Positions 1 to 64,000 of a stretch of 64,000 nt of DNA are shown piece after piece. Made by a program: the position numbers and the translations under genes. The DNA is taken from NCBI GenBank assembly GCA_963921275.4, contig OZ001293.3, positions 5,728,001 to 5,792,000 of the forward strand, written 5' to 3'. This DNA comes from an uncultured Hormoscilla sp. Its GTDB lineage: Bacteria > Cyanobacteriota > Cyanobacteriia > Cyanobacteriales > Desertifilaceae. The notes beneath the pieces were generated by a model. That model saw only the letters and a list, made by a program, of their open reading frames with translations. It was not told where the DNA came from and did no database searches. Each line of letters begins with the position of its first letter. Positions within the stretch are counted from its first letter, which is position 1.

Positions 1-19
1 ACGCCGGAACGAATCGCAC
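1..19 (-). mobile_element. 5' end of a group II intron running off the window edge
   Basis: Minus strand reads GTGCGATTCGTTC, the same 5' end as the introns starting at 5188, 40040 and 46098. Confidence 0.6.
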
Positions 20-80
20 AATCAAAATTTACGCCATACCGCTACACCTTGACAGGCGATGCCCAGCGGCACAAATTATT

Positions 81-482
81 TTAAGCACTTGCCGAACCTC
101 CATTAGGACTTTGGCGCATCAGATATTCCCATATCTGCGCGATCCGTGCTTGCGCGACATTAGTATTGCGAATCAAATTCTGCATAGATAGACCCAGAGC
201 ATCGACAGTACGAGCTGTATTATTGACATTGCGCGATAAATTATCTATAGAGGTCTCTCCGGCAGCGAGCAGCCGTTCTGTTTCTTCCGCAAAGCGATCG
301 ATGGCAGCGAGTCGCCGTTCCGTTTCCTCTGCAAAGCGATCGATGGCAGCGAGTCGCCGTTCCGTTTCCTCTGCAAAGCGATCCAGGCGAGCATCTATAC
401 GGGCGATCGCTTCTGCGTGTGCTTGCTGTATCTGAGCCGTCTGGGCGAGAATCTCTTCTATTTGATCAAGTCTGCTCGTCAT
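81..482 (-). CDS. Hypothetical coiled-coil protein with 14-aa repeats (tandem copy 1)
   Basis: 133-aa ORF with repeated IDRFAEETERRLAA; near-identical paralog 522 bp away. Confidence 0.7.
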   Translation of the reverse strand: MTSRLDQIEEILAQTAQIQQAHAEAIARIDARLDRFAEETERRLAAIDRFAEETERRLAAIDRFAEETERLLAAGETSIDNLSRNVNNTARTVDALGLSMQNLIRNTNVAQARIAQIWEYLMRQSPNGGSASA

Positions 483-608
483 CTGTTTTTTTCTTTTTGT
501 CAGTTATTTTGCCTTGTGAATGGCGGGTCTGGTGGGCGGTGCCCACCCTACTTTTGGGCGATCACGATCGCTTTTTTCCCTCGCCCCAACCCACCCTAAA
601 CCACAATT

Positions 609-1004
609 TTAAGCCGAACCGCCATTCGGACTTTGGCGCATCAGATATTCCCATATCTGCGAGATCCGCGCTTGCGCGACATCAGTATTGCGAATCAAAT
701 TCTGCATAGATAGACCCATAGCATCGACAGTACGAGCTGTATTATCGACATTGCGGGATAAATTATCTATAGAGGTCTCTCCGGCAGCGATGCGTCGTTC
801 CGTTTCTTCTGCAAAGCGATCGATGGCAGCGAGTCGCCGTTCCGTTTCCTCTGCAAAGCGATCGATAGCAGCGAGTCGCCGTTCCGTTTCCTCTGCAAAG
901 CGATCCAGGCGAGCATCTATACGGGCGATCCTTTCTGCGTGTGCTTGCTGTATCTGAGCCGTCTGGGCGAGAATCTCTTCTATTTGGTCAAGTCTGCTCG
1001 TCAT
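609..1004 (-). CDS. Hypothetical coiled-coil protein with 14-aa repeats (tandem copy 2)
   Basis: 131-aa ORF nearly identical to 81..482, including its upstream region. Confidence 0.7.
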   Translation of the reverse strand: MTSRLDQIEEILAQTAQIQQAHAERIARIDARLDRFAEETERRLAAIDRFAEETERRLAAIDRFAEETERRIAAGETSIDNLSRNVDNTARTVDAMGLSMQNLIRNTDVAQARISQIWEYLMRQSPNGGSA

Positions 1005-1082
1005 CTGTTTTTTTCTTTTTGTCAGTTATTTTGCCTTGTGAATGGCGGGTCTGGTGGGCACCGCCCACCCTACCTACTAACT

Positions 1083-1654
1083 TTAAGAAGCATACTGGTC
1101 TACAAAACCTTGCAGTCCGGAATTAAAACCTTGTCCCACTGCTTGGAATCTCCAGGAGCCATCTTTCTTATACAAACGACCAAATTCGATCGCCGCTTCC
1201 GTGGAGAAGTCCTCATCCAACTCGTACTTCGCTACCTCACTTTTGGTCTCCTCATCATAAATTCTGATGAAATAATTTCGCACTTGGCCAAAATTTTATT
1301 TCCTCTCCTCCGCCTCGTGAATAGTGACGATAAACACCATTTCTTGAATCGCCGGATCTACTTTATCCAACTCTACCTTAATCATCTCATCATCTCTTTC
1401 CTGGGCTCCCGTTCTTTCATCCCCATCGATTTTACCGCACCATCTGGAGATTGTAAATTGTTGTAAAACACAAAATACTTTTCGTCGGGAATTTTCCCAT
1501 TTGCCTCCAACATAAATACCGAAGCATCCAAGTCATAATCTGAACCCGTGTCAGTTTTATTCACCTCCCATCCCAGGCCAACAGTAGCTCGCTTCATCCC
1601 CGGCGCTTCTTTGGACAGATCGATCCTCTGACCTTTACTCATATTTATTGCCAT
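1083..1654 (-). pseudogene. TerD-family stress protein, disrupted
   Basis: Motifs GLGWE..YDLDASVF and W.FQAVGQGF. Frameshift near 1420 and an in-frame TAA where Q is expected in RK*NFGQV. Confidence 0.85.
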
Positions 1655-1731
1655 CTTGCTTTAATTCCTTCAATCAACAACTTCTCTTACTCTATCACAA
1701 TTCACATCACTTTTAATTATCTTCACCAAAC

Positions 1732-2259
1732 TTAACGAGTATCAACAATTTGCTTCTGATATTCTTGTTCGGTGATGATGTCGCGGGTACTCTCCAATCG
1801 GTCTAAAAATACTAGCCCATCCAGATGATCGTATTCATGTTGAAATATCCGGGCGACAAAGTCAGTTAACTCCAGGCGCTGCACCCGATCGTCCCTATTG
1901 GTATATTCTACCTCAATTGCTCGATATCTCGGCACCCAACCCCGAATCCCGGGAATGCTCAGACAGCCTTCCCAATCTTTGACTATTTCATCCCCATGGG
2001 CTATAATCCGAGGATTAATCATCGCCGTCGGTTCCATCTTCGGAGCGTTTAAGTAGCGGAGGGTCGGACGGGAGGCGACAATTAACAAGCGATAAGATTG
2101 CCCCACTTGCGGGGCGGCAATACCGACGCCATTGGATGCCGCCGCCGTGCCAATCAAGTCATCAATCAATTGTTGCACCGACTGTAGATTCTCAATTGGC
2201 CGGGCTTGCTGGCGCAGCACCCGATCGCCTAATTGGGCAATTGGCAATGTTTTACTCAT
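1732..2259 (-). CDS. def: Peptide deformylase
   Basis: GVGIAAPQ, EGCLS and QHEYDHLDG motifs; likely start MSKTLPIAQLG. Confidence 0.95.
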   Translation of the reverse strand: MSKTLPIAQLGDRVLRQQARPIENLQSVQQLIDDLIGTAAASNGVGIAAPQVGQSYRLLIVASRPTLRYLNAPKMEPTAMINPRIIAHGDEIVKDWEGCLSIPGIRGWVPRYRAIEVEYTNRDDRVQRLELTDFVARIFQHEYDHLDGLVFLDRLESTRDIITEQEYQKQIVDTR

Positions 2260-2544
2260 GATACTTCCTGGGCAATGGTCCCGGTTGCACAACAATCTTC
2301 AAAGTTTTTCCTTGACGGCGCACCGTCAGCAACAATCGATCTCCCACCGAACTTTTTTGGACTATTTGCTGGAGTTGGCCAGCGATCGCCTAATTGGGCA
2401 ATTGGCAATGTTTTACTCATGATACTTCCTGGGCAATGGTCCCGGTTGCACAACAATCTTCAAAGTTTTTCCTTGACGGCGCACCGTCAGCAACAATCGA
2501 TCTCCCACCGAACTTTTTTGGACTATTTGCTGGAGTTGGCCAGC
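2222..2544. repeat. 161-bp direct tandem duplication covering the def 5' end and protease 3' end
   Basis: 2222-2383 is repeated at 2383-2544; the junction forms GCGATCGC. Confidence 0.9.
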
Positions 2545-3703
2545 TTTGGTCACAGTTTTACCATCTATCTCTTGGACCACATCACCTTTTTTCAGTCCGG
2601 CGGCAGATGCTGAAGAGTTTGGGATTACTTCGGCAATTAAAACACCTCTCTTCTCTGCGATCTTCAACCCCAAGGACCGATCGATGCCTGAGGGGTTGCC
2701 TGCGTTGCATCCCGAAGGCATCGAAGGCCTTCAAGTTTTCGATCAACTCAGGGGTGATGGTGGCCATGCGGATACCCAAGAAAGGATGGGAGACCTGACC
2801 AGTAGCAATCAGTTGCTCGGCAATCCCCTGCACTTGGTTGATAGGAATGGCGAAACCTAAAACCTCGAGCACCTCCAATAATAGCAGTATTCATGCCAAT
2901 GACATCGCCTTGCTGATTTAACAGGGGCCCACCAGAATTACCAGGGTTGATTGCCGCATCAGTCTGAATGAACCCAACTCGCTTACCAGGAACGCCTACT
3001 TGAGAACTAGAACGACCAGTAGCACTGATAATTCCAGCAGTGACCGTATTGTCCAGCCCTAAAGGATTCCCGATCGCGATCGCCCATTGCCCAGGTTGGA
3101 GCTGCTCCGAATCCCCCACAGTCACCACCGGCAAATCCCCAGCCGAGATTTTGACCACCGCCACATCGGTGAGGCGAATGGCTGCGCCACGCTGCGCGAT
3201 CGGACCCCAGTACCTCACCGTCAAAGGAACGACCATCCTTGAGAGTCACTGTCACTTTCTTGGCACCATCTACCACATGGGCATTAGTGACAATCAGTCC
3301 ATCAACATTAATGATAAAGCCAGAACCAGTTCCTTGCTGTAGCTAGTTACCTCCGGGACCAAAAAACCGTCGGTCTCCCCGGCGAGGTGTATCTCCTGGA
3401 GGAGATACAGTCCGGTCAGCATCAATTCTCACCACCGCCGGGCCAACTTTGGCCACAGCAGCAGCAATAAAATTATAGTTAGCCCCAGCCATCCCCGGAC
3501 TAGACAAGGCGCGAGCAGCAGGATGTGGCAGTGCGCCAGCCATCAGCAGCCGATCGGCCACAAAGGTCACCCCTGCCCCAACCAGCAGCAGCACTAGGTA
3601 CTGCTTTACCCGCACCGTTATCAGCATCAGCCCTACACGGCTTCGCCTGCGCGAGAAATCGGCTTCGCACAGGGCCGTGAAAATGCTCGCCTGTTTTACT
3701 CAT
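2413..3703 (-). pseudogene. HtrA/DegP-family (HhoA-like) serine protease, disrupted
   Basis: [23 protein letters not shown] and PDZ segments split across frames; TAG at 3343; repeat insertions at 3177-3198 and ~2682-2723. Confidence 0.85.
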
Positions 3704-4228
3704 TTAGTCCTCCTTATCAGTCAAAGTAGTCCGCTATTACTATTCTGTACGACGAGAATCGATCGATTCTCCGCAGGATTAATTAGAATCTTGTCAACAC
3801 CCTCTCTCCTGATGGGGATGTAAAATTAACAATTGTGGAGGTGTCTGGAGTGGCAATTACCCTTGAAAGTCTCTGGTCTCAAGCTAAGGAGCGTTTACAG
3901 ATCGCACTGACTCGACCGACATTTGAGACTTGGATCGAGCCAGCGTCCGCAATGAAGATGACTTCTAATTGCCTAGTAATTTCCACCCCCAACTTTGCCC
4001 GCAATTGGCTACAGAAATATTATCTCAAAACCATTGCTGATGTGGTGCAGGAAATTTGGGGTCAGCCAGTGGAAATCCAGATTGTAGTCGCTGCGGACGA
4101 TGGCGCTGCGCCATCGCACCACCGGATCTGACGGGGATATCCTGTGGCCATTGCCGGCCACGACTAGGGAACCAGATCGGGGCACGCCAAACCAACCCAG
4201 ACCGACGAACTTAAACCCCAAGTATGTA

Positions 4229-6096
4229 GTGCGACTCGTTTCGGCCTAACCTGTACAAACACGGAAAAGCCGAGCCAAAATTGGACTGAATGTTTAGAAC
4301 CAAAACTAATCATAATCGGATGGGGTCGAGCCGGGAATCGCTTCCCGACCCTCCCTTGAGGAACCGGACTTGCGATTTTCACCGCATCCGGCTACTGGGT
4401 ACTAGGCCCTTTTCATAGGTAGACTTAATAGGAATTACTTCCGTTAGCCCTTGCCGCCTGTCTTTTCTTCCCTTTCCTGGTTTAGCGAGTGGTTGTTCTG
4501 ATAACCGTTAGTATCACCATTTTCAAGTCAGTTTTACCAGTTATCCATACCTTATCCTCCACTTGCGTTTCGGATTAGTTCCGTGGCTTTTTAGGATTAC
4601 TCATTCCAGCAGCTTCCTAGTATCACCGACCCACGTCAGCGCTGGCTACCCAGCATCATCTACATTACTGTAGATGTTATCCCAGGAATTACCCCGGGCA
4701 TTCGCTTCTTGGGCCATCCCTCCCCCCGTGGCTTGCGCTTAACATCTAACTTGTCCTGATGGACAGCACACGAGAGGTTACTTCGTTCCCTAACAACATT
4801 TCGCGATACCTTTAGGTCCACACTATACCCCGGGAGCTATTTGAGTACTATATTAGCCAGAGTCTAAAACTAATACTAGCTACCATTTCCTTTTTAGGCC
4901 AGCGCATATAGCCTTATTTCGCTGGTTCCTTATAACGAGGCTTGCACATGTTTGCCTGCTCTAACCTTGGATATCTTTCCTAGCGGCGTCACCGGCTTAG
5001 GCTGCCAGTTATCCTACATTTGAGTCCTCGCTTAGCACCACGATGATGTCGCTTCGTAGCACCGAGGACCGGTGTCACCCCCGTACCTGGGGGGAGGGGA
5101 ATTTAACCCCCATGCGGTCAGAGTTCCCGGCTAATGAAACCGGGCTAGCGTTCCGTGTTTGACCACGTTAGGCTAGAACGAATCGCACAGGCTCAATATG
5201 GTAACTCTGGTCATCATGGGGGTTAAATTCCCTCTCCCCAGGTGTGGGGGTGACACCGGTCCTTAGTGCTGCGGAGTGACATCACCGTGGTGCGGAGCAA
5301 GGACTTAAATGTAGGATAGCTGACAGCCCAAAGTCGGCAACTCCGCTAGGAAAGATGCTCATGGTTAGGAAAACGAATCTGTGAAAGCCTCGTTATGTGT
5401 AACCAGCGGAAGAAGGCTTACACGCTGGCCTAAAAAGGAAATGGTAGCTAGTGTTGGCTGTTGCATATGGCCAACATCACACTCAAAGTAGCTCCCGGGG
5501 TAAAGCAGGGACCTAAAAACATCGTGAAATGATACCAGGGAACGAAGTAACTCCACGTGTGCTGTCCATAACTACTCGACTATCGACCGGTGGTCAGGAG
5601 ATAGGGACCAGTTAGATGATAAGCGTAAGCCATGTGGAGAGAGATGGCCCAAGAAGCAAAGGACAGGGGTAACTCCTTGTATAAGTGGTGCAGGAATGTA
5701 CCGGCAGACGTGGGTCGGATATAGTTGGAAATCTTGGGTGGAAGTATCCCTAATACGTACCAAAAATCAGGAGAAATCCTAGATTGTAATATGGACTAAA
5801 ACTCTAGCCGGGTAAAACTTGAAAAGTCCCCTAATGACGAGACAGGGGCAATGTTAGCAAAGAGCGGTATAAGTGGTTTCCTGGATACCCCCCGCGAACC
5901 TTCCGGAGCTAGATACGAAACAGTCCTATCGACTACCATAAAGGGGAAAAACTGCATAAGAAGAGGGACAAAGGGAGCAATCCCCAGTAATCCTGCCAAT
6001 GACAAGGTCCAACTAACCAGTAGCCGTGTGCGATGAAAACCGCATGCACGGTTTGAAAGGGAGGGTTGGGAAGCGATTCCCAGCTCGACCCCTAAT
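4229..6096 (+). mobile_element. ORF-less group II intron in dnaA (outer; ~1.0 kb net of the nested element)
   Basis: Starts GTGCG; domain V AGCCGTGTGCGATGAAAACCGCATGCACGGTT at ~6022-6053; ends CGACCCCTAAT; precise removal restores the DnaA sequence at the junction; no RT ORF. Confidence 0.92.
4320..5188 (-). mobile_element. ORF-less group II intron nested antisense inside the dnaA intron
   Basis: Minus strand starts GTGCGATTCGTTC, has domain V AGCCGGATGCGGTGAAAATCGCAAGTCCGGTT and ends CGACCCCAT (3' end could be 2 nt further). Near-identical copy at 39171-40040. Confidence 0.92.
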
Positions 6097-7108
6097 TTCT
6101 CGCGATTTGTGGTCGGCTCTAACAATCGCATGGCCCATGCAGCAGCCCTGGCCGTGGCCGAGTCTCCCGGACGGGAGTTTAATCCTCTATTCCTCTGTGG
6201 TGGCGTCGGTTTGGGAAAAACGCACCTGATGCAGGCGATCAGTCACTATCGCTTAGAGATTGCACCTGAGTCTAAGTTATTTTACGTCTCGACGGAAAAA
6301 TTTACCAATGACCCTGATTACCGCCATCCGCAAGGACAGCATGCAAAGCTTCCGGAAACATTATCGGGCCGCCGATGTGCTGTTAGTAGACGATATGCAG
6401 TTCATTGAAGGCAAGGAATACACCCAGGAAGAGTTTTTCTATACCTTCAACACCTTGCACGAAGCTGGCAAGCAGGTTGTCTTGGCATCCGATCGCCCCC
6501 CGAACCAGATTCCGGGGTTACAGGAACGCCTCTGTTCTCGGTTTTCGATGGGATTAATCGCCGATATTCAGCCGCCAGATTTAGAAACTCGGATAGCTAT
6601 TCTGCAGAAAAAGGCAGAAGACGAAAATATTCCCCTGCCGCGAGATGTGGTAGAATACATTGCCAGTAACTACACTTCCAATATTCGCGAACTAGAGGGG
6701 GCATTGATTCGGGCAGCAACCTATATGTCTATTTCTGGTTTGGCCATGACAGTGGAGAATATTGCGCCAGTATTGAATCCCCCTGTTGCGAATGTGGAGG
6801 TGTCTGCGGAAGTGGTGATGGCAGCGGTGGCAGATGAGTTTAATCTGTCCATCGAAGATCTCAAGGGTAATTCCCGCCGCCGGGAAATCTCCCAGGCCCG
6901 TCAGGTTGCCATGTATTTGGTGCGTCAGAACACGGACCTCAGCTTGCCCAAGATTGGCGAGGAATTTGGCGGCAAGGACCACACGACTGTAATCTACAGC
7001 TGTGATAAAGTGGCTCAACTGCGGGATAAAGATCCCGATATGGCGAAGAGATTGCGGCAGTTGAGCGATCGGATCAACCTGATCGGCAAATCCCAAAGCC
7101 AATTTTGA

Positions 7109-7402
7109 ACGATCGCACCTGTGGAAAAATTCTGGTAACTGTGGAAAACTTGTGAAAAAATCTCATATCATTTATAAAAGCTACAAAAGAGCCGTTCGTA
7201 GTAAGCACTTTAGTGCTTCGGGGTTCGTAGTAAGCACTTTAGTGCTTCGGGGTCACGATGCATCATCTATATATGTAGCATTAATTTAGATAATTTAATA
7301 TAACTTCCCAGAATTTTTTCCACAATTTGCAGATTATCGAATTTTTAGTTTCCTGAGTGCTATTGGGCTTAAAATAGATGAGCCGAGCGCTAGCGAACGC
7401 CC
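7109..7402. promoter_or_regulatory. Putative oriC between dnaA and dnaN
   Basis: TTTTCCACA boxes at 7120-7128 and 7140-7148 (minus), 7316-7324 (plus), a 1-mismatch box at 7151-7159, and an AT-rich tract at ~7265-7305. Confidence 0.75.
7194..7251. repeat. Two tandem 29-bp REP-like palindromic units
   Basis: GTTCGTAGTAAGCACTTTAGTGCTTCGGG x2, each with an AAGCAC/GTGCTT hairpin. Confidence 0.8.
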
Positions 7403-8659
7403 ATGAAACTGGTCTGTAACCAAAGTGACCTGAGTACGAATCTATCGATCGTCTCCCGTGCGGTGCCCTCTCGCCCCACACAACCAATACTTGCCAAGGT
7501 GAGACTGCAAGCAGATGGTGCGAGTCAAGAAGTGAGCTTAACAGCGTTCGACCTCAGTCTAGGAATCTCAACTAGCTTTGATGCGCAGGTAGCAGAGTCG
7601 GGGGACATCGCCCTGCCTGCAAAATTGCTTTCGGACATCGTTTCCCGTCTGCCAGCAGGAGAGATATCCCTGGATCTGGAGACAGAAAAAGCAATAGTCT
7701 CCTTAACCCAAGCTTCCGGACGATATCAAGTCACGGGACAGGAGTCGGAAGAATTTCCGGAATTGCCAGTAGTAGAGGATGGGGAAGTTTTGACTCTGCC
7801 CACAGAAGCACTGAGATCCGGGTTGAACGGCTGTTTGTTTGCTGCGAGTACCGATGAAACCAAGCAAGTTCTCACGGGAGTACACTTGAAAATCTATGGT
7901 GATAGTCTGGAATTTGCGGCCACTGACGGACATCGTTTAGCTGTGGTCAAAACTGCTAATCAGCCGGCGGTGTCTGGAGCATGCTCTTGTCCTGAAGGAC
8001 GCGGCATGCTCCAGACACCGGAGTCGGAGTCGCAAGAGGAGTTGGAGTCGGAGTTGCAAGAGGAGTCGAAGCCGGAAGGGGACCAGCAGAGGACAGCAGA
8101 TGAAGCGTCTTTTGAGGTGACAGTACCCGCGAGAGCTTTACGGGAACTAGAGCGGATCGCGAACCAACAAAAGCAGGATAAGACAATTGCCCTGCATTTT
8201 GACCAGAAGCAAGTTGTGTTTGAGTTAAAAAACCAAAAACTGACTACGCGCACTCTGGAGGGGCAATATCCTCCCTATCAGCAGCTGATACCCAAGGAAT
8301 TCGAGCGACTGGCGACCGTGGATCGACGGCAACTAGTACAGGTCTTAGAGCGCATTGCCATTATCGCCGACCAGAAGAATCATCTGGTCAGGTTCAGCTT
8401 AGACAGGGACAGCCAGCAGCTGACTTTATCTGTGGAAACAGCTGATGTGGGCAGCGGGCAGGAGTCGATGGCAGCACGGATATCTGGAGAGAGCTTAGAG
8501 ATTGACTTTAATGTCAAGTATTTTTTGGAGGCAATCAAAGCTATGGGCTCCCAGGAACTGGAAATGCGGCTGAATGCAGACGATCAGCCCGTAATCCTCA
8601 CTCCCTTAGGAGGGATGCAGATGACCTGTTTGGTGATGCCAGTTAAAATTAGACCCTAA
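7403..8659 (+). CDS. dnaN: DNA polymerase III beta clamp
   Basis: ATDGHRL and LVMPV motifs, downstream of dnaA; in-frame palindrome at 7968-8020. Confidence 0.96.
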   Translation: MKLVCNQSDLSTNLSIVSRAVPSRPTQPILAKVRLQADGASQEVSLTAFDLSLGISTSFDAQVAESGDIALPAKLLSDIVSRLPAGEISLDLETEKAIVSLTQASGRYQVTGQESEEFPELPVVEDGEVLTLPTEALRSGLNGCLFAASTDETKQVLTGVHLKIYGDSLEFAATDGHRLAVVKTANQPAVSGACSCPEGRGMLQTPESESQEELESELQEESKPEGDQQRTADEASFEVTVPARALRELERIANQQKQDKTIALHFDQKQVVFELKNQKLTTRTLEGQYPPYQQLIPKEFERLATVDRRQLVQVLERIAIIADQKNHLVRFSLDRDSQQLTLSVETADVGSGQESMAARISGESLEIDFNVKYFLEAIKAMGSQELEMRLNADDQPVILTPLGGMQMTCLVMPVKIRP

Positions 8660-8702
8660 AGAAGGTATGATGAGTAGTTTTAGAGAGTTGAAGAGGAACT
8701 GA

Positions 8703-9437
8703 TTGACACCTGTGCGGAAAATAGTCATAGCTGGTAATTGGAAAATGTACAAAACCCAGGCAGAGGCCCTGGACTTTTGGCAGGTATTTATGCCTGAGCT
8801 GGATAAGACTCCGGCAGAACGGAATGTAGTACTCTGCGTGCCGTTTACGAACCTAGACCTGCTGTCGAAAAAAATCCAAGGTAGCCCGGTGCAGCTGGGG
8901 GCTCAGAATGTCCATTGGGAGTCTGAAGGCGCTTACACTGGGGAAATTTCTGCCTCGATGCTCAAAGAGATAGGGGTGCGCTATGTGATTATTGGTCACA
9001 GCGAACGGCGTCAGTATTTTGGGGAAACGGATGAAACTGTTAACCAGCGCCTGAAAGCAGCTCAGCAGTTCGGTCTGCTGCCCATTCTCTGTGTGGGTGA
9101 AACTAAGCAACAACCAGATGCTGAGGAAACGGAAACCCATATTTACTCCCAGTTGGATCGAGATCTGGTAGATGTAGATCAAAGTGCGTTGGTAATTGCC
9201 TACGAACCGATCTGGGCGATCGGGACTGGGGATACCTGTGAGGTATCGGAGGCTAACCGGGTGATTGGTTTAATTCGTTCTCGGTTGAGTAATCAGGATG
9301 TGCCGATTCAATACGGCGGCTCTGTCAAGCCTAACAATATCGATGCCATTATGGCTCAGCCAGAAATCGATGGTGTTTTGGTGGGAGGTGCTAGTCTGGA
9401 ACCTGGCAGTTTTGCCCGCATTGTCAATTATCAGTAG
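8703..9437 (+). CDS. tpiA: Triosephosphate isomerase
   Basis: [23 protein letters not shown] and YGGSV motifs. Confidence 0.97.
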
Positions 9438-9508
9438 ATTGTCATGCAGTGCGAACCTCGTTCCCAGGCTAAAGCCTGGGAACGAGAAATGGTTCATAGA
9501 TCGAAACA

Positions 9509-10483
9509 ATGAACAATGAACCCATGATAATTAGAGGGAAATTGTTTGAGTGGGGGGCGCGCACCTATCTGATGGGCATTCTGAATGTGACGCCTGATAG
9601 TTTCAGTGATGGTGGCGAGTTCTCAAGCATTAAAGCTGCGGTTATCCAAGCAAGGCGTATGGTAGCAGCTGGAGCTGATATAATTGATATTGGCGGTCAA
9701 TCAACTCGACCGGGTAGCAGTCAAATTACTCTACAACAAGAACTCGATCGGGTGTTACCTGCGATCGCGGCAATTCGCGAATGGCCAGATGAATGGGCAG
9801 TGTCTGGAGCATGCCTTGGTGTCTGGAGCGTGCCGAGTCCTTCAGGACAAGAGCACGCGGAAGACGCCAAAGTCCTTCAGGACAAGAGCATGCGGAAGAC
9901 GCTGGCAGAGGTGCCCATTTCCATTGACACGACTAGGGCCGAAGTGGCCGATCGGGCGATCGCCCTTGGTGCGGACATAGTCAATGACATTTCTGGCGGT
10001 ACTTTCGATCCAGATATGTTTTCTGTCGTTGCTCAAAAACAGGTTCCCACGATCTTGATGCATATCCGAGGAACGCCCCAGACTATGCAAAAAATGACTG
10101 ACTATGAAGATTTGATTGGCGAGATTTATGGGTTTCTGGAAGGTAGGATCGATGCAGCTGTGGAGGCGGGGATTTCGCGATCGCGCCTGATCGTAGACCC
10201 TGGGATTGGTTTTGCCAAAACTGGAGCGCAAAACCTAGAAATTTTCCGGCAAATGTCCAGATTTCGGACTTTAGGCGTTCCCATTTTAGTGGGGCCGTCC
10301 CGGAAAAGTTTCATCGGTCATCTGCTCGATCGCCCCACCGATCCGAAAGGGCGAGTCTGGGGTACAGCGGCAGCTTGCGTGGGTGCGATCGCCGGTGGGG
10401 CAGACATCTTGCGGGTGCATGACGTTGCCGAAATGCGGGATGTCTGCCGGGTCGCCGATGCCATTTTTGAGGCTAATTGTTGA
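9509..10483 (+). CDS. folP: Dihydropteroate synthase
   Basis: GILNVTPDSFSDGG, DPGIGF, SRKSF and RVHDV motifs; in-frame repeat insertion at ~9800-9902. Confidence 0.95.
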   Translation: MNNEPMIIRGKLFEWGARTYLMGILNVTPDSFSDGGEFSSIKAAVIQARRMVAAGADIIDIGGQSTRPGSSQITLQQELDRVLPAIAAIREWPDEWAVSGACLGVWSVPSPSGQEHAEDAKVLQDKSMRKTLAEVPISIDTTRAEVADRAIALGADIVNDISGGTFDPDMFSVVAQKQVPTILMHIRGTPQTMQKMTDYEDLIGEIYGFLEGRIDAAVEAGISRSRLIVDPGIGFAKTGAQNLEIFRQMSRFRTLGVPILVGPSRKSFIGHLLDRPTDPKGRVWGTAAACVGAIAGGADILRVHDVAEMRDVCRVADAIFEANC

Positions 10484-10503
10484 TTGCTAATTGTTATCAA
10501 CCA

Positions 10504-11409
10504 TCAATTATCAGCACTAGGATTTTCCTGTCCATCCTCACCATTGGGCTCATTTTTAGATTTAATCTCAGCCTGGGTCATTGCTTTATTTAACAGACTC
10601 TTAGAACGACCATTTCCTCGGCGCAGTGTTGATTCATCAAACACAGAGTCAAACAAATACAACAGGTTATCTGACATGGCCTTGGGGTCCATGAACACAA
10701 CCTTAGAATTATCGCTTTCACTCAGCTTGTAATTTCCATCCACATACTTTTGCGCGATCAGGTACTTCAAAAATTCCCGATTACTGGGCTGCATATTCAG
10801 GGCCGTAGCTATGCGTTCGATTGACTGGGCTTGGCCCTCAGCTTCCAGAATCTCCGCTCTTTTCTGAATTTCCGCAGCCCTTTCACGTTCCATCGACTCC
10901 ATGATCGCTGGCGCTGGCATAATATCCTGTACCTCAACCCGAATCACTTTTACCCCCCAGGCATCAGTTGCGTCATCCAATTGTGCTAGCAGGTCTTGAT
11001 TGATTACATCTCGGGAGGAAAAAGTCTCCTGCAGCTCCATTTTCCCAATTTTAGAACGCAGCACGGTTATCGTCAGGTTTTCCAGGGCGTTGCCAACGTC
11101 ATCGATCGCGTAATAAGCTCTCCTGAGATCCAGGATTTGCCAATAGACGACCGCATTGACTGTCAAGGGCACATTATCTTTGGTGATTGCTTGCTGGGGC
11201 GGTATGTCCAGAACCCGTTCGCTCATCAGCGCTTTGATGACGATCGTCTCCAGGAAAGGTATGACATAATTTACCCCTGGTTTCAATGTTCGGTTATACC
11301 TCCCCAAGCGCTCCACCAGGGCTTGATAAGGTTCTTTGATAATTTTCACTGCATCCCCGACGTAACCAATCAGGGCTAAAGCTAAGATGACAAGGACTTG
11401 TGGTATCAT
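10504..11409 (-). CDS. SPFH/band 7 (stomatin-like) membrane protein
   Basis: N-terminal TM segment, VERLG.Y...L.PG, ITKDNV and WGVKV.RVE motifs. Confidence 0.9.
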   Translation of the reverse strand: MIPQVLVILALALIGYVGDAVKIIKEPYQALVERLGRYNRTLKPGVNYVIPFLETIVIKALMSERVLDIPPQQAITKDNVPLTVNAVVYWQILDLRRAYYAIDDVGNALENLTITVLRSKIGKMELQETFSSRDVINQDLLAQLDDATDAWGVKVIRVEVQDIMPAPAIMESMERERAAEIQKRAEILEAEGQAQSIERIATALNMQPSNREFLKYLIAQKYVDGNYKLSESDNSKVVFMDPKAMSDNLLYLFDSVFDESTLRRGNGRSKSLLNKAMTQAEIKSKNEPNGEDGQENPSADN

Positions 11410-11569
11410 AATTAAGCGGTTCTCCTTTAGACTAGGGGTAGAAAATAGATTATCATTTCCATTTTATCTTTCATCCTCCCCCATTTTTAGTTACATTTCT
11501 TTGTATTGTTAACATAAAATTACGGGGCAGGCATGGCTGCCGGCGTCATGTTGCTACCATGAAAGAACT

Positions 11570-11750
11570 AAGTTGGACTAGTTCAAGCAGTTTCTCGGAA
11601 GTCTTGACTATTAACGTCATTGATGTTGCCGAACCTCCTACAGACATCGACCTCAGCAACAGCAGCATCAATGAAAACTCCGCATCGGGTAGCGTCGTGG
11701 GGACTTTCTCCACTACCGACGAAGATAATGGAGATAGCTTTACCTACCCG
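11570..11750 (+). pseudogene. Orphan cadherin-repeat fragment
   Basis: SEVLTINVIDVAEPPTDIDLSNSSINENS..VGTFSTTD..FTY matches the adhesin repeat at 15.8-22 kb. Confidence 0.75.
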
Positions 11751-13894
11751 TGCATGGTCCGGCTACACAAACAAAGCCCACCGGCGCGGGCTTGATGACG
11801 GACACCGAAAGCTCTCCGGAGACATCGAAGCTATGCTCGACGTAAAAAAAGATGACCAAAATTGCTCTACTAATTCAACTACTTTTGAGCCGCACCCATC
11901 ACTTGACGGGACAAAATGTCTATGTCGTAAGGGCAATACGAGTAGTGCGCCCTTTAGGCATCTCAGCCGACTCTGGGCTTTCTCCCTAAATGGCGTTGGC
12001 CTCCAAAGTCGCAGCCTGCGATCGCGCCCCTTAACAATAGAAATATTTTATCCGGGAATAACTGAGTCATTTCCAAAGGTAACTATTCATTTCCAGGAGT
12101 AACTAAATCATTCCACCAAGTACGAGAGTCATTCGGTGGCGTCACAACCTTTGGCTTTGACGTGAGACAAGATTACCGAAGGACAGTTGAGTAACTCCAA
12201 GGCCGGAGTAAGCACCTCCAAGGCCAGAGTAAGCGCCTCCAAGGCCGGAGTAAGCACCTCCAAAGCCGGAGTAAAATCGGGGGTGTGGTCTTGCGCCCGT
12301 TGGTAAGTAGTTCGTAGTTCGACCTTGCGGGCTATATTACATGCATCATCGATGCACCCGGCTATCAACTATTTGTGACCGCACCCTTCTGAGGGCCCAA
12401 AACGTCACCGGTTACTACTTATCACCTGTGGCGAACTTGCTGTTCCCAATGAGGAACCAAAAAATGAAGTATAATTAATTTCTTCCCTAACAAAGCAGGA
12501 AATGCTACTATAGATAGCTAGAAACTTGCTTCCCTCAAGGTCGCCGGTGACCAACCCCTAAAAAAGTTCATCCCTTACATCAGAAGATATTATGGCGACA
12601 TTTAACGTAGACACAGCAGCAGAACTATCCGATGCCATTACCAATTCCGCGGGTAACGGTCAGGCAGATACCATTAACATCACGAGAGATATTACCCTGA
12701 CCGGGTTGCTACCCCTTATTGAAGAAGACGTCCAGCTCACGATAAATGGGAACGACAACACCATTGATGGCTCCGACCAACACCGGCTGTTCTTTGTCCT
12801 CGGCGGTACAGTCAATTTCAATGACCTGACCTTTAGCGACGGTCTGGCCCAGGGAGGCAATGGCGGCGGCGGGGCAGCAGGCATGGGCGGCGCCCTGTTT
12901 GTCTTTGACGGGACAGTCACGGTGACCGATAGCACTTTCCAGGATAATAGCGCCAGGGGTGGCAATGGCAGCACCATTGGAACGGGTGGTAATGCTAATT
13001 TCGTCACTCCTACTGGTAATAATGGCAGCGTCGGCGGCCAGGGCAACATCGGCGGCGGCCCCGGCGGCTTCGGCGGCGACGGCGGCGACGGCGGCCCCGG
13101 CGGCTTCGGCGGCGACGGCGGTTTCGGCGGCAACGGCGGCGTCGGCGGCGGCGGCAACGGCGGCACCGGCAGCGGCGGCGGCCTCGGCGGCTTCGGCGGC
13201 GGCGGCGGCAACGGCGGCACCGGCTTCGGCGGCAACGGCGGCTTCGGCGGCGGCGGCAACGGCGGCTTCGGCGGCGGCGGCAACGGCGGCACCGGCTTCG
13301 GCGGCAGCGGCGGCTTCGGCGGCGGCGGCGGCCAAACCGGCTTCGACCGCTTCGGCGGCGGCGGCGGCGGCGGCGCGGGCCTGGGCGGAGCCATATTCAT
13401 CCGCGAGGGCGAACTCAACGTTTTGAACAGCAGCTTTAACAATAATAACGCTCGAGGTGGCACTGGCGCGAACAACGGCAGAGGTCTGGGGGGCGCAATT
13501 TTCGCCCTGCACATCACCACCAATAGCAACGGAAACAACCAAGGCATGCCCATTAGCCTGCCGATTGTGACCCTCATGGATGTAACCTTCTCGGGCAATA
13601 GCGCCGCTGATAATAATATGGGAGGCCCCACTCCACCGTCCATCATGTTGGACACCATGCTAGACAGTGAAGACCTGTTCGGCAACCGATTCACTACTGT
13701 GAAAGTTCTTAACAACGAGGATTATCAGGCCTTAAGGGCTCTCTATCAAAGCACAGGTGGGGCTACATCTTGGAGGAACAATACAGGCTGGGCTAGCTGG
13801 AATTTCAACAGCCCAACTCCCCCCGTTGCTTCTGTTCTTAACGGTTGGCATGGAGTGACGGTAGCTAACGACAGGGTGATTTGGCTCTTCATGA

Positions 13895-14640
13895 ACTTCA
13901 ACCAACTGACTGGCAGCATCCCGACGGAGTTAGGGAATCTTTCCAATTTGGAGGAACTCCGGCTGAACTTTAACCAACTGACTGGCAGCATCCCGACGGA
14001 GTTAGGGAATCTTTCCAATTTGGAGGAACTCCGGCTGAACGACAACCAACTGACTGGCAGCATCCCGACGGAGTTAGGGAATCTTTCCAATTTGGACAAT
14101 CTCTTCCTATACTCCAACCGACTGACTGGCAGCATCCCGACGGAGTTAGGGAATCTTTCCAATTTGGCATCTCTCCGGCTGGACGACAACCAACTGACTG
14201 GCAGCATCCCGATGGAGTTAGGGAATCTTTCCAATTTGGAGTTTCTCTGGCTGAACGACAACCAACTGACTGGCAGCATCCCGACGGAGTTAGGGAATCT
14301 TTCCAATTTGGACAATCTCTGGCTGGACGACAACCAACTGACTGGCAGCATCCCGACGGAGTTAGGGAATCTTTCCAATTTGGAGTTTCTCCGGCTGAAC
14401 GACAACCAACTGACTGGCAGCATCCCGACGGAGTTAGGGAATCTTTTCAATTTGGACAATCTCTGGCTGAACGACAACCAACTGACTGGCAGCATCCCGA
14501 CGGAGTTAGGGAATCTTTCCAATTTAAACGATCTCTTCCTGTACTCCAACCAACTGACTGGCAGCATCCCGACGGAGTTAGGGAATCTTTCCAATTTGGA
14601 CAATCTCTGGCTGAACGACAACCAACTGACTGGCAGCATC
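13895..14640 (+). repeat. 72-bp coding LRR array (10 full units plus 1 partial)
   Basis: Repeated NQLTGSIPTELGNLSNL with a near-invariant nucleotide scaffold. Confidence 0.95.
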
Positions 14641-14730
14641 CTCCAAGAGGTCTTAGATTTGCCGGCTGACAAGCGATTGGAAAACCCCCCTTATGTAAAA
14701 ACCGAGATTCCCGACGACGAGTTCTTGCTA

Positions 14731-15602
14731 GGGCGTGTCATCAATTAAGCCATATTACAGCTGCCGCGAGGTAGATGGCACCCAAGAAATTGCGAGCCGT
14801 TTTATCGTAGCGTGTCGCCAGAGCCCTGTATTGCTTGAGTTTTTGGAATAGATTTTCAATTAGATGCCGCCACTTGTACATTTCTTCATCGTATTCTCTG
14901 TGTTCTGTGCGGTTACTTTTTGGAGGAATGACAGCCATCCAATCCGCCTCTTTCAGGCGCTCGAGCACACGTTGTTCCGCATCATAGGCTTTATCTGCAA
15001 GCAGCGCGCCAATCTCACCGATTTTATCCAATAGCACGTCAGCGCCTTTCCCGTCGTGGGCTTGGCCAGGGGTAAGATGAAATCCTGTGGGATTGCCTTG
15101 GGCAATCGCAAGTGGCATGAATCTTTGTCGATAGTCCCCCTTTACTACGGCCTATGGCTTGGGTTTCGCACGTATCTGAGGGTGTTTTTTTTTGCACCCG
15201 CACGCTCGTTGATGGGCACGCAGGATGGTGGCATCAATCGCGGCGTATTCGTTATCGGCGTCTGAGGCCAAGACATCGAATACCTGCTTCCAAACTCCCT
15301 TTTCAGACCAACGGTATGGCGGGTATGAACAACCCGAAAATCCCCAAAACACTCCGGTAAATCCCGCCAGGGAATGCCAGCACGATATCGATATAACACG
15401 GCAGAACACGAATAATCTATTGTTCTTGGCTGTAGCGCCTGGGTCACCCTCTTTACCAGGTAAAAGGTGTTCGATCCGTTCCCACTGGTCGTCTCGCAAG
15501 CCATAGCGTCTCATATCATGCCCTCTTGATTGTTATTGCTGGATAAGGACTCCATACCGTATCCATCTATTTCTGTCAAGCAATTTGATTGATGACACAC
15601 CC
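14731..15602 (-). mobile_element. IS5-family element (IS427-like), defective, copy 1
   Basis: TIRs GGGCGTGTCATCAAT / ATTGATGACACACCC, TA duplication, transposase motifs [14 protein letters not shown] and LATRYDKTA. Confidence 0.9.
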
Positions 15603-15819
15603 TAGGTGATAACCTCAACCTAGACATTAGCAACAACTTCGGCGACATCAATGACAACATCAACAACTACACAGCTACCGGTTTACCAGGGGGCGTAACC
15701 ATCAACTCTCAGGGAGTTATCAGCGGTACCCCTACTACCGCAGGCATCTTTACCGTTACAGTAACCGCCATCGACGCAGTGAGGAATCAAGGGACAGATA
15801 TCTTTGACATTGTTATAAA

Positions 15820-18800
15820 GAACTCCCCTCCTACCGATCTAGAACTCAGCAGCAGCAGCATTGATGAAAACTCCGCATCGGGTGCAGTCGTAGGGACTTT
15901 CTCAACTACCGACCCTGACATTGGAGATACCTTTACCTACCAGTTAGTCACAGGCGACGGTGCCGATGATAACGACGCCTTCACCATAGAAGGGAACTCA
16001 CTGCAAATTAACAGTTCCCCTGACTTTGAGACCCAGTCCAGTTACAGCATCCGCGTCCAGACTACTGACTCGACTGGGAACAGTTACTCGGAAGCCTTGA
16101 CTATTAGCGTCAACGATGTTCCCTCACCTCCGACCTCCATAGTCCTTAGCAACAGCAGCATTGATTCTAACTCCACATCGGGTGCAGTCGTAGGGACTTT
16201 CTCAACTACCGATCCTGACATTGGAGATACCTTTACCTACCAGTTAGTCACAGGCGACGGTGCCGATAATAACGACGCCTTCACGATAACAGGGAACTCA
16301 CTGCAAATTAACAGTTCCCCTGACTTTGAGACCCAGTCCAGTTACAGCATCCGCGTCCAGACTACCGACTCTGTTGGGGCCAGTTACTCAGAAGCCTTGA
16401 CTATTAGCGTCAACGATGTTTCCTCACCTCCGACCTCCATAGTCCTTAGCAACAGCAGCATTGATTCTAACTCCGCATCGGGTACAGTTGTAGGGACTTT
16501 CTCCACTACCGATTCTGACTCTTCCGATCCCTTTACCTACCAGTTAGTCACAGGCGACGGTGCCGATGATAACGACGCCTTCACCATAGAAGGGAACTCA
16601 CTGCAAATTAACAGTTCCCCTGACTTTGAGACCCAGTCCAGTTACAGCATCCGCGTCCAGACTACCGACTCTGCTAGTAACAGTTACTCGGAGACCTTGA
16701 CTATTAGCGTCAACGATGTTCCCTCACCTCCGACCTCCATAGTCCTTAGCAACAGCAGCATTGATTCTAACTCCTCTGATAATGCAGTCGTAGGGACTTT
16801 CTCAACTAGCGATCCTGACATTGGAGATACCTTTACCTACCAGTTAGTCACAGGCGACGGTGCCGATGATAACGACGCCTTCACCATAGAAGGGAACTCA
16901 CTGCAAATTAACAGTTCCCCTGACTTTGAGACCCAGTCCAGTTACAGCATCCGCGTCCAGACTACCGACTCTGCTAGTAACAGTTACTCAGAGGCCTTGA
17001 CTATTAGCGTCAACGATGTTCCCTCACCTCCGACCTCCATAGTCCTTAGCAACAGCAGCATTGATTCTAACTCCTCTGATAATGCAGTCGTAGGGACTTT
17101 CTCAACTAGCGATCCTGACATTGGAGATACCTTTACCTACCAGTTAGTCACAGGCGACGGTGCCGATGATAACGACGCCTTCACCATAGAAGGGAACTCA
17201 CTGCAAATTAACAGTTCCCCTGACTTTGAGACCCAGTCCAGTTACAGCATCCGCGTCCAGACTACTGACTCGACTGGGAACAGTTACTCGGAAGCCTTGA
17301 CTATTAGCGTCAACGATGTTCCCTCACCTCCGACCTCCATAGTCCTTAGCAACAGCAGCATTGATTCTAACTCCACATCGGGTGCAGTCGTAGGGACTTT
17401 CTCAACTACCGATCCTGACATTGGAGATACCTTTACCTACCAGTTAGTCACAGGCGACGGTGCCGATAATAACGACGCCTTCACGATAACAGGGAACTCA
17501 CTGCAAATTAACAGTTCCCCTGACTTTGAGACCCAGTCCAGTTACAGCATCCGCGTCCAGACTACCGACTCTGTTGGGGCCAGTTACTCAGAAGCCTTGA
17601 CTATTAGCGTCAACGATGTTCCCTCACCTCCGACCTCCATAGTCCTTAGCAACAGCAGCATTGATTCTAACTCCGCATCGGGTACAGTTGTAGGGACTTT
17701 CTCCACTACCGATTCTGACTCTTCCGATCCCTTTACCTACCAGTTAGTCACAGGCGACGGTGCCGATGATAACGACGCCTTCACCATAGAAGGGAACTCA
17801 CTGCAAATTAACAGTTCCCCTGACTTTGAGACCCAGTCCAGTTACAGCATCCGCGTCCAGACTACCGACTCTGCTAGTAACAGTTACTCGGAGACCTTGA
17901 CTATTAGCGTCAACGATGTTCCCTCACCTCCGACCTCCATAGTCCTTAGCAACAGCAGCATTGATTCTAACTCCTCTGATAATGCAGTCGTAGGGACTTT
18001 CTCAACTAGCGATCCTGACATTGGAGATACCTTTACCTACCAGTTAGTCACAGGCGACGGTGCCGATGATAACGACGCCTTCACCATAGAAGGGAACTCA
18101 CTGCAAATTAACAGTTCCCCTGACTTTGAGACCCAGTCCAGTTACAGCATCCGCGTCCAGACTACCGACTCTGCTAGTAACAGTTACTCAGAGGCCTTGA
18201 CTATTAGCGTCAACGATGTTCCCTCACCTCCGACCTCCATAGTCCTTAGCAACAGCAGCATTGATTCTAACTCCTCTGATAATGCAGTCGTAGGGACTTT
18301 CTCAACTAGCGATCCTGACATTGGAGATACCTTTACCTACCAGTTAGTCACAGGCGACGGTGCCGATGATAACGACGCCTTCACCATAGAAGGGAACTCA
18401 CTGCAAATTAACAGTTCCCCTGACTTTGAGACCCAGTCCAGTTACAGCATCCGCGTCCAGACTACCGACTCGACCGGGAACAGTTACTCGGAGACATTGA
18501 CTATTAGCGTCAACGATGTTCCCTCACCTCCGACCTCCATAGTCCTTAGCAACAGCAGCATTGATGAAAACTCCGCATCGGGTGCAGTCGTAGGGACTTT
18601 CTCAACTACCGATCCTGACATTGGAGATACCTTTACCTACCAGTTAGTCACAGGCGACGGTGCCGATGATAACGACGCCTTCACGATAACAGAAAACTCA
18701 CTGCAAATTAACAGTTCCCCTGACTTTGAGACCCAGTCCAGTTACAGCATCCGCGTCCAGACTACTGACTCGACTGGGAACAGTTACTCGGAAGCCTTGA

Positions 18801-21800
18801 CTATTAGCGTCATTGATGTTGCTGTAGAGAACTCCGATCCTATCGATATCGACCTCAGCAACAGCAGCATTGATGAAAACGCCCAAGTCAATACTGTCGT
18901 AGGGACTTTCTCAACTACCGATCCTGACATTGGAGATACCTTTACCTACCAGTTAGTCACAGGCGACGGTGCCGATGATAACGACGCCTTCACCATAGAA
19001 GGGAACTCACTGCAAATTAACAGTTCCCCTGACTTTGAGACCCAGTCCAGTTACAGTATCCGCGTCCAGACTACCGACTTTGGTGGGGCCAGTTACTCGG
19101 AGGCCTTTACTATTAGCATCAACGATATTAACGAGTCTCCGACGGACATCGAACTTAGCAACCGCCGCATCAATGAAAACTCCACTGAGGGTACAGTTGT
19201 AGAGACTTTCGGAACTACCGACCCTGACATTGGAGATACCTTTACCTACCAGTTAGTCACAGGCGACGGTGCCGATGATAACGACGCTTTCACCATAGAA
19301 GGGAACTCACTGCAAATTAACAGTTCCCCTGACTTTGAGACCCAGTCCAGTTACAGCATCCGCGTCCAGACTACTGACTTTGGTGGGGCCAGTTACTCGG
19401 AGGCCTTTACTATTAGCGTCAACGATATTAACGAGTCTCCGACGGACATCGAACTCAGCAACCGCCGCATCAATGAAAACTCCACTGAGGGTACAGTTGT
19501 AGGGACTTTCGGAACTACCGACCCTGACGATTCCGATACCTTTACCTACCGGTTAGTCGGAGGCGCTGGTGCCGATGATAACGCCGCTTTCACCATAGTA
19601 GGGGACCAACTGCGAATTAATAGTTCTCCGGACTTTGAGACAAAATCGAGTTACCTCATCCGCGTCCAAACTACTGACTTTGCTGGGGTCAGTTACTCGG
19701 AGGCTTTCATGATTAACGTCAATGATGTTGCCGAGTTTCCTACCGACCTAGTTCTCAGCAACAATAGCATCAATGAAAACTCCCCATTGGGTGCAGTCGT
19801 AGGGACTTTCTCTACTACCGACCCTGACAATTCTGATAGCTTTACCTATCAGTTAGTCTTTGGCAACAACGTCTTCACCATAGTAGGGGACCAACTGCTA
19901 ACTAACAGTTCTTTGGACTTTGAGACTCAGTCGAGTTACATCATCTTCGTCCAAACTACCGACTCGGCTAATAATGCTTTTGAGTCGGTTTTGATTATTG
20001 ACGTGAACGATGTTGCCGAATCTCCTACGGACATCAACCTCAGCAGCAGTAGCATCAATGAAAACTCTCCATTGGGTGCAGTTGTAGGGACTTTCTCTAC
20101 TAGCGACCCTGACGATGGAGATCGCTTTACCTATATGCTTGTCTCAGGCGTTGGTGATGATAATAACGCCTTCACCATAATAGGGGACCAACTGCTAACT
20201 AACAGTTCTTTGGACTTTGAGACTCAGTCGAGTTACATCATCTTCGTCCAAACTACCGACTCGGCTAATAATGCTTTTGAGTCGGTTTTGATTATTGACG
20301 TGAATGATGTTGCCGAATCTCCGACGGACATCAACCTCAGCAGCAGTAGCATCAATGAAAACTCTCCATTGGGTGCAGTTGTAGGGACTTTCTCTACTAG
20401 CGACCCTGACGATGGAGATCGCTTTACCTATATGCTTGTCTCAGGCGTTGGTGATGATAATAACGCCTTCACCATAGTAGGGGACCAACTGCTAACTAAC
20501 AGTTCTTTGGACTTTGAGACTCAGTCGAGTTACATCATCTTCGTCCAAACTACCGACTCGGCTAATAATGCTTTTGAGTCGGTTTTGATTATTGACGTGA
20601 ATGATGTTGCCGAATCTCCGACGGACATCAACCTCAGCAGCAGTAGTATTGATGAAAACTCCCCTGAGGGTGCAGTTGTGGGGACTTTCTCTACTAGCGA
20701 CCCTGACGATGGAGATAGCTTTACCTATATGCTTGTCTCAGGCGTTGGTGACGATGATAACGACGCCTTCACCATAGTAGGGGACCAACTGCAAATTAAC
20801 AGTTCTTTGGACTTTGAGACCCAGTCCAGTTACAGCATCTGCGTCCAAACTACTGACTCGGCTAATAACAGTTATTCGGAGGTCTTGACTATTAACGTCA
20901 ATGATCTCGCAGAGAATTCCCCTCCTACCGATATAGTCCTTAGCAACAGCAACATTGATTCTAACTCTCCATTGGGTGCAGTTGTGGGGACTTTCTCTAC
21001 TACCGACCCTGACGAGGGAGATAGCTTTACCTACATGCTTGCCTCAGGCAACAATGCTTTCACTATAGTAGGGAACCAACTGCTAACTAACAGTTCTTTG
21101 GACTTTGAGACCCAGTCCAGTTACAGGATATTCGTCCAGACTACCGACTCTGCTAATAACACTTTCTCGGAGGTCTTGACTATTAACGTCAATGATGAAG
21201 CATTGAATTCCCCTCCTACCGACATAGTTCTCAGCAGCAGCATCAATATCAGTGAAAACTCCCCAGCCAATACTGTCGTGGGGATTTTCTCCACTACTGA
21301 CCCCGACTCTGGAAATACCTTTACCTACCAGTTAATTTCGGGCTTTGGTGACGATGATAACGCTGCTTTCACCATAGTAGGGGACCAACTGCGAATTAAC
21401 AGTTCTCCGGACTTTGAGACTCAGTCGAGTTACAGCATCCGCGTCCAGACTACCGACTCGACTGGGGCCAGTTACTCGGAGGTCTTGATTATTAACGTCA
21501 ATGATGAAGCATTGAATTCCTCTCCTACCGACCTAGTCCTTAGCAGCAGCAGCATCAATGAAGATTCCCCTGAGGGTGCAGTCGTGGGGACTTTGTCTAC
21601 TACCGATCCCGATAATGGAGATACTTTTACTTACCAGTTAGTCTCGGGCGACGGTGACGATGATAATGCTGCTTTCACTATAGTGGGGGACCAACTGCGA
21701 ATTAACAGTTCTCCGGATTTTGAGACTCAGGAGATTTACAGGATATTCGTTCGGACTTACCGACTCGACTGGGAACAGTTACTCGGAGGCTTTGATTATT

Positions 21801-22150
21801 AATGTGAACAATGTTGCTGAGTCTCCTACTGATATAGTTCTTAGTAATGGCAGCGTTAATTCTAATTCCCGTGTGGGTGCGATCGTGGGGACTTTCGGAA
21901 CTAGCGATCCCGACGGGGGAAATACTTTTACCTACGGGTTAATCTCGGGTTATGCGCTGCGCGCACGCTACGCGATTGGTGACGATGATAACGCTGCTTT
22001 CACTATAGTAGGGGACCAATTGCTAATTAATAGTTCTCCGGCTTTGGAGATGAGGTCGAGTTACAGCGTCCGCGTTCAGACTATTGACGTTACTGGGGCC
22101 AGTTACTCGGAGGCTTTGATTATTAATGTGAACTCAGTTGCCGAATCTTT
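15820..22150 (+). repeat. ~300-bp coding cadherin-like tandem repeats (~21 units)
   Basis: Repeated ENS..G.VVGTFSTTDPD..DFETQSSYSIRVQTTD. Confidence 0.95.
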
Positions 22151-22480
22151 TACTGACCTTAACTTCAGCAATACTCGTCAATCTTTAACTCTCAACCCCC
22201 AACCCCTAACTTTATCACTCTTTGAGAAGGAGGAGGAGGACACTCTGATCGGCGGGGAGGGAAGCGATCGCGTCTACGGAGGAGAGGACGCCGATCTTTT
22301 TGTCTTGGGGTCGGGCATGGGCTGGGATACTATCATAGACTTTGAAGATTACACGGACTTTATCAGGCTAGCAGGAGGTTCTCAGGGCCTCGATACCTGG
22401 ATTAATTTTGAATCGAAAACCATGGCCACCCTGCAGGGGATTGATGAGACCCTGATTAATGATGATTTCACTGTGGTTAA

Positions 22481-22744
22481 TTGAAGTTTACCTCAATGCT
22501 TGATGCCGGCGGGGAGGGAAGCGATACCTTTCACGGCGGAGATGGAAGCGATCTTTTTGTCTTGGAGTCGGGCATGGGCTGGGATACCATCATAAACTTT
22601 CAAGATGGCACGGACGCGATCGGGCTAGCAGGGGGTTCTCAGGGCCTCGATACCTGGATTAATTTTGAATCGAAAACCATGGCCACCCTGCAGGGGATTG
22701 ATGAGACCCTGATTAATGTCGATGATTTCACTGTGGTTAATTGA
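22481..22744 (+). pseudogene. Duplicated RTX-type C-terminal module of the adhesin
   Basis: Near-copy of ~22250-22490 (GGEGSD..DLFVL..GWDTI..ATLQGIDE..DFTVVN). Confidence 0.75.
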
Positions 22745-23523
22745 AGTTTACCACGATTGGGGGAACCGCGAGGCGATCTAGTTGAAAGCTCCGACCCTCT
22801 ACCTCCTACTTTGGCAATCTTCTGCGATGGGGAGGACACTGGGAACCGTTACTCGGAGGCCTTTAGGATTAACGTTAACGATGTTCTGGAGGTCCCCCCA
22901 GCATTAGATAACGATGTTCCAGAGGTCGCCCCACCAATAGTCTGTCAGGATGGTCAGAACGACCGCCTCAAGGGGACAACGGGGAACAGCTCTCAGGTCT
23001 AGGAGGGAAAGACTGGCTAAAGGGGAAAGAAACGATAGTAGTCATAGTCGTCGCCTATTCCCACAAAATCATAGAACTCGTGCCGACCGCTGAACTTGCC
23101 CAAATGACGCGCATTGGAACGATCTTGCAAAGCTGAGTCAAGGTGCATCACCAGATTGTAATTGGTCGTACCGCTACCCTCTTTCTCGACTGCTACGTAA
23201 TATGTACCGCCATCCAGAGCGGCCCCCGCCGGTCCTCCCCCGGGTCGCCAGCTTTCAGACAACCCAACTATCATGGGGTATTTTAGCAGCACCAATGTCA
23301 GGGCTTCCTTCACCAAATATCAAACCTACTATCTCGACTTCATACTCTAGCTTTTTCAGGGCTTGCGCACGCTGCGCGAAAAATCGCAAAAATGTCCGCA
23401 CAGCTCCTCCCCATCTGCCTGCACCGGCAACCGATAGGTCACTGACAACTATAAAAACTTTCTTTTTCTGTTCGCGCAGGCGAGTTTGCAGCCTGGTGTA
23501 CACAGCGCAATCTTGCTGCTTCA

Positions 23524-24745
23524 TTAGTCAGCTAGCTTTAGGGAAGCTAGTGTTTGCAGGGAGTCAAGCACGCGGTTGATTTGATGCTTTTCTTGGTCGG
23601 TAATCTTGTTGGATAGAATAGCTGAGGTGAGCATCAGATGCTGCTCGCGCGATATCTGACCATTAGCCATGATGCTTTCGGTCATCTGTAAATAACTCAA
23701 GTTGCGACCTATAAAAATTGGATACAAAAAGCTATGATAAAGAGAATTATTTTCAACTCTAATCCCTTAGATGTAACAGCATGAATTGACTTGGGAAACA
23801 AATTTGTGATTCGACTAAAACAGGTTTCAACTTGTTTTCTTGTTACTTTTTGTATATATTCAAAACAAGAATATTCTTTTCTTTTTGAGTTCTTTTTTCG
23901 CAAAGGTTTTAACATTATACTTGACGACTCTTTTAGTAAATCCTCTAATTGATAATCATTATAAGCTTTATCTCCATAAACTATTGAATTTGATGGTAAG
24001 TCAAAGCCAAAAGATTGCAAAACTTTAATATCATTATAACTACCAGGATCTAGATAAAATTCTATTGGCTTTACATTTTTGTTTACCAACATATGAACTC
24101 TTAATCCATAAAAATAACGTTTTTTACTGGCAATATACCCTCGATATTCTTCCTTGTTATAAATTTGGCATCTATCAATCCTAATATTATCACATACTGG
24201 CACCGGGAAACTATCAAGAATATATTCTTGACCCGGATTGAGCTCTTTAAATGTTTGAGCTATAACTTGGAAGAAAAACATCCAAATTGGTTCGTCAATA
24301 TTGTGTAATCGACGATTGAACCTACTTTTACTTAACAGATTTTTTATATACTTGTGTTCGACCATAAATTGACAAGAGCGATCGTGGTGTCCTCCGAAAA
24401 AATATGCAGCAACTAATCCGACTGTCATCACTTCGGCATTGTTCATTTTTACTTGTGGATCTTCTTTTATATTTAACGCTTTTAGTAGCTCGTCACAAAG
24501 AACAAAAATTGTTGTAATCATATCTTCCATCATCTACATCCCCCAGCAATTAACTATTATTTTAGTACATTATAACCTATAAACAGCCAACCCGCCGTCT
24601 AGCACAAAAAAAATATAATTTTGTATCAAAAGCTACGAAATATCCCAAATATCTGTAAAGTCTAAGTGGGTAATTCATATTTTTTTTAATAGGTCGCAAC
24701 TTAGGTTAAATAGTCTAAACTGGGTTGGTTCTGAAGTCTTGGCAT
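23524..24745 (-). pseudogene. Small hypothetical protein (~68 aa) interrupted by IS982
   Basis: MPRLQNQPSLDYL joins QMTESIMANGQIS.. in frame after removing the IS and one TSD copy. Confidence 0.7.
23695..24706 (-). mobile_element. IS982-family element, copy 1 (intact 274-aa transposase 23709-24533)
   Basis: TIRs ACTCAAGTTGCGACCTAT / ATAGGTCGCAACTTAGGT, 6-bp TSD TAAATA, motifs DSFPVPVC, YFYG and GDKAY. Confidence 0.92.
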
Positions 24746-24832
24746 ACTTAAATAGTCGATCCTAATGGTAGGGAAGTTGTGCTAAGAAAAGTTTAATGAT
24801 TGTGGTAGGCGCGACAATGGAGGTAGTTGGCT

Positions 24833-25606
24833 ATGCAGGTTCACCGGTTGAAGGCCCTTTCTGATAATTATATCTTTTTGCTGTGCGACCCAGAGCAGCA
24901 GCAGGCGGCAGTTGTGGACCCGGCAGAGGCAACGCCAGTACTACGCTGTCTGCAAGAACTGGGGGCTGATTTAGTGGCGATTTTTAATACCCACCATCAT
25001 AGTGACCATGTGGGGGCAAACCGCCTGCTAATACAGCAGTTTCCCAATGTTTGCGTGTATGGAGGGGCCAAGGATAAAGGTAGAATTCCCGGACAGCAGG
25101 TGTTTTTGCAAGAGGGCGATCGGGTCCAGTTTGCTGGACGTACTGCCGAGGTGTTCTTTGTCCCCGGACATACCCGCGCTCATATAGCTTACTATTTTCC
25201 TGCCATAGCTGAGGCAGAAACTGGAGAATTATTCTGTGGCGATACCCTATTTGCCGGTGGTTGCGGCAGGTTATTTGAAGGTACGCCAACTCAAATGGTA
25301 GTATCTTTGAGCAAGTTGCGGGACTTACCGGATAATACCCGCGTCTGGTGCGCCCATGAATATACTCTGAAAAACCTCCAGTTTGCCTTGACTGTGGATA
25401 GTAATAACCCAGATCTACTAGATCGCCTTACCGCCATCAAAGCAGCCCGCCAGCAGCAGCAAGCGACAGTCCCCTCCCTATTGGGAGTCGAGAAAAAGAC
25501 AAATCCTTTTTTGCGTTGGGACCAACCGGCCCTGCAAGCAGCAGTCAAAGGCAACTCCCCAGTCCAGACCTTTGGGCGTCTGCGGGGCATGAAAGACCAG
25601 TTCTAG
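24833..25606 (+). CDS. gloB: Hydroxyacylglutathione hydrolase (glyoxalase II)
   Basis: [20 protein letters not shown] and CAHEYT motifs. Confidence 0.95.
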
Positions 25607-25727
25607 CTCCAAAGTTGCACAGGTGCGACAAATTTGTTGCCGTGTCTCCTGGGTAGTACGAATAGTGCCCCCAGGAGACACAGCAGGATAGAACACTTTA
25701 CCATGAGATTACTGAGAAGAAAAGATT

Positions 25728-26186
25728 ATGGCCAAACGCATTCAAGTGGTTTTGAACCAAGATGCCAGAAAGTTAGGTAAGTCTGGCGACCTGGTGGAAG
25801 TGGCCCCAGGCTATGCCCGCAACTATCTGGTCCCGAAAAATATGGCTGTTCGCGCCACTAAAGGCGCGATCAAGCTTGTGGAGATCCGCAAGGAGAAAGA
25901 ACGTCAGCGTGTGTTGGCGGAGAAGGAACTGGCCCAGTCGCGCAAAATTGCCCTGGAAACGATCGGGCGTTTCACAGTTCGCAAGCAGGTAGGCGAAGGG
26001 GATGCGATCTTTGGTACGGTGACGGACCGGGAAGTGGTAGAGGTGATTCTGGAAGCTACTGGTCAGGAAATAGACCGCAGGGGCATTACTGTACCAGATA
26101 TTGGCAAGCTGGGCTTCTACACGGCTGAAATTAAATTGCATCCTGAAGTGACAGCCTCTGTAGAAATTCAGGTGGCACCCCTTTAG
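25728..26186 (+). CDS. rplI: 50S ribosomal protein L9
   Basis: [19 protein letters not shown] motif; lies upstream of dnaB. Confidence 0.97.
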
Positions 26187-26247
26187 ATCAATAGTCAGTA
26201 GTTAAGCGACTACTGAGAATGAAAGTACCAAGATATGTAGCCAAACC

Positions 26248-26526
26248 CAATACCTCAAAGGATAGCAGAGAGCGAGATCGCTCCGATCGGGGAGATTGCT
26301 AGCCCTCCTGGCATCAGGCCGCTGCGCTAGCAAAGGAGGGTTAACTCAATTGAGCATAAGTTAACCGCGAAGTCCCCCCCACGCTGCGCGAAAAATCGCA
26401 ATAACTTAGAACTCGCAGATTATCAATGTACCAATCAAGTAAAGCCATTTCTTAAGTACAGCAAATTTTACTGGTACTTAATTTTTACGCAAGTCCCCAA
26501 CCTAGATCCAAAACCTTGAAGTATTG
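26248..26526. mobile_element. MITE with CAATAC termini
   Basis: CAATACCTCAAAGG...CCTTGAAGTATTG flanked by TAGCCAAACC/TGGCCAAACC (10-bp TSD, 1 mismatch); relative at 31564-31705. Confidence 0.7.
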
Positions 26527-26818
26527 TGGCCAAACCCACCTCTGGCCCCTCCCAAGAGGGGAACAAGAACAGCCTGGTTGAAGTTTGTTCTGGTACTTTC
26601 TTATTGAGAAATAGCCTTAGTGGTCAGTTGTCAATGGTCAATGGTCAGTTGTCAGTTGTATTAGAGGTAGGTGACCAGTTCACTGATAACTGGTGGCCAG
26701 TGCCCACATGCGCTGCGCGCACGCTGCGCGAACGACTGTCCAGGGCTGCGGGTACTTGGTGGATAGTGGGTACTTGGTGGATAATGGGTACTTGGTGGGC
26801 GGTGCCCACCCTACGACT

Positions 26819-29680
26819 ATGGTAGATGAACCAGATTTTCAAGAGGCAGGCGATCGCCTGCCTCCCCAAAACATCCAAGCAGAGGAAGATATCTTAGGAG
26901 GCATTCTCCTGGACCCGGAAGCTATCGGTCGGGTGGCAGATATCCTGCGTCCAGAGGCTTTTTCTCTGCAAGCTCATCAGCGCCTCTATCGCTGCGCCCT
27001 CACTCTCCAGAATGAAGGCAAACCAACGGATCTGACGACTGTCACTACCTGGCTGTCTGACCAAAACTGGCTCGGGTCGGTAGGGGGGATGAGCAAGTTG
27101 GCTCAACTGGTGGACCGTACTGTCAGTGCTGTCAATATTGACGAGTACGCGAAACTGGTGATGGACAAGTACCTGCGTCGCCAGTTGATTCAAGCTGGTC
27201 ATGATATTGTCGGGCTGGGGTTTGAGACTTCTACAGAGTTAGAAGTTGTGATGGACCGGGCCGAACAGAAGATTTTCGACCTGCGGACGGATCGTTTCCA
27301 GCAGGGTCTAGTTCCCATCTCCAAAACCCTGGTCGGTGCTTTTCAAGAAATTGAAATCCAAAATCAGGGGACAGCTTTACCGGGTATTCCCTGCGGTTTC
27401 TATGACTTGGATGAACTCACTGGGGGTTTTCAACGTTCTGATTTGATTATTGTGGCGGGTAGACCGTCCATGGGAAAATGTTTGGCGTCTAATGCGGTTA
27501 TATTGCTGGCAACTGGCGAAGTGGCTACCATTGCCGAAATATATCAGCGGCGTCAAGCCCAATTGCTGACTCTCGGGGAAGATAGAAAATTTGGCATCAC
27601 TTCACCATCTGCTTTTGTGGATGATGGCATCAAGCCTGTATTTCGCGTTCAAACTCGACTGGGACGGGTGGTTGAAACGACAATTACTCATCCTTTCTTA
27701 ACTATTAATGGATGGCAGCAGCTTGGGAAACTTAAAAGGGGCGATCGCATTGCGGTTCCTCGCCAGCTGGAAATTTTTGGTACAGAATCTATCCCTGAAT
27801 GTAGAATTAAGTTGTTAGCATACCTAATTGGGGATGGTTGCCTCACAGGTGCTTCACCCCAGTTTACGAACGGCAACCCCCGACTGCAAAAAGATTTTGT
27901 TCAAGCTGTCTCTTTGTTGCCAGGGCTAAAAGTTACTTATCAAACTTCACAGGGTAGGCGCACGCCCAGCCTTTATGTTACAGCTGATTTAGAATTAATT
28001 GCGAAAAACCGACAGCTTTTTGGCAGTAGTCTGCGCACAATTCTGCAGTCCAAATCGATATCCAATAAAAAACTGGCTCAAGCGGTGGGAGTCAGTGGGT
28101 CTTTGGTGTGTCTGTGGCAGCAAGGAGGCTGCGTACCGAATCAAGAAACCTTTAGTCAGCTATGCGAGTTTCTGCAAGTAGATCCCGAAAAACTTGCGCC
28201 TCATGGACTTGCCGCAATTAGTAAAAACAGCAAAAATACCCTGACGCTTTGGTTACAAGAATTAGGTCTGTGGGGCAAGAAAGCACATACTAAGACTGTC
28301 CCTCCAGTTGTTTTTAAGTTGAGGCGATCGCAGCTTGCTCTCTTCCTCAACCGTCTGTTTTCTACCGATGGATGGGCGACAGTATATTCAAGCGGTCAGC
28401 TGTGTCCCTCCTTTTGTGCGAATAGCGCATGCGCTGCGCGCACGCTACGCGATCCCGGGGGACACAGGTCGCAGGTGGGATATGCTACAGCTAGCGAGCA
28501 ACTGGCACGACAGGTACAACATCTTTTACTCCGGTTTGGCATTATTGCAGCTCTGAAAAAAAGGTCGGTTAAATACAAAGATACCCGCAAGCGTGCTTGG
28601 CAGCTAAATATTACTGACTCGAAATCAATCAGAACTTTTATCTGTGAAATTGGTATTTTTGGTAAGGAAGAGAACTTGTCCTTAGTGCAAGCAGCTTTAG
28701 CAGAGAGTCCGATGTGCGATGCGCGCGCTATACATGCACAGTGCAAAGAACATCGGGCTGGAATTAGGGGATACAGCAATATTCATGTTGGCAAACGGGC
28801 TTTATCGCGAGAGAGACTTCTAACATTGGCAAGGGCTTTAGATAATTGGCCCTTACAACAGTTAGCTACTTCTGATGTATGCTGGGATAAAATTGTCTCT
28901 ATAGTACCGGTTGGCTGGCAGCAGGTGTATGATTTGACGATTCCTGAGACGCACAATTTCGTTGCTAATGATATTTGCGTTCATAATACTAGCTTTGTTC
29001 TCAATATTGCTCGCTCTATTGCTGCCAAGCCAAAGCTGCCGATCGCTATCTTTAGTCTGGAAATGTCCTGCGAACAGTTGGTGATGCGTTTGCTATCTAG
29101 TGAGGCGAATATTGAAAGTAATCGCTTGCGATCGGGCCGCATCACTCAACTGGAGTGGGAACCTTTAAGTACTGCCCTGAGTACTCTCTCTGATTTGCCA
29201 ATTTTTATCGATGATACTCCTAATCAAACAGTAAGTCAGATGCGATCGCAAGCCCGCCGCTTGCAAGCCGAACAGGGTGGTGTTTTGGGTTTAATTTTGA
29301 TCGATTACTTGCAACTCATGGAAGGCGCTAGTGATAATCGAGTACAGGAGTTATCCCGCATTACCCGTCAACTCAAAGGTTTGGCCCGATCGCTGAATGT
29401 CCCTGTGATTACCCTTTCCCAGCTGTCTCGCGGTGTCGAATCTCGCAATAATAAACGCCCGATGATGTCTGATTTAAGGGAGTCTGGATCGATCGAGCAA
29501 GATAGCGATCTAATTTTGATGCTATATCGTGATGAATATTATAATCCTGATACCCCCGATCGCAACATTGCCGAAGTGATTATTACCAAACATCGCAATG
29601 GTCCCACTGGGATGGTAAAGCTATTGTTTGAGTCAAATCTGACTCGCTTTCGTAACCTCGCCCCTCGCGATCGTTCTTAA
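26819..29680 (+). CDS. dnaB: Replicative helicase DnaB with intein
   Basis: PPQNIQAE, GRPSMGK|T, IDYLQL and LRESGSIEQD motifs; likely start MVDEPDF. Confidence 0.96.
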   Translation: MVDEPDFQEAGDRLPPQNIQAEEDILGGILLDPEAIGRVADILRPEAFSLQAHQRLYRCALTLQNEGKPTDLTTVTTWLSDQNWLGSVGGMSKLAQLVDRTVSAVNIDEYAKLVMDKYLRRQLIQAGHDIVGLGFETSTELEVVMDRAEQKIFDLRTDRFQQGLVPISKTLVGAFQEIEIQNQGTALPGIPCGFYDLDELTGGFQRSDLIIVAGRPSMGKCLASNAVILLATGEVATIAEIYQRRQAQLLTLGEDRKFGITSPSAFVDDGIKPVFRVQTRLGRVVETTITHPFLTINGWQQLGKLKRGDRIAVPRQLEIFGTESIPECRIKLLAYLIGDGCLTGASPQFTNGNPRLQKDFVQAVSLLPGLKVTYQTSQGRRTPSLYVTADLELIAKNRQLFGSSLRTILQSKSISNKKLAQAVGVSGSLVCLWQQGGCVPNQETFSQLCEFLQVDPEKLAPHGLAAISKNSKNTLTLWLQELGLWGKKAHTKTVPPVVFKLRRSQLALFLNRLFSTDGWATVYSSGQLCPSFCANSACAARTLRDPGGHRSQVGYATASEQLARQVQHLLLRFGIIAALKKRSVKYKDTRKRAWQLNITDSKSIRTFICEIGIFGKEENLSLVQAALAESPMCDARAIHAQCKEHRAGIRGYSNIHVGKRALSRERLLTLARALDNWPLQQLATSDVCWDKIVSIVPVGWQQVYDLTIPETHNFVANDICVHNTSFVLNIARSIAAKPKLPIAIFSLEMSCEQLVMRLLSSEANIESNRLRSGRITQLEWEPLSTALSTLSDLPIFIDDTPNQTVSQMRSQARRLQAEQGGVLGLILIDYLQLMEGASDNRVQELSRITRQLKGLARSLNVPVITLSQLSRGVESRNNKRPMMSDLRESGSIEQDSDLILMLYRDEYYNPDTPDRNIAEVIITKHRNGPTGMVKLLFESNLTRFRNLAPRDRS
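27479..28987 (+). mobile_element. 503-aa intein in the DnaB P-loop with LAGLIDADG endonuclease motifs
   Basis: GK|CL...VYDLTIPETHNFVANDICVHN|T; block B TITHPF; LAYLIGDG and LFSTDG motifs. Confidence 0.93.
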
Positions 29681-29707
29681 TATCCTTCGCGAGGGACTTA
29701 ATTAATT

Positions 29708-30205
29708 CTAGCTGATGTTCAGCAGTTCGACATCAAAAATCAGAGTAGCATTGGGCGGAATTACCCCACCCGCACCACTAGGGCCGTAACCTAAATCTGA
29801 CGGGATAATTAATTGGCGGCGTCCGCCCACTTTCATCGTTCCTACTCCCTCATCCCAACCTGGGATTACCTGTCCCACACCGATTGTGAAGGAAAAAGGT
29901 TTGTTCCGATCGCGCGAACTGTCGAACTTAATACCATCCTCCAAGGTTCCGGTATAATGTACCGTAACTTTCTGACCTTTTTCGGGACTCGCCCCATCCC
30001 CTGGAGCGATCTCAATGTATTTTAACCCTGATGGGGTCGTCACTGCTTCGTCAAGATTAGACATATTACTTACTGTTTGAGTGATTCCAGCTTCGGGTAC
30101 ACTTGTTGTCTGCGCTCGATTAGTGCGATCGCCACTCAGCTGAGTAACTAACAGCACTATAGCGCAGACTACTATTACTGCTCCCGCGAGCAATATTGAG
30201 CGCAT
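29708..30205 (-). CDS. FKBP-type peptidyl-prolyl isomerase
   Basis: [19 protein letters not shown] and [13 protein letters not shown] motifs. Confidence 0.95.
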
Positions 30206-30400
30206 GATTCTCCTGTACTACCTAACATCAACTCCCTTTCGGTGTCTCCTGGATAGTGCGACTATGATGTCCCCCCGATGTCGGGTTTCGCCGTAGGGTT
30301 TCGGCGATGTCTGAGGGGTTGCCTGCGTTGCATCCCGATTTTTCCGGAACGGTAGACATCGAAGTGCGTCCGGGGGACATCAAGCTTCCAGGAGACACCG

Positions 30401-30727
30401 CTAACGCCAGAGTTTATTCTCTAAGTCTCGCACCTGACGCTCCAAACGGTCTAGACGCCCCCGCAACTCATCCATTTCTGATTGGCGCGATACTCCTAGA
30501 TCCATTAATATGTTACGCAGTTGTCGCTGCATCTGAGCGTCTAAGTTTCCCTGTTCTGACTTGAGTTGTTCCATCAACTCGTCTACCATGTTCTTGGCCT
30601 GTTCGGGATTTATTGTCCCATTTTTCACCCATTCGTCACTCACCTGCTTGATTTTCTCTGCTACCCTCACTGTCGTTCCTACCCCTAGTAACAGGATCTG
30701 CTTGAGAAAGTCATTGCTGCTATCCAT
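30401..30727 (-). CDS. Conserved coiled-coil (phasin-like) protein
   Basis: LKQILLLGVGT..G.I..EQAK..VDEL..EMDELRGRLDRLE pattern. Confidence 0.7.
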   Translation of the reverse strand: MDSSNDFLKQILLLGVGTTVRVAEKIKQVSDEWVKNGTINPEQAKNMVDELMEQLKSEQGNLDAQMQRQLRNILMDLGVSRQSEMDELRGRLDRLERQVRDLENKLWR

Positions 30728-31563
30728 AGTTTTGTCCCTTTTCCCGATCGCCGGTCTGACCACGGCTTATAAGTCAAGTCAATTTTAACCGATTGTCAAG
30801 GCTGTTGCCACCAGCGGGCGATCGCGCCCCAGTCCCCTTGTCCCCTTGCCCTTATCGTTGGCAGCCAGAGACTGCCAACGAGAGCTTGAGATTCTCGCGG
30901 AGAGCATATTCACCAGTCTGTGCCCCTCCGGTAGTGCGATTGCAATATCTCTTGGGTAGTGCGAGTAGCGATCCCAAGAGACATCGAGCGAGGTATCTCC
31001 TGGGTAGTGCTCCTAGGGGTCAGGAGATACCTCGCCCCTCGGGGCTGGTAACAGTTACCAAATTTCTTGAGGTATCTGAGCAAATATTAGTATAATGCCA
31101 TCGATAATGGGATGTAATTTATTTGCCGAGAGTGGGTATAATATAATGGCAAGCTCCATAAACGCCTATCGGAACGTGAAGTTGGGAAAGCATGTATGTA
31201 GCCTCTGCTACCAACTGAATAATTCTCAAGTCTTGCACTGACATTCTGAGTCGGCAATCTTTCAGTTGAGCGTGTCTTTAACTGGGGGCTAGAGGTCAAG
31301 GAATGAGCGATTTTTGAGCAATCTTTAAGGACTCAAACCAAGCGTAAGCGTTTCTAGTCAAGCAAAGTTACACCGTGGACTTGGGCATTTGCAGATTTTT
31401 GCCGTGGTTTGCCCATATATGCAGATGTTTTTAGAAGCGGCACAGTAGCCCTCTAACCCGGTCTTTTGGAAAAACAGGGTTTTGTAATTTAAGCATCTAT
31501 CCTCTCCCACTGGGAAGGAGATGATGCTATAGTTGATAGTAGACGATCGCAAGGGGCAGAGCT

Positions 31564-31705
31564 CAATACCTCTCGGTTAAGCAGGGAGCACCCGAGCAGG
31601 GAGCAGGGAGATTGCTTCGGGGGGGGTCTCCTCAATTTCCCATAAGTTGATCGCGGTTGTCCCCCTCTCGCAATGACTTCTAAAATACAAAACCTTGAAG
31701 TATTG
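31564..31705. mobile_element. MITE with CAATAC termini, shorter relative
   Basis: CAATACCTC...CCTTGAAGTATTG flanked by GGGCAGAGCT/GGGCAGAGCC. Confidence 0.7.
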
Positions 31706-31759
31706 GGGCAGAGCCTCATTACCGCTCGTTGGCAGCCAGAGACTGCCAACGAGATCGTA

Positions 31760-31900
31760 AAAATGAAATTGTTCGCCATATGGCCACCCAAGCTGGCATT
31801 TCCCTTCCCAGGGAAGATTTGATCGCGCCCTGGGCCACCCGCCATAATGGCAGAACGGGGCGATCGGCCAGACAATTTGTTGACTTTCTCCAAGCAGAGT
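31760..31900 (+). pseudogene. C-terminal remnant of a DUF815-like AAA+ ATPase
   Basis: WATRHNGRTGRSARQF resembles the DUF815 C-terminus; the rest of the gene is absent. Confidence 0.55.
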
Positions 31901-31968
31901 TGTCAGTTGATAGTTGTCAGTTGATAGTTGTTAGTTATTAGTTGTCAGTTGTTAGTTGTTAGTTGATA
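31899..31968. repeat. Heptamer short tandem repeats (STRR-like)
   Basis: TTGTCAG/TTGATAG/TTGTTAG runs; similar run at ~26622-26657. Confidence 0.85.
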
Positions 31969-32002
31969 ACCGCAATCATCATTCTAAATTCACCATTAAC
32001 AG

Positions 32003-32434
32003 ATGTCCTTCAAATATACCAGAACTGTTAGATTTGCCGATACTGATGCTGCTGGCGTTGTTTACTTTGCCAATGTCTTGAGTATGTGTCACGAAACCTA
32101 CGAAGCAGCCTTGGCCGCTGCTGGCATTGACCTGAAGTCCTTTTTCTCTAACCCAGCTACTGCTTTTCCCATTGTTCACACCAGTGTTGACTTGCACCGT
32201 CCGATCTGCTGCGGCGATCGCCTACTGATTCACCTCACTCTCCGGCAGCAGAGTGAGGATAACTTTGAACTAGCCTACCAAGTTCAACTGGCCGATCGCT
32301 TCGTCGCGATCGCCATCACCAAACATGTCTGCATCGATCCAGCTAGCAGAACCCGCCAACCCTTGCCAGCTGAGATCGAACAATTTCTGCAAAATTTATC
32401 TGAATTATGTATTAACGACTACAGCTTAATATAA
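32003..32434 (+). CDS. menI: DHNA-CoA thioesterase
   Basis: RTVRFADTDAAGVVYFAN hot-dog motif beside men genes. Confidence 0.85.
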   Translation: MSFKYTRTVRFADTDAAGVVYFANVLSMCHETYEAALAAAGIDLKSFFSNPATAFPIVHTSVDLHRPICCGDRLLIHLTLRQQSEDNFELAYQVQLADRFVAIAITKHVCIDPASRTRQPLPAEIEQFLQNLSELCINDYSLI

Positions 32435-32889
32435 TTTTAATATTTTAAGAGAAAATTAACATTCGGCGACTGGCTCCCGACAGCATCCGCCATCAGCGAC
32501 AATAAAAGGAAGAGAACATGAGAATAGAACAAGCTTTCGATCGGCAATTGCGACAGCGATGTCTCCTGTGTGCCGAGTCCCCTGGGACAAGAGTTCTGGC
32601 AGAGATATCGAAGGGATATTGGGATCGAGTGGACATATGCCAGCAAGGGAACGGGCGGATGCACTGGCGCTAGCATGGTCTAATCCCAATCTCGCCGCAG
32701 ACTCGGATACCATGTTTAAGCTGGTCTGGATCCTGTCTTCCAGTACCAGATTTAGCGACTTAGCCCGCATCTTAAACCAGACCCTACTGAGTTGGCCAAA
32801 AACGGAGAGCTGCTGCCAGCAACTAAGTCTTATGTAAAATATCTCTGGAAGTTGATAATCTGGAGTTCTCTGGCTACCGGTGAATGTTT

Positions 32890-34341
32890 TTAAGTTTGCA
32901 TCTTCGCCAAGGCAATTTGCCCCAGCAGTTCCCGGTTTACCTTACCCTGCCCATTGCGGGGTAAGCTGTCTACGGCGACCCAATGTTTAGGGCGTTTGTA
33001 CTTGCTTAATTTATCGGCGATCGCCCTTTGTAGCCGATCGATAGAAACGTGATCGGACTTGGGGACGTAGACAACTGTGACTACTTCACCCCATTGGACA
33101 TCAGGTAACCCGATCGCGCAGACATCACTCACCAACTCGGTTGCTAGCAATGCTGCTTCGACTTCAGCGGGAAAGACATTCTTTCCTCCGGTGATGATTT
33201 TGTGACTCTGACGTCCGACAATGTGCAAGTAACCCTGAGGATCGAAATAACCTATGTCATCCGTTCCCATGGAGAAGGCGGCCGATTGGGTTTCGATGTC
33301 TCCGCCATAGTAACCTAATGTTAGGGACTCAGCATCTATGGCGATCGCCCCAGTCTGGTTAACGTCCAGTCTTTCTCCATCCGGGCCAGTTATGGTAACT
33401 TGAGCATGGGGCAAAACCCGACCGCAACTGTTATTACCAGCCAGAAAATCTGCGGGTTTAAGAGTGACTATCCCAGATGCAGTTTCGGTCATCCCGTAGG
33501 TAAGGGCTAAGGGAATATTGTAGTTTCTAGCAGTTGACAGCAGAGAGTCCCAAGCAGGGGCCCCCCCCAAGAGAACAGTTTCAAACCGAGATAACCAACT
33601 ACTATGTTTTTCTAGCAATCTTTGCAGCTGGGTGGGTACGAGAGAAATAAAGAAATTAGTTACATCATTATTGCCGTCACCCGGGATCGACTTAAATGGC
33701 CGAATTACTAGCTTCCCGCCGGTAGTAAAGGAACGCAGGCACTGCATTAAGCCGCTGACGTGATCTAGGGGTAAGACACAGAAAGAATTAATCGCCGTTT
33801 TCCCAAAATACTGTTGAAATCCTTTCACAGATGCCATCAAGGTTTCCCAAGTATGGATGGCAAAGCGAATCTTTCCAGATGAACCCCCCGTGGGAATCAT
33901 GATTTGCACGGCTGGCGCCGCGCTGCCGCGAATGCGCTGCGCGCACGCTACGCGAACAGAAATCAGATCATTTTCAAAGCCCGCGCAGGCGGGCTTCGTT
34001 CCTGTAGCCCCACCCTTTAGGGTAGGGGTGGGGAATGGAAAAGAAGGTGGTTGTCCTAAGATTAGGTCGGGTTGAACGAGGTAAAATACTTGCTGCCATT
34101 CTTGTTCCACCCAATGGGGGTTACATAAAAAAACGGGACAATTAGCTGCCACCGCAGCAATGAACCCAGCTATAAATTTAACAGGTTCTGCTTCAGCTAG
34201 TAGAATAACAGGTGGTTTATCCTGCTGGGCGAATTTCTCGAATAACTCCTGACTTAGCTGAGTGAATTGGTGAGAGTTATCACTTATCAACCAATGATCG
34301 ACCAGACGCTTTTGCCACAGTTCCTTTAATGATTGTCCCAT
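32890..34341 (-). CDS. menE: o-succinylbenzoate-CoA ligase
   Basis: TGGSSG, YGMTET and IITGG.NVFP.EVE motifs; in-frame repeat inserts at ~33908-34032. Confidence 0.9.
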   Translation of the reverse strand: MGQSLKELWQKRLVDHWLISDNSHQFTQLSQELFEKFAQQDKPPVILLAEAEPVKFIAGFIAAVAANCPVFLCNPHWVEQEWQQVFYLVQPDLILGQPPSFPFPTPTLKGGATGTKPACAGFENDLISVRVACAQRIRGSAAPAVQIMIPTGGSSGKIRFAIHTWETLMASVKGFQQYFGKTAINSFCVLPLDHVSGLMQCLRSFTTGGKLVIRPFKSIPGDGNNDVTNFFISLVPTQLQRLLEKHSSWLSRFETVLLGGAPAWDSLLSTARNYNIPLALTYGMTETASGIVTLKPADFLAGNNSCGRVLPHAQVTITGPDGERLDVNQTGAIAIDAESLTLGYYGGDIETQSAAFSMGTDDIGYFDPQGYLHIVGRQSHKIITGGKNVFPAEVEAALLATELVSDVCAIGLPDVQWGEVVTVVYVPKSDHVSIDRLQRAIADKLSKYKRPKHWVAVDSLPRNGQGKVNRELLGQIALAKMQT

Positions 34342-35447
34342 AACTCTTTTAGCCAGTTGTTCTCATTCTCGGTAAACCATTGCTTGACGCCAAAACCAAC
34401 GGCTCTTTGATGTCTCCGGAGAGCGCTAGAAGCACTACTCCCGATGTGCGAATGCGCTGCGCGCACGCTGCGCGGACGCACATCTTCGGCGTCTTCCGCA
34501 TGCTCTTGTCCTGAAGGACGCGGCATGCTCCAGACACCGCGAAGACATCGATTACCTGTTTGTAGTTCGGCGGCTAGCTTTAAGGCCGCATTTCTGCCAA
34601 TGGCGGTTTCCATCACAGAGGAGAATACAATGTCGAGCGGGTGCGATCGGCAAAACTGACGCAAGCGGGATGGCGAACCCGCGATCGCCGCTTTAATTAC
34701 AAATATGGATCGCCAACCTCGATGATAACAGGTTTCGAGGCGATCGAGAGTTGCCACCGATTCATCTAAGGCGATGGGAGTAGCATACTGTTCAGACAAT
34801 TCTTGCATCTCTTCAAACTTTTCTACTCCTAGGGGTTGTTCCATAAATTCTACAGCTTTACCTTCACAAGCATCTAGCCACTGACAAGCTTCTTCCCAGG
34901 TAAGTCCACCATTAGCATCCAAGCGCAATTTTGTCCCCAGCGGCAGTTCTTTTCTCAGTAAGCCAAATATTTTCAGTTCTTCAGCAATGGGAATAACGCC
35001 TATTTTCCACTTAAATGTCCGATATCCCTGATGCCAGAAACCTAGCCATGACTGCAAACTTTCTGGTCCAGCTGGTAACAAGCAGCTATAGGTAAGACTG
35101 TCCTCCTGTAAGCCCGCGCAGGCTGGCTTCGTTCCTGTAGCCCCACCTGTTAGGGTGGGGGTCTCAAAGCCAAACTGACAGGCAGGTAAATCATCAGGGA
35201 TTGCCTTAATGATATCGGATGTTATTTCTGATGGCAAATCAGAGCAGAATGAGTGGCTTTGTTCGCAAGTTTCCGAACCAAACCAGGGTAAAGGGGCAAT
35301 TTCTCCCCAACCGACTTTCCCAGTTGCATCCGTGAGGCGAATAATGATGCCTTGGCGGACATTCCAGCTGCCGTGACTGGTAGTAAGCGATCGCCTAAAT
35401 TTTCGCTGGTAGGGACGAAACTCAAATTGGTAAGCTCCAGCCATCAT
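34326..35447 (-). CDS. menC: o-succinylbenzoate synthase
   Basis: GEIAPLP, FKWKIG, LRLDANGG, EQP and ALDES motifs; in-frame inserts. Confidence 0.9.
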   Translation of the reverse strand: MMAGAYQFEFRPYQRKFRRSLTTSHGSWNVRQGIIIRLTDATGKVGWGEIAPLPWFGSETCEQSHSFCSDLPSEITSDIIKAIPDDLPACQFGFETPTLTGGATGTKPACAGLQEDSLTYSCLLPAGPESLQSWLGFWHQGYRTFKWKIGVIPIAEELKIFGLLRKELPLGTKLRLDANGGLTWEEACQWLDACEGKAVEFMEQPLGVEKFEEMQELSEQYATPIALDESVATLDRLETCYHRGWRSIFVIKAAIAGSPSRLRQFCRSHPLDIVFSSVMETAIGRNAALKLAAELQTGNRCLRGVWSMPRPSGQEHAEDAEDVRPRSVRAAHSHIGSSASSALRRHQRAVGFGVKQWFTENENNWLKELWDNH

Positions 35448-36349
35448 CCTCCTGACACCCAGAAACCAATACCTAACAACAGTCCGCTCCAGAAATGCAA
35501 TTCTATCGCCATAAATTTGCAATTTTTCACCATTTCCGGTTGGTCATGATGAGTACCTACATGGCGGCAAAGCTTGAACGCTGCGGGCAAACTTAAGAAG
35601 CTGAGTAAAGTCCACAAGGGGAATATCCCCCAGATTACCAAAATAGCGATCAGGGTAAAGATGCTGCCACAAAACCACCATAACAGCTGTGCCCCGGTTT
35701 GCGTACCCAGGCGGACGATCGGTGATCGCTTTCCTGCTGCCAGATCGTCTTGGACTTGATGAAAATGGGAACAAAACAGGATTAAAGTAGTAGTCAGGCC
35801 GACAATTATCGAAATTGCCAGATTAATCAGGGACCAACTCTGAGTTTGACTGTAGTAAGCAGCGGATAACGCTATGGGTCCAAAGGCAAAAAAGCAGAGA
35901 ATCTCGCCCAAACCTTGGTAACCTAGACGAAAGGGCGGACCTTGATACATATATCCGAGGGCGCAGCAGGCAAGGATTAACCCCATCGCCGTTAAATCTT
36001 GCTGCCACCAACAGATTAACATAATTTCCAGAATGCCGAGGGCTAAACAAAGATTACCTAACCAGAAAATTAAAGATTTGTTGCCCGTCAGGTTAACCAG
36101 GGAATGGTGTTTATTTCGATCGATCCCAGTCTCTGAGTCAAATACGTCGTTACTGATATTCTCCCAGGCCAGAATGAAAATTGCCCCACTGACAAAGGTG
36201 GCAAATAGCCACCAATCTATGCTGTGCCGCTCAAAAACAGCCACCGAAGTTCCTACCCAAATTGGCATGATTGCTACGCTATACATGGGCGGTTTAATCG
36301 CCGCTAGCCATAATTTTCTGTTCGATCGCTCAATTGTCTGATTAGTCAT
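35444..36349 (-). CDS. menA: DHNA prenyl(phytyl)transferase
   Basis: WLAAIKPPMYSVA, NDVFD, YQGPPFRLGYQGLGE and DD..AGKRSP motifs. Confidence 0.93.
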   Translation of the reverse strand: MTNQTIERSNRKLWLAAIKPPMYSVAIMPIWVGTSVAVFERHSIDWWLFATFVSGAIFILAWENISNDVFDSETGIDRNKHHSLVNLTGNKSLIFWLGNLCLALGILEIMLICWWQQDLTAMGLILACCALGYMYQGPPFRLGYQGLGEILCFFAFGPIALSAAYYSQTQSWSLINLAISIIVGLTTTLILFCSHFHQVQDDLAAGKRSPIVRLGTQTGAQLLWWFCGSIFTLIAILVIWGIFPLWTLLSFLSLPAAFKLCRHVGTHHDQPEMVKNCKFMAIELHFWSGLLLGIGFWVSGG

Positions 36350-36475
36350 TCTATTTCCTGGAGTGGCTGTGGCGTGAGGACCGCTTTACATTTTACGTTA
36401 AATGAGTTTTCTGCGGATTTCGGTTCGTCCTTTTTGCAAAGTATATTAAGTAATTATAATGTTGTATTTTTACTG

Positions 36476-36513
36476 TTTCAACTGTAGGTGGCTGAAGCCA
36501 CCTACAGTTGAAA
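36476..36513. terminator. Perfect 17-bp hairpin, likely terminator
   Basis: TTTCAACTGTAGGTGGC-TGAA-GCCACCTACAGTTGAAA just downstream of the minus-strand binding-protein gene. Confidence 0.65.
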
Positions 36514-36533
36514 TTCCTTAAATTCGCTTAGGC

Positions 36534-38883
36534 TTACACGAAGAGAGGAGAGTATAGTAGACCGCCTTCGGTGATGACACCGGAGCCGATCGGGGGGGTG
36601 TCGGGGAAGGGAAAGTTGCGATCATAAATCTCTTGCCAGTTGCCTACAGATGAGATGGCGTCTACGACAAAGTCATCCCTTAGACTTAGGCGAAAGCCTA
36701 GGTCTCCTGTTACTCCTAAGAAACGCCGGATAGCTGGATCGTCGCTATTTAGGAAGTCATTGACATTTTCTGAGGTAATGCCAAATTCTGCTGCTTGGAT
36801 GGTTGCATAAACTGTCCAAGTGACTATGTCCTTCCACTCTGATTGGTTTTCATCGACTATCACCGCCAGGGGTTCTTTTGATAAGCCTGTTACAATCGCC
36901 CGCGAGGGTATACGTTCCCCGGCAGGAACGTTTAAGGCCAGGGACTGGATGAAGCTACCATCACCTGTGATGGCGTCTACTTCTCGATTTTGATAGGCAT
37001 CGTTTAGTTCGGTCGGGCTGTCAAAGGTGACTAGGTTGAGGGTTATGCCATATTCGTCGGCTGCCTCTTGGATGTTCAGTTCGGAGGTTGTATCGGCGAT
37101 TACCCCGACATCGCGACCGTCCAAATCTTCAAAGGAGTTGAGGGTGCTCTCGAGAGGGGCCCATAATATTTGACTGTCGTAAAGGGTAACTGGTCCATAG
37201 TCTATGCCTAGGAGGGCGTCGCGTCCTAGGGTATATGTGAGGGCCCGGGCGGCGACGTCTACTATGCCGTTGGCGACGTCGCTAAACCGGTTTTCTGGTT
37301 CTGAGACTACAAATTCTACGGCTTTGGGGTCGCCGAATACTGCGGCTGCGATCGCGCGTCCGTAGTCAACGTCAAACCCGGTGTATTCTCCGTTTTGTAA
37401 TAAGCCTAGACCGGGCGCGGACCCTGGTACTCCTACGCGGACGTGGCCCCGGGCGAGGATTTCTTCCAGGACGTTGCGATCGTTGTTATTGATTATTGGG
37501 GTATTGGGCGGGGCTGTCCCGGTGAAGGGTGGGGAGTAGATCAGGCCCCCACGGCTGGCGCCGCGCTATCGCGAACGGTCCATACTTGGTTCTGGCCGCG
37601 AGGCATGATTTCCTCGTTGAAGTTGCGGGCGTAGATTTCCCCGTAGTTCCCTACTTTTTCGATGATGTTGACTATGAAGTTGTTGTCCAGGCCCAGGGCT
37701 GTGCCGAATTGGCTTTGGGTGTTTAGGAACCGTGCGATCGCGGGGTCTGGGCTGTTGAGATGGTCTTGGATGTTGTCGGATGTGATACCTAGTTCTTCAG
37801 CTTGAAAAGTAGCGTGGATGGTCGAGTTTACTATATCAGCGAAGTCTGATTGGTTTTCAGGGATGATAAATCAGACAGTGTCCCGGGAGAGCACGTCGTC
37901 TAGTATCTGGTGGTCATCGGGATTGGGGAGGCGGGGGATGATGCTGGCCAGGAGTGCGCGGCTGCCGATGGATAAGGCATCAATTTCTTGGGCTAAGTAG
38001 GCGCGCAGCATGGCGCTGACTGTCGGAAGCTGGTTATGGAGACTGCTACATCAGCGTCTTGCGAGGCGTCTGCCAGGCTTTGACCGGCTGTGGAGTCTTG
38101 GATTACTCCCACCGTGAGTCCGTCTAGGTCGGTGATGGAGGCGATGCCGCTGTTGACTGGGGCGAGTATACCTGCTCCGTCGTGGAAGATGGGAGTGCTG
38201 TAGTCTATGTTCTGGCTAGCGTCGCGGGTCAGGGTTTGGGCGGCGGCGGATAGGTCTACGGCCCCGGTTGCGACGTTGCCGAAGCTTTGGGCGAATTCCT
38301 GTGCTTGGTAGCGGATAGCTTGGGGGTCGTTGAATAGGGCTACAGCTATGGCCCGGCTGACGTCGATCGCCAGTCCGCTGTAGGAGCCGGAAGAGTCGGC
38401 GGTGCTTAGCCCCGGGAAGTCAACGCTGGCGCCGGCCCGCAGGTAGCCGCGTTCCCGTATCTGGTCTAGGAGTGAGATGGGGGCCGGTTCTTCTGGGGGT
38501 TCTATTATGAAGTTTGCGGGGGTTAGAGTCCGGGCCTGGGTGTTTCGGAGTATAGCCACGTCTTCCCTGCGAAGTTGTATGACCGTGTCAGGGCCTATTT
38601 GTTCCACTCTCATGGAGTTGATTTCCCCCAGAGAGTAACCCCGGATTTGGATGATGTCTCTTGTCTGCCTGTACTCGGGAAATTCCTGGGGTTGCTGGGG
38701 CGGGGTTGTACTGTCGGGCAGTCGCAGGGTAAATATGCGGGATGGGTCGGAGGTATCGGATTCATCTGTTGTTAGAGGTTGGGCTTCATTCATGGCGGCC
38801 TGGAAGTTATGTTCTGTGTTCATGGATGGGTTGTTTGCTGTTGTATGGTTGATTACGAAACCGAAGGAGTCTGTGGATGACAT
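36534..38883 (-). pseudogene. Tandem two-domain amino-acid ABC substrate-binding protein (AapJ-like), frameshifted
   Basis: LDQIRERGYL and SKEPLA..W..IV.W..YA.I.A.EFGITS.N..VGNW.EIY.RN motifs split across frames. Confidence 0.75.
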
Positions 38884-39170
38884 GATCGTGGGTGCGATGG
38901 TGCTGCGCTGGGGCCTGCCGGCGTTCGGGGGGGGCGGACATTCCTGTGAGCATGCCGGTCATGGGATGTTTCTCCTTATGGATTGGAATCCGGTATTAAT
39001 GTATTCGGTGATTCGGGGCCATATCCGGAAGGTTTACTAGGGAATTAAGTTATGGGCGATCTGTGTGGTGTGGGGGTATTTCCTTTTGGGTCAGGGCTAG
39101 CCATCCACTGCTTTTTTCTAGCTTAGTACACTAACTCGCAAAAAGCAAGTAAGTAGGTGTGCATTGGTGG

Positions 39171-40040
39171 ATGGGGTCGAGCCGGGAATCGCTTCCCGAC
39201 CCTCCCTTGAGGAACCGGACTTGCGATTTTCACCGCATCCGGCTACTGGGTACTAGGCCCTTTTCATAGGTAGACTTAATAGGAATTACTTCCGTTAGCC
39301 CTTGCCGCCTGTCTTTTCTTCCCTTTCCTGGTTTAGCGAGTGGTTGTTCTGATAACCGTTAGTATCACCATTTTCAAGTCAGTTTTACCAGTTATCCATA
39401 CCTTTATCCTCCACTTGCGTTTCGGATTAGTTCCGTGGCTTTTTAGGATTACTCATTCCAGCAGCTTCCTAGTATCACCGACCCACGTCAGCGCTGGCTA
39501 CCCAGCATCATCTACATTACTGTAGATGTTATCCCAGGAATTACCCCGGGCATTCGCTTCTTGGGCCATCCCTCCCCCCGTGGCTTGCGCTTAACATCTA
39601 ACTTGTCCTGATGGACAGCACACGAGAGGTTACTTCGTTCCCTAACAACATTTCGCGATACCTTTAGGTCCACACTATACCCCGGGAGCTATTTGAGTAC
39701 TATATTAGCCAGAGTCTAAAACTAATACTAGCTACCATTTCCTTTTTAGGCCAGCGCATATAGCCTTATTTCGCTGGTTCCTTATAACGAGGCTTGCACA
39801 TGTTTGCCTGCTCTAACCTTGGATATCTTTTCTAGCGGCGTCACCGGCTTAGGCTGCCAGTTATCCTACATTTGAGTCCTCGCTTAGCACCACGATGATG
39901 TCGCTTCGTAGCACCGAGGACCGGTGTCACCCCCGTACCTGGGGGGAGGGGAATTTAACCCCCATGCGGTCAGAGTTCCCGGCTAATGAAACCGGGCTAG
40001 CGTTCCGTGTTTGACCACGTTAGGCTAGAACGAATCGCAC
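39171..40040 (-). mobile_element. ORF-less group II intron, second copy of the nested dnaA element
   Basis: Matches 4320-5188 except one 1-nt indel and one substitution seen by eye. Confidence 0.92.
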
Positions 40041-40334
40041 AGACTCGATTATGTTAATTTTTGTTAAGTTGTCTGAAAGCCTCTCCTAGAAACAAATTCA
40101 GCTATTGTACATTACATAGGCTGGTCTATTTGTGTCTACCTACTTAATATACCGGATTTGCCGTTCTAAAGTAAGTCTATTTGTGAGATTTGTGTAGGTT
40201 TTGCGCCACTAGCAATCAAATCTAGCATAAACAAATAAATTTTCTTAAATTATTGATACCTATAATCCATTTGATTTTACTGAAAACAGCCTCGAATATT
40301 ATAAATGTGTAAGAATGTTGAGCACTTAGTAGCC

Positions 40335-40452
40335 GGTGCATCTCACTTTCGCACGGGCGAAGTGTTGGGACAGGGCATTTGTCTATCTATGACTTATATT
40401 GTCGCCCAAATGCTTCGCCCCTACAGATAGATTTGCAAATATGAGATGCACC
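40335..40452. mobile_element. MITE-like element enclosing a REP hairpin
   Basis: 11-bp TIR GGTGCATCTCA/TGAGATGCACC; internal GGGCGAAG...CTTCGCCC. Confidence 0.55.
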
Positions 40453-40596
40453 CCTTAGTAGCTGCTCTAACTCAGGTATTATAATAGATTTTGTCAATTG
40501 CGATCGCCCGCTCTAGTCGCACTACCCGGGGGACATCGTAATCGCACTACCCAGGAGACACCGCTAGGTAATTGACAGCCATTGTATTATTATGTA

Positions 40597-40743
40597 GTAG
40601 CGGCGACCCAACCCCATAGATGTCACGGACTTCTCGACCGTCGTAGTGTCCTGGCAGATGGCTGCCCTTCCCTGTCTCAGAACTTACGCTGCTCAAACTG
40701 TTATACAATACCGTTCGCCTCGAAAGCAGCCGGGGCCGCCCAC
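40597..40743 (-). ncRNA. ssrS: 6S RNA
   Basis: Closing stem GGCGGCCC/GGGTCGCC; core CAGGGAAGGGCAG..CTGCCAGGACACTACGACGGTCGAGAAGTCCGT recalled from cyanobacterial 6S; TAATAT -10 just upstream. Ends approximate. Confidence 0.72.
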
Positions 40744-40926
40744 CATATTAGCCTCTGCTCTATTCTCGATTTTCCCTTGACCATTATCATGCTTTAATAC
40801 CAAAACACGGGCATTTATTGCCCTTCGATATCCCCCAGAGGGGACGCGCCTTAAGCACTACCCAAGAGATATCGAAGCCTCCTGTGTCCTCTATCTAGTC
40901 GAACAATCTGCGTTCTACTGTTAAGA

Positions 40927-42501
40927 GTGAGAAATATAACTTCACAAAACTTTACCTTATCGGCCCAGATGAGAGTCACCTCCGAGCACGGGAATATATT
41001 TTCAGAACCAAAGGTTCTGGAAAATTTTCTGTTAGGTTGTCAAGAAACAGCTATTGCTAAAGATAGTACAATGATTGTCAGCATATCGCAAGAGATTCCC
41101 CTAGTGGACCCCCTGGCGATAATGGCAGCGATCGCCCCTTCGGAGCGACTGCAGTTTTACTGGGAAAGCGCAGGGGAGGCGATCGCTGCCATTGATGCTG
41201 CCACAAGTATAAAGATAACCCAGGCCGATCGATTCAGAAAAGCCCAAGAATTTATTCATACATGTCTGGCAAATACGATTAGCATTGGCGATCTAGATCG
41301 CCGGTTTGCTGGCCCGCATTTTTTTTGCAGTTTCACATTTTTTGGACAGCAGTCGGAGTCAGTTTTTCCAGCAGCAACAGTGTTTTTACCACGTTTACAG
41401 GTAGCTTGTAGCGCCAAACATTGTATCTTAGTGACGAATTTAGCGATCAGTCTAGGAGCGGACATTAAAAGCATATGCTCAAAGTTATGGTGGGACTGGC
41501 ATAAAATTAGTTTATGCAATAATAACGGATTCCATAAAGCCGCAGGAAATAAATTGCCAAGTGGACAATTATCAGATTACTGTGTCCCTCGGGTAGTGCA
41601 ACTAGCGCTCCCGGGGGACACAGAAGATAAATTCAAGCAGGCGGTGGGTGAAGCATTAGAGTTGATTCGCTCGGAAAGATTGAGTAAAATAGTGATCGCC
41701 CATGGGATCGAGATCCAAGCTAAAGTACCATTTGGGGAGAGAGAAGCGCTGCATAATTTACGCCAGCTCCATGGAGATTGCCATATATTTATGGTAAGTA
41801 ATGGTGAAGGAAAGAGTTTTATCGGGGCGACGCCAGAAAGGTTAATGAGGATTCGGTGTGTTCCGGACAGTGCGATGAGCGCGCTGTGTCCCTCGAGTAG
41901 TGCGACTAGCGCTCCCGGGGGACACAGTTCCGGGACAGAGAATCAGCAGCTATTCACAGAGGCATTAGCCGGTTCAGCACCTCGGGGAAAAACGAGAAGG
42001 GAAGATGCAGATTTTGCCAATAGTTTACTCGCTAGCGAAAAAGAAAGACGGGAACACCAATTTGTGATAGATTATATTAAAGGATGTTTATGGAGGTTGG
42101 GTTTAAGGCCGGAAATATTGCCAATGCCAAAGTTACGAAAACTAGCGAATATCCAACATTTGTGGACCCCGATCGAGGCAAAAGTGCCTCCAGGAGTGCA
42201 TCCTTTGTCAATACTGGCAGCATTGCATCCGACGCCAGCGGTGGCGGGTACGCCCAGAGAAATAGCCTGCCAGGAAATACCTAGGTATGAAAGCTTCGAT
42301 CGGGGTTTATATGCCGCGCCCTTGGGTTGGGTAGATGGACGCGGAAATAGCGAGTTTGTGGTAGGAATTAGGTCAGCGCTGATAGAGGGCGATCGGGCGA
42401 CAGTTTATGCGGGTGCGGGTATAGTAGCCGGTTCCGATCCGGAGAAAGAACTGGCAGAAATTCAGCTGAAATTTCAAGCATTGTTGCAAGCGTTAGTATA
42501 A
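40927..42501 (+). CDS. menF: Isochorismate synthase
   Basis: FIGATPERL, ALAGS, KERREH, LHPTPAVAG and YAGAGIV motifs; start uncertain; two in-frame palindromes. Confidence 0.92.
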   Translation: MRNITSQNFTLSAQMRVTSEHGNIFSEPKVLENFLLGCQETAIAKDSTMIVSISQEIPLVDPLAIMAAIAPSERLQFYWESAGEAIAAIDAATSIKITQADRFRKAQEFIHTCLANTISIGDLDRRFAGPHFFCSFTFFGQQSESVFPAATVFLPRLQVACSAKHCILVTNLAISLGADIKSICSKLWWDWHKISLCNNNGFHKAAGNKLPSGQLSDYCVPRVVQLALPGDTEDKFKQAVGEALELIRSERLSKIVIAHGIEIQAKVPFGEREALHNLRQLHGDCHIFMVSNGEGKSFIGATPERLMRIRCVPDSAMSALCPSSSATSAPGGHSSGTENQQLFTEALAGSAPRGKTRREDADFANSLLASEKERREHQFVIDYIKGCLWRLGLRPEILPMPKLRKLANIQHLWTPIEAKVPPGVHPLSILAALHPTPAVAGTPREIACQEIPRYESFDRGLYAAPLGWVDGRGNSEFVVGIRSALIEGDRATVYAGAGIVAGSDPEKELAEIQLKFQALLQALV

Positions 42502-42725
42502 GTAATCGCCATGAGAAATGGGTGTGGTCATGCATTAGTTGCATTAGTAGAGAATAATATTCTCTCGAGATAATTGCACAAGGGGATCCCATCAAAACCC
42601 AACAGGTTTTGACCACACCTATTTCATACAGTATATAGCCCAAATTTCTCCGCCATGCCGTTTTTGGGTAAATTACAAGGCGAGAGGCGCGAATTTTGAA
42701 CGACAGTGGGTGCCCACCCTATGCA

Positions 42726-43559
42726 TTATTTATCTTTGTTATTTTTGTCCTGCCACCGCTTCCAGAGATAGTTGACTCCGTAGCCCGCCCCCAGCAGCAC
42801 TAGCCCCGGAATGAATTCATAGGGCGCACCCGCACCGTTACTAACACTTGCTCCAAAGGCAGCTTCTCCAGCGGCGACGCTACTTGAAGCTCCGTGATTA
42901 CTCGTGATGTTTAGGTGAACGAATCGAGTTGAGGCGCCGAAAGTAAATGTCTGAGCTGGAATGGGTGCTCCTGGCAGTGTAGCATTAAAGCTTCCCAAGG
43001 AGGTTGTACCGCCATTACCAAAAATGCCATCAGTATCAGCAAGCAGCTCGAAGCTATTTATGCCATCGTTAAAAAAGTTATCAGCATTCCAAAGCGCAAA
43101 TGCCTCTATACTGTGTGCCCAGGTCAAACGTAACTATACCTGTTGTCCTGTCATTGCCTAACCACCCATTGAATTGATTAAGGATAGAGTGAGTTGTGGA
43201 TGATGTATAGGTATTAAAGTCAGTCACTCCACTGGTATAAGATGCTGACAACCCGCTTTGGTTAATCAGGTTGTTTACAGGGAAACCTTCTGGGATATCT
43301 GTACTAACAGAAGAGGGCTGAAGCATCGTTAAGGCGCGAGCGGGCAGTGCTAGGCCAGTGGTAAGCAGTCCTGTTAGTAAGCTGATAGCAGTCAGCTCAA
43401 CCGCCCGCCCTGCTGCCACCGCCAGCGGCACCGGCGCATTGATAGCAGCTAAACCCGCCCAGCCTTTGGTTTTGGGGTCGGGCGGCACCGGCGAGCTATC
43501 GTGAGGGAGAATACTGAGTTTGGGGTGATGCTTTTAACAGGATTTTCCCTAGTCTTCAT
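42726..43559 (-). pseudogene. Exported protein with PEP/PFE-CTERM-like tail, frameshifted
   Basis: Signal-like LALPARA and C-terminal PYEFIPGLVLLGAG..KR; split across frames. Confidence 0.6.
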
Positions 43560-44088
43560 GGGTTTATTCATCTCATAACGTTACATATTCAGCCTTGTCC
43601 TCAAATGGTTGCTGGATATAGTTGGTAACTTTTTACTCCTATCCAGTCAAAACCAGGGCGGTTTGACGAGAGGAACTGTACTGGTATTATACAGCATGGG
43701 TCAGGGAAAAGGCAATAGAAATGGTGAGCGGTACAGCTTAAACTATCGATGGGCACCCTACTAACTGGATTAAGCAATTCAAAATTCTTTCTTCAAAATT
43801 AAAAATGGGGAAACAATTTGAGAACAAGAGTCTCAGGTTTTATCTATATGCAATTTAAATGCGCGACAGCTTAAAAGCTGGTGGAAAAACTACTTTTACT
43901 CGGGATTTTTGCAGATATTTATTGATTCTCCTACTAAGTAGATGTAGCTGGACAAGAGAGGAACTGGGATTATACAGCATGGGTCAGGGAAAAGGTAAGG
44001 AAGAACAAGGGACAAGTTAAGAGGTCATAATTCGCAGGAATTACAAACTGGTTTTAACCGCTGAGGAACAACATCTATAAGTAAGAAA

Positions 44089-45945
44089 ATGCTCTTATTC
44101 CGCAATGTAAATTTAGTTTGGGCTTCAATTTTAGCAGAAACATTAAAGCGACTGGGATTGAAAACGGCGATCGCCTGTCCGGGTTCGCGCTCAACCCCCC
44201 TGACGGTAGCTTTTGCCCAAAACCCCCAAATCGAAGCTATTCCAGTGTTGGACGAACGTTCAGCGGCCTTTTTTGCCCTAGGAATTGCCAAGGGAACGGG
44301 ATTGCCAGTAGCATTGGTTTGTACTTCGGGAACGGCGGGTGCGAACTTTTATCCAGCAGCGATCGAGGCACGAGAAAGTCGAGTACCTCTATTGATTTTA
44401 ACAGCTGATCGCCCTCCGGAACTGCGGAACTGCCATGCCGGACAGGCGATCGACCAAGTAAAATTATATGGCAATTACCCGAACTGGCAAGCCGAGTTAG
44501 CATTGCCATCATTAGAAATGGAAATGTTAGCATATCTGCGACAAACAGTAATTCATGCCTGGGAATGTACCCTGTTTCCTACCCCTGGGGTAGTCCATCT
44601 GAATGTACCATTTCGCGACCCCCTCGCCCCCATCCCACAACCAGAAGCAGAAGCATTAAAATCCGAGTTTTCCGAAGTTGATTTCTTCACAGGAATAGCC
44701 AACATCGATCCAACTCTTTTGCCCGCGCAGGCGGGCTTTGTTCCTGTAGCCCCACCCTTGAGGGTGGGGGTGGCTGCGTGCACAGGGCTACGCCTACGCG
44801 ATCGGGGCATAATTATTGCTGGGGTAGCGCAACCGAGGTGGGCGAAAGAGTATGTTTTGGCGATCGCCCATCTTTCGGAAGCATTAAAGTTCCCGGTATT
44901 AGCAGAAGGACTCTCACCTGTGAGGAACTACGCCCATCTGAATCCTAATATAATTTCCACCTACGACATCATTCTGAGAAATGAACAGTTAGCAGAAAAA
45001 CTCGCCCCAGAAATTGTCATCCAGATTGGAAATTTTCCCACCAGCAAGCAACTCCGGGCCTGGTTAACAGGGAAAAAGCCGCCAACTTGGGTCATAGACC
45101 CCAGTCATCACAACCTGGACCCCATTCATGGTCAAGCAATTCACCTGCGCACATCCATAGAAAATCTTTGTGCTACAATTGAGTCAGGTCAGATGGAGAC
45201 TTCCCCTTACCTGGAAGAATGGTCTGATGCGGAAAAGAAGGTGAGAGAGTCCTTAGACCCAACCCTGGCAGAGATAGATTATTTATTTGAAGGCAAAGCA
45301 GCATGGTTACTATCCCAGACCTTGCCCCCAGGAACGCCGATATTTATTGCCAACAGCATGCCAGTCAGGGATGTCGAATATTTCTGGAAACCAAACAACC
45401 TGGAAATCCAACCCTTCTTCAACCGGGGTGCCAATGGCATTGACGGCAGCTTATCTACCGCTTTGGGGATTGCCCATTCGATGTCTCCTGGAAGCGCTAC
45501 ATGCGCTGCGCGCACCGGGCTACGCCTGCGCGATCGCACTACCCAGGAGACATCTCGGCATCAACCCTGTGTTATGCTAACGGGAGACTTGGCCTTATTG
45601 CACGATAGCAATGGTTTTTTGCTCTCGAATAAACTTGTGGGACATTTGACCATAATCTTGATTAATAATCGAGGAGGTGGTATATTTGAGATGCTGCCCA
45701 TCTCCCAATTCGATCCGCCCTTTGAAGAGTTCTTTGCTACGCCCCAGGAGATTGACTTTGCCCAGCTATGTCCTGCTTATAATGTAGAATATGAATTGAT
45801 TGCAGGGTGGGAACAGCTGCAGGAAAGGTTAAATCCATTACCGGAAACAGGGAGGCGGGTGTTAGAGTTGCGGACTTCTAGAAAGGCAGATGCTAAGTGG
45901 CGTAAGGAGAATTTGGAGAAGTTGGCAGCGATGTCTCCGGAGTAG
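44089..45945 (+). CDS. menD: SEPHCHC synthase
   Basis: PGSRSTPL, DERSAAFFALG, TSGTA, NRGANGIDG and GDLALLHD motifs; two in-frame inserts. Confidence 0.95.
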   Translation: MLLFRNVNLVWASILAETLKRLGLKTAIACPGSRSTPLTVAFAQNPQIEAIPVLDERSAAFFALGIAKGTGLPVALVCTSGTAGANFYPAAIEARESRVPLLILTADRPPELRNCHAGQAIDQVKLYGNYPNWQAELALPSLEMEMLAYLRQTVIHAWECTLFPTPGVVHLNVPFRDPLAPIPQPEAEALKSEFSEVDFFTGIANIDPTLLPAQAGFVPVAPPLRVGVAACTGLRLRDRGIIIAGVAQPRWAKEYVLAIAHLSEALKFPVLAEGLSPVRNYAHLNPNIISTYDIILRNEQLAEKLAPEIVIQIGNFPTSKQLRAWLTGKKPPTWVIDPSHHNLDPIHGQAIHLRTSIENLCATIESGQMETSPYLEEWSDAEKKVRESLDPTLAEIDYLFEGKAAWLLSQTLPPGTPIFIANSMPVRDVEYFWKPNNLEIQPFFNRGANGIDGSLSTALGIAHSMSPGSATCAARTGLRLRDRTTQETSRHQPCVMLTGDLALLHDSNGFLLSNKLVGHLTIILINNRGGGIFEMLPISQFDPPFEEFFATPQEIDFAQLCPAYNVEYELIAGWEQLQERLNPLPETGRRVLELRTSRKADAKWRKENLEKLAAMSPE

Positions 45946-46097
45946 TGCGATGCATGTAGTCCTCTCCGGAGATATCGAAAAAGATAGGGTGAACGCAAGG
46001 GAAGTAGAAATTAATTATGGGTATTCTATATCTCGTAGAGCAAATATTGAGTGCGCTCCGATAGCGCTGCCAAACCCGACTTGATGAGAGGGCATTA

Positions 46098-46934
46098 GTG
46101 CGATTCGTTCTAGTCTAACGTGTTCAAACGCGGAACGCTAGCCTAAGAAACTAGTAACTCTGGTATTCATGGGGTTAAATTCCGCCTCCCCAAGTACGGA
46201 GGTAACTCCGGTTGGAGGTGCTGCGAAATAACATCATCGTGGTGCTAAGCGAGAACTTAAATGTAGGATAGCTGGCAGTCTAAGCTGGTGACTCCGCGCT
46301 CGATGATGTCCAAGGTTAGAACAAGCAAACCTATAGAAGCCTCATTACCTCAAACCGGCGAAATAAGGCTTTATGCGCCGGGGACAAAAGTCAGCGTAGT
46401 TAGTGTTAGTCTTTGTTGTTGGCTAACATCGTACTCAAAGAACTACCGGGGTAGAGTAGGGACCTAAAGGCATCGCGCTCCGGAGACCAGGGAACGAAGT
46501 AACCCCTCGTGAGCTGTCCGTGAGGACCAGTCAGATGTGAAGCGTAAGCCACGAGTGGGAGCCCAAGCCTGCCCCCAAGAAGCAAATGCCTGGGGTAATG
46601 CTTAGGATACGCCGACGTGCGGTGAGGGTGGGTGATAGTAGGAAGTCTCAGGTGAAAGTAACTCTAGATACGTTATAAGCCCGTCACTTCGGTGATTGAG
46701 GAATAGATTACTGGTAAAACGGACGCGATAATAGGTGATACTAAAGGTTTTCCGGCAGCGCCACTCACCAACCAGGAAAGGAGCGAAATTGCATGAGATA
46801 AGGGACAAAGGGAGTAATCCAAAAGTTACCTACCAATGACTTGGGCCTACTACCCAGTAGCCGGATGCGGTGAAAGTCGCTCTTTAGGTTCCGAACGGGA
46901 GGGTTCCGAAGCGATTCCCAGCTCGACCCCTAAT
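46098..46934 (+). mobile_element. ORF-less group II intron, third variant, degenerate domains V/VI
   Basis: GTGCGATTCGTTC start, homologous domain I, CGACCCCTAAT end; domain V 3' strand reads GCTCTTTAGGTT rather than GCAAGTCCGGTT. Confidence 0.85.
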
Positions 46935-47345
46935 CCGATTCCAGATACCATCACCTCGGGCACCGATCTAAACAATGACGACCTGTTCGGCAACCAAATC
47001 ACCGGCACGATCAACTTACCTCCTACCGACCTCAACCTCAGCAACAGCAGCATTGATGAAAACTTCCCAGAAAATAGCCTCGTGGGGACTTTCTCCACTA
47101 CCGACCCCAACTCGGGAGATAGCTTTACCTACCAGCTAGTCTCCGGCGTTGGTGACGATGATAACGCCGCCTTCACCATAGCAGGGGACCAACTGCTAAT
47201 TAACAGTTATAAGGACTTTGAGACAAAATCGAGTTACAGCATCCTCCTCCAGACTACCGACGCTGCTGGGGCCAGTCACTCGGAGGCCTTGACTATTAAT
47301 GTCAACGATGTTCCCCCCTCTCTTACCGACCTCAACCTCAGCAAA
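46935..47345 (+). pseudogene. Fragment of an adhesin paralog (linker plus cadherin repeat)
   Basis: DDLFGN matches EDLFGN at ~13670; followed by one cadherin unit. Confidence 0.8.
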
Positions 47346-47674
47346 GCCACATCGAAAAAATCTTTGGCAATGTCTATACCGAGGGCTGGTAGATTCATAT
47401 GGCCTCTTTTCCTTGACTGGTGATGTTTCCTGAGTTCACTGGTGATGTTAGCAGTTGCGACCGGTGCAGGGTAGAAATGTTTTTCTAGCAACCACCCTTG
47501 TGAATACGAGTTCATCTGTGTTACAGAGACTCCAGATCCCATCCGGTTGTCTAGTAAAAACACGAACGCCGTCGGTGTCTAGATCTGCGCGACAGGTTCA
47601 ATTGACCTCTGGCGGGCTATGGACTTGCCGATAGCTTTCTACCCTGATGTCCCTTCTCTATTCCAACATACAAG
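47340..47674 (-). mobile_element. IS110-family left end with truncated recombinase (ATG at 47398)
   Basis: MNLPALGIDIAKDFFDVALL is an IS110 DEDD N-terminus; the element begins CT-TGTAT inside a REP-like repeat. Confidence 0.8.
47467..47646 (-). ncRNA. Putative IS110 bridge RNA
   Basis: IS621-like scaffold segments (from memory) with guides matching the element end and a host REP; bounded by an 11-bp inverted repeat CAGGGTAGAAA. Confidence 0.72.
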
Positions 47675-47747
47675 GCAAGCTTTGTTCGTGTAGCCTCAGG
47701 CTAAAGCCTGGAGGTGAGGGTGACTGAATGCTGAACGCTAAAGGAAA

Positions 47748-48623
47748 TTATCCCTTAGCTCTTACCAGTGGTAACCCTAAAGTTTCCCGCTGCTCCAGGT
47801 ACAGTTGAGCAACCCGTCGGGCCAAATTGCGAATTCGGCCAATGTAACGAGTCCGTTCTGTCACCGAAATCACCCCTCGCGCATCCAACAAATTAAAGCT
47901 GTGGGAACACTTCAATACATAGTCAAGACTCGGCAACACCAGGCCTCGCTGAGTCAGTTGCTCCGCCTCCTGCTCGTATAGGCCAAACAGAGTAAACAGT
48001 AGATCGGGATTAGATGCCTCAAAGTTATAGGTACTTTGCTCCACCTCTCCCTGGAGGTGAACGTCTCCATAGGTAACGCTGTCAGTCCAGCGAATCTTGG
48101 TGAACGCATCTGTTTCCTGAAGATACATTGTCAGTCGCTCCAGGCCATAGGTGAGTTCAATTGAAACTGGACGACAATCAATCCCGCCGCACTGCTGGAA
48201 GTAGGTAAGTTGGGTAATTTCCATCCCATCAAGCCAGACTTCCCAGCCCACGCCCCAGGCCCCCAAGGTCGGAGACTCCCAGTTATCCTCCACAAACCGG
48301 ATATCATGCTCGGACGGACGCACTCCTAAAGCCCGCAATGATTCCAGATACATCTCTTGGATATTATCTGGTGAAGGCTTAATCAGCACCTGGTACTGGT
48401 AGTAATGTTGATGGCGATTGGGATTTTCCCCGTAACGTCCATCCGTAGGCCGGCGGCAGGGCTCGACATAGGCCACTGACCACGGTTCAGGCCCGATCGC
48501 TCGCAAGAAAGTATGGGGACTCATGGTGCCAGCACCCTTTTCCGTATCGTAGGGCTGGGCGATCAGGCAGCCCCGATCGGCCCAGAACCGGTGCAACGTA
48601 GCAATCACAGACTGAAAATTCAC
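47748..48623 (-). CDS. glyQ: Glycine-tRNA ligase alpha subunit
   Basis: [31 protein letters not shown] and TYGLERL motifs. Confidence 0.97.
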
Positions 48624-48738
48624 AGAGATTTAGCCTCCACGAAAAAAAAAATTTATTTTTTTTGAGCCCCAAACCTGCTCTGTGACTAGGTTTCAGAGTA
48701 TAGATCAAAAAAAGTTCCCAAAAAACCTTAAAAAAGGG

Positions 48739-48767
48739 TTGACACTTGGGAATCTAGTTGTTAGATT
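48739..48767 (+). promoter_or_regulatory. rRNA operon sigma70 promoter
   Basis: TTGACA-17 bp-TAGATT upstream of 16S. Confidence 0.7.
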
Positions 48768-48942
48768 GGAAAAGTGCCCAAAAGAGAGGTCGCCAACAAG
48801 CGGCGCTCCCAAGGCACACCGAACCTAGAAAAGAAAATAGTTTGAAAGCTAAGAAGCTTAAGTACCTCGTCAAAGAAAATTAAGTTTCAGGGGAAACCTA
48901 GGAACTATAGTAAGTCAAAGAGCCGCAAATGGCTTCGGAATT

Positions 48943-50430
<1,488 letters not shown>

Positions 50431-50553
50431 TGAGGGAGACCAACTTGCATCACACCTGTAGCAACAGTAGAATAGGGTGAGGAGGCAAGCAATCCCAGGT
50501 CGGTCGAGGTCAAAAACAGCATTAGCTTTCAAACTAGGTCAGGTTCGGTTCGG

Positions 50554-50627
50554 GGGCTATTAGCTCAGGTGGTCAGAGCGCACCCCTGATAAGGGTGAGG
50601 TCCCTGGTTCAAGTCCAGGATGGCCCA
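50554..50627 (+). tRNA. tRNA-Ile(GAT)
   Basis: Cloverleaf GGGCTAT...TGGCCCA with anticodon loop CTGATAA. Confidence 0.96.
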
Positions 50628-50682
50628 GCTGAAAAAGGCAAAAGGCAAAATTCAAAATTGGCAAATTTTGAATTGAAGAAGT

Positions 50683-50755
50683 GGGGGTATAGCTCAGTTG
50701 GTAGAGCGCTGCTTTTGCAAGGCAGAAGCCAGCGGTTCCAGTCCGCTTACCTCCA
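50683..50755 (+). tRNA. tRNA-Ala(TGC)
   Basis: Cloverleaf GGGGGTA...TACCTCCA with anticodon loop TTTGCAA. Confidence 0.95.
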
Positions 50756-50915
50756 CTAACATAGGACAGGGGATCCGCTCGTCCTCAGCAAAAGAATTCA
50801 GCAACTCATATGCGCGTGCTCGCAAGTGAGCCTGCTGGATGTACAATCCAGTACAGAACCTTGAAAACTGCATAGCAACAAGCCAGGTAGAGAAATCTAT
50901 CACAGACATAAGCGA

Positions 50916-53800
<2,885 letters not shown>

Positions 53801-53867
53801 GGTAAAAATGTCAGATGTGGGTTGTTGCTATGCAGTCTTGAGGGTTCCGACAGACCCAAAAAAGCAT

Positions 53868-53984
53868 TCCTGGTGCTATGGCGCGGTGGAACCACGCCGA
53901 ACCATCCCGAACTCGGAGGTGAAACATCGCAGCGGCGACGATACTCTCGGGGTGACCCGACGGGAAAATAGCTTGGTGCCAGGA
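53868..53984 (+). rRNA. rrf: 5S rRNA
   Basis: TCCTGGTG...CCGAAC...GCCAGGA. Confidence 0.95.
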
Positions 53985-54051
53985 TAATTATTTCCAAAAG
54001 CCCTGCCGAGTATAGCCCGACGGCGTCTGGGAAGGCCGGGGGGATAATTTA

Positions 54052-54924
54052 GGGCGTGTCATCAATTAAGCCATATTACAGCTGCCGCGAGGTAGATGGC
54101 ACCCAAGAAATTGCGAGCGGTTTTATCGTAGCGTGTCGCCAGAGCCCTGTATTGCTTGAGTTTTTGGAATAGATTTTCAATTAGATGCCGCCACTTGTAC
54201 ATTTCTTCATCGTATTCTCTGTGTTCTGTGCGGTTACTTTTTGGAGGAATGACAGCCATCCAATCCGCCTCTTTCAGGCGCTCGAGCACACGTTGTTCCG
54301 CATCATAGGCTTTATCTGCAAGCAGCGCGCCAATCTCACCGATTTTATCCAATAGCACGTCAGCGCCTTTCCCGTCGTGGGCTTGGCCAGGGGTAAGATG
54401 AAATCCTGTGGGATTGCCTTGGGCAATCGCAAGTGGCATGAATCTTTGTCGATAGTCCCCCTTTACTACGGCCTATGGCTTGGGTTTCGCACGTATCTGA
54501 GGGTGTTTTTTTTTGCACCCGCACGCTCGTTGATGGGCACGCAGGATGGTGGCATCAATCGCGGCGTATTCGTTATCGGCGTCTGAGGCCAAGACATCGA
54601 ATACCTGCTTTCAAACTCCCTTTTCAGACCAACGGGTATGGCGGGTATGAACAACCCGAAAATCCCCAAAACACTCCGGTAAATCCCGCCAGGGAATGCC
54701 AGCACGATATCGATATAACACGGCAGAACACGAATAATCTATTGTTCTTGGCTGTAGCGCCTGGGTCACCCTCTTTACCAGGTAAAAGGTGTTCGATCCG
54801 TTCCCACTGGTCGTCTCGCAAGCCATAGCGTCTCATATCATGCCCTCTTGATTGTTATTGCTGGATAAGGACTCCATACCGTATCCATCTATTTCTGTCA
54901 AGCAATTTGATTGATGACACACCC
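54052..54924 (-). mobile_element. IS5-family element, defective, copy 2
   Basis: Near-identical to 14731-15602; TA duplication. Confidence 0.9.
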
Positions 54925-55039
54925 TAGGCACAAGGCTCTCTCAATTATCCCTATCCCCCCAAGTGTCACTTGACATGGGTGATATGATATATTATCACGG
55001 TCCGGGGTGCTGGCAAAGGGCAGACTGTTGAGGGAAGGC

Positions 55040-55199
55040 TGATTTCCTGGCAATTGTTCAACATTTCCGAAAATATCTACCTCGTGGCAGTAGTATATAA
55101 ATAAGCTATTCACTAGCTGCTGATTTCCTGGCAATTGTTCAACATTTCCGAAAATATCTACCTCGTGGCAGTAGTATATAAATAAGCTATTCACTAGCT
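55040..55199. repeat. 81-bp direct tandem duplication
   Basis: TGATTTCCTGGCAATTG...TTCACTAGCT occurs twice. Confidence 0.85.
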
Positions 55200-56129
55200 A
55201 TGGTAGTGGGTCACAAGTAGTGATTTTAGCGCCATCAAAAAAGCGCAGTTCCTGACCCTTCAGATTATCGCAAATTGGCCTCATGATAGTCTCTAATGTT
55301 ATAGAAGTTCTTAACTATAGAGCGCAATATCAGTCTGATAAGGAAGCCTATATCTTTCTCCAAAACGGTGAAACATGCTCAGGGAGTCTTACCTACGGGG
55401 AATTAGACAGACAAGCAAGGGAGATCGCCTCTCATCTCCAATCTTACGAAGGAGAACGGGCTTTAACGTTATATCCTTCGGGATTAGAGTTTATTACGGC
55501 GTTTTTTGGTTGTTTGTATGCTGGGGTGGTGGCGGTTCCAGTTTATCCTCCCAGAGGCAATCAGAAGTTGTATCGGTTGCTTTCTATAGTTAATGATGCT
55601 CAAGCTAAGGTAGCGCTGACAACCACATCAATATTGGGAGACATTGAGAAAAGATGGGAAGAGGAAGCAGAGTTAGCCCAGTTGCAGCTGGTAGCTACAG
55701 ATGCCATTGAAGCTAATGGTCAAGAGTTTGTGCCTAAATCAGTAACACCGGATAGTTTGGCATTTTTGCAGTATACTTTCGGTTCTACGGGAACACCCAA
55801 AGGGCTGATGGTGACTCATGGAAACCTGATGCACAATTCGGAGTGCATTAAGCAAGCATTTGAACTCACATCAGAAAGTATATCTGTGACTTGGTTGCCC
55901 AATTTCTATGATATGGGACTAATTGATGGAGTACTTCAACCTTTGTATTGTATACGGGTTTTATTGGTTACTTAATGCCCCCTATAGCTTTCCTCCAGAA
56001 ACCGATTCGCTGGTTGCAAGCAATTTCCCGATACAAGGCAACTCACTGTGGATGTCCTAATTTCGCTTATGATCTGTTTGTGCTTAAAGTTACTCCCGAA
56101 CAACTGAAAACACTTGATCTTAGTAGTTA

Positions 56130-57141
56130 ACTCAAGTTGCGACCTATAAAAATTGGATACAAAAAGCTATGATAAAGAGAATTATTTTCAACTCTAATCC
56201 CTTAGATGTAACAGCATGAATTGACTTGGGAAACAAATTGGTGATTCGACTAAAACAGGTTTCAACTTGTTTTCTTGTTACTTTTTGTATATATTCAAAA
56301 CAAGAAAATTCTTTTCTTTTTGAGTTCTTTTTTCGCAAAGGTTTTAACATTATACTTGACGACTCTTTTAGTAAATCCTCTAATTGATAATCATTATAAG
56401 CTTTATCTCCATAAACTATTGAATTTGATGGTAAGTCAAAGCCAAAAGATTGCAAAACTTTAACATCATTATAACTACCAGGATCTAGATAAAATTCTAT
56501 TGGCTTTCCATTTTTGTTTACCAACATATGAACTCTTAATCCATAAAAATAACGTTTTTTACTGGCAATATACCCTCGATATTCTTCCTTGTTATAAATT
56601 TGGCATCTATCAATCCTAATATTATCACATACTGGCACCGGGAAACTATCAAGAATATATTCTTGACCCGGATTGAGCTCTTTAAATGTTTGAGCTATAA
56701 CTTGGAAGAAAAACATCCAAATTGGTTCCTCAATATTGTGTAATCGACGATTGAACCTACTTTTACTTAACAGATTTTTTATATACTTGTGTTGGACCAT
56801 AAATTGACAAGAGCGATCGTGGTGTCCTCCGAAAAAATATGCAGCAACTAATCCGACTGTCATCACTTCGGCATTGTTCATTTTTACTTGTGGATCTTCT
56901 TTTATATTTAACGCTTTTAGTAGCTCGTCACAAAGAACAAAAATTGTTGTAATCATATCTTCCATCATCTACATCCCCCAGCAATTAACTATTATTTTAG
57001 TACATTATAACCTATAAACAGCCAACCCGCCATCTAGCACAAAAAAAATATAATTTTGTATCAAAAGCTACGAAATATCCCAAATATCTGTAAAGTCTAA
57101 GTGGGTAATTCATATTTTTTTTAATAGGTCGCAACTTAGGT
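56130..57141 (-). mobile_element. IS982-family element, copy 2 (transposase 56144-56968)
   Basis: Same TIRs as copy 1; 6-bp TSD TAGTTA. Confidence 0.92.
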
Positions 57142-57774
57142 TAGTTAGTATACAGTTTACAATGGGGCTGAGCCGGTTCGGAACGAAACTCGGAATCTTT
57201 TTGTTGAAAAATTTAAAGATTGCGGTTTCAAAAGCAATTTTTTCTATCCTTGTTACGGAATGGCAGAAGCTACTCTATTTATTTCTGGAGGTTTGAGAAA
57301 ATCTACTCCAATCTTTAAATGGGTACAAGCAGAAGCTTTAGAAGAAAACAAAATAGTAGATGGGACTCCATCTTCACAAGGAAGCAAAGCGTTAGTAGGA
57401 TGTGGTCACAGTTGGTTAGACTATAAAATTGTTATTGGTCATCCAGAGTCTTTTGAACTTTGTGGAGATGGACAAGTAGGAGAGATTTGGGTATCTAGCA
57501 CCAGTGTTACTAAGGGATATTGGAATCGTCCACAACAGACTCAAGAGATTTTTGAGGCATATTTGACAGATGGTTCTGGACCATTTTTACGCACAGGGGA
57601 CTTGGGATTTTTGCAAGATGGTGAGTTATTTGTGACTGGACGACTCAAGGATGTGATAATTATTCGGGGTCGCAATTATTATCCCCAAGATATTGAATTA
57701 ACTGTCGAAAACAGCCATCCTTCTCTAGGAAGCAATTGTAGTGCTGCATTTTCTGTAGAAATAGAAGGAGAGGA

Positions 57775-59512
57775 GGCTATCAACTTAAGCCGGGACAGTA
57801 AGTCGGGGTAAGGGATTGGGCGATTATGTTTTTGATGACTGTCGTGGCAGGGGGATCTCACTCATATGGTCTACAACCCACTCAAATAGATTCTCATGCA
57901 TAGTATCCAAAGAGTCGTTGCGCTGCTGTGGTACCATCCGCTCGCCTGATGTCAAAATTGTAAATGACAGTGAGTACCGCTAAGCTTTGAGCCGAAAAGC
58001 CGCGAGAGGAATGATGGAGACCAGACAAATAGCCATTGCGTCCTTCCACAGCTGATGAGGTACGTTGATATTTAAGAACTATCCAGTTTGCCCACTCCAC
58101 CCGGGACGTGCATCACAGGACAGTTCTTGAGTCAGAGGGTAGGCTTCCAAGGGATCTGAGGCCAGGGAGGCAGCCGCCTGATAGGCCAGTTTGAGCTTTT
58201 TTTGTTGATTTTTGCCTGCTTGTTGATGCCAAGAGGCCCAGGGTAACAACAGTTCCAGCACCCACTGTTGTAACTCAAGATCATCGGTTTTGGCCCTCAG
58301 GGGCTTTCCCCAGGGCCACCAAGCATGAATGCCTTCAACAAAGGAGGGAATGTGCCGTTCAAAGGTGTCAATAGCGGTTTGGGCCTTGTTTGTGCCCTAG
58401 TGCATCGCCTCTTAAGCGAGCTGTTCGAGGCAAGAACTCAGATAACTAGATAGTTCCTGCCCCAGTTGCCAACTTTCGGTGGTGAGGTTGAACGGATGAA
58501 TCCCCTGGGTGATGGCATGGAGGATCTGGTGATCGGTTATCTGACTAGACTCTAAGGCAAGCCGCTGCACAGTTAGCTGTTCTCCCAACTCTATGAGTTT
58601 GGTACCCTTGGTCTCACTGGTCGTCTTGGCCAATTGCTCGTTTCTGAAAAAAGTTTTTTCAGTTGGCTGTGCTGACGGCCAATTGCGCTACCCAGAGGTT
58701 AGCCTAAGTCGCGTAAGGCATGAAACAAGTCAGCCACCCAGCTACAGCCCAAAGCTTCTAGGGCCAGTTTAATCAGGATGAAAGCTCCATCACTGACCAT
58801 GAAGTGACAGTGCCATCCCCCTTGAGTCCAGCACGATTGTATTTGCTGTTGCCAGGTTTCCTAGGTGCGATTGTCACTTTCGACAAAGGGTGAAAATGTA
58901 GCCACGCTCTCAATTCCACCATCACCAAAATGGGTAAGCCTCCTAAGGTTTCATCTCCCCCCAGGCCGATTCCCTGCCCCTCAGAGGGTTGACACTTCTG
59001 GGCTTGGGCACAACTGTCACCGGAGAATTGCCTCTCCCATCTTTTACTGTAAGCTGCGCAAGGCAGTTGCCGAACAACATGGTGGTGCAACCCCATCGCC
59101 CGAAAGAATTCTGATAGACTCTCAGCTCCAATTCCCTGCTTGATGCCGAAATAATAGACAACCCCGTTCCACTAATAGCCTTAGCCAGGCGCTTCCCACC
59201 TCCGTCTCCCACCAGGAAGATTCACCGATGCTGCCCTCGACGGGCAATCCCTTGTTGATGGCCCCCGACGCTGCTAATGGAATTGACCGGTAGCTTCGGC
59301 AATCCCTAGTCAAGCTTTTGACACCCTCTTGGAGTCGGCATTTGGCTACTAATAAACAGCTTTCCGGTATAGTAAGACTCATGGTTCCTGATTTGAAGAT
59401 TTACTTCGGATACGATACCAATCCCTGTGACTTGTTGCAGGGATTTTTTTGAGAGAGGATTTTTTTATACATTTAATCTCCGGAGTTTTTGTCCCGCTTT
59501 ACGCTGATAGCC
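57775..59512 (-). mobile_element. Degenerate IS with DUF6399-like transposase remnants
   Basis: TIRs GGCTATCAACTTAAGCCGGGACA / TGTCCCGCTTTACGCTGATAGCC, 8-bp TSD GGAGAGGA, motif QRTSSAVEGRNGYLS. Confidence 0.8.
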
Positions 59513-59764
59513 GGAGAGGAGGGTTTGGTGGTTGCTTGTGAGGTGGAACGAACTTACCTACGCAAGCTGAACACAGATGAGGTGGTATCAGCAGTTCGTC
59601 ATAGTATATGGATGGAGCATGAGTTGAAGGTTTACGGAGTATTGCTACTTAAGACTGCCAGGATTTCTAAAACTTCCAGCGGAAAAATTCAGCGTCGTGC
59701 TTGTCGCCAAGGCTAGCTAAAGAAGGAACTACATTTGGTGGGGGAGTAGACGACAAAAGAGTTA

Positions 59765-61400
59765 GTGGAACCAATAAATAAACACAGGCCATTAACAACC
59801 AAAGATACAGGCAGCCAATTCCGTGCCGATAACTTGCTTAAATGGTTGCGTGACTATGCCTCAGAACGCATTAACTCTCGCTTAATTGATGAAAGGCGTT
59901 GCATTCCACCCCATATTGTTCTCGATTTCGGAAACCGTGGGCTTTTAGGTTTGCAAGTGCCAAAGCAATATGGTGGGATAAGTTGAAATTATTATGATAC
60001 TTTTCAGGTATTTGAACAACTAGGAGCGATTGATTTAACCCTAGCTGCTTTTGTGGGTGTTCATCATATCCTGGGAACTCGTCCAATTATGAAGTATGCC
60101 AAGGATTCTGTCAGAGATGAACTTTTACCCTTGATTGCTCAGGGTCGTGAGTTAGCTGCTTTTGCTATTACAGAACCCGGCGCAGGCTCGAATCCAAGAG
60201 CTATTGCTACTACTGCACTTCCAGAAACTAGCGGGGGTTGGCGACTGAGAGGGCAAAAAATATGGATTGGTACAGGTTCATGGGCTAGCGTAACTAATGT
60301 TTTCGTTCAAATGTTGGATGCTAATCATCAGCCCATAGGGATTGGTGGCTTTGCTGTGCGTCAGGGTACAAAGGGTTTTCGCCAGGGTCATGAGGCAATG
60401 ACAATGGCTATGCGGGGCATGCTTCAAAATAGGATCTACTTTGACGATGTTCCAGTTAGTTCAGAGTATTTGCTAGGAGAAATAGGAAATGGTTTAGAAG
60501 TTGCCCAGGATGCGATGATGTATGGTCGCTTGGGATTAGGGGTAATCAGTCTGGGGGGAATGAAACGCTGTGCTCAGTTGATGCTGCGTTATAGTGAGCG
60601 TCGTAATGTTTCCACTGGTCGCTTACTGGATAACCCAGTTACTTTAGTTCGTTTAAGGGATCTGACCGCAGCGATTACAGCTTTGGAAACTTTGGTGTTT
60701 ACTATTGCTCAATTGCTAGATCGGGGAGTTCGGTCCCCGAAGAAGTTTACACTGCTTGTAAGATATCTGGTCCTGAGTTTCTCTGGCAAGCAGCATACCA
60801 TTTGGTTCAGGTACTGGGAGGTCGTGGTTATATTGAGACTAATATGGCTCCTCAAATTCTACGGGATGCTAGACTGCTGCGTATTTTTGAAGGTCCGACT
60901 GAAACGCTCAATATGTTCTTGGGTTCTCGTGTAATTCAGACAGGAGAGGATCTTTACCAATTCTTATCTGAGACATTAGAAGTTCCAGCAGTGGCTGAAG
61001 GTCTGAAAAATGCTACGGAAGAAATTAGGGATCGCTTGAGGAATTAGAGCCGATTTGCTGAAAATAATACCGCTGTACGATGGGCTTATGTTTGTACAGG
61101 TGAACTAGCAACTTGGGCTATAATATTGGCAGCGGTGAAAGGAAATTTGAAACATTTAGGTGATGAGTCTTTGCAGATGGCTGCCACTTGGGCTGAATTA
61201 CAGTTTGAACAAAAACTTCAGCTTGTGTTGATGGGAACACCAGGAGAAATGGTGGGATATGATGCTGAAGATATGGCTGCTCGAATAGGTAACTATGCCG
61301 GAGAAATTGGCGATTTAGAACAAACTCTCCCTTCCCTGGGGAAGACCATGAACTGGATGAATTTCTGCGTCAAACATCTACAGTAAAATCCAAGAAAAAT
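59765..61400 (+). pseudogene. Acyl-CoA dehydrogenase domain, disrupted
   Basis: AFAITEPGAGSN, G.KIWI, QVLGGRGY and RIFEGPTE motifs; stops and frameshifts. Confidence 0.85.
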
Positions 61401-61589
61401 TCCGATGTAGAGTTGAATCACCAGGAGCCAACAGATGTTGTTAGGCAGCAGCAATCAAGTTATTATGTCAATAAATATATAGAGTTTCTCATAGTCATGA
61501 GGTACAGTAACAGCAGTGAGCAAACCAATTGTGAATGTCTTGCTGACTTACCTGTAGAATAGCATCTGCAATTGCCTCGATTAAATCTT

Positions 61590-63967
61590 TATAGTAGAAT
61601 AAAGTCAGATGAAATTGAAAATTGGATAGAAAAATGGTTAGCAAAACAACCAGGAATTGATGCTGCCGCTATTGCCAGTCAAACATCTTGGGCTGATTAT
61701 GGTATGGATTCTGTTACTGAAATTCCTGGGGGGCGATGGGATGTAAAACATTACTATGACCCAGATCCAGATGTTTCGGGCAAAATGTATACTCAATCCG
61801 GAGGGTTTCTGGAGGAGGTGGATCGGTTCGATGCACAATTGTTTAGGATTTCTCCCGAAGAAGCCGTTGCTATGGATCCTCAGCAAAGGTTATTATTAGA
61901 GGTGAGTTGGGCAGCATTGGAACATGCAGGGTTAGCATCGGATCGACTTCAAGGTAGCCAAACTGGAGTATTTATGGGATCTGCTTTGAGGATTATTCCC
62001 GCTTGAGTGTTAACTCTGGAGAGCCAAAAAAGATAGATGCCTACAGTAGCTTGGGACATGCTCGTAGTATTGCAGCAGGACGTATAGCATATATTTTTGG
62101 TTTCAATGGTCCCACTTTGTGTGTGGATACAAGTTGTTCTTCTTCCCTTTTATCAGTTCACCTGGCTTGTCATAGTTTGCGTTTGGGAGAGTGTAATTTA
62201 GCTTTAGCTGGTGGCGTGAACCTAATGCTTAGCCCGGAAACAACAATTAGTTTATGCAAACTCAAGGCTTTGGCTGCTGATGGTCGTTGCAAAACCTTTG
62301 ATGCTTCTGCCGATGGTTACGGTAGAGGAGAGGGTTGTGGAATTATCATACTCAAGCGTCTATCGGATGCAGTGGCTGATGGAGACAACATTTTTGCTCT
62401 AATTCGGGGTTCAGCGGTCAATCATGATGGTAAAAGCAATGGTCTAACCGCTCCAAATGGTTTAGCTCAGGAGGCTGTAATAGAACAAGCTTTGAAGAAT
62501 GCCCGGGTAGAGCCTAAGGAAATTCAATACGTAGAAGCTCATGGAACTGGTACATCTCTGGGAGATCCCATTGAAGTTTTAGCCCTAGGGAAAGTGTTGG
62601 GTCAAAACCGGGCAGAAGATCGGCCTCTGAAAATTGGTTCAGTAAAAACTAATTTTGGCCATCTTGAAGGTGCTGCGGGGGTGGCAGGTCTGATGAAGGT
62701 GGTTCTTGGGTTGCAGCATCAACAGATTCCTCCCCATCGACTTTTGAAAGAGCCAAACCCTCATATTCCCTGGCAGAAATTGCCGATTACAGTGCCAACG
62801 GAATTAACTCCTTGGGAATCAGAGCAAAAAGGACGTTTGGCAGGGGTAAGTTCTTTTGGCATGAGTGGGACGAACGTTCATATGATCTTAGAAGAAGCCC
62901 CTTTCTCAGTTATCAGTCAAAAGTCAACAGTCAACAGCAACCGGGTAATCGAGCGATCGCACCAAATCATCACTCTATCTGCCAAGGGTGAAAAAGCGCT
63001 GCAAGAACTAGCACAAAGGTATGAAGAATTTTTAGGGAATAATACCCCAGATGAGATCGCAGATATATGTTTTACAGCCAATACAGGGCGATCGCACTTT
63101 AATCATCGTCTCGCTATTATCGCCTCTGACCGACAATAATTAGCTGATAAGTTAGCAAAAATCAGTGCGGGAGAAGAAACTTTAGGTGTATTTTCGGGAA
63201 AACTCTCTGGTAATAGTAAATCACCTAAAATTGCCTTCTTGTTTACCGAGCAAGGTTCTCAGTATGTCAACATGGGAAGACAACTCTATGAAACCAAACC
63301 TGTCTTCCGTCGAGCCTTAGACCAGTACGAGTAAATTCTACAATCTTATTTAGAGATATCTCTTTTCGATGTTATTTATCCTGCCAATACTGAAGGATTA
63401 AATAGTTATGTGATTGACCAAACTGCTTATAGTCAACCAGCTCTATTTGCCATTGAATATGCTCTAGTCCAATTATGGCAATCCTGGGGAATTAAACCGG
63501 ATGTGGTGATGGGACATAGTGTGGGAGAATATGTGGCAGCAACAATAGCAGGAGTATTTAGCCTGGAAGATGGTTTGAAGTTAATTGCCTCTAGAGGAAG
63601 TTTAATGCAAGCCCTACCCCCTGGGGGTGAGATGGTGGCGGTGTGGGCATCGGAGATCCAAGTACGAGAGGCGATTGAACCATTAGCAGAGGAAATAGGG
63701 ATCGCAGCCATTAACGGTCCGCAAAGTATTGTGATTTCTAGTAAATCTCAGGCAGTCCAAGCTGTCATCGCCACCCTGCCATCTCAAGGGATAAAGGCCA
63801 AAAAGCTGAAGGTTTCTCACCCCTTCCACTCCCCCCTGATGAAGCCAATGCTGGCAGATTTTGAGCAGGTTGCTAAAGAGGTGACCTACTCCGCACCAGA
63901 GATAGACTTAATTTCTAATCTTACCGGAGAGTTAGCCACACCAGAGATAGCAACTGCTGAATACTAG
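61590..63967 (+). pseudogene. Type I PKS ACP remnant-KS-AT, disrupted
   Basis: YGMDS, MDPQQRLLLE, DTSCSSSL, HGTGT, GHSVGE and SHPFHS motifs; several in-frame stops. Confidence 0.9.
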
Positions 63968-64000
63968 ACCTCTTGCAAAAGTCTCAGGGAGGGGGATTAT
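63966..64000. mobile_element. Possible IS/MITE end truncating the AT domain
   Basis: AT homology (expected YW..H) stops abruptly at TA-GACCTCTTGCAAAAGTC; the other end is outside the window. Confidence 0.4.

Follow-up and report, generated by a model that had tools for sequence, protein, structure and literature searches.

The sole dnaA gene of this uncultured Hormoscilla sp. is, we conclude with fair confidence, a frameshifted pseudogene holding a nested pair of group II introns that both lack ORFs; it probably died before the introns arrived, and the hairpin predicted for the composite RNA would block splicing. In the window (the whole 64,000-nt stretch analysed), dnaA occupies 3850–7108(+), with an intact dnaN (7403–8659, +; 418 aa) downstream, and its closest named DnaA relatives are cyanobacterial, at no more than 82% identity. 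Lesions in both exons, the exact ends of both introns and target-site matches for both insertions are demonstrated. Each component is familiar by itself (IIB2-like introns without ORFs, twintrons, cyanobacterial dnaA loss); their combination is new.

Structure of the dnaA locus

Exon 1 (3850–4228, +; DnaA_N, PF11638), delimited by alignment with four same-genus genes, starts at a position homologous to the GTG of its relatives (3850) and carries two indels. Relative to the four congeners a 3-bp deletion (3992/3993) removes the Pro of the TPNPF motif, a position occupied in 99/99 relatives and by Pro in 87, and a 13-bp palindromic insertion (4100–4112), missing from 4/4 congeners, shifts the frame into a TGA (4129–4131) upstream of the intron. 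Contigs from sequencing runs X1–X4 show no gap at the former and cover the latter, also with 0 gaps. In exon 2 (6097–7108, +; PF00308, PF08299) the ATPase domain, followed by the helix-turn-helix, is split over two frames by a +1 C frameshift (6312–6314, from alignment with congeners), and contigs span 6068–7222 with 0 gaps in 4/4 runs. The Walker B motif reads DDMQF for DDIQF (6395–6397; I in 99/99 relatives), and the substitutions at near-invariant sites, of which this is one, are I227M (99/99 I), K30E (96/99 K), A335T (98/99 A), E214K (99/99 acidic) and V188L (99/99 I/V). A functional DnaA would hold domains I, III (with Walker A and B) and IV in one frame, whereas here they are spread over three, with the stop at 4129–4131.

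All 99 related dnaA loci examined have a continuous frame and no match to domains 5 and 6 (D5/D6) of a group II intron; this set excludes the present genome (G000) and the frameshifted congener G002, and 21 loci outside the motif pattern (459–532 aa) were counted as continuous. The same-genus genomes (4/4) are intron-free at dnaA; three have intact frames of 471–495 codons and G002 has one 1-bp deletion resembling a homopolymer error. Only one locus in the present genome matches DnaA (at a completeness of 96.7%, a dnaA that escaped assembly is conceivable). Changes on its own branch (11 synonymous and 6 nonsynonymous over 456 codons) are not clearly above those on sister branches (20 and 8; 32 and 18). 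Since the two frameshifts and the 3-bp deletion lie outside the intron, splicing could not restore DnaA, and judging from these lesions the gene would be inactive whether spliced or not. The preliminary description had implied an essential gene relying on a difficult splice; this is not borne out, since the lesions that make dnaA a pseudogene, among them a premature stop upstream of the intron, lie outside it. The loss appears recent, because the gene is full length and retains ~94% identity to intact congeners.

The 13-bp insertion completes a perfect 8-bp inverted repeat (4099–4115) and is possibly a tiny mobile repeat; the neighbouring protease gene of congeners is also broken by GC-rich palindromic insertions. 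In the window this HhoA/DegP-type protease gene (2413–3627, −) is spread over three frames, with a single 413-codon frame in congener G001 only. A gene that we take to be TerD-like (1083–1654, −) has a 1-bp deletion near 1425 relative to 4/4 congeners, and together the two damaged genes are marks of local genome erosion. Two near-identical tandem coiled-coil repeat ORFs (131–133 aa) lie at 81–1004(−).

The outer element (4229–6096, +) is an ORF-less group II intron of 997 nt without its passenger, running from GTGCG to CCCTAAT. It splits dnaA at tta-aac-ccc-aag-tat-gta^ttc-tcg-cga (^, insertion point), and the precise LNPKYV^FSRFVV interruption described earlier is supported by 4/4 congeners, which share an identical empty site (AAGTATGTA^TTCTCG, no duplication). 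Intron nt 1–89 (4229–4317), identical in the empty siblings, comprise the GTGCG end, the first 5′ hairpin and the 5′ portion of an extended second hairpin, as delimited by fold probabilities; nt 90–997 (5189–6096; 99.7–100% identity to nine other copies) contain the rest of D1 and D2–D6. The previously proposed EBS1, TGCATA (5462–5467) in a GTTGGC/GCCAAC hairpin, does pair with the exon end: IBS1 (TATGTA, 4223–4228) matches at 6/6 positions, and the motif recurs at 10/10 family sites with 4–6/6 pairs. D5 (6022–6053), D6 with its bulged A at 6088 and the 3′ end (...CCCCTAAT) lie within 6019–6096. The outer family has ten copies (99.5–100% identity), eight empty and two filled, and the dnaA copy differs from the family consensus at 1/997 sites.

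The inner element (4318–5188, −), defined by an Rfam match and alignment of copies, is likewise ORF-less. Its antisense orientation, noted before, holds, while the earlier length of 869 nt becomes 871 nt by its ends: 138/139 full copies end ACCCCATCC, and the eight empty siblings of the outer intron read ATCATAATC^AGGCTC. D5 (4362–4393, AGC triad), D6 with a bulged A at about 4326, and the 3′ end (...CCCCATCC) fall within 4318–4396, where Rfam Intron_gpII (RF00029) matches 4320–4396(−) at 44.4 bits; the outer intron scores 43.1 bits, and both exceed the gathering score of 40. Both introns have the 5′ GUGYG, the AGC triad of D5, the bulged A of D6 near the 3′ end and EBS1–IBS1 pairing (at 10/10 sites for the outer family; with the flank consensus of 139 copies for the inner). 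In agreement with the corrected ends, the purine in J2/3 changes together with the final base (A..T in the outer, G..C in the inner). Subgroup IIB2 is marked by a pair of additional stem-loops where domain I begins at its base (PMC8643678) and, in the accessible text of PMC4649490, by a GUGCGAUUC start; two 5′ hairpins are found in both families, which begin GTGCGATTC (inner) and GTGCGACTC (outer), and on these features both introns appear IIB2-like.

The inner family numbers 139 copies, and the copy in dnaA has its most frequent haplotype (61 exact copies), with 0/871 differences from the family consensus. Flanks of the 139 copies have the consensus GAGTCT (−6 to −1) and AACCTTA (−15 to −9), complementary to a putative EBS1 in hairpin context (AGACTC, 4860–4865, −) and a candidate EBS2 (AAGGTT, 4963–4968, −), respectively. 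In the outer intron the corresponding target lies antisense (5189–5203, −; IBS1 GAGCCT, IBS2-like TACCATA), and no other site of the 997-nt host, whichever the strand, scores as well (10.8 bits; 36/112 real sites score no higher). We take the insertion point to be a true retrohoming site. It lies at host nt 89/90, in the 3′ strand of the stem CTGA58–61/TCAG88–91 (p 0.94–1.0) of the second 5′ hairpin (nt 46–103). The preliminary description had placed it in a loop closed by GAGCC/GGCTC, but that pairing has a probability of ≤0.01 and the site instead breaks the stem; the hairpin is nevertheless unusually long, as had been noticed, exceeding the one in 13 other families folded. Structurally, one complete intron set precisely within another makes this a twintron. 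It is not a sequentially spliced one: the inner intron lies on the opposite strand and, as anticipated, could not splice out of the dnaA transcript, and the two frameshifts persist in the joined exons.

Another copy of the 871-nt family lies in the window at 39169–40040(−). Most private differences among the 139 copies are G>A or C>T changes, and a subfamily of 21 copies is distinguished by a two-base variant following D5. On the chromosome (C1 of G000) the family also forms head-to-tail arrays of two and three introns (824934–826675 and 5447656–5450268) and five self-nested pairs at nt 768.

Order of events and fate of the composite

dnaA carries five substitutions at near-invariant sites and three indels, against one substitution in 1,868 nt of intron (binomial p 0.025 counting substitutions only, and 0.003 when indels are included). 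Because lesions in the gene far outnumber changes in the intron, dnaA was likely already defunct when the introns came in. The own-branch ratio, not clearly above that of the sister branches, is a caveat to this ordering. Intron copies could, moreover, be rejuvenated by gene conversion, which would weaken it further and, by masking intron age, favour the converse order, in which the outer intron was spliced from a working but dispensable dnaA until the passenger stopped splicing, with frameshifts following later. That order would also suit the sense orientation of the outer intron, its 6/6 match to IBS1, and a genome in which many of the introns within coding frames lie in sense (40/56). We consider it unlikely, given the eight lesions in dnaA against one intron change (p 0.003), a passenger that is the unchanged commonest haplotype, and the occurrence of the frameshifts and the outer junction in 4/4 runs, while the inner junction is absent from contigs of run X3.

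The preliminary description offered a tolerated large loop or a block to splicing as alternatives. Blocking is favoured and a passive loop is not, because passenger and host are paralogues (74% identity over 504 nt in D1–D3, 77% over 130 nt in D5/D6) and the antisense strand is thus complementary to the host. Ten inverted-repeat arm pairs extend across the composite, from the closest (4997–5128/5200–5331, together 4997–5331; 132 nt, 79%) to the outermost (4322–4357/6057–6092; 94%). The predicted minimum free energy is −1002 kcal/mol for the composite and −571 kcal/mol for its parts, i.e. −431 kcal/mol of cross-pairing in a 1.7-kb hairpin, while nine controls (a sense insert, five shuffled and three unrelated inserts) gave −9 to −38 kcal/mol. 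Of 25 predicted D5/D6 pairs, none is kept in the composite, vs 20–25 in controls. In a fold at nascent length, the passenger pairs with 132 of the 150 host nt that directly follow it. The closest arm is predicted to nucleate locally: with pairing span limited to 150 nt, 33/57 local host pairs survive (57/57 in controls) and with a limit of 600 nt, 0/50; at 300 nt the host pairs do not separate composite from controls (16 vs 16–20, of 51), although energy does. Under this equilibrium modelling a block to splicing is the likely outcome for the composite; a maturase could steer folding otherwise. Rfam matches to AsdA and mir-5408 were rejected, both being below the gathering score and the latter merely reflecting the passenger–host hairpin.

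A second composite of outer intron and passenger (L042:1643–4532; G000:C1:4873643–4876531, −) is intergenic, with different flanks, between a CpeS-like gene and a HEAT-repeat lyase gene, and carries an added IS (1,011-bp DDE_Tnp_1_3, 10-bp duplication). Another copy of this IS holds an outer-family intron (C1:4216538–4217534), a reciprocal nesting. The two composites are 100% identical over 1,571 nt and both occupy valid target sites with a 6/6 IBS1 match. Such identity between unrelated flanks is what would be seen if the passenger were tolerated cargo that folded on itself inside domain I, in a peripheral 5′ hairpin, with the outer intron still splicing and the 1,868-nt composite retrohoming to two sites. 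In keeping with this, the length of the second 5′ hairpin varies among families, several sense nests lie at host nt 86–93, and an RT-encoding host family has an antisense passenger at one site in 8/9 copies, which could be read as composite mobility, with only one informative site and a predicted cross-pairing of only −95 kcal/mol. Against it stand the predicted −431 kcal/mol cross-pairing with loss of D5/D6 at dnaA and the disruption of a stem rather than a loop. The composites also have no private change in common (the outer family has eight variable sites), a pattern that fits all three origins: mobility of the composite, separate insertion and gene conversion. Three of eight repeated host sites hold both passenger haplotypes (5+1, 4+1 and 1+1), which shows repeated insertion or conversion, and the filling of 2/10 outer copies is inside the range at repeated sites (2/12, 5/7 and 6/7). 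Repeated targeting thus explains the second composite without composite mobility, by the logic applied to the twintrons of Thermosynechococcus elongatus, where inner introns that are identical and share one conserved site in scattered hosts are read, in the accessible text, as recent independent insertions (PMC2882425). We regard retrohoming of a spliced composite as improbable, and the second copy would probably be a separate insertion or the product of DNA-level gene conversion.

Contigs of 4/4 runs (X1–X4; three samples of one study, which may include the source of the assembly itself) match both dnaA exons with 0 differences and 0 gaps. The outer/inner junction (4317/4318) is crossed by no contig of run X3, in which one contig covers 4280–4299 and then runs on as the empty-sibling form, and in contigs of X1–X4 the joint of 4316 to 5188 takes the empty-sibling form. 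Contigs show presence and not absence, and the X3 result neither confirms nor refutes the nest. Graph cleaning tends to remove short low-depth links between high-depth repeats. No contig of runs X5, X6 or X7 (three other studies) covers dnaA exon 1; X6 and X7 each show a single junction of the outer intron, at a depth of about 2, whose flank belongs to another copy. One further run, with a share of 0.22, bears a sponge-metagenome label, which is not evidence of habitat. At 3910–3926 a contig of X1 breaks and the depth of 20 drops to 12, so that a second allele, or a second strain, may be present for the 5′ end of dnaA. The missing X3 junction, the highly repetitive genome and the homopolymer-like deletion in the dnaA of G002 might together suggest that the nest is a repeat misassembly, or the frameshifts long-read errors in an intact gene. 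This is very unlikely: the insertion is base-precise with no host base lost, at the best-scoring target, the exons are confirmed in 4/4 runs, and 13-bp and 3-bp indels with substitutions of invariant residues are not homopolymer errors. Misassembly is not expected because the join falls at a non-homologous, target-matching position where homology could not have made it, and on the evidence of the join itself we take the nesting to be real.

Our preferred reading, with dnaA dying first, can be set out in four steps. DnaA would first have become dispensable, as in other cyanobacteria, and dnaA decayed. In a recent burst, the 997-nt intron would then have retrohomed into TATGTA^T with reverse transcriptase supplied in trans. 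The 871-nt family would next have retrohomed into the opposite DNA strand of the outer intron, at its best EBS-matching site, which is possible because DNA targeting works on either strand. Finally, the antisense passenger would pair with host D1–D3 and D5–D6, since the two are paralogues, and dismantle the ribozyme. The composite would be a dead end, costing nothing to an already dead gene.

Group II intron load of the chromosome

An iterated profile gave 454 D5/D6 matches on C1 at E<0.001; the parser paired 402 of these with 5′ ends, leaving 107 5′ ends and 52 3′ ends unpaired. The paired introns amount to 423 kb (6.1% of C1), and we estimate from these matches that the chromosome carries about 400–450 group II introns. 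Nesting relations number 35 sense and 22 antisense, some of them transitive or mis-paired. PF00078 has 93 matches, and 13/18 paired elements of 2.3–2.4 kb have open frames of 559–602 codons, giving about 13 RT introns as judged by open-frame length only. Rfam intron matches number at least 111–144 in each of congeners G002–G004 and two in G001 among the matches listed. A family of ~533-nt introns with an odd palindromic 5′ end (GTGCGTCCGCG...; e.g. 370236–370768) is found repeatedly within other introns, at nt 459.

Coding frames contain 56 of the 233 ORF-less introns that are not nested (vs 214/562 random positions), 40 in sense and 16 in antisense orientation (p 0.002), a bias expected if sense copies splice and antisense copies are purged. 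According to the accessible part of one survey, the highest count published for a representative genome is 101 group II introns, which non-representative genomes may exceed (PMC8919778). The present load (6% of the chromosome) is ~4× that maximum, although counting methods differ.

DnaA loss, related systems and implications

The genome has no intact dnaA and an irregular GC skew, as would be found under DnaA-independent replication: the skew shows no clear two-arm pattern (one-cycle spectral ratio 5.5, matched by 6.8% of 500 block shuffles). Three 9-mers resembling what we take to be the DnaA-box motif, at 7120, 7140 and 7316 (7120–7324, between dnaA and dnaN), form an oriC-like relic; a second cluster of four lies far from dnaA (G000:C1:6853940–6854500). 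The idea that replication became DnaA-independent through loss of rnhA or recG was rejected, as both frames are open; that of dnaB is open as well and, at 996 codons (26858–29662, +), about 2× the family length, the extra length probably being an intein. Residual function of a 98-aa N-terminal piece, or of a C-terminal DNA-binding piece made from an internal start and acting at DnaA boxes, would be compatible with open frames at 3835–4131 and 6260–7108, an intact domain IV and three retained boxes, but is highly improbable, with Walker A and Walker B in separate frames, lesions in both fragments, and promoter-like sites not above chance (a promoter and terminator scan was at or below chance level).

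Cyanobacteria that no longer depend on DnaA are known, as far as the accessible texts go (PMC7198777, PMC2900214, 10.1101/2021.02.04.429686). Like the present genome, Nostoc azollae 0708, with a dnaA pseudogene (PMC2900214), and dnaA-less cyanobacteria (PMC7198777) are described there as combining dnaA loss with abundant mobile elements and irregular GC skew, and Ca. Paraprochloron terpiosi (10.1101/2021.02.04.429686), likewise without dnaA, as having 50 RT genes. Unlike in these cyanobacteria, the gene here is still full length, ~94% identical to those of intact congeners, and colonised by group II introns. ORF-less introns in dnaN of Trichodesmium erythraeum splice from a working gene (PMC12584367, accessible part), whereas those of dnaA sit in a pseudogene.

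One of the closest parallels, from the accessible text of PMC4649490, is Tr.e.I7/I8 of T. erythraeum Tery_4732, also a cyanobacterial IIB twintron in a protein-coding gene, with the inner intron in domain I of a host with the IIB2-type start. There both introns encode proteins, the inner splices first and mature mRNA was shown; in the dnaA nest neither intron has an ORF, the inner one is antisense, and the gene that holds them is dead. The TeI3/TeI4 introns of T. elongatus are similarly ORF-less and served by RTs in trans (PMC2882425), and the best solved-structure match of the RT of the present genome is the T. elongatus maturase (6me0, E 2.5e-109). Nests in T. elongatus are, from the same accessible text, spliceable and located at the start of the RT ORF, vs antisense and in domain I in dnaA, and the present genome differs further in its 400–450 or so introns. 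Arthrospira platensis shares intron expansion, ORF-less members and low GC skew (PMC8919778, accessible part); its 101 introns compare with 454 D5/D6 matches and 402 paired introns here, under a different counting method.

In the literature searched, which lay mostly outside subscription journals, no report was found of a group II intron inside dnaA, of antisense or opposite-strand twintrons, or of antisense silencing of group II introns, including an antisense paralogue poisoning its host. We doubt, as a rather far-fetched extension, that antisense nesting acts as a brake on an intron plague, in which a backward-homing paralogue kills its host in cis through a kilobase hairpin while the dead but transcribed dnaA silences in trans; if true, the dnaA trap would emit antisense RNA exactly complementary to the 139-copy family, a bacterial counterpart of a piRNA-cluster trap.

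In this locus dnaA loss is caught in progress, in a full-length gene newly colonised by introns, and the switch to DnaA-independent replication becomes datable and comparable inside one genus. The empty intron (eight copies) and the composite (two copies), with the passenger as sole difference, also provide a natural pair for the study of cis-poisoning. If such poisoning is true, backwards nesting would be a self-limiting step in intron bursts, bearing on models of intron proliferation before spliceosomal introns.

Follow-up and report, generated by a model that had tools for sequence, protein, structure and literature searches.

Short repeats of the kind considered here are already known from the RPE of Rickettsia, intragenic REPs and the SDRs of Nostoc. 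An RNA intermediate has been proposed for the Nostoc SDRs, and Elhai et al. reportedly described in 2008 the Nostocaceae SDR1-8 as units of 21-27 nt that nest in their own copies. According to the passages on SDR5 in PMC4390886, this repeat sits in HIP1 between bases 3 and 4, and PMC5861425, where it deals with SDR-like repeats, reports none outside Nostocaceae. RPE, reportedly described by Ogata et al. in 2000, are presented in reviews (PMC10969869, PMC3184786) as elements of ∼105-150 bp with 44 copies, nearly half of them in ORFs, and with a conserved peptide. A literature search, supplements aside, returned no description of the families presented below, and searching the main text of one Hormoscilla genome paper (PMC6520454) by terms gave no passage on such repeats.

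Repeats in the window and in related genomes

The window, i.e. the whole 64-kb stretch analysed, had received a preliminary description that placed repeats inside dnaN, folP, the dnaB intein, menE, menC, menF and menD, all of which were said to stay open. Alignment with congeners and the open ORFs bear this out (Table 1): orthologs without the segments were found, and the peptides TGTKPACAG (MenE, MenC) and PSGQEHAEDA (FolP, MenC) lie where they had been located. The sites are correct too, except that the folP repeat ends at 9907 and that the repeats at 33908-34032 in menE and 44721-44804 in menD each resolve into two separate events. The repeats belong to at least two unrelated systems, young hairpin families (A15, B22, C24, D24, H45, I54, L42) and family K, a separate, older REP. 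Several of the hairpin families have inserted recently, and hundreds of genes are hit, functional housekeeping enzymes among them. We regard it as probable that the elements are selfish inserts, filtered by selection and tolerated. Several families of non-coding hairpins of 15-54 bases would enter short target words, with no duplication of the target, both in genes and in one another, which would build up nests; copies in genes would be retained almost exclusively if in frame and stop-free, retained copies would be translated as neutral extra loops, and copying may go through RNA, by means of the many group II intron reverse transcriptases (RTs) of the genome.

Table 1. Host genes and inserted elements, in window coordinates
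Feature	Position	Strand	Remarks
dnaN, host	7403..8659	+	identity by NCBIfam
folP, host	9509..10483	+	identity by NCBIfam
dnaB with intein, host	26819..29680	+	NCBIfam; start is a gene-model call
menE, host	32890..34341	-	identity by NCBIfam
menC, host	34326..35444	-	NCBIfam; start is a gene-model call
menF, host	40927..42501	+	identity by NCBIfam
menD, host	44089..45945	+	identity by NCBIfam
dnaN: I54, 54-nt hairpin	7966..8019	+	residues 188-206
folP: I54 nested in I54, 108 nt	9800..9907	+	residues 98-133
DnaB intein: C24 (24 nt) nested in 45-nt H45-variant hairpin	28399..28467	+	residues 569-592
menE: two 24-nt elements, 48 nt	33910..33957	-	residues 129-144; immediately ahead of P-loop motif
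menE: family K, older GTAG-type REP (TGTKPACAG)	33975..34031 (ends approximate)	-	
menC: 144-nt nest, H45 outside; inside, I54 and short hairpin containing C24	34408..34551	-	
menC: family K REP	35108..35162 (ends approximate)	-	residues 95-113
menF: H45 hairpin	41580..41625	+	residues 218-233
menF: 84-nt nest, H45 within second hairpin	41855..41938	+	residues 310-338
menD: family K REP, forming the MenD inter-domain linker	44719..44776 (ends approximate)	+	residues 211-230
menD: 27-nt C-family variant, appended to K-containing linker	44777..44803	+	
menD: 78-nt nest, 33-nt C variant in H45	45477..45554	+	residues 464-489

Elements measure 15-54 nt, with units of 22, 24 and 27 nt beside those of 15, 42-45 and 54 nt. 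The whole genome contains ∼1900 pattern matches, and ∼268 of 3553 called genes carry at least one element, gene counts being approximate because the genes were called crudely (51-56% coding), with menE missed altogether and menF for the most part. The reversed genome, taken as control, gave 0 matches for each of 12 family patterns. That many housekeeping proteins are affected, as had been claimed, is true of 7-8 host genes here but is partly a window effect, the mean being 2.5 per 64 kb. None of 200 shuffles folded as well as the original in nine of ten young-family stretches (1/200 for dnaB); for the family K stretch, 11/200 did. For the small families, 73 pairs of a filled and an empty site gave CCGA as the empty 4-mer in 38, CTGA in 7, GCGA in 7 and TCGA in 4; the 15-24-nt families have a CGA-side target. 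The one-base junctions are variable, in the register CG^A/CGA^, element ends and net lengths are highly constant, and no target-site duplication was seen at the junctions examined. Separate MITE-like inserts of 102-121 nt also occur, some with direct repeats of 6-8 nt.

In four congeners, G001-G004, the window sites are empty or partly filled, and net lengths are multiples of three: +54 in dnaN, +108 in folP (G002 carries the outer 54 only), +69 in the dnaB intein (24 in 45), +48 in menE, where the 48-nt pair is not present in G001-G004, +48 and +84 in menF when compared to G001, and +27 and +78 in menD. The menC 3′ block grows from 5 nt in G001 to 50 in G004, 71 in G003, 83 in G002 and 149 in G000, the genome of the window. 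The single H45 of menF is common to G002-G004 and missing from G001, from which the 84-nt nest is also missing; the 27-nt C variant of the MenD linker is missing from G002 and G004. Family K repeats are older and shared with G002-G004, and the one in MenD substitutes for an already variable linker rather than lengthening it. Nesting is frequent in the window, newer inserts accumulating within older ones. The comparison covered ∼1.4 Mb of the 6.9 Mb in G004 and 0.45 Mb of the 5.0 Mb in G003, plus 0.1 Mb from G002 and 0.06 Mb from G001, with the second menD-like copy of G004 set aside, and this limited amount of DNA keeps the junction samples small (73 and 18 rows). In two public runs, possibly those of the source samples, contigs span the first of the menF inserts and match it without a difference; runs X4 and X5 (shares 0.47 and 0.23) gave no usable strain polymorphism.

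The inserts are predicted to occupy disordered surface loops: two structure models place them in disordered loops, and their flanks are less hydrophobic than background (0.293 vs 0.348). The dnaN insert is in a loop already lengthened within the genus, and that of FolP lies between helix 75-91 and strand 137-141. In menC, the 144-nt nest comes beyond the last aligned barrel helix and the family K REP falls in a poorly aligned stretch ahead of the barrel; the 84-nt nest of menF separates the TPERL and FTEALAGS blocks. The 78-nt insert of MenD occupies a helix-strand turn where 29 orthologs vary by at most one residue. Elements are not enriched at protein ends (16% vs 16%). Peptides such as SPGSATCAAR or PSPSGQEHAEDAK are predicted markers of insert retention.

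Copies stay in genes almost only when in frame and stop-free

After in-silico removal, 8 of the 86 isolated copies of the frameshifting 22-nt family fall in coding DNA, against 52 of 155 for the 24-nt family, which has a similar target (p = 2×10−5); the 15-nt and 45-nt families give 76/191 and 48/221, and 51-55% of unoccupied targets are coding. Isolated copies are those more than 40 nt from another element, and the selection tests concern the families other than I54. Stop-bearing frames are occupied by 1 of 48 H45 copies (26% expected, p = 10−5) and 2 of 52 C24 copies (17% expected, p = 0.004). Among polymorphic element indels of 10-200 nt with at most three flanking mismatches, 44/47 are multiples of three in coding DNA and 22/36 in non-coding DNA (p = 6×10−4). 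Copies thus stay in genes almost only when in frame and stop-free, and the selective filtering of in-frame insertions that had been proposed is supported by three tests: coding fraction, stop frames and 3n indels. Since the 3n bias exists outside genes too, host filtering is not its whole cause, and we infer selection toward 3n length at the level of the element. Because stop-bearing frames are avoided, it is likely that the inserts are translated as extra amino acids.

These extra residues are probably neutral passengers. Element codons have a dN/dS of ∼1 (0.98), resting on few changes, 15 and 13, so that no function is evident; the idea of a source of new protein loops therefore holds literally but not in terms of function. 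It is very unlikely that the inserts are adaptive, as new functional loops for proteins or mRNAs: although some are common to four species (the 84 nt of menF, the K sites) and the FolP loop with the I54 nest holds an unrelated 50-residue insert in G025, the dN/dS value argues otherwise, as do the reading of a single element in different frames and on both strands across genes, the intergenic position of most copies and the continued gain of inserts inside older ones.

It is barely plausible that the host genes are in decay, or that a symbiont can do without them, their open frames being incidental. Genome-wide dN/dS is admittedly high, at 0.25-0.29 (host genes 0.29 and 0.285, other genes 0.255 and 0.288; G002 was set aside), and when compared to close kin menC reaches 0.86 and 1.24 and menE is not significantly below 1. 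However, in comparison with G003 and G004 the ratio is significantly below 1 for dnaN, folP, dnaB, menF and menD, and with G001 this is true of all eight genes; all columns invariant in orthologs of other genera are kept (135 in MenD, 74 in FolP), and avoidance of stops and frameshifts requires translation. Judged from these substitutions, the host genes are under purifying selection, and are not the pseudogenes that the preliminary description had considered. Net frameshifts affect 7/45 host and 23/323 other genes relative to G004, and 3/23 and 14/136 relative to G003. Finally, removal of the hairpins from RNA, or their skipping, to give proteins without inserts can practically be discarded in spite of the strong folding and a genome rich in splicing factors, because neither length nor stops would then matter, whereas both are filtered, and because Rfam gave no match, and no intron in particular, at the insertion sites.

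The repeats provide an experiment in insertion tolerance that nature has run on the scale of a genome and that brings its own controls: 22 vs 24 nt, stop vs none, and filled vs empty sister alleles. It shows to what extent selection alone makes selfish DNA seem designed for proteins, and it maps permissive loops of essential enzymes, including the MenD turn, which is length-invariant elsewhere.

Candidate movers

Family K was likely spread in the past by the RAYT transposase that it flanks. It has GTAG 5′ of the hairpin, and its repeats lie in inverted orientation on both sides of a Y1 HUH gene (G000:C1:241783-242256) and of the split G003 ortholog. The gene carries motifs of subclass 1.2 (WQ, Y---Q-HH), a class that is listed without REPs (PMC3733652, PMC6006769). 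Its HUH reads QDH in G000, and DHVH in G003, where the gene is interrupted; the ortholog was not found in G001, G002 and G004. Family K is patchy in cyanobacteria (25/121 genomes), and 33 of 254 matches are in CDS.

For the young families our tentative choice is a group II intron RT that would copy element RNA. PF00078 matches number 77 in G000, 41 in G004, 7 in G003, 2 in G001 and 2 in G005, and C24 copies 161, 59, 56, 4 and 0, respectively, a comparison of five related genomes only, in which G003 departs from the trend, unless introns were collapsed in its assembly of 570 contigs. Extra mismatches occur on the CGA side only (36 vs 22.4 expected, p = 0.005), a modest, post hoc excess, with multi-hit tracts in 4/73 (p = 0.04). 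The variable one-base junctions point in this direction as well. Template switching via one base pair is described in vitro for group II intron-type RTs (10.1101/792986), and asymmetric co-conversion is described as arising in DNA repair as well (PMC2504315). In a scan for truncated half-elements the 3′ pattern matched only 6 sites, and group II introns show no excess of elements, whether internally or next to them (14/996 inside, 3 adjacent).

A count of 20/22 changes toward consensus was discounted, because target ascertainment produces the same direction. A tyrosine recombinase (integron-cassette) mover was rejected, PF00589 having 0 matches at E ≤ 10−8 in G000 (assembly 96.7% complete), G001 and G004, with the control positive in 14/14. 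IS110 (PF02371), a further candidate, has 4 matches in G000, in frames of 79-264 aa, and 0 in G001.

The one-sided mismatches, along with homogenised stem bases, would also fit a process with no dedicated enzyme, in which the host, when it repairs breaks at CGA/CGATCG (HIP1-like) sites, picks up a hairpin from another locus via short-homology strand invasion and template switching; the genome offers 4738 HIP1 sites, and the account in PMC4390886 links insertion of SDR5 within HIP1 to directed cutting. We think this rather improbable, since element ends and net lengths are very constant, most targets are CCGA and not HIP1, and element abundance is limited to one genus whereas HIP1 is widespread. 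Unlikely, too, is movement of the same selfish elements as folded ssDNA by a Y1 HUH (RAYT/IS200-type) transposase acting in trans. The hairpins are imperfect and one strand folds better (−18.9 vs −14.9 kcal/mol), insertion occurs 3′ of a fixed short word and leaves no target duplication, GTAG is present in C24, B22 and H45, and family K truly flanks a Y1 gene. But the young families flank no Y1 locus among those read (7, plus 13 stretches), each recognisable one carrying its own different repeat or none; both Y1 copies of G000 look decayed (one reads QDH, the other is frameshifted relative to G001), yet element copies are most numerous in G000; and there is no leading/lagging bias, a weak test as replichores are not clear.

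Extending the RT reading, the young families could be micro-retroelements, RNA hairpins of 15-54 bases pasted by group II intron RTs at a self-propagating 3-4-base target, with lengths evolved toward 3n, a proposal that we hold to be doubtful. If true, 3n lengths would have evolved because coding DNA thereby opens to the elements, and about one in eight large proteins in the genus would be in the course of being rewritten with nested loops. Since the families are young and abundant and their empty sites are known, the question of what moves RPE- and SDR-like repeats can be put to the test in a heterologous host.

Comparison with known systems

Like MITEs, the present elements are non-autonomous, have inverted ends and show filled and empty sites, but they lack a target duplication, are GC-rich and are far smaller. 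The GTAG REP/REPIN-RAYT systems, as presented in PMC3733652 and PMC6006769, share with family K the GTAG-hairpin layout, the flanking of a Y1 gene and the intragenic copies; for the young families, no Y1 gene read has them as flanks. The resemblance to RPE and SDRs put forward in the preliminary description stands for in-frame palindromes and nesting, and fails for RPE size and single peptide and for the location of SDR5 inside HIP1. With Nostoc SDRs the common traits, as far as descriptions go, are micro-repeats, precise insertion at a HIP1-like word and nesting. The junction register agrees with that of SDR5, but GCGA accounts for 7/73 targets and CCGA for 38/73, so that insertion is not inside HIP1; units of 22, 24 and 27 nt match the SDR size range, and those of 15, 42-45 and 54 nt do not. 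As far as the cited accounts of RPE go, both are palindromic, occur in bacteria that live with a host, sit in frame within conserved genes unrelated to one another and have no known mover, and the present elements differ by their length of 15-54 nt, ∼1900 matches and ∼268 host genes, their several frames and strands, nesting and polymorphism among congeners. Compared in this way, by description only, they work like RPE but are not RPE.

Insertions and repeat families

The preliminary description placed palindromic repeats in-frame within dnaN, folP, dnaB with its intein, menE, menC, menF and menD. The repeats do sit inside open frames of these genes, named by NCBIfam, on a cyanobacterial main contig of 6.88 Mb (47% GC, 4738 HIP1 sites). 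Congener genomes G001-G004 supply the empty sites, with about 85-98% DNA identity to the source genome, G000, at these genes; DNA alignment revealed that the segments are absent or partly filled in the congener orthologs, which makes them genuine insertions, and that each G000 difference at the tabulated insert sites is divisible by three. Besides the inserts, G002 shows dispersed one-base indels that resemble errors in the reads, and G001 carries a different repeat at the K-family sites of menE and menC.

When about 1.9 Mb from the congeners was compared between anchors, 1313 indels emerged. Their lengths peak at 15, 22 and 24 nt; GC-rich hairpins spanning 42-54 nt also occur, as do lengths that add up from such units. 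The hairpins of these young families fold far better than their shuffles. Those of 15-24 nt are inserted after CGA, mostly CCGA, with no target duplication; each 42-45-nt hairpin brings in a 42-nt core and three further bases, and stem-base positions are often changed towards pairing (18 rows). Families were counted over G000 with a library of 12 sequence patterns, for which the reversed genome, used as control, gave 0 matches. The C24 pattern (24 nt) has 161, 59, 56, 47 and 4 copies in G000, G004, G003, G002 and G001, respectively, and a single copy in each of 4 of 296 other genomes.

A pattern hit lies inside 268 of 3553 called genes of at least 100 codons and inside 188 of 1491 of at least 300 codons. 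Host genes per 64 kb average 2.5 and reach 10 at most; the window has seven plus menE. When 60 of 209 hosts, chosen from host-dense stretches, were scanned, nine lay above curated cut-offs (CoaBC, ClpP, MetK, PheT, AspS, Mfd, HisC, CobN, LpdA) and for 44 nothing matched at E<=1e-70.

Inserts, pattern counts and other features (C1, main contig of G000; L-numbers, stretches read from genomes)
Feature	Coordinates	Size or count	Basis or remark
dnaN insert		+54 nt	DNA alignment, congeners
folP insert		+108 nt	DNA alignment; outer 54 alone in G002
dnaB insert		+69 nt	DNA alignment, congeners
menE insert		+48 nt	DNA alignment, congeners
menD inserts		+27, +78 nt	DNA alignment, congeners
menF inserts		+48, +84 nt	DNA alignment, G001
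menC block	gene, window 34326-35444	5, 50, 71, 83, 149 nt	DNA alignment; G001, G004, G003, G002, G000 respectively
Further menE insert	window 33290-33304	+12 nt	resembles lone 3' arm plus tail of 45-nt H45 element
Additional in-frame C24 copy	window 21953-21974		inside ORF 21792-22484; absent from list in preliminary description
15-nt family		308 hits	12-pattern library
Two 24-nt families		85 and 220 hits	12-pattern library
22-nt family		136 hits	12-pattern library
C variants		65 hits	12-pattern library
45-nt family		317 hits	12-pattern library
42-nt family		51 hits	12-pattern library
54-nt core		126 hits	12-pattern library
K family		254 hits	12-pattern library; some copies counted twice
G family		336 hits	12-pattern library; some copies counted twice
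Two remaining patterns		15 and 2 hits	12-pattern library
Repeat-bearing ORF	window 15779-21802	2007 aa	300-nt repeats
Repeat-bearing ORF	window 12592-14748	718 aa	9- and 72-nt repeats
Extra G	window 38024	1 nt	full depth in contigs of public runs X1 and X2; probable assembly error in window
Second menD copy	G000:C1:1636798-1637504		partial, broken; extra menD pieces also in G002, G003, G004
Odd contig	G000:C3	31 kb	17.6% GC, unlike remaining genome; possibly foreign
Decayed Y1/RAYT gene	L162:7580-8700 (G000:C1:241580-242700)		between inverted K repeats and tandem K array
Group II intron splitting dnaA	window 4229-6096		contains second, inverted intron (~4320-5188); each dnaA piece has a single frame change, possibly from errors in assembly
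Group II intron 5' motifs	G000:C1	451	at least 299 paired with 3' end, mostly ~0.9 kb
Group II intron in G004 dnaN	L031, gene base 175	2426 nt	apparent RT frame; G004 only

Selection on frame and constraint on the hosts

Each copy was removed in silico and its site then classed as coding or not by our own dicodon gene model, isolated copies being counted. Unoccupied targets are 51-55% coding; copies lie in coding DNA in 76/191 and 29/95 cases for 15 nt, 52/155 and 14/59 for 24 nt, and 48/221 and 10/54 for 45 nt. For the frameshifting 22-nt family the figure is 8/86 (p=2e-5 versus C24), with five of the eight at most 36 codons from the stop. Stop-reading frames are avoided in the three families for which this test is informative, four others having few stop frames: 1/48 versus 26% expected for H45, 2/52 versus 17% for C24, and 0/10 versus 27% for an H45 variant. 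Among polymorphic element indels, 44/47 coding and 22/36 non-coding ones are multiples of three; since the non-coding share exceeds one third (p=6e-4), the elements themselves are biased towards such lengths. The 22-nt and 24-nt coding counts, the stop avoidance and the excess in coding indels support the earlier proposal that in-frame insertion is filtered by selection. Stop avoidance also suggests that ribosomes read through the inserts, which would then be translated.

The hosts do not look like pseudogenes. Their frames are open, dN/dS against G001 is 0.12-0.34 for all eight window genes tested, and every invariant column is retained in MenD (135/135; 23 other-genus orthologs) and FolP (74/74; 22 other-genus orthologs). 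When genes are pooled, host bodies have a dN/dS of 0.294 (45 genes, versus G004) and 0.285 (23, versus G003), other genes 0.255 (323) and 0.288 (136), and element codons 0.98, on 124 and 83 codons. Judging from 20 and 18 amino-acid versus 7 and 4 silent differences against G004 and G003 (dN/dS 0.86 and 1.24), menC appears recently relaxed or diversifying; for menE, dN/dS against close kin is not significant.

AlphaFold2 places MenD residues 209-229 in a domain linker and 465-489 between helix 450-462 and strand 494-498 (pTM 0.79), both at pLDDT <50, low confidence at inserts being partly due to missing aligned rows there; FolP residues 98-109 lie between helix 75-91 and strand 137-141 (pTM 0.85). 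Alignments to solved DnaN, MenC, MenE and MenF structures break or end near inserts, and insert flanks are less hydrophobic than a background not matched by gene class. Since 29 orthologs differ by at most one residue at the second MenD site, tolerance is not restricted to variable linkers. In distant genera, an unrelated insert of ~50 aa occupies the same FolP loop (L133, G025), and other repeats the same MenD linker (L006, G029).

Possible movers

In 73 filled/empty pairs, mismatches within six bases number 49/438 on the CGA side and 20/438 on the other. CG is hypermutable at unoccupied sites; against these, positions -2 to -6 have 36 mismatches where 22.4 are expected (p=0.005). These alignments suggest that a few donor flank bases are carried along on one side during insertion. 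Target-primed reverse transcription would have this effect, and so would asymmetric repair. Reverse transcriptase counts (G000 77, G004 41, G003 7, G001 2, G005 2) roughly follow element load, and we tentatively favour such an enzyme as mover of the young families, at somewhat under even chances; that these are micro-retroelements is more doubtful. We rate host repair as less likely, and an HUH enzyme as slightly less likely again, as both Y1 genes of G000 look decayed and the young families border none of the Y1 loci read. Tyrosine recombinase (PF00589) was absent at E<=1e-8 from G000, G001 and G004 and present in 14/14 control genomes.

A RAYT as mover fits the K family only, which occurs in 25/121 genomes of the order. 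K repeats border a Y1 HUH gene at each end, which makes the TGTKPACAG peptide the translation of a REP. The other recognisable Y1 genes of the genus each sit in a different repeat family or in none; a subclass scheme for Y1 is outlined in PMC6006769, as far as the text available extends.

Relation to known systems

In-frame palindromes are described in Rickettsia (extracts of PMC10969869 and PMC3184786), and small dispersed repeats, in the portions available of PMC4390886 and PMC5861425, for Nostocaceae only. Compared by description, the repeats studied here work like both but, on the tests run, are members of neither. Intragenic REPs are described in many bacteria and, in the available part of PMC3733652, thought neutral in linkers or loops; one family here, K, is a genuine REP. 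The insertions are real and related in kind to known systems.

Follow-up and report, generated by a model that had tools for sequence, protein, structure and literature searches.

The window analysed here, a 64,000-nt stretch of DNA from Hormoscilla, a genus of sponge symbionts (PMC6520454), carries on its minus strand (47674-47339) an IS621-like element of the IS110 group, of which the left end and the first 20 codons of the recombinase remain. In our preferred reading, to which we give a probability of about 0.92, this is a truncated IS621-type left end, and its leader is predicted to encode a bridge RNA that likely directed insertion at AGCCCGC-CT-GCGCG in a host repeat. The first-pass annotation had proposed a bridge RNA programmed against this repeat; most of its reading was borne out, while the donor word and the notion of a working system had to be revised.

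Anatomy of the element

The leader measures 274 nt from the left boundary to the ATG at 47398, close to the estimate of about 275 nt made before, and all four guide words (4/4) lie on the minus strand where they had been placed. The outer junction AGCTTGC-CT-TGTAT was likewise found, at 47681-47668 with the core at 47674-47673. The element is located immediately downstream of a 291-aa gene of the same strand (47748-48623), which we take to encode glycyl-tRNA synthetase alpha. The following features were assigned, all on the minus strand:

47675-47714: left half of the interrupted target repeat (sequence and family consensus; the orthologous site L003 reads AGCCCGC)
47714-47694: first hairpin of the interrupted repeat (sequence)
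47693-47690: CTAC (GTAG foot) of the interrupted repeat, abutting the first hairpin
47681-47675: left target, AGCTTGC in the window, consensus AGCCCGC (sequence)
47673-47674: CT core dinucleotide, the left boundary of the element, common to 15 left ends
47672-47668: right donor TGTAT (sequence)
47670-47665: -10-like hexamer TATGTT, overlapping the right donor; putative promoter role by analogy with IS621
47467-47658: predicted bridge RNA (model match 47483-47641; 5′ and 3′ ends deduced)
47646-47636 with 47477-47467: long stem, predicted by folding to close both loops in one junction
47610-47618: left target guide (LTG) AGCCCGCCA, aligned with the LTG of IS621 and tracking the left flank across orthologues
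47592-47585: right target guide (RTG) TCGCGCAG (sequence, leader alignment)
47583-47592: the same guide including the handshake positions AT that follow it, to 47583 (definition from the accessible text of PMC11208158)
47534-47542: left donor guide (LDG) ATGGGATCT; ATAGGATCT in L005 and L007; donor found, ATAGGAT
47505-47497: right donor guide (RDG) ATTCACAAG (alignment with IS621 and orthologues)
47495-47505: the same guide including the handshake positions GG that follow it, to 47495 (alignment)
47414-47403: purine-rich ribosome-binding stretch (sequence)
47398-47339: 20-codon recombinase stub MNLPALGIDIAKDFFDVALL, ending in the 6-nt microhomology TTGCTG

The leader is predicted to encode a bridge RNA

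A covariance model derived from 24 bridge RNAs from outside Hormoscilla, IS621 included, matched 47483-47641 over its full length (46 bits, E 2.4e-11), which was the only strong match in the window; the search suggested by the first-pass annotation thus gave a positive answer. The model alignment comprises 24 of 28 leaders, the mis-anchored rows L034, L040, L046 and L058 having been dropped, and with only nine base pairs it is mostly a sequence profile. An Rfam scan of 45900-48000 returned no bridge-RNA family and only a weak group II intron match. Across all four guides, the window leader aligns in register with IS621 (L061). In the whole genome the model finds five places, two of which belong to a second IS110 family with other guides. 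The leaders L136 (C1:410654-410823) and L137 (C1:4100282-4100440) represent such a second IS621-like family, with right ends reading ACAGTAT-CT-AC, and both are preceded by a group II intron end.

Folding of the leader was more stable than that of shuffled sequences (z = -3.28). The guides had been expected in two internal loops: a two-loop shape with the guides held open costs 8.4 kcal/mol, versus 10.6 for IS621 in the same test, whereas the unconstrained fold pairs about half of the guide bases (0.43-0.53 unpaired). Compensatory changes were observed in 9/9 pairs of the inner hairpins among the orthologues and in 7/9 with the window included. The outer stems were absent from the alignment fold, and inspection by eye revealed no compensatory change in the long closing stem among the copies of the genus.

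The relation between guides and insertion sites was examined with the help of orthologues from cyanobacterial genomes (40-53% protein identity); 55 leaders in all were aligned, and five loci lacking the anchor were skipped. Each LTG matched its own left flank at 5.5 of 7 bases over 29 distinct LTGs, as compared to 2.5 ± 0.26 after shuffling, and 0 of 10,000 shuffles gave such a value; this test ignores relatedness and keeps the one-base-shifted rows L033, L035 and L049 as well as the poor matches L040 and L050. The RTG agreed with the first two bases of the right flank in 45/47 cases, two of them by wobble. A handshake count of 23/28 was set aside as it included the mis-anchored rows L034, L040, L046 and L058. 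In the Hormoscilla element, AT at donor positions 6-7 faces the handshake AT, and the target C at position 7 faces G; both facings fit the rule given in the accessible part of PMC11208158, while the next position departs from it. All copies of the genus have A instead of T as the final base of the guide.

Conceivably, site choice depends solely on the protein or on the shape of the hairpin, the leader matching the target only by coincidence. The target is indeed a hairpin, and a target stem-loop aids insertion of ISPpu10 according to the available text on that element (10.64898/2026.03.19.712850), which also reports base pairing to be essential there; as guides change with flanks across 29 guide types, we consider this explanation highly implausible. 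Altogether, the model match, the alignment with IS621 and the covariation in the leaders argue for the identity of the predicted bridge RNA and the register of its four guides as annotated in the first pass.

The target is a REP-like repeat of the host

The repeat unit consists of a hairpin, CCC..CCC-TAAA-GGG..GGG with a CTAC/GTAG foot, followed after about 9 nt by a second hairpin, AGCCCGC-CT-GCGCGGGCT, in the loop of which the element inserts. The target 14-mer occurs in 107 exact copies in the 7.03-Mb genome, where 0.03-0.06 would be expected from order-3 and order-5 Markov models. CTAC is located 6-11 nt upstream in 92 of these 107 sites, abutting the first hairpin, and 17/107 copies fall in ORFs of at least 150 aa, such ORFs making up 53% of the chromosome. 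Between 84 and 163 repeat copies are present in each of the four genus genomes (4/4); among 300 cyanobacterial genomes from outside the genus, in contrast, only six contain the 18-mer, in one or two copies each. The repeat shows two traits of a REP, namely a GTAG foot beside a palindrome and a high copy number that is mostly extragenic and restricted to a lineage. The empty or degenerate members of the window are:

33978-33995 (-): empty target repeat, exact, with the 14-mer at 33982-33995
44720-44737 (-): empty target repeat within a long ORF, with the exact 14-mer at 44724-44737
35111-35128 (-): empty target repeat with one mismatch, at 35115-35128 as the 14-mer
11775-11792 (+): degenerate member with three mismatches to the 18-mer

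The first three were predicted from the guides in the first-pass annotation and are present as predicted; the fourth was absent from it. All four were read from the sequence. The 618-aa ORF 44089-45945 contains two repeat-derived in-frame inserts (44553-44810 and 45279-45539), one of which is an exact target copy.

Junctions of sister copies and an empty site

Left junctions from relatives of the genus and from this genome read AGCCCGC-CT in 13/15 cases. The two that deviate belong to this genome, and the exact word is found in orthologous copies of each. The 15 left ends represent nine sites distinct by flank, with at least one exact copy at each site. Right junctions read ATAGGAT-CT in 7/7 cases, and GCGCGGGC follows in 6/7; the seventh continues with GC and looks like the L115 site after a short deletion. 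Four elements (L004, L005, L007, L012) keep both junctions, with CT at both ends in 4/4.

An empty site was identified at an orthologous locus: the left flanks of L013 and L014 map to C1:240759-241697 with 93.5-93.9% identity over 900 nt, and the sequence there continues AGCCCGC-CT-GCGCGGGCT with a single CT. The two-ended elements and the empty site show a short core at both ends and no target duplication beyond it. The target loop is therefore complementary to the real insertion site at 13/15 left and 6/7 right junctions and at the empty site, in agreement with the target AGCCCGC-CT-GCGCG that had been proposed. The CT core and the right donor TGTAT, also part of that proposal, are common to the sister junctions. 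The leader is present in three of four genomes of the genus and in 0/56 other relatives, and a metagenome scan with a 19-nt left-end word gave two matches, both in unrelated AT-rich DNA.

The window junction AGCTTGC departs from the target at two positions, which had been taken to indicate a REP variant as insertion site. The mismatches are real; however, later C-to-T changes are more likely than insertion into a variant, because AGCCCGC is present at the orthologous site L003 and no empty copy (0) of AGCTTGCCTGCGC exists in the genome. Since L002 and L003 do not agree in the final 25 nt of the flank, this later decay is likely rather than proven.

Donor, ends and promoter

The right end that survives in this genome (C1:1849991, -) reads TTGACA-TTCTTC-ATAGGAT-CT-GCGCGGGC. 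It was located by reading past the C-terminus of the recombinase, no pattern being used, whereas the patterns applied to right ends elsewhere allowed A or G (ATAGGAT or ATGGGAT). This end confirms the right half of the target and corrects by one base the donor ATGGGAT-CT given in the first-pass annotation. Sister copies thus rejoin to the REP as anticipated, but with right ends finishing in ATAGGAT-CT. The donor loop fits the element's own ends at 7/7 bases in L005 and L007 and at 6/7 in L004; the window value is also 6/7. The donor-guide match in the leader alignment is not independent, because the donor search used a list of expected donors. The word ATGGGATCT occurs 52 times in the genome: two occurrences are guides, one follows TTGAC by chance, and none is located behind an IS110 gene.

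One could assume that the subtype in the window had its own right end, ATGGGAT-CT, which has since been lost. ATGGGAT is present in seven of ten leaders with a donor loop, none of which (0) keeps its right end. Yet ATGGGAT-CT occurs at 0/7 right ends, L012 terminates in ATAGGAT-CT in spite of a target loop like that of the ATGGGAT subtype, and IS621 itself has a G:T pair in a guide (accessible text of PMC11208158), which makes a separate right end improbable. In our preferred reading, the G of ATGGGAT in the window would pair with the ATAGGAT donor as a G:T wobble. This wobble is deduced across copies, since right ends are missing from all copies with an ATGGGAT guide. As the protein search revealed no relatives between 88% and 59% identity, an intermediate donor could not be traced.

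The right end is short, extending about 20 nt past the stop codon in L007. TTGACA is found in sister right ends at a distance of 17-18 nt from TATGTT across the predicted circle junction, which suggests that a promoter may be rebuilt there. At the left end itself there is no consensus promoter (a scan of 47300-47900 gave one site elsewhere, 0.5 being expected). A joint of right and left end, as in a circle, was not listed in the contigs of eight runs; contigs drop rare forms.

Recombinase and truncation of the window copy

The 20 codons in the window have no Pfam match alone but match the N-terminus of sister recombinases throughout. The sister protein of L007 matches PF01548 (DEDD RuvC-like) and PF02371 (serine), both over cut-off, and NF033542 (235 bits vs 140). 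It is about 42% identical to the IS621 recombinase, and comparison with the IS621 structure (E 4.6e-73) showed that the D, E, D, D and S positions are kept. The recombinase start is interrupted in L007 (1181-1230), and also in L005 and L011, by an insert of 50 nt that forms a hairpin and stops the ATG frame. It offers GAGG and an in-frame GTG, where the public annotation P0001 starts, and was skipped in contigs of five runs. Copies at three different sites carry the insert, so that transposition may have continued after it was acquired.

In the window, the reading frame ceases to match IS110 at 47339, on which the first-pass annotation was silent. The last six bases of the stub, TTGCTG, also occur in a cadherin-like repeat running the opposite way, in which the word recurs 300 nt on. 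The following DNA replaces the rest of the element:

46856-47344 (+): foreign DNA, a group II intron-like 3′ end followed by a cadherin-like 300-nt repeat fragment
about 46856-46935 (+): 3′ end of a group II intron-like element (RF00029, 22.8 bits, below the cut-off of 40)
46936-47344 (opposite orientation): cadherin-like 300-nt repeat fragment (PF00028, E 4e-4, under its cut-off)

The fragment 46936-47344 is 76-80% similar to the tandem array of the window at 15.8-21.8 kb. That array (15800-22200) comprises about 17 cadherin-like 300-nt units, a stray one of which forms the junction truncating the element. Several mutually related copies of a group II intron-like element, with a similarity of 77-93% along long arms, are located at 4322-5700, 39173-40040 and 46098-46935. 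The sequence of the junction makes a microhomology-joined rearrangement the likely cause of the truncation.

The genome contains three left ends in total, the other two at C1:6451595 (+) and C1:255820 (-), and the single right end at C1:1849991 (-). The three other copies are all broken, by an internal deletion, by a two-gene insert, and by replacement of the 5′ end by an intron end with stops in frame. The right boundary of copy B (C1:6452180) was not counted as a damaged right end, as it reads equally well as an adjoining response-regulator-like frame. Family searches of the assembly, which is 96.7% complete, found no intact recombinase; PF01548 gave one match, with two stops and no start, and PF02371 four fragments. 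The window copy is thus likely dead, and the earlier suggestion of a working system could not be upheld for this genome. At an orthologous site common to three genomes (L008, L009 and L010; G000:C1:255530-254150), the recombinase has lost its first half, in whose place stand two foreign genes of 226 and 225 aa. In L003 and L006, the left target guide is overwritten by GCGATCGC, presumably the HIP1 palindrome; this overwriting is a route of guide decay special to cyanobacteria.

The bridge RNA of the window might still be used in trans, by read-through from the 47748-48623 gene together with a recombinase encoded elsewhere. The leader is intact in the window copy, and read-through suffices for IS621 excision in the accessible part of PMC13626964. 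A sister leader and its gene are covered by contigs X9 and X10, assembled from an RNA run of one sample from another strain; as these show neither strand nor level and could be DNA, they were not counted as evidence. Considering the damaged PF01548 and PF02371 remnants and the few surviving ends described above, we judge such use in trans very unlikely.

Proposed mechanism of insertion

The model follows IS621, for which a circle, a rebuilt promoter and RNA-guided pairing of target and donor have been described (PMC11208160, PMC11208158, PMC13626964, as far as their accessible text goes). By analogy, excision as a circle would join ATAGGAT-CT-TGTAT and set TTGACA 17-18 nt from TATGTT, and the joined promoter would switch on an RNA of roughly 190 nt. 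By sequence comparison, the target loop, AGCCCGC(CA) with (T)CGCGCAG, matches both sides of CT in the second-hairpin loop, and the donor loop, AT(A/G)GGATCT with ATT(T/C)ACAAG, matches the element's own ends. The DEDD/serine recombinase would then exchange strands at CT, giving AGCCCGC-CT-TGTAT and ATAGGAT-CT-GCGCG; these are the junctions observed in sister copies, with the empty site at the orthologous locus. The window copy would later have lost everything beyond codon 20 by the microhomology-joined rearrangement and gained the two C-to-T changes in its left flank.

A Y1 transposase gene beside the repeat

One of the two Y1 genes in the genome (C1:241783-242193) is flanked by inverted repeat arrays, with two copies upstream and six downstream:

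L082:1240-2430 (G000:C1:241534-242724): subclass-1.2-type TnpA-Y1 gene between inverted repeat arrays

The gene carries the Y---Q--HH signature of subclass 1.2, to which it is assigned by signature only, and scores with the IS200 model and not with the RAYT model NF047646. Its HuH motif is damaged here (DQDH); the G003 orthologue, broken at an intron end (L107), reads DHVH. The second Y1 match (L083:1378-1848, C1:1348544-1348780) is weak and RAYT-like (NF047646, 43 bits, under the cut-off of 80). In the accessible part of Quentin 2018 (PMC6006769), subclass 1.2 TnpA-Y1 is listed without REPs.

A repeat of the two-hairpin type, read by eye, adjoins each of the six Y1 homologues from outside the genus that are closest (46-65%); for 18 more remote homologues, the scan of the flanks covered simple GTAG hairpins only. 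These adjoining repeats are dispersed in some genomes (9, 5, 28, 35 and 12 copies) and single in G025, which weakens the reading as a REPtron. In G002 and G004, an IS110 left end (L013:1390-1550, L014) occupies the second of the upstream repeats at the Y1 locus, and DNA of the Y1 gene itself was not found in these two genomes.

Tentatively, three nested layers can be envisaged, although we hold this picture to be somewhat less probable than not. A subclass-1.2 TnpA-Y1 might be the enzyme that disperses a GTAG repeat of two hairpins in filamentous cyanobacteria; the IS110 of Hormoscilla might have naturally reprogrammed both its target and its donor loop for the second hairpin; and in G002 and G004 it might have landed beside the Y1 gene, which was then lost, so that a guided parasite would have eliminated the very enzyme that spreads its target.

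Comparison with known systems

Judged by the accessible text of the IS621 papers (Durrant 2024, PMC11208160; Hiraizumi 2024, PMC11208158) and by L061, the Hormoscilla element shares with IS621 of E. coli the IS110 group, a long left end, the CT core, the right donor TGTAT, the order LTG-hairpin-RTG and LDG-hairpin-RDG, the scaffold words AACCTG, AGAT, CGTATT and CAAGG, AT at positions 6-7 of the donor opposite the handshake AT, a putative split promoter and a REP target. It differs in its left donor, ATAGGAT instead of ACAGTAT (donor guides start with ACAG or ACGG in all 44 leaders from outside the genus), and in its position: IS621 inserts at the GTAG foot (CT-AC), the Hormoscilla element in the loop of the second hairpin (CT-GC). 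Furthermore, its target-loop guide ends in CA, a long closing stem is predicted instead of a separate 5′ hairpin, and the window copy is truncated.

The cyanobacterial IS621-like orthologues (L032-L081, 40-53% protein identity) have the same scaffold and core, and their guides track their flanks. Several sit in GTAG-type palindromes (G433, G302, G161), some visibly at the GTAG foot. In contrast to the Hormoscilla element, they have AC(A/G)G(T/C)AT donors, 30 of the 43 with a right end insert before AC, and none has its target or donor. ISPpu10 and ISPpu9 of Pseudomonas putida are likewise IS110 elements landing in dispersed extragenic REPs (available text of 10.64898/2026.03.19.712850 and PMC12288879); the ISPpu10 stem pairs the left target with upstream DNA, whereas left and right target of the Hormoscilla element are the arms of one hairpin. 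With REPtrons, as described in the accessible parts of Quentin 2018 (PMC6006769) and Di Nocera 2013 (PMC3733652), the host repeat has in common a palindrome with a GTAG foot, a copy number above 100 with most copies outside genes, and inverted arrays on both sides of one Y1 HUH gene. Unlike in REPtrons, the unit is made up of two hairpins, spaced by about 9 nt, and the Y1 gene between the arrays has the subclass 1.2 signature.

The target word and the donor junction were not found in the part of the Durrant 2024 target and donor lists that was searched, cyanobacteria are unmentioned in the main text of that paper (PMC11208160), and no description of the Hormoscilla element was found in the literature searched. 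The mechanism is published and was first described for an IS110 bridge RNA that targets REPs (PMC11208160, PMC11208158, accessible text), so that the Hormoscilla element adds an example rather than a principle. The novelty is modest and lies in the words used as target and donor, in an insertion point within a hairpin loop where IS621 uses the GTAG foot, and in a repeat that flanks a subclass-1.2-type TnpA-Y1 gene. The element nevertheless provides a clean natural case in which both loops were reprogrammed together, and a recombinase with a different native donor would be a small addition to the bridge-editing toolbox, the reading frame of the L007 sister being open. The more useful lead is that the target points to a candidate mobilising enzyme, in a TnpA-Y1 subclass, for a widespread cyanobacterial repeat.
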